Shown here: positions 1 through 64,000 of the stretch, in pieces
Numbering within the stretch: position 1 is the first letter of the stretch
Layout: each line of letters begins with the position of its first letter
From: Auanema rhodensis
Lineage: Eukaryota; Animalia; Nematoda
NCBI GenBank assembly: GCA_964057225.1
Contig: OZ059900.1
Coordinates: forward strand, 4,030,001-4,094,000
Length of the DNA: 64,000 bases
Reading direction: 5' to 3'
Translations under genes and position numbers: made by a program
Notes under the pieces: model-generated
What the model saw: the letters and a program-made list of their open reading frames with translations, nothing else
The model's database searches: none
What the model was told of the DNA's origin: nothing

Positions 1-534
1 AAAATTTTTCCTGCAAAAATACACAAAGAAAAAGTTTTCATGTATAAATACACGAAAAAAAATTTTTCCTGCAAAAATACACAAAGAAAAAGTTTTCATG
101 TATAAACACACGAAAAAAAATTTTTCCTGCAAAAATACACGAAGAAACTACTTTTCTTGCAAAAATACACAAAGAAAAAGTTTTCCTGCAAATATACACG
201 AAAAAAAAATTTTCCTGCAAAAATACACAAAGAAAAAGTTTTCATGTATAAACACACGAAAAAAAATTTTTCCTGCAAAAATACACGAAGAAACTACTTT
301 TCTTGCAAAAATACACAAAGAAAAAGTTTTCCTGCAAAAATACACGAAAAAAAATTTTTCCTGCAAAAATACACGAAAAAAAATTTTTCCTGCAAAAATA
401 CACGAAAAAAAATTTTTCCTACAAAAATACACAAAAAAAAATTTTTCCCTGCAAAAATTCTAAAAAAAAATTTTTCCCTTGTAAAAATTCACTAAAAAAT
501 TTTTCTCCCTGCAAAAATGCGAAAAAAAAAATTT
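1..534. repeat. 29/30-bp minisatellite block (partial)
   Basis: Monomers such as TTTTCCTGCAAAAATACACGAAAAAAAAT (29) and TTTTCCTGCAAAAATACACGAAGAAACTAC (30); the last 3-4 monomers are degenerate. Confidence 0.97.
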
Positions 535-590
535 ATTCAGAAATACTTCCCCGAAGACATATGGTATCAAAATTTCGTTCCTCTCTCATT

Positions 591-685
591 TACTTGATTG
601 ATTCTGTCAGCGCTGTATGCTCAAGTAAAAGATTAAGCCATGCATGTATAAAGTTCATCATTTTTGAGAAACTGCGATAGGCTCA
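591..685 (+). pseudogene. Short 18S rRNA 5'-end copy A (nt 1-95), inverted relative to the main copy; present in every unit
   Basis: TACTTGATTGATTCTGTCAGCGCTGTATGCTCAAGTAAAAGATTAAGCCATGCATGTATAAAGTTCATCATTTTTGAGAAACTGCGATAGGCTCA is the reverse complement of 2279-2373 apart from the first bases and 3 substitutions. Confidence 0.95.
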
Positions 686-820
686 CAGCTCAGAGACCAA
701 AAAAATTTCCAAGTCCAAAAAAAATTTTTTTTTCAACATGTTTTCACGATACTCTCAAAACATTTTTTACACATTTTTAAAGAGTTTTAACATTGGAATT
801 GAGAAACAAAATTTTTTTTT

Positions 821-882
821 TACTTGATTGATTCTGTCAGCGCTGTAGCTTTCGTCAAGGATTAAGCCATGCCAACCGCTCA
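821..882 (+). pseudogene. Short 18S 5'-end copy B (variant middle, internal deletion); present in every unit
   Basis: TACTTGATTGATTCTGTCAGCGCTGTA-GCTTTCGTCAAG-GATTAAGCCATGC followed by CAACCGCTCA, which resembles 18S GAACGGCTCA. Confidence 0.88.
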
Positions 883-908
883 CCGACCACAAAAAAATTT
901 TTTTCACG

Positions 909-1000
909 TACTTGATTGATTCTGTCAGCGCTGTATGCTCAAGTAAAAGATTAAGCCATGCATGTAGAAAGTTGAACTTTTTAAGCCAAACCGCCAACCG
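909..1000 (+). pseudogene. Short 18S 5'-end copy C; present in every unit
   Basis: First 58 nt identical to copy A, then a diverged GAAAGTTGAACTTTTTAAGCCAAACCGCCAACCG that still aligns to AAAGTTCAT...AAACTGCGAACGG. Confidence 0.9.
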
Positions 1001-1158
1001 ACCAAAAATTTTTTCTAGTCAAAAATCATGGAAATTTTTGAAAAAATATGCAAATTTTTTTTTTCAAAACTATTTTTCAGAGTAGTCTTATTCTATTTTC
1101 TGACTCTTTTTACATATTTTACACTATATATGAAATATGTTTTGGAAAATTTCCCGAT

Positions 1159-1208
1159 ATGGCTTAATCCTTGAGGAAAGCTACAGCGCTGACAGAATCA
1201 ATCAAGTA
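1159..1208 (-). pseudogene. Short 18S 5'-end copy D (inverted partner of B); present in every unit
   Basis: Reverse complement TACTTGATTGATTCTGTCAGCGCTGTAGCTTTCCTCAAGGATTAAGCCAT matches 821-870 at 49/50 positions. Confidence 0.9.
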
Positions 1209-1306
1209 AAATTTGCCATTTTTATCAAAATTTTTGATTTTTTAAATTAAAATTCTCGGGTGACCATTTATATGCGCTTTTTTTTGAAAAATGGTTCCAA
1301 TATTCC

Positions 1307-1454
1307 AATAAAGTATACTTTTTCTTACAAATAAAGTATACCTTTTCTTACAAATAAAGTATACCTTTTTTAAAATAAGGTATCAATATTGCTATCGCTA
1401 TATACAATCAATAAAACGTTATTTGAAACAAGAATAAGGTATACTTTCAGGTAT
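1307..1454 (-). terminator. 3'-ETS region with 23-bp repeats (AAATAAAGTATACCTTTTCTTAC, ~3 copies plus degenerate ones); candidate Pol I termination elements; present in every unit
   Basis: The repeat is seen directly (AATAAAGTATAC at 1307, 1330 and 1353; AATAAGGTAT at ~1374 and ~1433) with a palindromic AAGTATACTT core. The terminator role is inferred only from its position just past the 28S 3' end. Confidence 0.35.
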
Positions 1455-1457
1455 AAA

Positions 1458-1529
1458 ACAAAACATCCAATCAAAGGATAGTCTCAACAGATCGCAGTTT
1501 ATAAAGACTGCTCTACTGGATACAACACC
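1458..1529 (-). rRNA. 28S: Terminal ~72 nt of 28S/26S rRNA fused to truncated 18S; recurs in all 20 units (starts 5728, 8733, 11738, 15176, 18181, 21415, 24649, 27971, 30946, 33951, 36956, 39961, 42966, 45971, 48976, 52298, 55620, 59330, 62652)
   Basis: Reverse complement GGTGTTGTATCCAGTAGAGCAGTCTTTATAAACTGCGATCTGTTGAGACTATCCTTTGATTGGATGTTTTGT fits the conserved LSU 3'-terminal pattern (..GTAnnnAGTAGAGYAG...TGCGATCTGYTGAGAYT...TTTGT), recognised from memory. Confidence 0.88.
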
Positions 1530-2373
1530 TACGAATGCCCCCGAATCGTCCCTATTAATCATTAATTCGACTCTCAAACCAATAAATAGAACCGAAGTCC
1601 TCTTTTATTATTCCATGATAGCACATACAAGCAATCGCTTGCTTTGAGCGCTGTGATTTATTCAAAGTAAACCCGAGCCAGTATACACACCGAAGTACAT
1701 ACACAAAACCGACAAAATAGACACATCTATGATTACCGGCAAGCCGTATCACAGAAAATGCCTCAGATCCAACTACGAGCTTTTCAACTACAGCAATAAC
1801 GTTTTACACTAGTGGAGCTGGAATTACCGCGGCTGCTGGCACCAGACTTGCCCTCCACTGGGTCCTTGTAGAGCTATTTAAGCTCAGCTCAGTGAAATAA
1901 TCAATCTAAAAAGATTGATCTTTTTATTTTTAGTTACTATCTCACTGAAGTAGTGGATAAGTTACGCGCCTGCTGCCTTCCTTGGATGTGGTAGCCGTTT
2001 CTAAGGCTCCCTCTCCGGAGTCGAACCCTAATTCTCCGTTACCCGTGATCACCATGGTAAAACTCTATATCACCATCAGGTTGATAGGGCAAACATTAAT
2101 CTCGAAAAAAGACAGTAAAACCGTCGATTAACTGGGTTATTCAGAGTCAACAAACATTAAATTGGTTTGTACTAATAACTGCGTTGAACTTGGGAAGAAG
2201 AACAACTATTAAGCATGTATTAGCTCCAGAATTACCACAGTTATCCATAGAAATCGAGAAAAATCATATCTGCTCTAATGAGCCGTTCGCAGTTTCTCAA
2301 AAATAATGAACTTTATACATGCATGGCTTAATCTTTTACTTGAGCATACAGCGCTGACAGAATCAATCAGATT
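1530..2373 (-). rRNA. 18S: Truncated 18S rRNA (nt 1 to ~844; pseudogene-like), unit 1
   Basis: Universal SSU blocks occur in order on the minus strand: GATTAAGCCATGCATG, GGATAACTGTGGTAATTCTGGAGCTAATACATGC, GCCCTATCAAC, GGGTTCGACTCCGGAGAGGGAGCC, GGCTACCACATCCAAGGAAGGCAGCAGGCGCG, GGAGGGCAAGTCTGGTGCCAGCAGCCGCGGTAATTCCAGCTCC, AAGCTCGTAGTTGGAT, TAATGATTAATAGGGAC..GGGGGCATTCGTA. Homology then stops. Confidence 0.97.
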
Positions 2374-2657
2374 CGCAATAGAGAATCCATTATTTCTTAC
2401 TAAACAATATAAATATCGAGAAGTAGAATAATTTTTTTTTCCCAATTCACCAAAAAAATTAAGAAAGTTGAAAAATCACACAGAAACGACACATTATAGA
2501 AAATATTCACATTTTTCAATGTGAACAAGTAAAATTGCAGATAACGAAAATTATTGTAAAAATTTTCTCCTGCTACCTTACGATTGTGATATCGTTTCGG
2601 TGAATAGTGTAACAATCTTCAGATATTATTTCATAATGTTTATATTCCGATGAAACA
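2374..2657 (-). promoter_or_regulatory. Putative 5'-ETS / Pol I promoter remnant; present in every unit
   Basis: Non-repetitive AT-rich DNA immediately upstream of 18S nt 1; assigned by position only. Confidence 0.45.
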
Positions 2658-4804
2658 TTCCAGTAAAAATTTTATGTAAAATACTTTTCCTGCAAAAATA
2701 CACCTACAAACTACTTTTCCTGCAAAATTACACGAAAAAAAATTTTTCCTGCAAAAATACACAAAGAAAAAGTTTTCATGTATAAATACACGAAAAAAAA
2801 TTTTTCCTGCAAAAATACACAAAGAAAAAGTTTTCATGTATAAATACACAAAGAAAAAGTTTTCATGTATAAATACACGAAGAAACTACTTTTCCTGCAA
2901 AAATACACAAATAAAAAGTTTTCATGTATAAATACACGAAAAAAAATTTTTCCTGCAAAAATACACGAAGAAACTACTTTTACCGCAAAAATACACGAAG
3001 AAACTACTTTTCCTGCAAAAATACACCTACAAACTACTTTTCCTGCAAAAATACACGAAAAAAAATTTTTCCTGCAAAAATACACAAAGAAAAAGTTTTC
3101 ATGTATAAATACACGAAAAAAAATTTTTCCTGCAAAAATACACGAAGAAACTACTTTTCTTGCAAAAATACACAAAGAAAAAGTTTTCCTGCAAATATAC
3201 ACGAAAAAAAAGTTTTCATGTATAAATACACGAAGAAACTACTTTTCCTGCAAAAATACACTAAGAAAAAGTTTTCATGTATAAATACACGAAAAAAAAA
3301 TTTTCCTGCAAAAATACACGAAGAAACTACTTTTCCCGCAAAAATACACGAAAAAAATTTTTTCCTGCAAAAATACACGAAAAAAAATTTTTCATGTATA
3401 AATACACGAAGAAACTACTTTTCCTGCAAAAATACACAAAGAAAAAGTTTTCATGTATAAATACACGAAAAAAAATTTTTCCTGCAAAAATACACGAAGA
3501 AACTACTTTTACCGCAAAATTACACGAAGAAACTACTTTTCCTGCAAAAATACACCTACAAATTACATTTCCTGCAAAAATACACGAAAAAAAATTTTTC
3601 CTGCAAAAATACACAAAGAAAAAGTTTTCATGTATAAATACACGAAAAAAAAGTTTTCATGTATAAATACACGAAGAAACTACTTTTCCTGCAAAAATAC
3701 ACAAAGAAAAAGTTTTCATGTATAAATACACGAAAAAAAATTTTTCCTGCAAAAATACACGAAGAAACTACTTTTACCGCAAAAATACACGAAGAAACTA
3801 CTTTTCCTGCAAAAATACACCTACAAACTACTTTTCCTGCAAAAATACACGAAAAAAAATTTTTCCTGCAAAAATACACAAAGAAAAAGTTTTCATGTAT
3901 AAATACACGAAAAAAAATTTTTCCTGCAAAAATACACGAAAAAAAATTTTTCCTGCAAAAATACACGAAAAAAAATTTTTCCTGCAAAAATACACGAAGA
4001 AACTACTTTTCCTGCAAAAATACACCTACAAACTACTTTTCCTGCAAAAATACACGAAAAAAAATTTTTCCTGCAAAAATACACAAAGAAAAAGTTTTCA
4101 TGTATAAATACACGAAAAAAAAGTTTTCATGTATAAATACACGAAGAAACTACTTTTCCTGCAAAAATACACAAAGAAAAAGTTTTCATGTATAAATACA
4201 CGAAAAAAAATTTTTCCTGCAAAAATACACGAAGAAACTACTTTTACCGCAAAAATACACGAAGAAACTACTTTTCCTGCAAAAATACACCTACAAATTA
4301 CATTTCCTGCAAAAATACACGAAAAAAAATTTTTCCTGCAAAAATACACAAAGAAAAAGTTTTCATGTATAAACACACGAAAAAAATTTTTTCCTGCAAA
4401 AATACACGAAGAAACTACTTTTCTTGCAAAAATACACAAAGAAAAAGTTTTCCTGCAAATATACACGAAAAAAAATTTTTCCTGCAAAAATACACGAAAA
4501 AAAATTTTTCCTGCAAAAATACACGAAGAAACTACTTTTCCTGCAAAAATACACTAAGAAAAAGTTTTCATGTATAAATACACGAAAAAAAAAATTTTCC
4601 TGCAAATATACACGAAAAAAAATTTTTCCTGCAAAAATACACAAAAAAAACTTTTTCCTGCAAAAATACACGAAAAAAAATTTTTCCTACAAAAATACAC
4701 AAAAAAAAATTTTTCCCTGCAAAAATTCTAAAAAAAAATTTTTCCCTTGTAAAAATTCACTAAAAAAATTTTCTCCCTGCAAAAATGCGAAAAAAAAAAA
4801 ATTT
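2658..4804. repeat. 29/30-bp minisatellite, long block (~2.15 kb)
   Basis: About 73 monomers of the same family. Confidence 0.97.
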
Positions 4805-5799
4805 ATTCAGAAATACTTCCCCGAAGACATATGGTATCAAAATTTCGTTCCTCTCTCATTTACTTGATTGATTCTGTCAGCGCTGTATGCTCAAGTAAAA
4901 GATTAAGCCATGCATGTATAAAGTTCATCATTTTTGAGAAACTGCGATAGGCTCACAGCTCAGAGACCAAAAAAATTTCCAAGTCCAAAAAAAATTTTTT
5001 TTTCAACATGTTTTCACGATACTCTCAAAACATTTTTTACACATTTTTAAAGAGTTTTAACATTGGAATTGAGAAACAAAATTTTTTTTTTACTTGATTG
5101 ATTCTGTCAGCGCTGTAGCTTTCGTCAAGGATTAAGCCATGCCAACCGCTCACCGACCACAAAAAAATTTTTTTCACGTACTTGATTGATTCTGTCAGCG
5201 CTGTATGCTCAAGTAAAAGATTAAGCCATGCATGTAGAAAGTTGAACTTTTTAAGCCAAACCGCCAACCGACCAAAAATTTTTTCTAGTCAAAAATTATG
5301 GAAATTTTTGAAAAAATATGCAAATTTTTTTTTTCAAAACTATTTTTCAGAGTAGTCTTATTCTATTTTCTGACTCTTTTTACATATTTTACACTATATA
5401 TGAAATATGTTTTGGAAAATTTCCCGATATGGCTTAATCCTTGAGGAAAGCTACAGCGCTGACAGAATCAATCAAGTAAAATTTGCCATTTTTATCAAAA
5501 TTTTTGATTTTTTAAATTAAAATTCTCGGGTGACCATTTATATGCGCTTTTTTTTGAAAAATGGTTCCAATATTCCAATAAAGTATACTTTTTCTTGCAA
5601 ATAAAGTATACCTTTTCTTACAAATAAAGTATACCTTTTTTAAAATAAGGTATCAATATTGCTATCGCTATATACAATCAATAAAACGTTATTTGAAACA
5701 AGAATAAGGTATACTTTCAGGTATAAAACAAAACATCCAATCAAAGGATAGTCTCAACAGATCGCAGTTTATAAAGACTGCTCTACTGGATACAACACC

Positions 5800-6643
5800 T
5801 ACGAATGCCCCCGAATCGTCCCTATTAATCATTAATTCGACTCTCAAACCAATAAATAGAACCGAAGTCCTCTTTTATTATTCCATGATAGCACATACAA
5901 GCAATCGCTTGCTTTGAGCGCTTTGATTTATTCAAAGTAAACCCGAGCCAGTATACACACCGAAGTACATACACAAAACCGACAAAATAGACACATCTAT
6001 GATTACCGGCAAGCCGTATCACAGAAAATGCCTCAGATCCAACTACGAGCTTTTTAACTACAGCAATAACGTTTTACACTAGTGGAGCTGGAATTACCGC
6101 GGCTGCTGGCACCAGACTTGCCCTCCACTGGGTCCTTGTAGAGCTATTTAAGCTCAGCTCAGTGAAATAATCAATCTAAAAAGATTGATCTTTTTATTTT
6201 TAGTTACTATCTCACTGAAGTAGTGGATAAGTTACGCGCCTGCTGCCTTCCTTGGATGTGGTAGCCGTTTCTAAGGCTCCCTCTCCGGAGTCGAACCCTA
6301 ATTCTCCGTTACCCGTGATCACCATGGTAAAACTCTATATTACCATCAGGTTGATAGGGCAAACATTAATCTCGAAAAAAGACAGTAAAACCGTCGATTA
6401 ACTGGGTTATTCAGAGTCAACAAACATTAAATTGGTTTGTACTAATAACTGCGTTGAACTTGGGAAGAAGAACAACTATTAAGCATGTATTAGCTCCAGA
6501 ATTACCACAGTTATCCATAGAAATCGAGAAAAATCATATCTGCTCTAATGAGCCGTTCGCAGTTTCTCAAAAATAATGAACTTTATACATGCATGGCTTA
6601 ATCTTTTACTTGAGCATACAGCGCTGACAGAATCAATCAGATT
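5800..6643 (-). rRNA. 18S: Truncated 18S rRNA, unit 2
   Basis: Near-identical to 1530-2373 (offset 4270). Confidence 0.97.
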
Positions 6644-6927
6644 CGCAATAGAGAATCCATTATTTCTTACTAAACAATATAAATATCGAGAAGTAGAATA
6701 ATTTTTTTTTCCCAATTCACCAAAAAAATTAAGAAAGTTGAAAAATCACACAGAAACGACACATTATAGAAAATATTCACATTTTTCAATGTGAACAAGT
6801 AAAATTGCAGATAACGAAAATTATTGTAAAAATTTTCTCCTGCTACCTTACGATTGTGATATCGTTTCGGTGAATAGTGTAACAATCTTCAGATATTATT
6901 TCATAATGTTTATATTCCGATGAAACA

Positions 6928-7809
6928 TTCCAGTAAAAATTTTATGTAAAATACTTTTCCTGCAAAAATACACCTACAAACTACTTTTCCTGCAAAATTA
7001 CACGAAAAAAAATTTTTCCTGCAAAAATACACAAAGAAAAAGTTTTCATGTATAAATACACGAAAAATAATTTTTCCTGCAAAAATACACAAAGAAAAAG
7101 TTTTCATGTATAAATACACAAAGAAAAAGTTTTCATGTATAAATACACGAAGAAACTACTTTTCCTGCAAAAATACACAAAGAAAAAGTTTTCATGTATA
7201 AATACACGAAAAATAATTTTTCCTGCAAAAATACACAAAGAAAAAGTTTTCATGTATAAATACACAAAGAAAAAGTTTTCATGTATAAATACACGAAGAA
7301 ACTACTTTTCCTGCAAAAATACACAAAGAAAAAGTTTTCATGTATAAATACACGAAAAAAAGTTTTTCCTGCAAAAATACACGAAGAAACTACTTTTACC
7401 GCAAAAATACACGAAGAAACTACTTTTCCTGCAAAAATACACCTACAAATTACATTTCCTGCAAAAATACACGAAAAAAAATTTTTCCTGCAAAAATACA
7501 CAAAGAAAAAGTTTTCATGTATAAACACACGAAAAAAAATTTTTCCTGCAAAAATACACGAAGAAACTACTTTTCTTGCAAAAATACACAAAGAAAAAGT
7601 TTTCCTGCAAATATACACGAAAAAAAATTTTTCCTGCAAAAATACACAAAAAAAACTTTTTCCTGCAAAAATACACGAAAAAAAATTTTTCCTACAAAAA
7701 TACACAAAAAAAAATTTTTCCCTGCAAAAATTCTAAAAAAAAATTTTTCCCTTGTAAAAATTCACTAAAAAAATTTTCTCCCTGCAAAAATGCGAAAAAA
7801 AAAAAATTT
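6928..7809. repeat. 29/30-bp minisatellite, standard ~882-bp block
   Basis: About 30 monomers. Equivalent blocks lie at 9933-10814, 12938-13934, 16376-17257, 19381-20173, 22615-23407, 25849-26729, 29171-30022, 32146-33027, 35151-36032, 38156-39037, 41161-42042, 44166-45047, 47171-48052, 50176-51056, 53498-54378, 60530-61410 and 63852-64000. Confidence 0.96.
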
Positions 7810-8804
7810 ATTCAGAAATACTTCCCCGAAGACATATGGTATCAAAATTTCGTTCCTCTCTCATTTACTTGATTGATTCTGTCAGCGCTGTATGCTCAAG
7901 TAAAAGATTAAGCCATGCATGTATAAAGTTCATCATTTTTGAGAAACTGCGATAGGCTCACAGCTCAGAGACCAAAAAAATTTCCAAGTCCAAAAAAAAT
8001 TTTTTTTTCAACATGTTTTCACGATACTCTCAAAACATTTTTTACACATTTTTAAAGAGTTTTAACATTGGAATTGAGAAACAAAATTTTTTTTTTACTT
8101 GATTGATTCTGTCAGCGCTGTAGCTTTCGTCAAGGATTAAGCCATGCCAACCGCTCACCGACCACAAAAAAATTTTTTTCACGTACTTGATTGATTCTGT
8201 CAGCGCTGTATGCTCAAGTAAAAGATTAAGCCATGCATGTAGAAAGTTGAACTTTTTAAGCCAAACCGCCAACCGACCAAAAATTTTTTCTAGTCAAAAA
8301 TTATGGAAATTTTTGAAAAAATATGCAAATTTTTTTTTTCAAAACTATTTTTCAGAGTAGTCTTATTCTATTTTCTGACTCTTTTTACATATTTTACACT
8401 ATATATGAAATATGTTTTGGAAAATTTCCCGATATGGCTTAATCCTTGAGGAAAGCTACAGCGCTGACAGAATCAATCAAGTAAAATTTGCCATTTTTAT
8501 CAAAATTTTTGATTTTTTAAATTAAAATTCTCGGGTGACCATTTATATGCGCTTTTTTTTGAAAAATGGTTCCAATATTCCAATAAAGTATACTTTTTCT
8601 TGCAAATAAAGTATACCTTTTCTTACAAATAAAGTATACCTTTTTTAAAATAAGGTATCAATATTGCTATCGCTATATACAATCAATAAAACGTTATTTG
8701 AAACAAGAATAAGGTATACTTTCAGGTATAAAACAAAACATCCAATCAAAGGATAGTCTCAACAGATCGCAGTTTATAAAGACTGCTCTACTGGATACAA
8801 CACC

Positions 8805-9648
8805 TACGAATGCCCCCGAATCGTCCCTATTAATCATTAATTCGACTCTCAAACCAATAAATAGAACCGAAGTCCTCTTTTATTATTCCATGATAGCACA
8901 TACAAGCAATCGCTTGCTTTGAGCGCTTTGATTTATTCAAAGTAAACCCGAGCCAGTATACACACCGAAGTACATACACAAAACCGACAAAATAGACACA
9001 TCTATGATTACCGGCAAGCCGTATCACAGAAAATGCCTCAGATCCAACTACGAGCTTTTTAACTACAGCAATAACGTTTTACACTAGTGGAGCTGGAATT
9101 ACCGCGGCTGCTGGCACCAGACTTGCCCTCCACTGGGTCCTTGTAGAGCTATTTAAGCTCAGCTCAGTGAAATAATCAATCTAAAAAGATTGATCTTTTT
9201 ATTTTTAGTTACTATCTCACTGAAGTAGTGGATAAGTTACGCGCCTGCTGCCTTCCTTGGATGTGGTAGCCGTTTCTAAGGCTCCCTCTCCGGAGTCGAA
9301 CCCTAATTCTCCGTTACCCGTGATCACCATGGTAAAACTCTATATTACCATCAGGTTGATAGGGCAAACATTAATATCGAAAAAAGACAGTAAAACCGTC
9401 GATTAACTGGGTTATTCAGAGTCAACAAACATTAAATTGGTTTGTACTAATAACTGCGTTGAACTTGGGAAGAAGAACAACTATTAAGCATGTATTAGCT
9501 CCAGAATTACCACAGTTATCCATAGAAATCGAGAAAAATCATATCTGCTCTAATGAGCCGTTCGCAGTTTCTCAAAAATAATGAACTTTATACATGCATG
9601 GCTTAATCTTTTACTTGAGCATACAGCGCTGACAGAATCAATCAGATT
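8805..9648 (-). rRNA. 18S: Truncated 18S rRNA, unit 3
   Basis: Near-identical to unit 1 (offset 7275). Confidence 0.97.
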
Positions 9649-11809
9649 CGCAATAGAGAATCCATTATTTCTTACTAAACAATATAAATATCGAGAAGTA
9701 GAATAATTTTTTTTTCCCAATTCACCAAAAAAATTAAGAAAGTTGAAAAATCACACAGAAACGACACATTATAGAAAATATTCACATTTTTCAATGTGAA
9801 CAAGTAAAATTGCAGATAACGAAAATTATTGTAAAAATTTTCTCCTGCTACCTTACGATTGTGATATCGTTTCGGTGAGTAGTGTAACAATCTTCAGATA
9901 TTATTTCATAATGTTTATATTCCGATGAAACATTCCAGTAAAAATTTTATGTAAAATACTTTTCCTGCAAAAATACACCTACAAACTACTTTTCCTGCAA
10001 AATTACACGAAAAAAAATTTTTCCTGCAAAAATACACAAAGAAAAAGTTTTCATGTATAAATACACGAAAAATAATTTTTCCTGCAAAAATACACAAAGA
10101 AAAAGTTTTCATGTATAAATACACAAAGAAAAAGTTTTCATGTATAAATACACGAAGAAACTACTTTTCCTGCAAAAATACACAAAGAAAAAGTTTTCAT
10201 GTATAAATACACGAAAAATAATTTTTCCTGCAAAAATACACAAAGAAAAAGTTTTCATGTATAAATACACAAAGAAAAAGTTTTCATGTATAAATACACG
10301 AAGAAACTACTTTTCCTGCAAAAATACACAAAGAAAAAGTTTTCATGTATAAATACACGAAAAAAAGTTTTTCCTGCAAAAATACACGAAGAAACTACTT
10401 TTACCGCAAAAATACACGAAGAAACTACTTTTCCTGCAAAAATACACCTACAAATTACATTTCCTGCAAAAATACACGAAAAAAAATTTTTCCTGCAAAA
10501 ATACACAAAGAAAAAGTTTTCATGTATAAACACACGAAAAAAAATTTTTCCTGCAAAAATACACGAAGAAACTACTTTTCTTGCAAAAATACACAAAGAA
10601 AAAGTTTTCCTGCAAATATACACGAAAAAAAATTTTTCCTGCAAAAATACACAAAAAAAACTTTTTCCTGCAAAAATACACGAAAAAAAATTTTTCCTAC
10701 AAAAATACACAAAAAAAAATTTTTCCCTGCAAAAATTCTAAAAAAAAATTTTTCCCTTGTAAAAATTCACTAAAAAAATTTTCTCCCTGCAAAAATGCGA
10801 AAAAAAAAAAATTTATTCAGAAATACTTCCCCGAAGACATATGGTATCAAAATTTCGTTCCTCTCTCATTTACTTGATTGATTCTGTCAGCGCTGTATGC
10901 TCAAGTAAAAGATTAAGCCATGCATGTATAAAGTTCATCATTTTTGAGAAACTGCGATAGGCTCACAGCTCAGAGACCAAAAAAATTTCCAAGTCCAAAA
11001 AAAATTTTTTTTTCAACATGTTTTCACGATACTCTCAAAACATTTTTTACACATTTTTAAAGAGTTTTAACATTGGAATTGAGAAACAAAATTTTTTTTT
11101 TACTTGATTGATTCTGTCAGCGCTGTAGCTTTCGTCAAGGATTAAGCCATGCCAACCGCTCACCGACCACAAAAAAATTTTTTTCACGTACTTGATTGAT
11201 TCTGTCAGCGCTGTATGCTCAAGTAAAAGATTAAGCCATGCATGTAGAAAGTTGAACTTTTTAAGCCAAACCGCCAACCGACCAAAAATTTTTTCTAGTC
11301 AAAAATTATGGAAATTTTTGAAAAAATATGCAAATTTTTTTTTTCAAAACTATTTTTCAGAGTAGTCTTATTCTATTTTCTGACTCTTTTTACATATTTT
11401 ACACTATATATGAAATATGTTTTGGAAAATTTCCCGATATGGCTTAATCCTTGAGGAAAGCTACAGCGCTGACAGAATCAATCAAGTAAAATTTGCCATT
11501 TTTATCAAAATTTTTGATTTTTTAAATTAAAATTCTCGGGTGACCATTTATATGCGCTTTTTTTTGAAAAATGGTTCCAATATTCCAATAAAGTATACTT
11601 TTTCTTGCAAATAAAGTATACCTTTTCTTACAAATAAAGTATACCTTTTTTAAAATAAGGTATCAATATTGCTATCGCTATATACAATCAATAAAACGTT
11701 ATTTGAAACAAGAATAAGGTATACTTTCAGGTATAAAACAAAACATCCAATCAAAGGATAGTCTCAACAGATCGCAGTTTATAAAGACTGCTCTACTGGA
11801 TACAACACC

Positions 11810-12653
11810 TACGAATGCCCCCGAATCGTCCCTATTAATCATTAATTCGACTCTCAAACCAATAAATAGAACCGAAGTCCTCTTTTATTATTCCATGATA
11901 GCACATACAAGCAATCGCTTGCTTTGAGCGCTTTGATTTATTCAAAGTAAACCCGAGCCAGTATACACACCGAAGTACATACACAAAACCGACAAAATAG
12001 ACACATCTATGATTACCGGCAAGCCGTATCACAGAAAATGCCTCAGATCCAACTACGAGCTTTTTAACTACAGCAATAACGTTTTACACTAGTGGAGCTG
12101 GAATTACCGCGGCTGCTGGCACCAGACTTGCCCTCCACTGGGTCCTTGTAGAGCTATTTAAGCTCAGCTCAGTGAAATAATCAATCTAAAAAGATTGATC
12201 TTTTTATTTTTAGTTACTATCTCACTGAAGTAGTGGATAAGTTACGCGCCTGCTGCCTTCCTTGGATGTGGTAGCCGTTTCTAAGGCTCCCTCTCCGGAG
12301 TCGAACCCTAATTCTCCGTTACCCGTGATCACCATGGTAAAACTCTATATTACCATCAGGTTGATAGGGCAAACATTAATCTCGAAAAAAGACAGTAAAA
12401 CCGTCGATTAACTGGGTTATTCAGAGTCAACAAACATTAAATTGGTTTGTACTAATAACTGCGTTGAACTTGGGAAGAAGAACAACTATTAAGCATGTAT
12501 TAGCTCCAGAATTACCACAGTTATCCATAGAAATCGAGAAAAATCATATCTGCTCTAATGAGCCGTTCGCAGTTTCTCAAAAATAATGAACTTTATACAT
12601 GCATGGCTTAATCTTTTACTTGAGCATACAGCGCTGACAGAATCAATCAGATT
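11810..12653 (-). rRNA. 18S: Truncated 18S rRNA, unit 4
   Basis: Near-identical to unit 1 (offset 10280). Confidence 0.97.
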
Positions 12654-13990
12654 CGCAATAGAGAATCCATTATTTCTTACTAAACAATATAAATATCGAG
12701 AAGTAGAATAATTTTTTTTTCCCAATTCACCAAAAAAATTAAGAAAGTTGAAAAATCACACAGAAACGACACATTATAGAAAATATTCACATTTTTCAAT
12801 GTGAACAAGTAAAATTGCAGATAACGAAAATTATTGTAAAAATTTTCTCCTGCTACCTTACGATTGTGATATCGTTTCGGTGAATAGTGTAACAATCTTC
12901 AGATATTATTTCATAATGTTTATATTCCGATGAAACATTCCAGTAAAAATTTTATGTAAAATACTTTTCCTGCAAAAATACACCTACAAACTACTTTTCC
13001 TGCAAAATTACACGAAAAAAAATTTTTCCTGCAAAAATACACAAAGAAAAAGTTTTCATGTATAAATACACGAAAAATAATTTTTCCTGCAAAAATACAC
13101 AAAGAAAAAGTTTTCATGTATAAATACACAAAGAAAAAGTTTTCATGTATAAATACACGAAGAAACTACTTTTCCTGCAAAAATACACAAAGAAAAAGTT
13201 TTCATGTATAAATACACGAAAAATAATTTTTCCTGCAAAAATACACAAAGAAAAAGTTTTCATGTATAAATACACGAAGAAACTACTTTTCCTGCAAAAA
13301 TACACAAAGAAAAAGTTTTCATGTATAAATACACGAAAAATAATTTTTCCTGCAAAAATACACAAAGAAAAAGTTTTCATGTATAAATACACAAAGAAAA
13401 AGTTTTCATGTATAAATACACGAAGAAACTACTTTTCCTGCAAAAATACACAAAGAAAAAGTTTTCATGTATAAATACACGAAAAAAAGTTTTTCCTGCA
13501 AAAATACACGAAGAAACTACTTTTACCGCAAAAATACACGAAGAAACTACTTTTCCTGCAAAAATACACCTACAAATTACATTTCCTGCAAAAATACACG
13601 AAAAAAAATTTTTCCTGCAAAAATACACAAAGAAAAAGTTTTCATGTATAAACACACGAAAAAAAATTTTTCCTGCAAAAATACACGAAGAAACTACTTT
13701 TCTTGCAAAAATACACAAAGAAAAAGTTTTCCTGCAAATATACACGAAAAAAAATTTTTCCTGCAAAAATACACGAAAAAAAATTTTTCCTGCAAAAATA
13801 CACGAAAAAAAATTTTTCCTACAAAAATACACAAAAAAAAATTTTTCCCTGCAAAAATTCTGAAAAAAAATTTTTCCCTTGTAAAAATTCACTAAAAAAT
13901 TTTTCTCCCTGCAAAAATGCGAAAAAAAAAATTTATTCAGAAATACTTCCCCGAAGACATATGGTATCAAAATTTCGTTCCTCTCTCATT

Positions 13991-14626
13991 TACTTGATTG
14001 ATTCTGTCAGCGCTGTATGCTCAAGTAAAAGATTAAGCCATGCATGTATAAAGTTCATCATTTTTGAGAAACTGCGATAGGCTCACAGCTCAGAGACCAA
14101 AAAAATTTCCAAGTCCAAAAAAAATTTTTTTTTCAACATGTTTTCACGATACTCTCAAAACATTTTTTACACATTTTTAAAGAGTTTTAACATTGGAATT
14201 GAGAAACAAAATTTTTTTTTTACTTGATTGATTCTGTCAGCGCTGTAGCTTTCGTCAAGGATTAAGCCATGCCAACCGCTCACCGACCACAAAAAAATTT
14301 TTTTCACGTACTTGATTGATTCTGTCAGCGCTGTATGCTCAAGTAAAAGATTAAGCCATGCATGTATAAAGTTCATCATTTTTGAGAAACTGCGATAGGC
14401 TCACAGCTCAGAGACCAAAAAAATTTCCAGGTCCAAAAAAAATTTTTTTTTCAACATGTTTTCACGATACTCTCAAAACATTTTTTACACATTTTTAAAG
14501 AGTTTTAACATTGGAATTGAGAAACAAAATTTTTTTTTTACTTGATTGATTCTGTCAGCGCTGTAGCTTTCGTCAAGGATTAAGCCATGCCAACCGCTCA
14601 CCGACCACAAAAAAATTTTTTTCACG
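13991..14626 (+). repeat. 318-bp tandem duplication in the 18S-5'-end cassette (also 20230-20865, 23464-24099, 26786-27421, 51113-51748, 54435-55070, 61467-62102)
   Basis: The A-B segment appears twice, with landmarks 318 bp apart (e.g. 14167 and 14485), equal to the A-to-C distance (909-591). Confidence 0.95.
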
Positions 14627-15247
14627 TACTTGATTGATTCTGTCAGCGCTGTATGCTCAAGTAAAAGATTAAGCCATGCATGTAGAAAGTTGAACTTTTT
14701 AAGCCAAACCGCCAACCGACCAAAAATTTTTTCTAGTCAAAAATTATGGAAATTTTTGAAAAAATATGCAAATTTTTTTTTTCAAAACTATTTTTCAGAG
14801 TAGTCTTATTCTATTTTCTGACTCTTTTTACATATTTTACACTATATATGAAATATGTTTTGGAAAATTTCCCGATATGGCTTAATCCTTGAGGAAAGCT
14901 ACAGCGCTGACAGAATCAATCAAGTAAAATTTGCCATTTTTATCAAAATTTTTGATTTTTTAAATTAAAATTCTCGGGTGACCATTTATATGCGCTTTTT
15001 TTTGAAAAATGGTTCCAATATTCCAATAAAGTATACTTTTTCTTACAAATAAAGTATACCTTTTCTTACAAATAAAGTATACCTTTTTTAAAATAAGGTA
15101 TCAATATTGCTATCGCTATATACAATCAATAAAACGTTATTTGAAACAAGAATAAGGTATACTTTCAGGTATAAAACAAAACATCCAATCAAAGGATAGT
15201 CTCAACAGATCGCAGTTTATAAAGACTGCTCTACTGGATACAACACC

Positions 15248-16091
15248 TACGAATGCCCCCGAATCGTCCCTATTAATCATTAATTCGACTCTCAAACCAA
15301 TAAATAGAACCGAAGTCCTCTTTTATTATTCCATGATAGCACATACAAGCAATCGCTTGCTTTGAGCGCTTTGATTTATTCAAAGTAAACCCGAGCCAGT
15401 ATACACACCGAAGTACATACACAAAACCGACAAAATAGACACATCTATGATTACCGGCAAGCCGTATCACAGAAAATGCCTCAGATCCAACTACGAGCTT
15501 TTTAACTACAGCAATAACGTTTTACACTAGTGGAGCTGGAATTACCGCGGCTGCTGGCACCAGACTTGCCCTCCACTGGGTCCTTGTAGAGCTATTTAAG
15601 CTCAGCTCAGTGAAATAATCAATCTAAAAAGATTGATCTTTTTATTTTTAGTTACTATCTCACTGAAGTAGTGGATAAGTTACGCGCCTGCTGCCTTCCT
15701 TGGATGTGGTAGCCGTTTCTAAGGCTCCCTCTCCGGAGTCGAACCCTAATTCTCCGTTACCCGTGATCACCATGGTAAAACTCTATATTACCATCAGGTT
15801 GATAGGGCAAACATTAATCTCGAAAAAAGACAGTAAAACCGTCGATTAACTGGGTTATTCAGAGTCAACAAACATTAAATTGGTTTGTACTAATAACTGC
15901 GTTGAACTTGGGAAGAAGAACAACTATTAAGCATGTATTAGCTCCAGAATTACCACAGTTATCCATTGAAATCGAGAAAAATCATATCTGCTCTAATGAG
16001 CCGTTCGCAGTTTCTCAAAAATAATGAACTTTATACATGCATGGCTTAATCTTTTACTTGAGCATACAGCGCTGACAGAATCAATCAGATT
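15248..16091 (-). rRNA. 18S: Truncated 18S rRNA, unit 5
   Basis: Near-identical to unit 1 (offset 13718). Confidence 0.97.
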
Positions 16092-18252
16092 CGCAATAGA
16101 GAATCCATTATTTCTTACTAAACAATATAAATATCGAGAAGTAGAATAATTTTTTTTTCCCAATTCCCCAAAAAAATTAAGAAAGTTGAAAAATCACACA
16201 GAAACGACACATTATAGAAAATATTCACATTTTTCAATGTGAACAAGTAAAATTGCAGATAACGAAAATTATTGTAAAAATTTTCTCCTGCTACCTTACG
16301 ATTGTGATATCGTTTCGGTGAATAGTGTAACAATCTTCAGATATTATTTCATAATGTTTATATTCCGATGAAACATTCCAGTAAAAATTTTATGTAAAAT
16401 ACTTTTCCTGCAAAAATACACCTACAAACTACTTTTCCTGCAAAATTACACGAAAAAAAATTTTTCCTGCAAAAATACACAAAGAAAAAGTTTTCATGTA
16501 TAAATACACGAAAAAAAATTTTTCCTGCAAAAATACACAAAGAAAAAGTTTTCATGTATAAATACACAAAGAAAAAGTTTTCATGTATAAATACACGAAG
16601 AAACTACTTTTCCTGCAAAAATACACAAAGAAAAAGTTTTCATGTATAAATACACGAAAAATAATTTTTCCTGCAAAAATACACAAAGAAAAAGTTTTCA
16701 TGTATAAATACACAAAGAAAAAGTTTTCATGTATAAATACACGAAGAAACTACTTTTCCTGCAAAAATACACAAAGAAAAAGTTTTCATGTATAAATACA
16801 CGAAAAAAAGTTTTTCCTGCAAAAATACACGAAGAAACTACTTTTACCGCAAAAATACACGAAGAAACTACTTTTCCTGCAAAAATACACCTACAAATTA
16901 CATTTCCTGCAAAAATACACGAAAAAAAATTTTTCCTGCAAAAATACACAAAGAAAAAGTTTTCATGTATAAACACACGAAAAAAAATTTTTCCTGCAAA
17001 AATACACGAAGAAACTACTTTTCTTGCAAAAATACACAAAGAAAAAGTTTTCCTGCAAATATACACGAAAAAAAATTTTTCCTGCAAAAATACACAAAAA
17101 AAACTTTTTCCTGCAAAAATACACGAAAAAAAATTTTTCCTACAAAAATACACAAAAAAAAATTTTTCCCTGCAAAAATTCTAAAAAAAAATTTTTCCCT
17201 TGTAAAAATTCACTAAAAAAATTTTCTCCCTGCAAAAATGCGAAAAAAAAAAAATTTATTCAGAAATACTTCCCCGAAGACATATGGTATCAAAATTTCG
17301 TTCCTCTCTCATTTACTTGATTGATTCTGTCAGCGCTGTATGCTCAAGTAAAAGATTAAGCCATGCATGTATAAAGTTCATCATTTTTGAGAAACTGCGA
17401 TAGGCTCACAGCTCAGAGACCAAAAAAATTTCCAAGTCCAAAAAAAATTTTTTTTTCAACATGTTTTCACGATACTCTCAAAACATTTTTTACACATTTT
17501 TAAAGAGTTTTAACATTGGAATTGAGAAACAAAATTTTTTTTTTACTTGATTGATTCTGTCAGCGCTGTAGCTTTCGTCAAGGATTAAGCCATGCCAACC
17601 GCTCACCGACCACAAAAAAATTTTTTTCACGTACTTGATTGATTCTGTCAGCGCTGTATGCTCAAGTAAAAGATTAAGCCATGCATGTAGAAAGTTGAAC
17701 TTTTTAAGCCAAACCGCCAACCGACCAAAAATTTTTTCTAGTCAAAAATTATGGAAATTTTTGAAAAAATATGCAAATTTTTTTTTTCAAAACTATTTTT
17801 CAGAGTAGTCTTATTCTATTTTCTGACTCTTTTTACATATTTTACACTATATATGAAATATGTTTTGGAAAATTTCCCGATATGGCTTAATCCTTGAGGA
17901 AAGCTACAGCGCTGACAGAATCAATCAAGTAAAATTTGCCATTTTTATCAAAATTTTTGATTTTTTAAATTAAAATTCTCGGGTGACCATTTATATGCGC
18001 TTTTTTTTGAAAAATGGTTCCAATATTCCAATAAAGTATACTTTTTCTTGCAAATAAAGTATACCTTTTCTTACAAATAAAGTATACCTTTTTTAAAATA
18101 AGGTATCAATATTGCTATCGCTATATACAATCAATAAAACGTTATTTGAAACAAGAATAAGGTATACTTTCAGGTATAAAACAAAACATCCAATCAAAGG
18201 ATAGTCTCAACAGATCGCAGTTTATAAAGACTGCTCTACTGGATACAACACC

Positions 18253-19096
18253 TACGAATGCCCCCGAATCGTCCCTATTAATCATTAATTCGACTCTCAA
18301 ACCAATAAATAGAACCGAAGTCCTCTTTTATTATTCCATGATAGCACATACAAGCAATCGCTTGCTTTGAGCGCTTTGATTTATTCAAAGTAAACCCGAG
18401 CCAGTATACACACCGAAGTACATACACAAAACCGACAAAATAGACACATCTATGATTACCGGCAAGCCGTATCACAGAAAATGCCTCAGATCCAACTACG
18501 AGCTTTTTAACTACAGCAATAACGTTTTACACTAGTGGAGCTGGAATTACCGCGGCTGCTGGCACCAGACTTGCCCTCCACTGGGTCCTTGTAGAGCTAT
18601 TTAAGCTCAGCTCAGTGAAATAATCAATCTAAAAAGATTGATCTTTTTATTTTTAGTTACTATCTCACTGAAGTAGTGGATAAGTTACGCGCCTGCTGCC
18701 TTCCTTGGATGTGGTAGCCGTTTCTAAGGCTCCCTCTCCGGAGTCGAACCCTAATTCTCCGTTACCCGTGATCACCATGGTAAAACTCTATATTACCATC
18801 AGGTTGATAGGGCAAACATTAATCTCGAAAAAAGACAGTAAAACCGTCGATTAACTGGGTTATTCAGGGTCAACAAACATTAAATTGGTTTGTACTAATA
18901 ACTGCGTTGAACTTGGGAAGAAGAACAACTATTAAGCATGTATTAGCTCCAGAATTACCACAGTTATCCATAGAAATCGAGAAAAATCATATCTGCTCTA
19001 ATGAGCCGTTCGCAGTTTCTCAAAAATAATGAACTTTATACATGCATGGCTTAATCTTTTACTTGAGCATACAGCGCTGACAGAATCAATCAGATT
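18253..19096 (-). rRNA. 18S: Truncated 18S rRNA, unit 6
   Basis: Near-identical to unit 1 (offset 16723). Confidence 0.97.
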
Positions 19097-21486
19097 CGCA
19101 ATAGAGAATCCATTATTTCTTACTAAACAATATAAATATCGAGAAGTAGAATAATTTTTTTTTCCCAATTCACCAAAAAAATTAAGAAAGTTGAAAAATC
19201 ACACAGAAACGACACATTATAGAAAATATTCACATTTTTCAATGTGAACAAGTAAAATTGCAGATAACGAAAATTATTGTAAAAATTTTCTCCTGCTACC
19301 TTACGATTGTGATATCGTTTCGGTGAATAGTGTAACAATCTTCAGATATTATTTCATAATGTTTATATTCCGATGAAACATTCCAGTAAAAATTTTATGT
19401 AAAATACTTTTCCTGCAAAAATACACCTACAAACTACTTTTCCTGCAAAATTACACGAAAAAAAATTTTTCCTGCAAAAATACACAAAGAAAAAGTTTTC
19501 ATGTATAAATACACGAAAAATAATTTTTCCTGCAAAAATACACAAAGAAAAAGTTTTCATGTATAAATACACAAAGAAAAAGTTTTCATGTATAAATACA
19601 CGAAGAAACTACTTTTCCTGCAAAAATACACAAAGAAAAAGTTTTCATGTATAAATACACGAAAAATAATTTTTCCTGCAAAAATACACAAAGAAAAAGT
19701 TTTCATGTATAAATACACAAAGAAAAAGTTTTCATGTATAAATACACGAAGAAACTACTTTTCCTGCAAAAATACACAAAGAAAAAGTTTTCATGTATAA
19801 ATACACGAAAAAAAGTTTTTCCTGCAAAAATACACGAAGAAACTACTTTTACCGCAAAAATACACGAAGAAACTACTTTTCCTGCAAAAATACACCTACA
19901 AATTACATTTCCTGCAAAAATACACGAAAAAAAATTTTTCCTGCAAAAATACACAAAGAAAAAGTTTTCATGTATAAACACACGAAAAAAAATTTTTCCT
20001 GCAAAAATACACGAAAAAAAATTTTTCCTGCAAAAATACACGTAAAAAAATTTTTCCTACAAAAATACACAAAAAAAAATTTTTCCCTGCAAAAATTCTG
20101 AAAAAAAATTTTTCCCTTGTAAAAATTCACTAAAAAATTTTTCTCCCTGCAAAAATGCGAAAAAAAAAAATTTATTCAGAAATACTTCCCCGAAGACATA
20201 TGGTATCAAAATTTCGTTCCTCTCTCATTTACTTGATTGATTCTGTCAGCGCTGTATGCTCAAGTAAAAGATTAAGCCATGCATGTATAAAGTTCATCAT
20301 TTTTGAGAAACTGCGATAGGCTCACAGCTCAGAGACCAAAAAAATTTCCAAGTCCAAAAAAAATTTTTTTTTCAACATGTTTTCACGATACTCTCAAAAC
20401 ATTTTTTACACATTTTTAAAGAGTTTTAACATTGGAATTGAGAAACAAAATTTTTTTTTTACTTGATTGATTCTGTCAGCGCTGTAGCTTTCGTCAAGGA
20501 TTAAGCCATGCCAACCGCTCACCGACCACAAAAAAATTTTTTTCACGTACTTGATTGATTCTGTCAGCGCTGTATGCTCAAGTAAAAGATTAAGCCATGC
20601 ATGTATAAAGTTCATCATTTTTGAGAAACTGCGATAGGCTCACAGCTCAGAGACCAAAAAAATTTCCAAGTCCAAAAAAAATTTTTTTTTCAACATGTTT
20701 TCACGATACTCTCAAAACATTTTTTACACATTTTTAAAGAGTTTTAACATTGGAATTGAGAAACAAAATTTTTTTTTTACTTGATTGATTCTGTCAGCGC
20801 TGTAGCTTTCGTCAAGGATTAAGCCATGCCAACCGCTCACCGACCACAAAAAAATTTTTTTCACGTACTTGATTGATTCTGTCAGCGCTGTATGCTCAAG
20901 TAAAAGATTAAGCCATGCATGTAGAAAGTTGAACTTTTTAAGCCAAACCGCCAACCGACCAAAAATTTTTTCTAGTCAAAAATTATGGAAATTTTTGAAA
21001 AAATATGCAAATTTTTTTTTTCAAAACTATTTTTCAGAGTAGTCTTATTCTATTTTCTGACTCTTTTTACATATTTTACACTATATATGAAATATGTTTT
21101 GGAAAATTTCCCGATATGGCTTAATCCTTGAGGAAAGCTACAGCGCTGACAGAATCAATCAAGTAAAATTTGCCATTTTTATCAAAATTTTTGATTTTTT
21201 AAATTAAAATTCTCGGGTGACCATTTATATGCGCTTTTTTTTGAAAAATGGTTCCAATATTCCAATAAAGTATACTTTTTCTTACAAATAAAGTATACCT
21301 TTTCTTACAAATAAAGTATACCTTTTTTAAAATAAGGTATCAATATTGCTATCGCTATATACAATCAATAAAACGTTATTTGAAACAAGAATAAGGTATA
21401 CTTTCAGGTATAAAACAAAACATCCAATCAAAGGATAGTCTCAACAGATCGCAGTTTATAAAGACTGCTCTACTGGATACAACACC

Positions 21487-22330
21487 TACGAATGCCCCCG
21501 AATCGTCCCTATTAATCATTAATTCGACTCTCAAACCAATAAATAGAACCGAAGTCCTCTTTTATTATTCCATGATAGCACATACAAGCAATCGCTTGCT
21601 TTGAGCGCTTTGATTTATTCAAAGTAAACCCGAGCCAGTATACACACCGAAGTACATACACAAAACCGACAAAATAGACACATCTATGATTACCGGCAAG
21701 CCGTATCACAGAAAATGCCTCAGATCCAACTACGAGCTTTTTAACTACAGCAATAACGTTTTACACTAGTGGAGCTGGAATTACCGCGGCTGCTGGCACC
21801 AGACTTGCCCTCCACTGGGTCCTTGTAGAGCTATTTAAGCTCAGCTCAGTGAAATAATCAATCTAAAAAGATTGATCTTTTTATTTTTAGTTACTATCTC
21901 ACTGAAGTAGTGGATAAGTTACGCGCCTGCTGCCTTCCTTGGATGTGGTAGCCGTTTCTAAGGCTCCCTCTCCGGAGTCGAACCCTAATTCTCCGTTACC
22001 CGTGATCACCATGGTAAAACTCTATATTACCATCAGGTTGATAGGGCAAACATTAATCTCGAAAAAAGACAGTAAAACCGTCGATTAACTGGGTTATTCA
22101 GAGTCAACAAACATTAAATTGGTTTGTACTAATAACTGCGTTGAACTTGGGAAGAAGAACAACTATTAAGCATGTATTAGCTCCAGAATTACCACAGTTA
22201 TCCATAGAAATCGAGAAAAATCATATCTGCTCTAATGAGCCGTTCGCAGTTTCTCAAAAATAATGAACTTTATACATGCATGGCTTAATCTTTTACTTGA
22301 GCATACAGCGCTGACAGAATCAATCAGATT
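21487..22330 (-). rRNA. 18S: Truncated 18S rRNA, unit 7
   Basis: Near-identical to unit 1 (offset 19957). Confidence 0.97.
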
Positions 22331-24720
22331 CGCAATAGAGAATCCATTATTTCTTACTAAACAATATAAATATCGAGAAGTAGAATAATTTTTTTTTCCC
22401 AATTCACCAAAAAAATTAAGAAAGTTGAAAAATCACACAGAAACGACACATTATAGAAAATATTCACATTTTTCAATGTGAACAAGTAAAATTGCAGATA
22501 ACGAAAATTATTGTAAAAATTTTCTCCTGCTACCTTACGATTGTGATATCGTTTCGGTGAATAGTGTAACAATCTTCAGATATTATTTCATAATGTTTAT
22601 ATTCCGATGAAACATTCCAGTAAAAATTTTATGTAAAATACTTTTCCTGCAAAAATACACCTACAAACTACTTTTCCTGCAAAATTACACGAAAAAAAAT
22701 TTTTCCTGCAAAAATACACAAAGAAAAAGTTTTCATGTATAAATACACGAAAAATAATTTTTCCTGCAAAAATACACAAAGAAAAAGTTTTCATGTATAA
22801 ATACACAAAGAAAAAGTTTTCATGTATAAATACACGAAGAAACTACTTTTCCTGCAAAAATACACAAAGAAAAAGTTTTCATGTATAAATACACGAAAAA
22901 TAATTTTTCCTGCAAAAATACACAAAGAAAAAGTTTTCATGTATAAATACACAAAGAAAAAGTTTTCATGTATAAATACACGAAGAAACTACTTTTCCTG
23001 CAAAAATACACAAAGAAAAAGTTTTCATGTATAAATACACGAAAAAAAGTTTTTCCTGCAAAAATACACGAAGAAACTACTTTTACCGCAAAAATACACG
23101 AAGAAACTACTTTTCCTGCAAAAATACACCTACAAATTACATTTCCTGCAAAAATACACGAAAAAAAATTTTTCCTGCAAAAATACACAAAGAAAAAGTT
23201 TTCATGTATAAACACACGAAAAAAAATTTTTCCTGCAAAAATACACGAAAAAAAATTTTTCCTGCAAAAATACACGTAAAAAAATTTTTCCTACAAAAAT
23301 ACACAAAAAAAAATTTTTCCCTGCAAAAATTCTGAAAAAAAATTTTTCCCTTGTAAAAATTCACTAAAAAATTTTTCTCCCTGCAAAAATGCGAAAAAAA
23401 AAAATTTATTCAGAAATACTTCCCCGAAGACATATGGTATCAAAATTTCGTTCCTCTCTCATTTACTTGATTGATTCTGTCAGCGCTGTATGCTCAAGTA
23501 AAAGATTAAGCCATGCATGTATAAAGTTCATCATTTTTGAGAAACTGCGATAGGCTCACAGCTCAGAGACCAAAAAAATTTCCAAGTCCAAAAAAAATTT
23601 TTTTTTCAACATGTTTTCACGATACTCTCAAAACATTTTTTACACATTTTTAAAGAGTTTTAACATTGGAATTGAGAAACAAAATTTTTTTTTTACTTGA
23701 TTGATTCTGTCAGCGCTGTAGCTTTCGTCAAGGATTAAGCCATGCCAACCGCTCACCGACCACAAAAAAATTTTTTTCACGTACTTGATTGATTCTGTCA
23801 GCGCTGTATGCTCAAGTAAAAGATTAAGCCATGCATGTATAAAGTTCATCATTTTTGAGAAACTGCGATAGGCTCACAGCTCAGAGACCAAAAAAATTTC
23901 CAAGTCCAAAAAAAATTTTTTTTTCAACATGTTTTCACGATACTCTCAAAACATTTTTTACACATTTTTAAAGAGTTTTAACATTGGAATTGAGAAACAA
24001 AATTTTTTTTTTACTTGATTGATTCTGTCAGCGCTGTAGCTTTCGTCAAGGATTAAGCCATGCCAACCGCTCACCGACCACAAAAAAATTTTTTTCACGT
24101 ACTTGATTGATTCTGTCAGCGCTGTATGCTCAAGTAAAAGATTAAGCCATGCATGTAGAAAGTTGAACTTTTTAAGCCAAACCGCCAACCGACCAAAAAT
24201 TTTTTCTAGTCAAAAATTATGGAAATTTTTGAAAAAATATGCAAATTTTTTTTTTCAAAACTATTTTTCAGAGTAGTCTTATTCTATTTTCTGACTCTTT
24301 TTACATATTTTACACTATATATGAAATATGTTTTGGAAAATTTCCCGATATGGCTTAATCCTTGAGGAAAGCTACAGCGCTGACAGAATCAATCAAGTAA
24401 AATTTGCCATTTTTATCAAAATTTTTGATTTTTTAAATTAAAATTCTCGGGTGACCATTTATATGCGCTTTTTTTTGAAAAATGGTTCCAATATTCCAAT
24501 AAAGTATACTTTTTCTTACAAATAAAGTATACCTTTTCTTACAAATAAAGTATACCTTTTTTAAAATAAGGTATCAATATTGCTATCGCTATATACAATC
24601 AATAAAACGTTATTTGAAACAAGAATAAGGTATACTTTCAGGTATAAAACAAAACATCCAATCAAAGGATAGTCTCAACAGATCGCAGTTTATAAAGACT
24701 GCTCTACTGGATACAACACC

Positions 24721-25564
24721 TACGAATGCCCCCGAATCGTCCCTATTAATCATTAATTCGACTCTCAAACCAATAAATAGAACCGAAGTCCTCTTTTATT
24801 ATTCCATGATAGCACATACAAGCAATCGCTTGCTTTGAGCGCTTTGATTTATTCAAAGTAAACCCGAGCCAGTATACACACCGAAGTACATACACAAAAC
24901 CGACAAAATAGACACATCTATGATTACCGGCAAGCCGTATCACAGAAAATGCCTCAGATCCAACTACGAGCTTTTTAACTACAGCAATAACGTTTTACAC
25001 TAGTGGAGCTGGAATTACCGCGGCTGCTGGCACCAGACTTGCCCTCCACTGGGTCCTTGTAGAGCTATTTAAGCTCAGCTCAGTGAAATAATCAATCTAA
25101 AAAGATTGATCTTTTTATTTTTAGTTACTATCTCACTGAAGTAGTGGATAAGTTACGCGCCTGCTGCCTTCCTTGGATGTGGTAGCCGTTTCTAAGGCTC
25201 CCTCTCCGGAGTCGAACCCTAATTCTCCGTTACCCGTGATCACCATGGTAAAACTCTATATTACCATCAGGTTGATAGGGCAAACATTAATCTCGAAAAA
25301 AGACAGTAAAACCGTCGATTAACTGGGTTATTCAGAGTCAACAAACATTAAATTGGTTTGTACTAATAACTGCGTTGAACTTGGGAAGAAGAACAACTAT
25401 TAAGCATGTATTAGCTCCAGAATTACCACAGTTATCCATAGAAATCGAGAAAAATCATATCTGCTCTAATGAGCCGTTCGCAGTTTCTCAAAAATAATGA
25501 ACTTTATACATGCATGGCTTAATCTTTTACTTGAGCATACAGCGCTGACAGAATCAATCAGATT
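24721..25564 (-). rRNA. 18S: Truncated 18S rRNA, unit 8
   Basis: Near-identical to unit 1 (offset 23191). Confidence 0.97.
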
Positions 25565-28042
25565 CGCAATAGAGAATCCATTATTTCTTACTAAACAATA
25601 TAAATATCGAGAAGTAGAATAATTTTTTTTTCCCAATTCACCAAAAAAATTAAGAAAGTTGAAAAATCACACAGAAACGACACATTATAGAAAATATTCA
25701 CATTTTTCAATGTGAACAAGTAAAATTGCAGATAACGAAAATTATTGTAAAAATTTTCTCCTGCTACCTTACGATTGTGATATCGTTTCGGTGAATAGTG
25801 TAACAATCTTCAGATATTATTTCATAATGTTTATATTCCGATGAAACATTCCAGTAAAAATTTTATGTAAAATACTTTTCCTGCAAAAATACACCTACAA
25901 ACTACTTTTCCTGCAAAATTACACGAAAAAAAATTTTTCCTGCAAAAATACACAAAGAAAAAGTTTTCATGTATAAATACACGAAAAATAATTTTTCCTG
26001 CAAAAATACACAAAGAAAAAGTTTTCATGTATAAATACACAAAGAAAAAGTTTTCATGTATAAATACACGAAGAAACTACTTTTCCTGCAAAAATACACA
26101 AAGAAAAAGTTTTCATGTATAAATACACGAAAAATAATTTTTCCTGCAAAAATACACAAAGAAAAAGTTTTCATGTATAAATACACAAAGAAAAAGTTTT
26201 CATGTATAAATACACGAAGAAACTACTTTTCCTGCAAAAATACACAAAGAAAAAGTTTTCATGTATAAATACACGAAAAAAAGTTTTTCCTGCAAAAATA
26301 CACGAAGAAACTACTTTTACCGCAAAAATACACGAAGAAACTACTTTTCCTGCAAAAATACACCTACAAATTACATTTCCTGCAAAAATACACGAAAAAA
26401 AATTTTTCCTGCAAAAATACACAAAGAAAAAGTTTTCATGTATAAACACACGAAAAAAAATTTTTCCTGCAAAAATACACGAAGAAACTACTTTTCTTGC
26501 AAAAATACACAAAGAAAAAGTTTTCCTGCAAATATACACGAAAAAAAATTTTTCCTGCAAAAATACACGAAAAAAAATTTTTCCTGCAAAAATACACGAA
26601 AAAAAATTTTTCCTACAAAAATACACAAAAAAAAATTTTTCCCTGCAAAAATTCTGAAAAAAAATTTTTCCCTTGTAAAAATTCACTAAAAAATTTTTCT
26701 CCCTGCAAAAATGCGAAAAAAAAAAATTTATTCAGAAATACTTCCCCGAAGACATATGGTATCAAAATTTCGTTCCTCTCTCATTTACTTGATTGATTCT
26801 GTCAGCGCTGTATGCTCAAGTAAAAGATTAAGCCATGCATGTATAAAGTTCATCATTTTTGAGAAACTGCGATAGGCTCACAGCTCAGAGACCAAAAAAA
26901 TTTCCAAGTCCAAAAAAAATTTTTTTTTCAACATGTTTTCACGATACTCTCAAAACATTTTTTACACATTTTTAAAGAGTTTTAACATTGGAATTGAGAA
27001 ACAAAATTTTTTTTTTACTTGATTGATTCTGTCAGCGCTGTAGCTTTCGTCAAGGATTAAGCCATGCCAACCGCTCACCGACCACAAAAAAATTTTTTTC
27101 ACGTACTTGATTGATTCTGTCAGCGCTGTATGCTCAAGTAAAAGATTAAGCCATGCATGTATAAAGTTCATCATTTTTGAGAAACTGCGATAGGCTCACA
27201 GCTCAGAGACCAAAAAAATTTCCAAGTCCAAAAAAAATTTTTTTTTCAACATGTTTTCACGATACTCTCAAAACATTTTTTACACATTTTTAAAGAGTTT
27301 TAACATTGGAATTGAGAAACAAAATTTTTTTTTTACTTGATTGATTCTGTCAGCGCTGTAGCTTTCGTCAAGGATTAAGCCATGCCAACCGCTCACCGAC
27401 CACAAAAAAATTTTTTTCACGTACTTGATTGATTCTGTCAGCGCTGTATGCTCAAGTAAAAGATTAAGCCATGCATGTAGAAAGTTGAACTTTTTAAGCC
27501 AAACCGCCAACCGACCAAAAATTTTTTCTAGTCAAAAATTATGGAAATTTTTGAAAAAATATGCAAATTTTTTTTTTCAAAACTATTTTTCAGAGTAGTC
27601 TTATTCTATTTTCTGACTCTTTTTACATATTTTACACTATATATGAAATATGTTTTGGAAAATTTCCCGATATGGCTTAATCCTTGAGGAAAGCTACAGC
27701 GCTGACAGAATCAATCAAGTAAAATTTGCCATTTTTATCAAAATTTTTGATTTTTTAAATTAAAATTCTCGGGTGACCATTTATATGCGCTTTTTTTTGA
27801 AAAATGGTTCCAATATTCCAATAAAGTATACTTTTTCTTACAAATAAAGTATACCTTTTCTTACAAATAAAGTATACCTTTTTTAAAATAAGGTATCAAT
27901 ATTGCTATCGCTATATACAATCAATAAAACGTTATTTGAAACAAGAATAAGGTATACTTTCAGGTATAAAACAAAACATCCAATCAAAGGATAGTCTCAA
28001 CAGATCGCAGTTTATAAAGACTGCTCTACTGGATACAACACC

Positions 28043-28886
28043 TACGAATGCCCCCGAATCGTCCCTATTAATCATTAATTCGACTCTCAAACCAATAAAT
28101 AGAACCGAAGTCCTCTTTTATTATTCCATGATAGCACATACAAGCAATCGCTTGCTTTGAGCGCTTTGATTTATTCAAAGTAAACCCGAGCCAGTATACA
28201 CACCGAAGTACATACACAAAACCGACAAAATAGACACATCTATGATTACCGGCAAGCCGTATCACAGAAAATGCCTCAGATCCAACTACGAGCTTTTTAA
28301 CTACAGCAATAACGTTTTACACTAGTGGAGCTGGAATTACCGCGGCTGCTGGCACCAGACTTGCCCTCCACTGGGTCCTTGTAGAGCTATTTAAGCTCAG
28401 CTTAGTGAAATAATCAATCTAAAAAGATTGATCTTTTTATTTTTAGTTACTATCTCACTGAAGTAGTGGATAAGTTACGCGCCTGCTGCCTTCCTTGGAT
28501 GTGGTAGCCGTTTCTAAGGCTCCCTCTCCGGAGTCGAACCCTAATTCTCCGTTACCCGTGATCACCATGGTAAAACTCTATATTACCATCAGGTTGATAG
28601 GGCAAACATTAATCTCGAAAAAAGACAGTAAAACCGTCGATTAACTGGGTTATTCAGAGTCAACAAACATTAAATTGGTTTGTACTAATAACTGCGTTGA
28701 ACTTGGGAAGAAGAACAACTATTAAGCATGTATTAGCTCCAGAATTACCACAGTTATCCATAGAAATCGAGAAAAATCATATCTGCTCTAATGAGCCGTT
28801 CGCAGTTTCTCAAAAATAATGAACTTTATACATGCATGGCTTAATCTTTTACTTGAGCATACAGCGCTGACAGAATCAATCAGATT
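28043..28886 (-). rRNA. 18S: Truncated 18S rRNA, unit 9
   Basis: Near-identical to unit 1 (offset 26513). Confidence 0.97.
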
Positions 28887-31017
28887 CGCAATAGAGAATC
28901 CATTATTTCTTACTAAACAATATAAATATCGAGAAGTAGAATAATTTTTTTTTCCCAATTCCCCAAAAAAATTAAGAAAGTTGAAAAATCACACAGAAAC
29001 GACACATTATAGAAAATATTCACATTTTTCAATGTGAACAAGTAAAATTGCAGATAACGAAAATTATTGTAAAAATTTTCTCCTGCTACCTTACGATTGT
29101 GATATCGTTTCGGTGAATAGTGTAACAATCTTCAGATATTATTTCATAATGTTTATATTCCGATGAAACATTCCAGTAAAAATTTTATGTAAAATACTTT
29201 TCCTGCAAAAATACACCTACAAACTACTTTTCCTGCAAAATTACACGAAAAAAAATTTTTCCTGCAAAAATACACAAAGAAAAAGTTTTCATGTATAAAT
29301 ACACGAAAAAAAATTTTTCCTGCAAAAATACACAAAGAAAAAGTTTTCATGTATAAATACACAAAGAAAAAGTTTTCATGTATAAATACACGAAGAAACT
29401 ACTTTTCCTGCAAAAATACACAAAGAAAAAGTTTTCATGTATAAATACACGAAAAATAATTTTTCCTGCAAAAATACACAAAGAAAAAGTTTTCATGTAT
29501 AAATACACAAAGAAAAAGTTTTCATGTATAAATACACGAAGAAACTACTTTTCCTGCAAAAATACACAAAGAAAAAGTTTTCATGTATAAATACACGAAA
29601 AAAAGTTTTTCCTGCAAAAATACACGAAGAAACTACTTTTCCTGCAAAAATACACCTACAAATTACATTTCCTGCAAAAATACACGAAAAAAAATTTTTC
29701 CTGCAAAAATACACAAAGAAAAAGTTTTCATGTATAAACACACGAAAAAAAATTTTTCCTGCAAAAATACACGAAGAAACTACTTTTCTTGCAAAAATAC
29801 ACAAAGAAAAAGTTTTCCTGCAAATATACACGAAAAAAAATTTTTCCTGCAAAAATACACAAAAAAAACTTTTTCCTGCAAAAATACACGAAAAAAAATT
29901 TTTCCTACAAAAATACACAAAAAAAAATTTTTCCCTGCAAAAATTCTAAAAAAAAATTTTTCCCTTGTAAAAATTCACTAAAAAAATTTTCTCCCTGCAA
30001 AAATGCGAAAAAAAAAAAATTTATTCAGAAATACTTCCCCGAAGACATATGGTATCAAAATTTCGTTCCTCTCTCATTTACTTGATTGATTCTGTCAGCG
30101 CTGTATGCTCAAGTAAAAGATTAAGCCATGCATGTATAAAGTTCATCATTTTTGAGAAACTGCGATAGGCTCACAGCTCAGAGACCAAAAAAATTTCCAA
30201 GTCCAAAAAAAATTTTTTTTTCAACATGTTTTCACGATACTCTCAAAACATTTTTTACACATTTTTAAAGAGTTTTAACATTGGAATTGAGAAACAAAAT
30301 TTTTTTTTTACTTGATTGATTCTGTCAGCGCTGTAGCTTTCGTCAAGGATTAAGCCATGCCAACCGCTCACCGACCACAAAAAAATTTTTTTCACGTACT
30401 TGATTGATTCTGTCAGCGCTGTATGCTCAAGTAAAAGATTAAGCCATGCATGTAGAAAGTTGAACTTTTTAAGCCAAACCGCCAACCGACCAAAAATTTT
30501 TTCTAGTCAAAAATTATGGAAATTTTTGAAAAAATATGCAAATTTTTTTTTTCAAAACTATTTTTCAGAGTAGTCTTATTCTATTTTCTGACTCTTTTTA
30601 CATATTTTACACTATATATGAAATATGTTTTGGAAAATTTCCCGATATGGCTTAATCCTTGAGGAAAGCTACAGCGCTGACAGAATCAATCAAGTAAAAT
30701 TTGCCATTTTTATCAAAATTTTTGATTTTTTAAATTAAAATTCTCGGGTGACCATTTATATGCGCTTTTTTTTGAAAAATGGTTCCAATATTCCAATAAA
30801 GTATACTTTTTCTTGCAAATAAAGTATACCTTTTCTTACAAATAAAGTATACCTTTTTTAAAATAAGGTATCAATATTGCTATCGCTATATACAATCAAT
30901 AAAACGTTATTTGAAACAAGAATAAGGTATACTTTCAGGTATAAAACAAAACATCCAATCAAAGGATAGTCTCAACAGATCGCAGTTTATAAAGACTGCT
31001 CTACTGGATACAACACC

Positions 31018-31861
31018 TACGAATGCCCCCGAATCGTCCCTATTAATCATTAATTCGACTCTCAAACCAATAAATAGAACCGAAGTCCTCTTTTATTATT
31101 CCATGATAGCACATACAAGCAATCGCTTGCTTTGAGCGCTTTGATTTATTCAAAGTAAACCCGAGCCAGTATACACACCGAAGTACATACACAAAACCGA
31201 CAAAATAGACACATCTATGATTACCGGCAAGCCGTATCACAGAAAATGCCTCAGATCCAACTACGAGCTTTTTAACTACAGCAATAACGTTTTACACTAG
31301 TGGAGCTGGAATTACCGCGGCTGCTGGCACCAGACTTGCCCTCCACTGGGTCCTTGTAGAGCTATTTAAGCTCAGCTCAGTGAAATAATCAATCTAAAAA
31401 GATTGATCTTTTTATTTTTAGTTACTATCTCACTGAAGTAGTGGATAAGTTACGCGCCTGCTGCCTTCCTTGGATGTGGTAGCCGTTTCTAAGGCTCCCT
31501 CTCCGGAGTCGAACCCTAATTCTCCGTTACCCGTGATCACCATGGTAAAACTCTATATTACCATCAGGTTGATAGGGCAAACATTAATCTCGAAAAAAGA
31601 CAGTAAAACCGTCGATTAACTGGGTTATTCAGAGTCAACAAACATTAAATTGGTTTGTACTAATAACTGCGTTGAACTTGGGAAGAAGAACAACTATTAA
31701 GCATGTATTAGCTCCAGAATTACCACAGTTATCCATAGAAATCGAGAAAAATCATATCTGCTCTAATGAGCCGTTCGCAGTTTCTCAAAAATAATGAACT
31801 TTATACATGCATGGCTTAATCTTTTACTTGAGCATACAGCGCTGACAGAATCAATCAGATT
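31018..31861 (-). rRNA. 18S: Truncated 18S rRNA, unit 10
   Basis: Near-identical to unit 1 (offset 29488). Confidence 0.97.
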
Positions 31862-34022
31862 CGCAATAGAGAATCCATTATTTCTTACTAAACAATATAA
31901 ATATCGAGAAGTAGAATAATTTTTTTTTCCCAATTCACCAAAAAAATTAAGAAAGTTGAAAAATCACACAGAAACGACACATTATAGAAAATATTCACAT
32001 TTTTCAATGTGAACAAGTAAAATTGCAGATAACGAAAATTATTGTAAAAATTTTCTCCTGCTACCTTACGATTGTGATATCGTTTCGGTGAGTAGTGTAA
32101 CAATCTTCAGATATTATTTCATAATGTTTATATTCCGATGAAACATTCCAGTAAAAATTTTATGTAAAATACTTTTCCTGCAAAAATACACCTACAAACT
32201 ACTTTTCCTGCAAAATTACACGAAAAAAAATTTTTCCTGCAAAAATACACAAAGAAAAAGTTTTCATGTATAAATACACGAAAAATAATTTTTCCTGCAA
32301 AAATACACAAAGAAAAAGTTTTCATGTATAAATACACAAAGAAAAAGTTTTCATGTATAAATACACGAAGAAACTACTTTTCCTGCAAAAATACACAAAG
32401 AAAAAGTTTTCATGTATAAATACACGAAAAATAATTTTTCCTGCAAAAATACACAAAGAAAAAGTTTTCATGTATAAATACACAAAGAAAAAGTTTTCAT
32501 GTATAAATACACGAAGAAACTACTTTTCCTGCAAAAATACACAAAGAAAAAGTTTTCATGTATAAATACACGAAAAAAAGTTTTTCCTGCAAAAATACAC
32601 GAAGAAACTACTTTTACCGCAAAAATACACGAAGAAACTACTTTTCCTGCAAAAATACACCTACAAATTACATTTCCTGCAAAAATACACGAAAAAAAAT
32701 TTTTCCTGCAAAAATACACAAAGAAAAAGTTTTCATGTATAAACACACGAAAAAAAATTTTTCCTGCAAAAATACACGAAGAAACTACTTTTCTTGCAAA
32801 AATACACAAAGAAAAAGTTTTCCTGCAAATATACACGAAAAAAAATTTTTCCTGCAAAAATACACAAAAAAAACTTTTTCCTGCAAAAATACACGAAAAA
32901 AAATTTTTCCTACAAAAATACACAAAAAAAAATTTTTCCCTGCAAAAATTCTAAAAAAAAATTTTTCCCTTGTAAAAATTCACTAAAAAAATTTTCTCCC
33001 TGCAAAAATGCGAAAAAAAAAAAATTTATTCAGAAATACTTCCCCGAAGACATATGGTATCAAAATTTCGTTCCTCTCTCATTTACTTGATTGATTCTGT
33101 CAGCGCTGTATGCTCAAGTAAAAGATTAAGCCATGCATGTATAAAGTTCATCATTTTTGAGAAACTGCGATAGGCTCACAGCTCAGAGACCAAAAAAATT
33201 TCCAAGTCCAAAAAAAATTTTTTTTTCAACATGTTTTCACGATACTCTCAAAACATTTTTTACACATTTTTAAAGAGTTTTAACATTGGAATTGAGAAAC
33301 AAAATTTTTTTTTTACTTGATTGATTCTGTCAGCGCTGTAGCTTTCGTCAAGGATTAAGCCATGCCAACCGCTCACCGACCACAAAAAATTTTTTTTCAC
33401 GTACTTGATTGATTCTGTCAGCGCTGTATGCTCAAGTAAAAGATTAAGCCATGCATGTAGAAAGTTGAACTTTTTAAGCCAAACCGCCAACCGACCAAAA
33501 ATTTTTTCTAGTCAAAAATTATGGAAATTTTTGAAAAAATATGCAAATTTTTTTTTTCAAAACTATTTTTCAGAGTAGTCTTATTCTATTTTCTGACTCT
33601 TTTTACATATTTTACACTATATATGAAATATGTTTTGGAAAATTTCCCGATATGGCTTAATCCTTGAGGAAAGCTACAGCGCTGACAGAATCAATCAAGT
33701 AAAATTTGCCATTTTTATCAAAATTTTTGATTTTTTAAATTAAAATTCTCGGGTGACCATTTATATGCGCTTTTTTTTGAAAAATGGTTCCAATATTCCA
33801 ATAAAGTATACTTTTTCTTGCAAATAAAGTATACCTTTTCTTACAAATAAAGTATACCTTTTTTAAAATAAGGTATCAATATTGCTATCGCTATATACAA
33901 TCAATAAAACGTTATTTGAAACAAGAATAAGGTATACTTTCAGGTATAAAACAAAACATCCAATCAAAGGATAGTCTCAACAGATCGCAGTTTATAAAGA
34001 CTGCTCTACTGGATACAACACC

Positions 34023-34866
34023 TACGAATGCCCCCGAATCGTCCCTATTAATCATTAATTCGACTCTCAAACCAATAAATAGAACCGAAGTCCTCTTTTA
34101 TTATTCCATGATAGCACATACAAGCAATCGCTTGCTTTGAGCGCTTTGATTTATTCAAAGTAAACCCGAGCCAGTATACACACCGAAGTACATACACAAA
34201 ACCGACAAAATAGACACATCTATGATTACCGGCAAGCCGTATCACAGAAAATGCCTCAGATCCAACTACGAGCTTTTTAACTACAGCAATAACGTTTTAC
34301 ACTAGTGGAGCTGGAATTACCGCGGCTGCTGGCACCAGACTTGCCCTCCACTGGGTCCTTGTAGAGCTATTTAAGCTCAGCTCAGTGAAATAATCAATCT
34401 AAAAAGATTGATCTTTTTATTTTTAGTTACTATCTCACTGAAGTAGTGGATAAGTTACGCGCCTGCTGCCTTCCTTGGATGTGGTAGCCGTTTCTAAGGC
34501 TCCCTCTCCGGAGTCGAACCCTAATTCTCCGTTACCCGTGATCACCATGGTAAAACTCTATATTACCATCAGGTTGATAGGGCAAACATTAATCTCGAAA
34601 AAAGACAGTAAAACCGTCGATTAACTGGGTTATTCAGAGTCAACAAACATTAAATTGGTTTGTACTAATAACTGCGTTGAACTTGGGAAGAAGAACAACT
34701 ATTAAGCATGTATTAGCTCCAGAATTACCACAGTTATCCATAGAAATCGAGAAAAATCATATCTGCTCTAATGAGCCGTTCGCAGTTTCTCAAAAATAAT
34801 GAACTTTATACATGCATGGCTTAATCTTTTACTTGAGCATACAGCGCTGACAGAATCAATCAGATT
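34023..34866 (-). rRNA. 18S: Truncated 18S rRNA, unit 11
   Basis: Near-identical to unit 1 (offset 32493). Confidence 0.97.
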
Positions 34867-37027
34867 CGCAATAGAGAATCCATTATTTCTTACTAAACAA
34901 TATAAATATCGAGAAGTAGAATAATTTTTTTTTCCCAATTCACCAAAAAAATTAAGAAAGTTGAAAAATCACACAGAAACGACACATTATAGAAAATATT
35001 CACATTTTTCAATGTGAACAAGTAAAATTGCAGATAACGAAAATTATTGTAAAAATTTTCTCCTGCTACCTTACGATTGTGATATCGTTTCGGTGAATAG
35101 TGTAACAATCTTCAGATATTATTTCATAATGTTTATATTCCGATGAAACATTCCAGTAAAAATTTTATGTAAAATACTTTTCCTGCAAAAATACACCTAC
35201 AAACTACTTTTCCTGCAAAATTACACGAAAAAAAATTTTTCCTGCAAAAATACACAAAGAAAAAGTTTTCATGTATAAATACACGAAAAATAATTTTTCC
35301 TGCAAAAATACACAAAGAAAAAGTTTTCATGTATAAATACACAAAGAAAAAGTTTTCATGTATAAATACACGAAGAAACTACTTTTCCTGCAAAAATACA
35401 CAAAGAAAAAGTTTTCATGTATAAATACACGAAAAATAATTTTTCCTGCAAAAATACACAAAGAAAAAGTTTTCATGTATAAATACACAAAGAAAAAGTT
35501 TTCATGTATAAATACACGAAGAAACTACTTTTCCTGCAAAAATACACAAAGAAAAAGTTTTCATGTATAAATACACGAAAAAAAGTTTTTCCTGCAAAAA
35601 TACACGAAGAAACTACTTTTACCGCAAAAATACACGAAGAAACTACTTTTCCTGCAAAAATACACCTACAAATTACATTTCCTGCAAAAATACACGAAAA
35701 AAAATTTTTCCTGCAAAAATACACAAAGAAAAAGTTTTCATGTATAAACACACGAAAAAAAATTTTTCCTGCAAAAATACACGAAGAAACTACTTTTCTT
35801 GCAAAAACACACAAAGAAAAAGTTTTCCTGCAAATATACACGAAAAAAAATTTTTCCTGCAAAAATACACAAAAAAAACTTTTTCCTGCAAAAATACACG
35901 AAAAAAAATTTTTCCTACAAAAATACACAAAAAAAAATTTTTCCCTGCAAAAATTCTAAAAAAAAATTTTTCCCTTGTAAAAATTCACTAAAAAAATTTT
36001 CTCCCTGCAAAAATGCGAAAAAAAAAAAATTTATTCAGAAATACTTCCCCGAAGACATATGGTATCAAAATTTCGTTCCTCTCTCATTTACTTGATTGAT
36101 TCTGTCAGCGCTGTATGCTCAAGTAAAAGATTAAGCCATGCATGTATAAAGTTCATCATTTTTGAGAAACTGCGATAGGCTCACAGCTCAGAGACCAAAA
36201 AAATTTCCAAGTCCAAAAAAAATTTTTTTTTCAACATGTTTTCACGATACTCTCAAAACATTTTTTACACATTTTTAAAGAGTTTTAACATTGGAATTGA
36301 GAAACAAAATTTTTTTTTTACTTGATTGATTCTGTCAGCGCTGTAGCTTTCGTCAAGGATTAAGCCATGCCAACCGCTCACCGACCACAAAAAAATTTTT
36401 TTCACGTACTTGATTGATTCTGTCAGCGCTGTATGCTCAAGTAAAAGATTAAGCCATGCATGTAGAAAGTTGAACTTTTTAAGCCAAACCGCCAACCGAC
36501 CAAAAATTTTTTCTAGTCAAAAATTATGGAAATTTTTGAAAAAATATGCAAATTTTTTTTTTCAAAACTATTTTTCAGAGTAGTCTTATTCTATTTTCTG
36601 ACTCTTTTTACATATTTTACACTATATATGAAATATGTTTTGGAAAATTTCCCGATATGGCTTAATCCTTGAGGAAAGCTACAGCGCTGACAGAATCAAT
36701 CAAGTAAAATTTGCCATTTTTATCAAAATTTTTGATTTTTTAAATTAAAATTCTCGGGTGACCATTTATATGCGCTTTTTTTTGAAAAATGGTTCCAATA
36801 TTCCAATAAAGTATACTTTTTCTTGCAAATAAAGTATACCTTTTCTTACAAATAAAGTATACCTTTTTTAAAATAAGGTATCAATATTGCTATCGCTATA
36901 TACAATCAATAAAACGTTATTTGAAACAAGAATAAGGTATACTTTCAGGTATAAAACAAAACATCCAATCAAAGGATAGTCTCAACAGATCGCAGTTTAT
37001 AAAGACTGCTCTACTGGATACAACACC

Positions 37028-37871
37028 TACGAATGCCCCCGAATCGTCCCTATTAATCATTAATTCGACTCTCAAACCAATAAATAGAACCGAAGTCCTC
37101 TTTTATTATTCCATGATAGCACATACAAGCAATCGCTTGCTTTGAGCGCTTTGATTTATTCAAAGTAAACCCGAGCCAGTATACACACCGAAGTACATAC
37201 ACAAAACCGACAAAATAGACACATCTATGATTACCGGCAAGCCGTATCACAGAAAATGCCTCAGATCCAACTACGAGCTTTTTAACTACAGCAATAACGT
37301 TTTACACTAGTGGAGCTGGAATTACCGCGGCTGCTGGCACCAGACTTGCCCTCCACTGGGTCCTTGTAGAGCTATTTAAGCTCAGCTCAGTGAAATAATC
37401 AATCTAAAAAGATTGATCTTTTTATTTTTAGTTACTATCTCACTGAAGTAGTGGATAAGTTACGCGCCTGCTGCCTTCCTTGGATGTGGTAGCCGTTTCT
37501 AAGGCTCCCTCTCCGGAGTCGAACCCTAATTCTCCGTTACCCGTGATCACCATGGTAAAACTCTATATTACCATCAGGTTGATAGGGCAAACATTAATCT
37601 CGAAAAAAGACAGTAAAACCGTCGATTAACTGGGTTATTCAGAGTCAACAAACATTAAATTGGTTTGTACTAATAACTGCGTTGAACTTGGGAAGAAGAA
37701 CAACTATTAAGCATGTATTAGCTCCAGAATTACCACAGTTATCCATAGAAATCGAGAAAAATCATATCTGCTCTAATGAGCCGTTCGCAGTTTCTCAAAA
37801 ATAATGAACTTTATACATGCATGGCTTAATCTTTTACTTGAGCATACAGCGCTGACAGAATCAATCAGATT
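37028..37871 (-). rRNA. 18S: Truncated 18S rRNA, unit 12
   Basis: Near-identical to unit 1 (offset 35498). Confidence 0.97.
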
Positions 37872-40032
37872 CGCAATAGAGAATCCATTATTTCTTACTA
37901 AACAATATAAATATCGAGAAGTAGAATAATTTTTTTTTCCCAATTCACCAAAAAAATTAAGAAAGTTGAAAAATCACACAGAAACGACACATTATAGAAA
38001 ATATTCACATTTTTCAATGTGAACAAGTAAAATTGCAGATAACGAAAATTATTGTAAAAATTTTCTCCTGCTACCTTACGATTGTGATATCGTTTCGGTG
38101 AGTAGTGTAACAATCTTCAGATATTATTTCATAATGTTTATATTCCGATGAAACATTCCAGTAAAAATTTTATGTAAAATACTTTTCCTGCAAAAATACA
38201 CCTACAAACTACTTTTCCTGCAAAATTACACGAAAAAAAATTTTTCCTGCAAAAATACACAAAGAAAAAGTTTTCATGTATAAATACACGAAAAATAATT
38301 TTTCCTGCAAAAATACACAAAGAAAAAGTTTTCATGTATAAATACACAAAGAAAAAGTTTTCATGTATAAATACACGAAGAAACTACTTTTCCTGCAAAA
38401 ATACACAAAGAAAAAGTTTTCATGTATAAATACACGAAAAATAATTTTTCCTGCAAAAATACACAAAGAAAAAGTTTTCATGTATAAATACACAAAGAAA
38501 AAGTTTTCATGTATAAATACACGAAGAAACTACTTTTCCTGCAAAAATACACAAAGAAAAAGTTTTCATGTATAAATACACGAAAAAAAGTTTTTCCTGC
38601 AAAAATACACGAAGAAACTACTTTTACCGCAAAAATACACGAAGAAACTACTTTTCCTGCAAAAATACACCTACAAATTACATTTCCTGCAAAAATACAC
38701 GAAAAAAAATTTTTCCTGCAAAAATACACAAAGAAAAAGTTTTCATGTATAAACACACGAAAAAAAATTTTTCCTGCAAAAATACACGAAGAAACTACTT
38801 TTCTTGCAAAAATACACAAAGAAAAAGTTTTCCTGCAAATATACACGAAAAAAAATTTTTCCTGCAAAAATACACAAAAAAAACTTTTTCCTGCAAAAAT
38901 ACACGAAAAAAAATTTTTCCTACAAAAATACACAAAAAAAAATTTTTCCCTGCAAAAATTCTAAAAAAAAATTTTTCCCTTGTAAAAATTCACTAAAAAA
39001 ATTTTCTCCCTGCAAAAATGCGAAAAAAAAAAAATTTATTCAGAAATACTTCCCCGAAGACATATGGTATCAAAATTTCGTTCCTCTCTCATTTACTTGA
39101 TTGATTCTGTCAGCGCTGTATGCTCAAGTAAAAGATTAAGCCATGCATGTATAAAGTTCATCATTTTTGAGAAACTGCGATAGGCTCACAGCTCAGAGAC
39201 CAAAAAAATTTCCAAGTCCAAAAAAAATTTTTTTTTCAACATGTTTTCACGATACTCTCAAAACATTTTTTACACATTTTTAAAGAGTTTTAACATTGGA
39301 ATTGAGAAACAAAATTTTTTTTTTACTTGATTGATTCTGTCAGCGCTGTAGCTTTCGTCAAGGATTAAGCCATGCCAACCGCTCACCGACCACAAAAAAT
39401 TTTTTTTCACGTACTTGATTGATTCTGTCAGCGCTGTATGCTCAAGTAAAAGATTAAGCCATGCATGTAGAAAGTTGAACTTTTTAAGCCAAACCGCCAA
39501 CCGACCAAAAATTTTTTCTAGTCAAAAATTATGGAAATTTTTGAAAAAATATGCAAATTTTTTTTTTCAAAACTATTTTTCAGAGTAGTCTTATTCTATT
39601 TTCTGACTCTTTTTACATATTTTACACTATATATGAAATATGTTTTGGAAAATTTCCCGATATGGCTTAATCCTTGAGGAAAGCTACAGCGCTGACAGAA
39701 TCAATCAAGTAAAATTTGCCATTTTTATCAAAATTTTTGATTTTTTAAATTAAAATTCTCGGGTGACCATTTATATGCGCTTTTTTTTGAAAAATGGTTC
39801 CAATATTCCAATAAAGTATACTTTTTCTTGCAAATAAAGTATACCTTTTCTTACAAATAAAGTATACCTTTTTTAAAATAAGGTATCAATATTGCTATCG
39901 CTATATACAATCAATAAAACGTTATTTGAAACAAGAATAAGGTATACTTTCAGGTATAAAACAAAACATCCAATCAAAGGATAGTCTCAACAGATCGCAG
40001 TTTATAAAGACTGCTCTACTGGATACAACACC

Positions 40033-40876
40033 TACGAATGCCCCCGAATCGTCCCTATTAATCATTAATTCGACTCTCAAACCAATAAATAGAACCGAAG
40101 TCCTCTTTTATTATTCCATGATAGCACATACAAGCAATCGCTTGCTTTGAGCGCTTTGATTTATTCAAAGTAAACCCGAGCCAGTATACACACCGAAGTA
40201 CATACACAAAACCGACAAAATAGACACATCTATGATTACCGGCAAGCCGTATCACAGAAAATGCCTCAGATCCAACTACGAGCTTTTTAACTACAGCAAT
40301 AACGTTTTACACTAGTGGAGCTGGAATTACCGCGGCTGCTGGCACCAGACTTGCCCTCCACTGGGTCCTTGTAGAGCTATTTAAGCTCAGCTCAGTGAAA
40401 TAATCAATCTAAAAAGATTGATCTTTTTATTTTTAGTTACTATCTCACTGAAGTAGTGGATAAGTTACGCGCCTGCTGCCTTCCTTGGATGTGGTAGCCG
40501 TTTCTAAGGCTCCCTCTCCGGAGTCGAACCCTAATTCTCCGTTACCCGTGATCACCATGGTAAAACTCTATATTACCATCAGGTTGATAGGGCAAACATT
40601 AATCTCGAAAAAAGACAGTAAAACCGTCGATTAACTGGGTTATTCAGAGTCAACAAACATTAAATTGGTTTGTACTAATAACTGCGTTGAACTTGGGAAG
40701 AAGAACAACTATTAAGCATGTATTAGCTCCAGAATTACCACAGTTATCCATAGAAATCGAGAAAAATCATATCTGCTCTAATGAGCCGTTCGCAGTTTCT
40801 CAAAAATAATGAACTTTATACATGCATGGCTTAATCTTTTACTTGAGCATACAGCGCTGACAGAATCAATCAGATT
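40033..40876 (-). rRNA. 18S: Truncated 18S rRNA, unit 13
   Basis: Near-identical to unit 1 (offset 38503). Confidence 0.97.
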
Positions 40877-43037
40877 CGCAATAGAGAATCCATTATTTCT
40901 TACTAAACAATATAAATATCGAGAAGTAGAATAATTTTTTTTTCCCAATTCACCAAAAAAATTAAGAAAGTTGAAAAATCACACAGAAACGACACATTAT
41001 AGAAAATATTCACATTTTTCAATGTGAACAAGTAAAATTGCAGATAACGAAAATTATTGTAAAAATTTTCTCCTGCTACCTTACGATTGTGATATCGTTT
41101 CGGTGAATAGTGTAACAATCTTCAGATATTATTTCATAATGTTTATATTCCGATGAAACATTCCAGTAAAAATTTTATGTAAAATACTTTTCCTGCAAAA
41201 ATACACCTACAAACTACTTTTCCTGCAAAATTACACGAAAAAAAATTTTTCCTGCAAAAATACACAAAGAAAAAGTTTTCATGTATAAATACACGAAAAA
41301 TAATTTTTCCTGCAAAAATACACAAAGAAAAAGTTTTCATGTATAAATACACAAAGAAAAAGTTTTCATGTATAAATACACGAAGAAACTACTTTTCCTG
41401 CAAAAATACACAAAGAAAAAGTTTTCATGTATAAATACACGAAAAATAATTTTTCCTGCAAAAATACACAAAGAAAAAGTTTTCATGTATAAATACACAA
41501 AGAAAAAGTTTTCATGTATAAATACACGAAGAAACTACTTTTCCTGCAAAAATACACAAAGAAAAAGTTTTCATGTATAAATACACGAAAAAAAGTTTTT
41601 CCTGCAAAAATACACGAAGAAACTACTTTTACCGCAAAAATACACGAAGAAACTACTTTTCCTGCAAAAATACACCTACAAATTACATTTCCTGCAAAAA
41701 TACACGAAAAAAAATTTTTCCTGCAAAAATACACAAAGAAAAAGTTTTCATGTATAAACACACGAAAAAAAATTTTTCCTGCAAAAATACACGAAGAAAC
41801 TACTTTTCTTGCAAAAATACACAAAGAAAAAGTTTTCCTGCAAATATACACGAAAAAAAATTTTTCCTGCAAAAATACACGAAAAAAAATTTTTCCTGCA
41901 AAAATACACGAAAAAAAATTTTTCCTACAAAAATACACAAAAAAAAATTTTTCCCTGCAAAAATTCTAAAAAAAAATTTTTCCCTTGTAAAAATTCACTA
42001 AAAAAATTTTCTCCCTGCAAAAATGCGAAAAAAAAAAAATTTATTCAGAAATACTTCCCCGAAGACATATGGTATCAAAATTTCGTTCCTCTCTCATTTA
42101 CTTGATTGATTCTGTCAGCGCTGTATGCTCAAGTAAAAGATTAAGCCATGCATGTATAAAGTTCATCATTTTTGAGAAACTGCGATAGGCTCACAGCTCA
42201 GAGACCAAAAAAATTTCCAAGTCCAAAAAAAATTTTTTTTTCAACATGTTTTCACGATACTCTCAAAACATTTTTTACACATTTTTAAAGAGTTTTAACA
42301 TTGGAATTGAGAAACAAAATTTTTTTTTTACTTGATTGATTCTGTCAGCGCTGTAGCTTTCGTCAAGGATTAAGCCATGCCAACCGCTCACCGACCACAA
42401 AAAAATTTTTTTCACGTACTTGATTGATTCTGTCAGCGCTGTATGCTCAAGTAAAAGATTAAGCCATGCATGTAGAAAGTTGAACTTTTTAAGCCAAACC
42501 GCCAACCGACCAAAAATTTTTTCTAGTCAAAAATTATGGAAATTTTTGAAAAAATATGCAAATTTTTTTTTTCAAAACTATTTTTCAGAGTAGTCTTATT
42601 CTATTTTCTGACTCTTTTTACATATTTTACACTATATATGAAATATGTTTTGGAAAATTTCCCGATATGGCTTAATCCTTGAGGAAAGCTACAGCGCTGA
42701 CAGAATCAATCAAGTAAAATTTGCCATTTTTATCAAAATTTTTGATTTTTTAAATTAAAATTCTCGGGTGACCATTTATATGCGCTTTTTTTTGAAAAAT
42801 GGTTCCAATATTCCAATAAAGTATACTTTTTCTTGCAAATAAAGTATACCTTTTCTTACAAATAAAGTATACTTTTTTTAAAATAAGGTATCAATATTGC
42901 TATCGCTATATACAATCAATAGAACGTTATTTGAAACAAGAATAAGGTATACTTTCAGGTATAAAACAAAACATCCAATCAAAGGATAGTCTCAACAGAT
43001 CGCAGTTTATAAAGACTGCTCTACTGGATACAACACC

Positions 43038-43881
43038 TACGAATGCCCCCGAATCGTCCCTATTAATCATTAATTCGACTCTCAAACCAATAAATAGAAC
43101 CGAAGTCCTCTTTTATTATTCCATGATAGCACATACAAGCAATCGCTTGCTTTGAGCGCTTTGATTTATTCAAAGTAAACCCGAGCCAGTATACACACCG
43201 AAGTACATACACAAAACCGACAAAATAGACACATCTATGATTACCGGCAAGCCGTATCACAGAAAATGCCTCAGATCCAACTACGAGCTTTTTAACTACA
43301 GCAATAACGTTTTACACTAGTGGAGCTGGAATTACCGCGGCTGCTGGCACCAGACTTGCCCTCCACTGGGTCCTTGTAGAGCTATTTAAGCTCAGCTCAG
43401 TGAAATAATCAATCTAAAAAGATTGATCTTTTTATTTTTAGTTACTATCTCACTGAAGTAGTGGATAAGTTACGCGCCTGCTGCCTTCCTTGGATGTGGT
43501 AGCCGTTTCTAAGGCTCCCTCTCCGGAGTCGAACCCTAATTCTCCGTTACCCGTGATCACCATGGTAAAACTCTATATTACCATCAGGTTGATAGGGCAA
43601 ACATTAATCTCGAAAAAAGACAGTAAAACCGTCGATTAACTGGGTTATTCAGAGTCAACAAACATTCAATTGGTTTGTACTAATAACTGCGTTGAACTTG
43701 GGAAGAAGAACAACTATTAAGCATGTATTAGCTCCAGAATTACCACAGTTATCCATAGAAATCGAGAAAAATCATATCTGCTCTAATGAGCCGTTCGCAG
43801 TTTCTCAAAAATAATGAACTTTATACATGCATGGCTTAATCTTTTACTTGAGCATACAGCGCTGACAGAATCAATCAGATT
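43038..43881 (-). rRNA. 18S: Truncated 18S rRNA, unit 14
   Basis: Near-identical to unit 1 (offset 41508). Confidence 0.97.
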
Positions 43882-46042
43882 CGCAATAGAGAATCCATTA
43901 TTTCTTACTAAACAATATAAATATCGAGAAGTAGAATAATTTTTTTTTCCCAATTCACCAAAAAAATTAAGAAAGTTGAAAAATCACACAGAAACGACAC
44001 ATTATAGAAAATATTCACATTTTTCAATGTGAACAAGTAAAATTGCAGATAACGAAAATTATTGTAAAAATTTTCTCCTGCTACCTTACGATTGTGATAT
44101 CGTTTCGGTGAATAGTGTAACAATCTTCAGATATTATTTCATAATGTTTATATTCCGATGAAACATTCCAGTAAAAATTTTATGTAAAATACTTTTCCTG
44201 CAAAAATACACCTACAAACTACTTTTCCTGCAAAATTACACGAAAAAAAATTTTTCCTGCAAAAATACACAAAGAAAAAGTTTTCATGTATAAATACACG
44301 AAAAATAATTTTTCCTGCAAAAATACACAAAGAAAAAGTTTTCATGTATAAATACACAAAGAAAAAGTTTTCATGTATAAATACACGAAGAAACTACTTT
44401 TCCTGCAAAAATACACAAAGAAAAAGTTTTCATGTATAAATACACGAAAAATAATTTTTCCTGCAAAAATACACAAAGAAAAAGTTTTCATGTATAAATA
44501 CACAAAGAAAAAGTTTTCATGTATAAATACACGAAGAAACTACTTTTCCTGCAAAAATACACAAAGAAAAAGTTTTCATGTATAAATACACGAAAAAAAG
44601 TTTTTCCTGCAAAAATACACGAAGAAACTACTTTTACCGCAAAAATACACGAAGAAACTACTTTTCCTGCAAAAATACACCTACAAATTACATTTCCTGC
44701 AAAAATACACGAAAAAAAATTTTTCCTGCAAAAATACACAAAGAAAAAGTTTTCATGTATAAACACACGAAAAAAAATTTTTCCTGCAAAAATACACGAA
44801 GAAACTACTTTTCTTGCAAAAATACACAAAGAAAAAGTTTTCCTGCAAATATACACGAAAAAAAATTTTTCCTGCAAAAATACACGAAAAAAAATTTTTC
44901 CTGCAAAAATACACGAAAAAAAATTTTTCCTACAAAAATACACAAAAAAAAATTTTTCCCTGCAAAAATTCTAAAAAAAAATTTTTCCCTTGTAAAAATT
45001 CACTAAAAAAATTTTCTCCCTGCAAAAATGCGAAAAAAAAAAAATTTATTCAGAAATACTTCCCCGAAGACATATGGTATCAAAATTTCGTTCCTCTCTC
45101 ATTTACTTGATTGATTCTGTCAGCGCTGTATGCTCAAGTAAAAGATTAAGCCATGCATGTATAAAGTTCATCATTTTTGAGAAACTGCGATAGGCTCACA
45201 GCTCAGAGACCAAAAAAATTTCCAAGTCCAAAAAAAATTTTTTTTTCAACATGTTTTCACGATACTCTCAAAACATTTTTTACACATTTTTAAAGAGTTT
45301 TAACATTGGAATTGAGAAACAAAATTTTTTTTTTACTTGATTGATTCTGTCAGCGCTGTAGCTTTCGTCAAGGATTAAGCCATGCCAACCGCTCACCGAC
45401 CACAAAAAAATTTTTTTCACGTACTTGATTGATTCTGTCAGCGCTGTATGCTCAAGTAAAAGATTAAGCCATGCATGTAGAAAGTTGAACTTTTTAAGCC
45501 AAACCGCCAACCGACCAAAAATTTTTTCTAGTCAAAAATTATGGAAATTTTTGAAAAAATATGCAAATTTTTTTTTTCAAAACTATTTTTCAGAGTAGTC
45601 TTATTCTATTTTCTGACTCTTTTTACATATTTTACACTATATATGAAATATGTTTTGGAAAATTTCCCGATATGGCTTAATCCTTGAGGAAAGCTACAGC
45701 GCTGACAGAATCAATCAAGTAAAATTTGCCATTTTTATCAAAATTTTTGATTTTTTAAATTAAAATTCTCGGGTGACCATTTATATGCGCTTTTTTTTGA
45801 AAAATGGTTCCAATATTCCAATAAAGTATACTTTTTCTTGCAAATAAAGTATACCTTTTCTTACAAATAAAGTATACTTTTTTTAAAATAAGGTATCAAT
45901 ATTGCTATCGCTATATACAATCAATAGAACGTTATTTGAAACAAGAATAAGGTATACTTTCAGGTATAAAACAAAACATCCAATCAAAGGATAGTCTCAA
46001 CAGATCGCAGTTTATAAAGACTGCTCTACTGGATACAACACC

Positions 46043-46886
46043 TACGAATGCCCCCGAATCGTCCCTATTAATCATTAATTCGACTCTCAAACCAATAAAT
46101 AGAACCGAAGTCCTCTTTTATTATTCCATGATAGCACATACAAGCAATCGCTTGCTTTGAGCGCTTTGATTTATTCAAAGTAAACCCGAGCCAGTATACA
46201 CACCGAAGTACATACACAAAACCGACAAAATAGACACATCTATGATTACCGGCAAGCCGTATCACAGAAAATGCCTCAGATCCAACTACGAGCTTTTTAA
46301 CTACAGCAATAACGTTTTACACTAGTGGAGCTGGAATTACCGCGGCTGCTGGCACCAGACTTGCCCTCCACTGGGTCCTTGTAGAGCTATTTAAGCTCAG
46401 CTCAGTGAAATAATCAATCTAAAAAGATTGATCTTTTTATTTTTAGTTACTATCTCACTGAAGTAGTGGATAAGTTACGCGCCTGCTGCCTTCCTTGGAT
46501 GTGGTAGCCGTTTCTAAGGCTCCCTCTCCGGAGTCGAACCCTAATTCTCCGTTACCCGTGATCACCATGGTAAAACTCTATATTACCATCAGGTTGATAG
46601 GGCAAACATTAATCTCGAAAAAAGACAGTAAAACCGTCGATTAACTGGGTTATTCAGAGTCAACAAACATTCAATTGGTTTGTACTAATAACTGCGTTGA
46701 ACTTGGGAAGAAGAACAACTATTAAGCATGTATTAGCTCCAGAATTACCACAGTTATCCATAGAAATCGAGAAAAATCATATCTGCTCTAATGAGCCGTT
46801 CGCAGTTTCTCAAAAATAATGAACTTTATACATGCATGGCTTAATCTTTTACTTGAGCATACAGCGCTGACAGAATCAATCAGATT
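46043..46886 (-). rRNA. 18S: Truncated 18S rRNA, unit 15
   Basis: Near-identical to unit 1 (offset 44513). Confidence 0.97.
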
Positions 46887-49047
46887 CGCAATAGAGAATC
46901 CATTATTTCTTACTAAACAATATAAATATCGAGAAGTAGAATAATTTTTTTTTCCCAATTCACCAAAAAAATTAAGAAAGTTGAAAAATCACACAGAAAC
47001 GACACATTATAGAAAATATTCACATTTTTCAATGTGAACAAGTAAAATTGCAGATAACGAAAATTATTGTAAAAATTTTCTCCTGCTACCTTACGATTGT
47101 GATATCGTTTCGGTGAATAGTGTAACAATCTTCAGATATTATTTCATAATGTTTATATTCCGATGAAACATTCCAGTAAAAATTTTATGTAAAATACTTT
47201 TCCTGCAAAAATACACCTACAAACTACTTTTCCTGCAAAATTACACGAAAAAAAATTTTTCCTGCAAAAATACACAAAGAAAAAGTTTTCATGTATAAAT
47301 ACACGAAAAATAATTTTTCCTGCAAAAATACACAAAGAAAAAGTTTTCATGTATAAATACACAAAGAAAAAGTTTTCATGTATAAATACACGAAGAAACT
47401 ACTTTTCCTGCAAAAATACACAAAGAAAAAGTTTTCATGTATAAATACACGAAAAATAATTTTTCCTGCAAAAATACACAAAGAAAAAGTTTTCATGTAT
47501 AAATACACAAAGAAAAAGTTTTCATGTATAAATACACGAAGAAACTACTTTTCCTGCAAAAATACACAAAGAAAAAGTTTTCATGTATAAATACACGAAA
47601 AAAAGTTTTTCCTGCAAAAATACACGAAGAAACTACTTTTACCGCAAAAATACACGAAGAAACTACTTTTCCTGCAAAAATACACCTACAAATTACATTT
47701 CCTGCAAAAATACACGAAAAAAAATTTTTCCTGCAAAAATACACAAAGAAAAAGTTTTCATGTATAAACACACGAAAAAAAATTTTTCCTGCAAAAATAC
47801 ACGAAGAAACTACTTTTCTTGCAAAAATACACAAAGAAAAAGTTTTCCTGCAAATATACACGAAAAAAAATTTTTCCTGCAAAAATACACGAAAAAAAAT
47901 TTTTCCTGCAAAAATACACGAAAAAAAATTTTTCCTACAAAAATACACAAAAAAAAATTTTTCCCTGCAAAAATTCTAAAAAAAAATTTTTCCCTTGTAA
48001 AAATTCACTAAAAAAATTTTCTCCCTGCAAAAATGCGAAAAAAAAAAAATTTATTCAGAAATACTTCCCCGAAGACATATGGTATCAAAATTTCGTTCCT
48101 CTCTCATTTACTTGATTGATTCTGTCAGCGCTGTATGCTCAAGTAAAAGATTAAGCCATGCATGTATAAAGTTCATCATTTTTGAGAAACTGCGATAGGC
48201 TCACAGCTCAGAGACCAAAAAAATTTCCAAGTCCAAAAAAAATTTTTTTTTCAACATGTTTTCACGATACTCTCAAAACATTTTTTACACATTTTTAAAG
48301 AGTTTTAACATTGGAATTGAGAAACAAAATTTTTTTTTTACTTGATTGATTCTGTCAGCGCTGTAGCTTTCGTCAAGGATTAAGCCATGCCAACCGCTCA
48401 CCGACCACAAAAAAATTTTTTTCACGTACTTGATTGATTCTGTCAGCGCTGTATGCTCAAGTAAAAGATTAAGCCATGCATGTAGAAAGTTGAACTTTTT
48501 AAGCCAAACCGCCAACCGACCAAAAATTTTTTCTAGTCAAAAATTATGGAAATTTTTGAAAAAATATGCAAATTTTTTTTTTCAAAACTATTTTTCAGAG
48601 TAGTCTTATTCTATTTTCTGACTCTTTTTACATATTTTACACTATATATGAAATATGTTTTGGAAAATTTCCCGATATGGCTTAATCCTTGAGGAAAGCT
48701 ACAGCGCTGACAGAATCAATCAAGTAAAATTTGCCATTTTTATCAAAATTTTTGATTTTTTAAATTAAAATTCTCGGGTGACCATTTATATGCGCTTTTT
48801 TTTGAAAAATGGTTCCAATATTCCAATAAAGTATACTTTTTCTTGCAAATAAAGTATACCTTTTCTTACAAATAAAGTATACCTTTTTTAAAATAAGGTA
48901 TCAATATTGCTATCGCTATATACAATCAATAAAACGTTATTTGAAACAAGAATAAGGTATACTTTCAGGTATAAAACAAAACATCCAATCAAAGGATAGT
49001 CTCAACAGATCGCAGTTTATAAAGACTGCTCTACTGGATACAACACC

Positions 49048-49891
49048 TACGAATGCCCCCGAATCGTCCCTATTAATCATTAATTCGACTCTCAAACCAA
49101 TAAATAGAACCGAAGTCCTCTTTTATTATTCCATGATAGCACATACAAGCAATCGCTTGCTTTGAGCGCTTTGATTTATTCAAAGTAAACCCGAGCCAGT
49201 ATACACACCGAAGTACATACACAAAACCGACAAAATAGACACATCTATGATTACCGGCAAGCCGTATCACAGAAAATGCCTCAGATCCAACTACGAGCTT
49301 TTTAACTACAGCAATAACGTTTTACACTAGTGGAGCTGGAATTACCGCGGCTGCTGGCACCAGACTTGCCCTCCACTGGGTCCTTGTAGAGCTATTTAAG
49401 CTCAGCTCAGTGAAATAATCAATCTAAAAAGATTGATCTTTTTATTTTTAGTTACTATCTCACTGAAGTAGTGGATAAGTTACGCGCCTGCTGCCTTCCT
49501 TGGATGTGGTAGCCGTTTCTAAGGCTCCCTCTCCGGAGTCGAACCCTAATTCTCCGTTACCCGTGATCACCATGGTAAAACTCTATATTACCATCAGGTT
49601 GATAGGGCAAACATTAATCTCGAAAAAAGACAGTAAAACCGTCGATTAACTGGGTTATTCAGAGTCAACAAACATTAAATTGGTTTGTACTAATAACTGC
49701 GTTGAACTTGGGAAGAAGAACAACTATTAAGCATGTATTAGCTCCAGAATTACCACAGTTATCCATAGAAATCGAGAAAAATCATATCTGCTCTAATGAG
49801 CCGTTCGCAGTTTCTCAAAAATAATGAACTTTATACATGCATGGCTTAATCTTTTACTTGAGCATACAGCGCTGACAGAATCAATCAGATT
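49048..49891 (-). rRNA. 18S: Truncated 18S rRNA, unit 16
   Basis: Near-identical to unit 1 (offset 47518). Confidence 0.97.
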
Positions 49892-52369
49892 CGCAATAGA
49901 GAATCCATTATTTCTTACTAAACAATATAAATATCGAGAAGTAGAATAATTTTTTTTTCCCAATTCACCAAAAAAATTAAGAAAGTTGAAAAATCACACA
50001 GAAACGACACATTATAGAAAATATTCACATTTTTCAATGTGAACAAGTAAAATTGCAGATAACGAAAATTATTGTAAAAATTTTCTCCTGCTACCTTACG
50101 ATTGTGATATCGTTTCGGTGAATAGTGTAACAATCTTCAGATATTATTTCATAATGTTTATATTCCGATGAAACATTCCAGTAAAAATTTTATGTAAAAT
50201 ACTTTTCCTGCAAAAATACACCTACAAACTACTTTTCCTGCAAAATTACACGAAAAAAAATTTTTCCTGCAAAAATACACAAAGAAAAAGTTTTCATGTA
50301 TAAATACACGAAAAATAATTTTTCCTGCAAAAATACACAAAGAAAAAGTTTTCATGTATAAATACACAAAGAAAAAGTTTTCATGTATAAATACACGAAG
50401 AAACTACTTTTCCTGCAAAAATACACAAAGAAAAAGTTTTCATGTATAAATACACGAAAAATAATTTTTCCTGCAAAAATACACAAAGAAAAAGTTTTCA
50501 TGTATAAATACACAAAGAAAAAGTTTTCATGTATAAATACACGAAGAAACTACTTTTCCTGCAAAAATACACAAAGAAAAAGTTTTCATGTATAAATACA
50601 CGAAAAAAAGTTTTTCCTGCAAAAATACACGAAGAAACTACTTTTACCGCAAAAATACACGAAGAAACTACTTTTCCTGCAAAAATACACCTACAAATTA
50701 CATTTCCTGCAAAAATACACGAAAAAAAATTTTTCCTGCAAAAATACACAAAGAAAAAGTTTTCATGTATAAACACACGAAAAAAAATTTTTCCTGCAAA
50801 AATACACGAAGAAACTACTTTTCTTGCAAAAATACACAAAGAAAAAGTTTTCCTGCAAATATACACGAAAAAAAATTTTTCCTGCAAAAATACACGAAAA
50901 AAAATTTTTCCTGCAAAAATACACGAAAAAAAATTTTTCCTACAAAAATACACAAAAAAAAATTTTTCCCTGCAAAAATTCTGAAAAAAAATTTTTCCCT
51001 TGTAAAAATTCACTAAAAAATTTTTCTCCCTGCAAAAATGCGAAAAAAAAAAATTTATTCAGAAATACTTCCCCGAAGACATATGGTATCAAAATTTCGT
51101 TCCTCTCTCATTTACTTGATTGATTCTGTCAGCGCTGTATGCTCAAGTAAAAGATTAAGCCATGCATGTATAAAGTTCATCATTTTTGAGAAACTGCGAT
51201 AGGCTCACAGCTCAGAGACCAAAAAAATTTCCAAGTCCAAAAAAAATTTTTTTTTCAACATGTTTTCACGATACTCTCAAAACATTTTTTACACATTTTT
51301 AAAGAGTTTTAACATTGGAATTGAGAAACAAAATTTTTTTTTTACTTGATTGATTCTGTCAGCGCTGTAGCTTTCGTCAAGGATTAAGCCATGCCAACCG
51401 CTCACCGACCACAAAAAAATTTTTTTCACGTACTTGATTGATTCTGTCAGCGCTGTATGCTCAAGTAAAAGATTAAGCCATGCATGTATAAAGTTCATCA
51501 TTTTTGAGAAACTGCGATAGGCTCACAGCTCAGAGACCAAAAAAATTTCCAAGTCCAAAAAAAATTTTTTTTTCAACATGTTTTCACGATACTCTCAAAA
51601 CATTTTTTACACATTTTTAAAGAGTTTTAACATTGGAATTGAGAAACAAAATTTTTTTTTTACTTGATTGATTCTGTCAGCGCTGTAGCTTTCGTCAAGG
51701 ATTAAGCCATGCCAACCGCTCACCGACCACAAAAAATTTTTTTTCACGTACTTGATTGATTCTGTCAGCGCTGTATGCTCAAGTAAAAGATTAAGCCATG
51801 CATGTAGAAAGTTGAACTTTTTAAGCCAAACCGCCAACCGACCAAAAATTTTTTCTAGTCAAAAATTATGGAAATTTTTGAAAAAATATGCAAATTTTTT
51901 TTTTCAAAACTATTTTTCAGAGTAGTCTTATTCTATTTTCTGACTCTTTTTACATATTTTACACTATATATGAAATATGTTTTGGAAAATTTCCCGATAT
52001 GGCTTAATCCTTGAGGAAAGCTACAGCGCTGACAGAATCAATCAAGTAAAATTTGCCATTTTTATCAAAATTTTTGATTTTTTAAATTAAAATTCTCGGG
52101 TGACCATTTATATGCGCTTTTTTTTGAAAAATGGTTCCAATATTCCAATAAAGTATACTTTTTCTTACAAATAAAGTATACCTTTTCTTACAAATAAAGT
52201 ATACCTTTTTTAAAATAAGGTATCAATATTGCTATCGCTATATACAATCAATAAAACGTTATTTGAAACAAGAATAAGGTATACTTTCAGGTATAAAACA
52301 AAACATCCAATCAAAGGATAGTCTCAACAGATCGCAGTTTATAAAGACTGCTCTACTGGATACAACACC

Positions 52370-53213
52370 TACGAATGCCCCCGAATCGTCCCTATTAATC
52401 ATTAATTCGACTCTCAAACCAATAAATAGAACCGAAGTCCTCTTTTATTATTCCATGATAGCACATACAAGCAATCGCTTGCTTTGAGCGCTTTGATTTA
52501 TTCAAAGTAAATCCGAGCCAGTATACACACCGAAGTACATACACAAAACCGACAAAATAGACACATCTATGATTACCGGCAAGCCGTATCACAGAAAATG
52601 CCTCAGATCCAACTACGAGCTTTTTAACTACAGCAATAACGTTTTACACTAGTGGAGCTGGAATTACCGCGGCTGCTGGCACCAGACTTGCCCTCCACTG
52701 GGTCCTTGTAGAGCTATTTAAGCTCAGCTCAGTGAAATAATCAATCTAAAAAGATTGATCTTTTTATTTTTAGTTACTATCTCACTGAAGTAGTGGATAA
52801 GTTACGCGCCTGCTGCCTTCCTTGGATGTGGTAGCCGTTTCTAAGGCTCCCTCTCCGGAGTCGAACCCTAATTCTCCGTTACCCGTGATCACCATGGTAA
52901 AACTCTATATTACCATCAGGTTGATAGGGCAAACATTAATCTCGAAAAAAGACAGTAAAACCGTCGATTAACTGGGTTATTCAGAGTCAACAAACATTAA
53001 ATTGGTTTGTACTAATAACTGCGTTGAACTTGGGAAGAAGAACAACTATTAAGCATGTATTAGCTCCAGAATTACCACAGTTATCCATAGAAATCGAGAA
53101 AAATCATATCTGCTCTAATGAGCCGTTCGCAGTTTCTCAAAAATAATGAACTTTATACATGCATGGCTTAATCTTTTACTTGAGCATACAGCGCTGACAG
53201 AATCAATCAGATT
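52370..53213 (-). rRNA. 18S: Truncated 18S rRNA, unit 17
   Basis: Near-identical to unit 1 (offset 50840). Confidence 0.97.
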
Positions 53214-55691
53214 CGCAATAGAGAATCCATTATTTCTTACTAAACAATATAAATATCGAGAAGTAGAATAATTTTTTTTTCCCAATTCACCAAAAAAATT
53301 AAGAAAGTTGAAAAATCACACAGAAACGACACATTATAGAAAATATTCACATTTTTCAATGTGAACAAGTAAAATTGCAGATAACGAAAATTATTGTAAA
53401 AATTTTCTCCTGCTACCTTACGATTGTGATATCGTTTCGGTGAATAGTGTAACAATCTTCAGATATTATTTCATAATGTTTATATTCCGATGAAACATTC
53501 CAGTAAAAATTTTATGTAAAATACTTTTCCTGCAAAAATACACCTACAAACTACTTTTCCTGCAAAATTACACGAAAAAAAATTTTTCCTGCAAAAATAC
53601 ACAAAGAAAAAGTTTTCATGTATAAATACACGAAAAATAATTTTTCCTGCAAAAATACACAAAGAAAAAGTTTTCATGTATAAATACACAAAGAAAAAGT
53701 TTTCATGTATAAATACACGAAGAAACTACTTTTCCTGCAAAAATACACAAAGAAAAAGTTTTCATGTATAAATACACGAAAAATAATTTTTCCTGCAAAA
53801 ATACACAAAGAAAAAGTTTTCATGTATAAATACACAAAGAAAAAGTTTTCATGTATAAATACACGAAGAAACTACTTTTCCTGCAAAAATACACAAAGAA
53901 AAAGTTTTCATGTATAAATACACGAAAAAAAGTTTTTCCTGCAAAAATACACGAAGAAACTACTTTTACCGCAAAAATACACGAAGAAACTACTTTTCCT
54001 GCAAAAATACACCTACAAATTACATTTCCTGCAAAAATACACGAAAAAAAATTTTTCCTGCAAAAATACACAAAGAAAAAGTTTTCATGTATAAACACAC
54101 GAAAAAAAATTTTTCCTGCAAAAATACACGAAGAAACTACTTTTCTTGCAAAAATACACAAAGAAAAAGTTTTCCTGCAAATATACACGAAAAAAAATTT
54201 TTCCTGCAAAAATACACGAAAAAAAATTTTTCCTGCAAAAATACACGAAAAAAAATTTTTCCTACAAAAATACACAAAAAAAAATTTTTCCCTGCAAAAA
54301 TTCTGAAAAAAAATTTTTCCCTTGTAAAAATTCACTAAAAAATTTTTCTCCCTGCAAAAATGCGAAAAAAAAAAATTTATTCAGAAATACTTCCCCGAAG
54401 ACATATGGTATCAAAATTTCGTTCCTCTCTCATTTACTTGATTGATTCTGTCAGCGCTGTATGCTCAAGTAAAAGATTAAGCCATGCATGTATAAAGTTC
54501 ATCATTTTTGAGAAACTGCGATAGGCTCACAGCTCAGAGACCAAAAAAATTTCCAAGTCCAAAAAAAATTTTTTTTTCAACATGTTTTCACGATACTCTC
54601 AAAACATTTTTTACACATTTTTAAAGAGTTTTAACATTGGAATTGAGAAACAAAATTTTTTTTTTACTTGATTGATTCTGTCAGCGCTGTAGCTTTCGTC
54701 AAGGATTAAGCCATGCCAACCGCTCACCGACCACAAAAAAATTTTTTTCACGTACTTGATTGATTCTGTCAGCGCTGTATGCTCAAGTAAAAGATTAAGC
54801 CATGCATGTATAAAGTTCATCATTTTTGAGAAACTGCGATAGGCTCACAGCTCAGAGACCAAAAAAATTTCCAAGTCCAAAAAAAATTTTTTTTTCAACA
54901 TGTTTTCACGATACTCTCAAAACATTTTTTACACATTTTTAAAGAGTTTTAACATTGGAATTGAGAAACAAAATTTTTTTTTTACTTGATTGATTCTGTC
55001 AGCGCTGTAGCTTTCGTCAAGGATTAAGCCATGCCAACCGCTCACCGACCACAAAAAAATTTTTTTCACGTACTTGATTGATTCTGTCAGCGCTGTATGC
55101 TCAAGTAAAAGATTAAGCCATGCATGTAGAAAGTTGAACTTTTTAAGCCAAACCGCCAACCGACCAAAAATTTTTTCTAGTCAAAAATTATGGAAATTTT
55201 TGAAAAAATATGCAAATTTTTTTTTTCAAAACTATTTTTCAGAGTAGTCTTATTCTATTTTCTGACTCTTTTTACATATTTTACACTATATATGAAATAT
55301 GTTTTGGAAAATTTCCCGATATGGCTTAATCCTTGAGGAAAGCTACAGCGCTGACAGAATCAATCAAGTAAAATTTGCCATTTTTATCAAAATTTTTGAT
55401 TTTTTAAATTAAAATTCTCGGGTGACCATTTATATGCGCTTTTTTTTGAAAAATGGTTCCAATATTCCAATAAAGTATACTTTTTCTTACAAATAAAGTA
55501 TACCTTTTCTTACAAATAAAGTATACCTTTTTTAAAATAAGGTATCAATATTGCTATCGCTATATACAATCAATAAAACGTTATTTGAAACAAGAATAAG
55601 GTATACTTTCAGGTATAAAACAAAACATCCAATCAAAGGATAGTCTCAACAGATCGCAGTTTATAAAGACTGCTCTACTGGATACAACACC

Positions 55692-56535
55692 TACGAATGC
55701 CCCCGAATCGTCCCTATTAATCATTAATTCGACTCTCAAACCAATAAATAGAACCGAAGTCCTCTTTTATTATTCCATGATAGCACATACAAGCAATCGC
55801 TTGCTTTGAGCGCTTTGATTTATTCAAAGTAAATCCGAGCCAGTATACACACCGAAGTACATACACAAAACCGACAAAATAGACACATCTATGATTACCG
55901 GCAAGCCGTATCACAGAAAATGCCTCAGATCCAACTACGAGCTTTTTAACTACAGCAATAACGTTTTACACTAGTGGAGCTGGAATTACCGCGGCTGCTG
56001 GCACCAGACTTGCCCTCCACTGGGTCCTTGTAGAGCTATTTAAGCTCAGCTCAGTGAAATAATCAATCTAAAAAGATTGATCTTTTTATTTTTAGTTACT
56101 ATCTCACTGAAGTAGTGGATAAGTTACGCGCCTGCTGCCTTCCTTGGATGTGGTAGCCGTTTCTAAGGCTCCCTCTCCGGAGTCGAACCCTAATTCTCCG
56201 TTACCCGTGATCACCATGGTAAAACTCTATATTACCATCAGGTTGATAGGGCAAACATTAATCTCGAAAAAAGACAGTAAAACCGTCGATTAACTGGGTT
56301 ATTCAGAGTCAACAAACATTAAATTGGTTTGTACTAATAACTGCGTTGAACTTGGGAAGAAGAACAACTATTAAGCATGTATTAGCTCCAGAATTACCAC
56401 AGTTATCCATAGAAATCGAGAAAAATCATATCTGCTCTAATGAGCCGTTCGCAGTTTCTCAAAAATAATGAACTTTATACATGCATGGCTTAATCTTTTA
56501 CTTGAGCATACAGCGCTGACAGAATCAATCAGATT
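55692..56535 (-). rRNA. 18S: Truncated 18S rRNA, unit 18
   Basis: Near-identical to unit 1 (offset 54162). Confidence 0.97.
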
Positions 56536-56819
56536 CGCAATAGAGAATCCATTATTTCTTACTAAACAATATAAATATCGAGAAGTAGAATAATTTTTTT
56601 TTCCCAATTAACCAAAAAAATTAAGAAAGTTGAAAAATCACACAGAAACGACACATTATAGAAAATATTCACATTTTTCAATGTGAACAAGTAAAATTGC
56701 AGATAACGAAAATTATTGTAAAAATTTTCTCCTGCTACCTTACGATTGTGATATCGTTTCGGTGAATAGTGTAACAATCTTCAGATATTATTTCATAATG
56801 TTTATATTCCGATGAAACA

Positions 56820-58406
56820 TTCCAGTAAAAATTTTATGTAAAATACTTTTCCTGCAAAAATACACCTACAAACTACTTTTCCTGCAAAATTACACGAAAA
56901 AAAATTTTTCCTGCAAAAATACACAAAGAAAAAGTTTTCATGTATAAATACACGAAAAATAATTTTTCCTGCAAAAATACACAAAGAAAAAGTTTTCATG
57001 TATAAATACACAAAGAAAAAGTTTTCATGTATAAATACACGAAGAAACTACTTTTCCTGCAAAAATACACAAAGAAAAAGTTTTCATGTATAAATACACG
57101 AAAAATAATTTTTCCTGCAAAAATACACAAAGAAAAAGTTTTCATGTATAAATACACAAAGAAAAAGTTTTCATGTATAAATACACGAAGAAACTACTTT
57201 TCCTGCAAAAATACACAAAGAAAAAGTTTTCATGTATAAATACACGAAAAAAAGTTTTTCCTGCAAAAATACACGAAGAAACTACTTTTACCGCAAAAAT
57301 ACACGAAGAAACTACTTTTCCTGCAAAAATACACCTACAAATTACATTTCCTGCAAAAATACACGAAAAAAAATTTTTCCTGCAAAAATACACAAAGAAA
57401 AAGTTTTCATGTATAAACACACGAAAAAAAAATTTTCCTGCAAAAATACACGAAGAAACTACTTTTCTTGCAAAAATACACAAAAAAAAATTTTTCCTGC
57501 AAAAATACACGAAAAAAAATTTTTCCTGCAAAAATACACGAAGAAACTACTTTTCCTGCAAAAATACACGAAAAAAATTTTTCCTGCAAAAATACACGAA
57601 GAAACTACTTTTCCAGTAAAAATTTTATGTAAAATACTTTTCCTGCAAAAATACACCTACAAACTACTTTTCCTGCAAAATTACACGAAAAAAAATTTTT
57701 CCTGCAAAAATACACAAAGAAAAAGTTTTCATGTATAAATACACGAAGAAACTACTTTTCCTGCAAAAATACACAAAGAAAAAGTTTTCATGTATAAATA
57801 CACGAAAAAAAATTTTTCCTGCAAAAATACACGAAGAAACTACTTTTACCGCAAAAATACACGAAGAAACTACTTTTCCTGCAAAAATACACCTACAAAT
57901 TACATTTCCTGCAAAAATACACGAAAAAAAATTTTTCCTGCAAAAATACACAAAGAAAAAGTTTTCATGTATAAACACACGAAAAAAAATTTTTCCTGCA
58001 AAAATACACGAAGAAACTACTTTTCTTGCAAAAATACACAAAGAAAAAGTTTTCCTGCAAATATACACGAAAAAAAATTTTTCCTGCAAAAATACACAAA
58101 GAAAAAGTTTTTCCTGCAAAAATACACGAAGAAACTACTTTTCCTGCAAAAATACACTAAGAAAAAGTTTTCATGTATAAATACACGAAAAAAAAATTTT
58201 CCTGCAAAAATACACGAAGAAACTACTTTTCCCGCAAAAATACACGAAAAAAATTTTTTCCTGCAAAAATACACGAAAAAAAATTTTTCCTACAAAAATA
58301 CACAAAAAAAAATTTTTCCCTGCAAAAATTCTAAAAAAAAATTTTTCCCTTGTAAAAATTCACTAAAAAATTTTTCTCCCTGCAAAAATGCGAAAAAAAA
58401 AAATTT
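56820..58406. repeat. 29/30-bp minisatellite, long block (~1.59 kb) with internal restart
   Basis: About 54 monomers; the block-start monomer reappears at 57609-57637. Confidence 0.96.
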
Positions 58407-59401
58407 ATTCAGAAATACTTCCCCGAAGACATATGGTATCAAAATTTCGTTCCTCTCTCATTTACTTGATTGATTCTGTCAGCGCTGTATGCTCAAGTAA
58501 AAGATTAAGCCATGCATGTATAAAGTTCATCATTTTTGAGAAACTGCGATAGGCTCACAGCTCAGAGACCAAAAAAATTTCCAAGTCCAAAAAAAATTTT
58601 TTTTTCAACATGTTTTCACGATACTCTCAAAACATTTTTTACACATTTTTAAAGAGTTTTAACATTGGAATTGAGAAACAAAATTTTTTTTTTACTTGAT
58701 TGATTCTGTCAGCGCTGTAGCTTTCGTCAAGGATTAAGCCATGCCAACCGCTCACCGACCACAAAAAAATTTTTTTCACGTACTTGATTGATTCTGTCAG
58801 CGCTGTATGCTCAAGTAAAAGATTAAGCCATGCATGTAGAAAGTTGAACTTTTTAAGCCAAACCGCCAACCGACCAAAAATTTTTTCTAGTCAAAAATTA
58901 TGGAAATTTTTGAAAAAATATGCAAATTTTTTTTTTCAAAACTATTTTTCAGAGTAGTCTTATTCTATTTTCTGACTCTTTTTACATATTTTACACTATA
59001 TATGAAATATGTTTTGGAAAATTTCCCGATATGGCTTAATCCTTGAGGAAAGCTACAGCGCTGACAGAATCAATCAAGTAAAATTTGCCATTTTTATCAA
59101 AATTTTTGATTTTTTAAATTAAAATTCTCGGGTGACCATTTATATGCGCTTTTTTTTGAAAAATGGTTCCAATATTCCAATAAAGTATACTTTTTCTTAC
59201 AAATAAAGTATACCTTTTCTTACAAATAAAGTATACCTTTTTTAAAATAAGGTATCAATATTGCTATCGCTATATACAATCAATAAAACGTTATTTGAAA
59301 CAAGAATAAGGTATACTTTCAGGTATAAAACAAAACATCCAATCAAAGGATAGTCTCAACAGATCGCAGTTTATAAAGACTGCTCTACTGGATACAACAC
59401 C

Positions 59402-60245
59402 TACGAATGCCCCCGAATCGTCCCTATTAATCATTAATTCGACTCTCAAACCAATAAATAGAACCGAAGTCCTCTTTTATTATTCCATGATAGCACATAC
59501 AAGCAATCGCTTGCTTTGAGCGCTTTGATTTATTCAAAGTAAACCCGAGCCAGTATACACACCGAAGTACATACACAAAACCGACAAAATAGACACATCT
59601 ATGATTACCGGCAAGCCGTATCACAGAAAATGCCTCAGATCCAACTACGAGCTTTTTAACTACAGCAATAACGTTTTACACTAGTGGAGCTGGAATTACC
59701 GCGGCTGCTGGCACCAGACTTGCCCTCCACTGGGTCCTTGTAGAGCTATTTAAGCTCAGCTCAGTGAAATAATCAATCTAAAAAGATTGATCTTTTTATT
59801 TTTAGTTACTATCTCACTGAAGTAGTGGATAAGTTACGCGCCTGCTGCCTTCCTTGGATGTGGTAGCCGTTTCTAAGGCTCCCTCTCCGGAGTCGAACCC
59901 TAATTCTCCGTTACCCGTGATCACCATGGTAAAACTCTATATTACCATCAGGTTGATAGGGCAAACATTAATCTCGAAAAAAGACAGTAAAACCGTCGAT
60001 TAACTGGGTTATTCAGAGTCAACAAACATTAAATTGGTTTGTACTAATAACTGCGTTGAACTTGGGAAGAAGAACAACTATTAAGCATGTATTAGCTCCA
60101 GAATTACCACAGTTATCCATAGAAATCGAGAAAAATCATATCTGCTCTAATGAGCCGTTCGCAGTTTCTCAAAAATAATGAACTTTATACATGCATGGCT
60201 TAATCTTTTACTTGAGCATACAGCGCTGACAGAATCAATCAGATT
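59402..60245 (-). rRNA. 18S: Truncated 18S rRNA, unit 19
   Basis: Near-identical to unit 1 (offset 57872). Confidence 0.97.
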
Positions 60246-62723
60246 CGCAATAGAGAATCCATTATTTCTTACTAAACAATATAAATATCGAGAAGTAGAA
60301 TAATTTTTTTTTCCCAATTCACCAAAAAAATTAAGAAAGTTGAAAAATCACACAGAAACGACACATTATAGAAAATATTCACATTTTTCAATGTGAACAA
60401 GTAAAATTGCAGATAACGAAAATTATTGTAAAAATTTTCTCCTGCTACCTTACGATTGTGATATCGTTTCGGTGAATAGTGTAACAATCTTCAGATATTA
60501 TTTCATAATGTTTATATTCCGATGAAACATTCCAGTAAAAATTTTATGTAAAATACTTTTCCTGCAAAAATACACCTACAAACTACTTTTCCTGCAAAAT
60601 TACACGAAAAAAAATTTTTCCTGCAAAAATACACAAAGAAAAAGTTTTCATGTATAAATACACGAAAAATAATTTTTCCTGCAAAAATACACAAAGAAAA
60701 AGTTTTCATGTATAAATACACAAAGAAAAAGTTTTCATGTATAAATACACGAAGAAACTACTTTTCCTGCAAAAATACACAAAGAAAAAGTTTTCATGTA
60801 TAAATACACGAAAAATAATTTTTCCTGCAAAAATACACAAAGAAAAAGTTTTCATGTATAAATACACAAAGAAAAAGTTTTCATGTATAAATACACGAAG
60901 AAACTACTTTTCCTGCAAAAATACACAAAGAAAAAGTTTTCATGTATAAATACACGAAAAAAAGTTTTTCCTGCAAAAATACACGAAGAAACTACTTTTA
61001 CCGCAAAAATACACGAAGAAACTACTTTTCCTGCAAAAATACACCTACAAATTACATTTCCTGCAAAAATACACGAAAAAAAATTTTTCCTGCAAAAATA
61101 CACAAAGAAAAAGTTTTCATGTATAAACACACGAAAAAAAATTTTTCCTGCAAAAATACACGAAGAAACTACTTTTCTTGCAAAAATACACAAAGAAAAA
61201 GTTTTCCTGCAAATATACACGAAAAAAAATTTTTCCTGCAAAAATACACGAAAAAAAATTTTTCCTGCAAAAATACACGAAAAAAAATTTTTCCTACAAA
61301 AATACACAAAAAAAAATTTTTCCCTGCAAAAATTCTGAAAAAAAATTTTTCCCTTGTAAAAATTCACTAAAAAATTTTTCTCCCTGCAAAAATGCGAAAA
61401 AAAAAAATTTATTCAGAAATACTTCCCCGAAGACATATGGTATCAAAATTTCGTTCCTCTCTCATTTACTTGATTGATTCTGTCAGCGCTGTATGCTCAA
61501 GTAAAAGATTAAGCCATGCATGTATAAAGTTCATCATTTTTGAGAAACTGCGATAGGCTCACAGCTCAGAGACCAAAAAAATTTCCAAGTCCAAAAAAAA
61601 TTTTTTTTTCAACATGTTTTCACGATACTCTCAAAACATTTTTTACACATTTTTAAAGAGTTTTAACATTGGAATTGAGAAACAAAATTTTTTTTTTACT
61701 TGATTGATTCTGTCAGCGCTGTAGCTTTCGTCAAGGATTAAGCCATGCCAACCGCTCACCGACCACAAAAAAATTTTTTTCACGTACTTGATTGATTCTG
61801 TCAGCGCTGTATGCTCAAGTAAAAGATTAAGCCATGCATGTATAAAGTTCATCATTTTTGAGAAACTGCGATAGGCTCACAGCTCAGAGACCAAAAAAAT
61901 TTCCAAGTCCAAAAAAAATTTTTTTTTCAACATGTTTTCACGATACTCTCAAAACATTTTTTACACATTTTTAAAGAGTTTTAACATTGGAATTGAGAAA
62001 CAAAATTTTTTTTTTACTTGATTGATTCTGTCAGCGCTGTAGCTTTCGTCAAGGATTAAGCCATGCCAACCGCTCACCGACCACAAAAAATTTTTTTTCA
62101 CGTACTTGATTGATTCTGTCAGCGCTGTATGCTCAAGTAAAAGATTAAGCCATGCATGTAGAAAGTTGAACTTTTTAAGCCAAACCGCCAACCGACCAAA
62201 AATTTTTTCTAGTCAAAAATTATGGAAATTTTTGAAAAAATATGCAAATTTTTTTTTTCAAAACTATTTTTCAGAGTAGTCTTATTCTATTTTCTGACTC
62301 TTTTTACATATTTTACACTATATATGAAATATGTTTTGGAAAATTTCCCGATATGGCTTAATCCTTGAGGAAAGCTACAGCGCTGACAGAATCAATCAAG
62401 TAAAATTTGCCATTTTTATCAAAATTTTTGATTTTTTAAATTAAAATTCTCGGGTGACCATTTATATGCGCTTTTTTTTGAAAAATGGTTCCAATATTCC
62501 AATAAAGTATACTTTTTCTTACAAATAAAGTATACCTTTTCTTACAAATAAAGTATACCTTTTTTAAAATAAGGTATCAATATTGCTATCGCTATATACA
62601 ATCAATAAAACGTTATTTGAAACAAGAATAAGGTATACTTTCAGGTATAAAACAAAACATCCAATCAAAGGATAGTCTCAACAGATCGCAGTTTATAAAG
62701 ACTGCTCTACTGGATACAACACC

Positions 62724-63567
62724 TACGAATGCCCCCGAATCGTCCCTATTAATCATTAATTCGACTCTCAAACCAATAAATAGAACCGAAGTCCTCTTTT
62801 ATTATTCCATGATAGCACATACAAGCAATCGCTTGCTTTGAGCGCTTTGATTTATTCAAAGTAAATCCGAGCCAGTATACACACCGAAGTACATACACAA
62901 AACCGACAAAATAGACACATCTATGATTACCGGCAAGCCGTATCACAGAAAATGCCTCAGATCCAACTACGAGCTTTTTAACTACAGCAATAACGTTTTA
63001 CACTAGTGGAGCTGGAATTACCGCGGCTGCTGGCACCAGACTTGCCCTCCACTGGGTCCTTGTAGAGCTATTTAAGCTCAGCTCAGTGAAATAATCAATC
63101 TAAAAAGATTGATCTTTTTATTTTTAGTTACTATCTCACTGAAGTAGTGGATAAGTTACGCGCCTGCTGCCTTCCTTGGATGTGGTAGCCGTTTCTAAGG
63201 CTCCCTCTCCGGAGTCGAACCCTAATTCTCCGTTACCCGTGATCACCATGGTAAAACTCTATATTACCATCAGGTTGATAGGGCAAACATTAATCTCGAA
63301 AAAAGACAGTAAAACCGTCGATTAACTGGGTTATTCAGAGTCAACAAACATTAAATTGGTTTGTACTAATAACTGCGTTGAACTTGGGAAGAAGAACAAC
63401 TATTAAGCATGTATTAGCTCCAGAATTACCACAGTTATCCATAGAAATCGAGAAAAATCATATCTGCTCTAATGAGCCGTTCGCAGTTTCTCAAAAATAA
63501 TGAACTTTATACATGCATGGCTTAATCTTTTACTTGAGCATACAGCGCTGACAGAATCAATCAGATT
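62724..63567 (-). rRNA. 18S: Truncated 18S rRNA, unit 20
   Basis: Near-identical to unit 1 (offset 61194). Confidence 0.97.
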
Positions 63568-64000
63568 CGCAATAGAGAATCCATTATTTCTTACTAAACA
63601 ATATAAATATCGAGAAGTAGAATAATTTTTTTTTCCCAATTCACCAAAAAAATTAAGAAAGTTGAAAAATCACACAGAAACGACACATTATAGAAAATAT
63701 TCACATTTTTCAATGTGAACAAGTAAAATTGCAGATAACGAAAATTATTGTAAAAATTTTCTCCTGCTACCTTACGATTGTGATATCGTTTCGGTGAATA
63801 GTGTAACAATCTTCAGATATTATTTCATAATGTTTATATTCCGATGAAACATTCCAGTAAAAATTTTATGTAAAATACTTTTCCTGCAAAAATACACCTA
63901 CAAACTACTTTTCCTGCAAAATTACACGAAAAAAAATTTTTCCTGCAAAAATACACAAAGAAAAAGTTTTCATGTATAAATACACGAAAAATAATTTTTC

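Follow-up and report, generated by a model that had tools for sequence, protein, structure and literature searches.

A tandem array of internally deleted rDNA units, probably an rDNA-derived satellite, in the nematode Auanema rhodensis

The window analysed here, a 64-kb stretch of the Auanema rhodensis genome, is occupied by a single tandem array on the minus strand (positions 1–64000, running off both ends), composed of 20 internally deleted, rDNA-derived units. Because both ends of the window fall inside the array, this number is a lower bound. The units are arranged head to tail and are nearly identical, and each follows the same order: a 29-bp minisatellite, a 5′ flank, nucleotides 1–844 of the 18S rRNA gene, a junction, the last 72 nt of the 28S rRNA gene, a 3′ spacer that carries 23-nt repeats, and a cassette of copies of the 18S 5′ end. 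Unit length takes seven different values between 2,975 and 4,270 bp, with a mode of 3,005 bp. The 18S segments start at positions 2373, 6643, 9648, 12653, 16091, 19096, 22330, 25564, 28886 and 31861 (units 1–10) and at 34866, 37871, 40876, 43881, 46886, 49891, 53213, 56535, 60245 and 63567 (units 11–20), all on the minus strand.

We use unit 3 as the reference copy, the features of which, apart from the cassette of 18S copies, lie on the minus strand. Its minisatellite (9953–10811), in which higher-order periods of 88 and 146 bp are superimposed on the 29-bp repeat, is followed by a 304-nt, 5′-ETS-like flank directly upstream of the 18S segment (9649–9952). The 18S segment itself (8805–9648) covers the 5′ domain together with some of the central domain, and its nucleotide 844 is fused to the 28S tail (8733–8804). 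Beyond the tail lie the 23-nt repeats of the 3′ ETS (8578–8658; period 23, 3.6 copies) and the spacer cassette of short 18S 5′-end copies (7870–8479), of which three run antisense to the unit and one runs in the sense direction. Across the array, the minisatellite varies in length from 770 to 2,124 nt and the flank measures 304 nt in all 20 units, with 0–2 SNPs. The 3′ spacer is 905 or 1,223 nt long, according to whether a 318-bp segment is present in one or two copies (an example with 2.2 copies lies at 23464–24164). The 1,223-nt class consists of units 5, 7, 8, 9, 17, 18 and 20, and in units with the duplication the cassette copies number five antisense and one sense. Apart from artefacts of the minisatellite, the window contains no open reading frames.

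The 18S identity proposed in an earlier sequence-only reading of this DNA was confirmed by the Rfam model SSU_rRNA_eukarya, which matches all 20 units with E values between about 1e-131 and 1e-148, starting from model position 1–4. The distance from the 18S start to the junction is exactly 844 nt in every unit. A 25-nt string across the junction (GGGGGCATTCGTA followed by GGTGTTGTATCC) is present exactly 20 times in the whole window, always on the minus strand, and its two halves also occur 20 times each, neither of them ever alone. In the 916-nt segment formed by the 18S piece and the tail, each unit differs from unit 3 at 0–4 sites, the most diverged copy being unit 1 (4 SNPs; 28S tail at 1458–1529, minus strand). 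The common layout, single junction and scarcity of SNPs described by that reading are therefore found in all 20 units. We also considered a homology-guided deletion at CATTCGTA, the 18S end at the junction, since some 28S sequences have a similar word upstream of the tail, at a distance of about 30 nt. This candidate was rejected because the join does not fall at that word; only 1 nt, an A that is assignable to either the 18S or the 28S side, is shared between the two sides.

The identity of the tail required other comparisons. The Rfam LSU model gave no match to it, whether the query was the whole unit (E up to 1), a slice of 113 nt or exactly the 72 nt of the tail (E up to 10), and Rfam returned no 5.8S or LSU match in the window. 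This was the very outcome that the sequence-only reading had named as fatal to the fusion; the fusion is nonetheless upheld. We do not take the null result as evidence against it, because full LSU matches elsewhere end in the same sequence; it reflects the limited sensitivity of a model of 3,401 positions towards a 72-nt piece. A 17-nt motif of the tail lies 24 nt before the model end (position 3401) in all five LSU matches, full or partial, on four metagenome rDNA contigs. When the tail was compared with metagenome LSU 3′ ends, all 72 nt aligned, with an identity of about 90% and an E value near 6e-23, and a reverse search with one LSU 3′ end as the query recovered the tails of all 20 units (E 3e-11). 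These similarities identify the tail as the 28S 3′ terminus.

The junction is also present in public sequencing data. In the DNA run X1, a 72-nt contig with a depth of 3,829 (here and below, depths are summed assembler word depths, that is, sums of contig means, and are a poor measure of copy number) matches positions 8776–8847 without mismatch and spans the junction with 29 nt of tail (29, not 31, letters) and 43 nt of 18S. This contig was seen in X1 only, and X1 may be the source sample of the assembly. Other contigs depart from the window sequence exactly at the junction: one set enters TCCCTGCGCGAGAGG, the canonical 18S continuation, and a second set reaches the junction from GCATACGACTTGTATACTGGTCA, the canonical 28S upstream sequence. 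Both continuations match the corresponding places in metagenome rDNA.

Comparison with these contigs separates the array from the main rDNA. At nine sites in the spacer or tail (within 8300–8804), all 20 units carry one fixed letter and the dominant rDNA type another, the latter accounting for about 98–100% of the depth at these sites in X1, X3 and X9; a 2-nt indel in V4 (8947–8948) likewise distinguishes the window from most contigs. Over 8300–8804, the array has diverged from the dominant rDNA by 1.8%, against a nucleotide diversity of 0.16% within it (1,654 aligned nt, 20 units), which corresponds to 99.8% identity between units. In X1, window-type contigs, counted at five of ten differing sites, have depths of 3.4–6 thousand, near the 3.8 thousand of the junction contig, and the major rDNA type has a depth of about 60–460 thousand. 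In run X3, labelled ‘DNA?’, the 18S and 28S depth exceeds that of the spacer about 100-fold, so that this run is probably RNA-rich. For this reason, and because the depths sum contig means, we retain the share of the array, about 1–2% of the rDNA-type word depth, as a rough ratio only. No window-type spacer contigs were found in X3 or X9; the contigs searched are Logan contigs, which drop rare variants, and this null result is therefore not evidence of absence. Within the array, neighbouring units share variants (215T>G and two spacer SNPs in units 14–15; 702G>A in units 17, 18 and 20), and units of equal length occur in runs, including seven consecutive spacings of 3,005 bp. Local unequal exchange is expected to leave such a pattern. 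Because nine differences are fixed in the array and its internal diversity is as low as 0.16%, we infer that it is homogenised apart from the main rDNA.

How might such an array have arisen? We consider it probable that the array is an rDNA-derived satellite consisting of pseudo-rDNA units. Its units have the homology to rRNA genes and their spacer, the head-to-tail identity, the lack of a full rRNA set and the separate evolution that characterise such satellites, and none of them carries the complete 18S-ITS1-5.8S-ITS2-28S of functional rDNA. The interval that starts at 18S nucleotide 845 and ends 73 nt before the 28S 3′ terminus is missing; as the sequence-only reading held, the units therefore encode no ribosome, and the array cannot supply 18S, 5.8S or 28S rRNA. 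That reading also proposed a single deletion followed by amplification, which is supported because every copy has the same junction, and the retention of both ends of the transcription unit, which agrees with the normal rDNA spacer kept on either side. In the proposed sequence of events, illegitimate end-joining with a possible 1-nt overlap would have deleted this interval, about 5–6 kb by analogy with full rDNA units, from one canonical rDNA unit, leaving the intergenic spacer complete and both gene ends intact. The deleted unit would then have been amplified, most likely via unequal exchange between sister chromatids or homologues, into an array that now extends over at least 64 kb, is internally homogenised and appears to have ended sequence exchange with the main rDNA. 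In this reading, the array would be neutral satellite DNA and not a working locus.

Other origins have to be weighed against these data. Because rDNA is difficult to assemble, and because the sole run with the junction may be the assembly's own sample, the array could be suspected to be a chimeric or collapsed consensus repeated by the assembler. We regard this as extremely improbable, since the units have seven distinct lengths and carry unit-specific SNPs in a neighbour-sharing pattern, and since independent short-read words recover both the junction and the window type at five of ten sites with a consistent depth of about 4,000. An RNA-mediated origin, in which a reverse transcriptase copying pre-rRNA would have left the 28S 3′ end as its template and resumed at 18S nucleotide 844 and the cDNA would have been integrated and amplified, is disfavoured and hardly more than conceivable: the complete non-transcribed spacer, with the minisatellite and the 18S-start cassette, is present and colinear with normal rDNA, poly(A) and a target-site duplication are both absent, and a DNA deletion takes fewer steps. 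A further idea would add to the satellite reading without excluding it, namely that the array is a germline-restricted satellite at a chromosome end that programmed DNA elimination removes from the soma. Such elimination occurs widely in Rhabditidae (10.1101/2025.08.21.671558), and the lamprey repeat Germ1 provides a precedent (PMC9734144), but there is no telomere repeat within the 64-kb window, and we consider this restriction possible though unlikely.

A different kind of alternative assigns the array an activity; the sequence-only reading suggested a defective-interfering or selfish rDNA that titrates Pol I or SSU-processome factors. As a defective-interfering or regulatory mini-rDNA, it would be transcribed by Pol I to give a chimeric pre-rRNA about 1.2 kb long (5′ ETS, 18S 1–844, 28S tip and 3′ ETS), which would soak up SSU-processome factors or, as ‘erroneous rRNA’, feed the antisense ribosomal siRNA pathway by which nematodes repress Pol I. 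The unit does keep the full spacer of normal rDNA, the 304-nt 5′ flank and the 3′ ETS; the summed depth of the major spacer type in X1 is of the same order as that of the rRNA genes; and in C. elegans, Pol I is reported to be inhibited by risiRNAs that arise in response to erroneous rRNAs (PMC8450093). Against this, a promoter was not located, and in X11, the one clear RNA run, which is shallow and available as contigs only, no contig crosses the junction and the depth is 0 in 8775–8799. The 18S contigs of this run (depth 7,216–7,417) all proceed into canonical 18S at the junction, and no more than 0.35% of the RNA depth is without the insertion at the V4 indel (8947–8948). The 3′ ETS of the main rDNA itself was also not seen in X11, which is too shallow for transcripts at the pre-rRNA level; therefore, only a stable, abundant chimeric RNA is excluded. 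On balance, the data do not support a mini-rDNA of this kind, which is speculative and seems improbable. It is very doubtful that the array is a working ‘decoy’ locus, the truncated Pol I transcript of which, started from an intact promoter in the spacer, would be sensed as erroneous rRNA and would seed antisense ribosomal siRNAs or sequester early SSU-processome factors. Such a locus would act as a brake on rRNA synthesis that the genome itself encodes, and its effect might be limited to the germline if programmed DNA elimination removes the array from the soma.

As an rDNA-derived satellite, the array is a further case of an already known kind, and in the literature searched, the coverage of which was incomplete, we found no described nematode mini-rDNA. 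The rDNA-derived satellites of tomato (Jo et al. 2009, PMC2679016) are likewise tandem and born from rDNA, have lost rRNA coding sequence while keeping and amplifying the spacer, and spread via recombination and not transposition, with transitional forms that retain gene fragments. However, the tomato forms involve insertion of an LTR retrotransposon, duplication of the spacer into 25S and stepwise loss, whereas the present array has one clean deletion that fused 18S nucleotide 844 with the final 72 nt of 28S, and a homogeneous 3-kb unit with the entire spacer and both ends of the transcription unit. Lamprey Germ1, which consists of truncated 28S rDNA and R2-derived sequence (PMC9734144), resembles the array as an amplified repeat that contains a truncated piece of an rRNA gene and is distinct from working rDNA. 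Its junction is the boundary of an R2 insertion, in contrast to an 18S–28S join without a transposon, and Germ1 has been shown to be germline-limited. The dispersed rDNA pseudogenes of humans (Robicheau et al. 2017, PMC5381670) are also non-functional, rDNA-derived sequences that include spacer and lie outside canonical arrays, but these are degraded and scattered, unlike the present array, which looks young, is homogenised over at least 64 kb and has 99.8% identity between units. With the canonical rDNA of the same genome, the unit has in common the 5′ flank, 18S nucleotides 1–844, the 28S terminus, the 3′ ETS and the 18S 5′-end cassette; it has lost 18S from nucleotide 845 onwards, ITS1, 5.8S, ITS2 and the whole of 28S except 72 nt, and it differs further in the nine fixed spacer or tail sites and the 2-nt V4 indel.

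The array offers a clean, datable snapshot of the birth of a satellite from a gene array through deletion, amplification and independent concerted evolution, with a distance of 1.8% from the parent array compared with 0.16% within. As a practical warning, work on this species with amplicons of the 18S 5′ half or k-mer estimates of copy number will pick up a non-functional paralogue as well. Should the array prove to be transcribed or limited to the germline, it might, speculatively, serve as a natural experiment on the surveillance of truncated pre-rRNA. A structural variant was also observed among the contigs: in three of the four runs, some contigs lack 8600–8727 and have AA or AAT instead, with a depth of 3,500 in the sister taxon (organism B).

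The junction between the 18S and 28S pieces, taken as a 25-nt string, occurs 20 times in the window, always on the minus strand, and neither half of the string was found in the 64 kb outside these 20 junctions. The distance from the 18S start to the junction is exactly 844 nt in all 20 units, each of which is matched by the Rfam eukaryotic SSU model from model position 1–4 (E about 1e-131 to 1e-148). The spacing between units ranges from 2,975 to 4,270 bp and includes a run of seven consecutive 3,005-bp spacings. Anchored on unique flanks and read on the minus strand, each unit consists of a 29-bp minisatellite (770–2,124 nt), a flank whose length (304 nt) is constant across units, 18S nt 1–844, the 72-nt tail, a 3′ ETS in which a 23-nt repeat occurs 3.6 times, and a spacer, 905 or 1,223 nt in length, with short 18S 5′-end copies. 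There are three antisense copies and one sense copy in the short spacer class, and five antisense and one sense in the long class, in which a 318-bp segment is present twice. These copies (7870–8479 in unit 3 and the equivalent place in each unit) correspond to the first 47–91 nt of 18S and mostly lie antisense relative to the unit; the BLAST alignments of all of them start at 18S nt 5. The duplicated 318-bp segment, which carries two 18S-end copies, was observed in 7 of the 20 units. Both ends of the window fall within the array, and neither a telomere repeat nor a credible ORF was found in the 64 kb.

Is the tail really the 3′ end of 28S rRNA? The sequence-only reading had named a match to the LSU model as the test of this identity, and that test failed: no match was obtained with the whole unit (E up to 1), a 113-nt slice or the exact 72 nt (E up to 10). 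The identity was borne out indirectly. A search of metagenome contigs with a 17-nt motif derived from the tail yielded 119 loci, four of which hold whole rDNA units with complete Rfam LSU matches (model 1–3401). In these four loci, 24 nt separate the end of the motif from the LSU 3′ end in five of five cases; in the window, 23 nt of tail follow the motif. When the window is aligned with metagenome rDNA, homology begins exactly at the junction and extends to the LSU end, whereas upstream of the junction the window has 18S and the metagenome rDNA has 28S. In BLAST searches, the full tail matched metagenome LSU 3′ ends at ~90% identity (E about 6e-23), and in the reverse direction one LSU 3′ end retrieved all 20 tails (E 3e-11 each). 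Because motif position, alignment and BLAST tie the tail to LSU 3′ ends, the 18S::28S fusion stands. The test failed because a model of 3,401 positions has little power on a terminal piece of only 72 nt. Rfam LSU_rRNA_eukarya is silent on this 28S 3′ terminus (8733–8804) even when it is isolated and E values up to 10 are allowed; model scans will therefore overlook short rRNA gene remnants.

The junction was also found in sequencing runs, which were examined as Logan contigs, a form that can show presence but not absence. In the DNA run X1, a 72-nt contig covers 8776–8847 at a depth of 3,829 with no mismatches. Its 18S part is 43 nt long and its tail part 29 nt, the latter two letters below the 31-letter bridging rule. 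This contig nevertheless has the form that a junction-specific unitig should have, because the 31-mer at 8775–8805 is also present in canonical 28S. Other 18S contigs depart from the window sequence at the junction and continue into TCCCTGCGCGAGAGG, and other tail contigs arrive there from GCATACGACTTGTATACTGGTCA; by match to metagenome rDNA, these are the canonical 18S continuation and the canonical 28S upstream sequence, respectively. At most one nucleotide is common to both partners at the join. An assembly artefact is very unlikely, given the combination of the run contigs at the junction, seven length classes and unit-specific SNPs.

How did the array arise? The same junction in all copies indicates a single deletion event, and because the spacer is retained and colinear, a DNA deletion within an rDNA unit is favoured over a retro-copy. 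Variants are common to neighbours (units 14–15; units 17, 18 and 20), units of equal length occur in blocks, and the edge-most unit 1 is more diverged; these features would fit amplification and homogenisation through unequal exchange. The proposal of the sequence-only reading that one deletion was subsequently amplified is thus supported by the single junction, the colinear spacer and the neighbour-shared variants.

The array differs from the main rDNA. Within 8300–8804, there are ten places at which runs X1, X3 and X9 have another letter in nearly all of their depth, and at nine of them the window letter is common to all 20 units. This amounts to nine fixed differences from the main type in 505 nt (1.8%), one of them in the 28S tail; units of the array differ from one another by only 0.16%. 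In the V4 region of 18S, most run contigs have two extra letters (T and G) relative to the window at 8947–8948. In X1, window-type contigs reach depths of 3.4–6 thousand at five of the ten places, like the junction contig, with none counted at the remaining five, and the major type, at about 60–460 thousand, is comparable in order of magnitude to the rRNA genes; all these values were obtained by summing contig means and serve as a rough guide only. We read the array spacer as ordinary rDNA spacer, and the mini-units as a separate, internally homogenised lineage making up, from these rough-guide depths, roughly 1–2% of rDNA-type copies. Over 8300–9040 in X1, rDNA-type depth exceeds that of the mini-array (at least 20 copies) by a factor of about 100, which implies a very large main rDNA, with copies on the order of a thousand, unless the summed values are too high.

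The sequence-only reading had also considered that the array might yield a chimeric RNA that titrates Pol I or SSU-processome factors, as a decoy would. In the RNA run X11, the depth is 0 in the bin 8775–8799, while 18S contigs reach 7,216 and 7,417; all 18S contigs continue into canonical 18S at the junction, and at the V4 indel, contigs without the insertion account for no more than 0.35% of the depth. A stable, abundant chimeric RNA is therefore absent from this library. The decoy proposal is thus unsupported, but a library able to reveal only stable, abundant species does not count against it either: the main rDNA 3′ ETS is likewise absent from X11, and pre-rRNA-level transcription from about 1–2% of units would therefore be invisible there. 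In run X3, labelled 'DNA?', 18S and 28S lie about 100-fold above the spacer and Nextera adapter ends are present; X3 is probably an RNA-rich library, and its signal therefore cannot be assigned.

Satellites derived from rDNA are already known. In tomato, transitional arrays retain gene fragments (PMC2679016) and, like the Auanema array, are rDNA-derived repeats; in lampreys, the repeat Germ1 contains truncated 28S and is eliminated from the soma (PMC9734144), and the human genome contains dispersed rDNA pseudogenes (PMC5381670). On its sequence, the array would be classed as a further instance of these rDNA-derived satellites. No description of an array joining the 18S 5′ half to the 28S 3′ tip, in nematodes or elsewhere, was found in the literature searched, which is weak evidence of novelty.

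Several minor variants were observed. Organism B, a sister taxon among the runs, has CC at 8950 in V4. X11 contains a second, quite different V4 version at similar depth, with loose ends at 8946/8947, which could mean that two 18S variants are expressed or that the run includes another organism. A G/A polymorphism at 8602 (and the equivalent place in each unit) tracks the long-spacer class, with A in units 1, 5, 7, 8, 9 and 17–20; A is also the main-rDNA letter, and may either be ancestral or have been left by exchange with the main array. Some contigs in three runs lack 8600–8727 (127–129 nt of the 3′ ETS) and have AA or AAT instead, so that the 23-nt repeat region is polymorphic in length; in organism B, contigs without this segment, at a depth of 3,500, equal the long form. 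Finally, the metagenome rDNA contig whose 18S is nearest to that of the window (L012, 79% identity) repeats the final ~45 nt of 28S within its 3′ ETS, 182 nt further downstream (L012:6528–6726); duplication of gene ends into spacers seems to be recurrent in this group.
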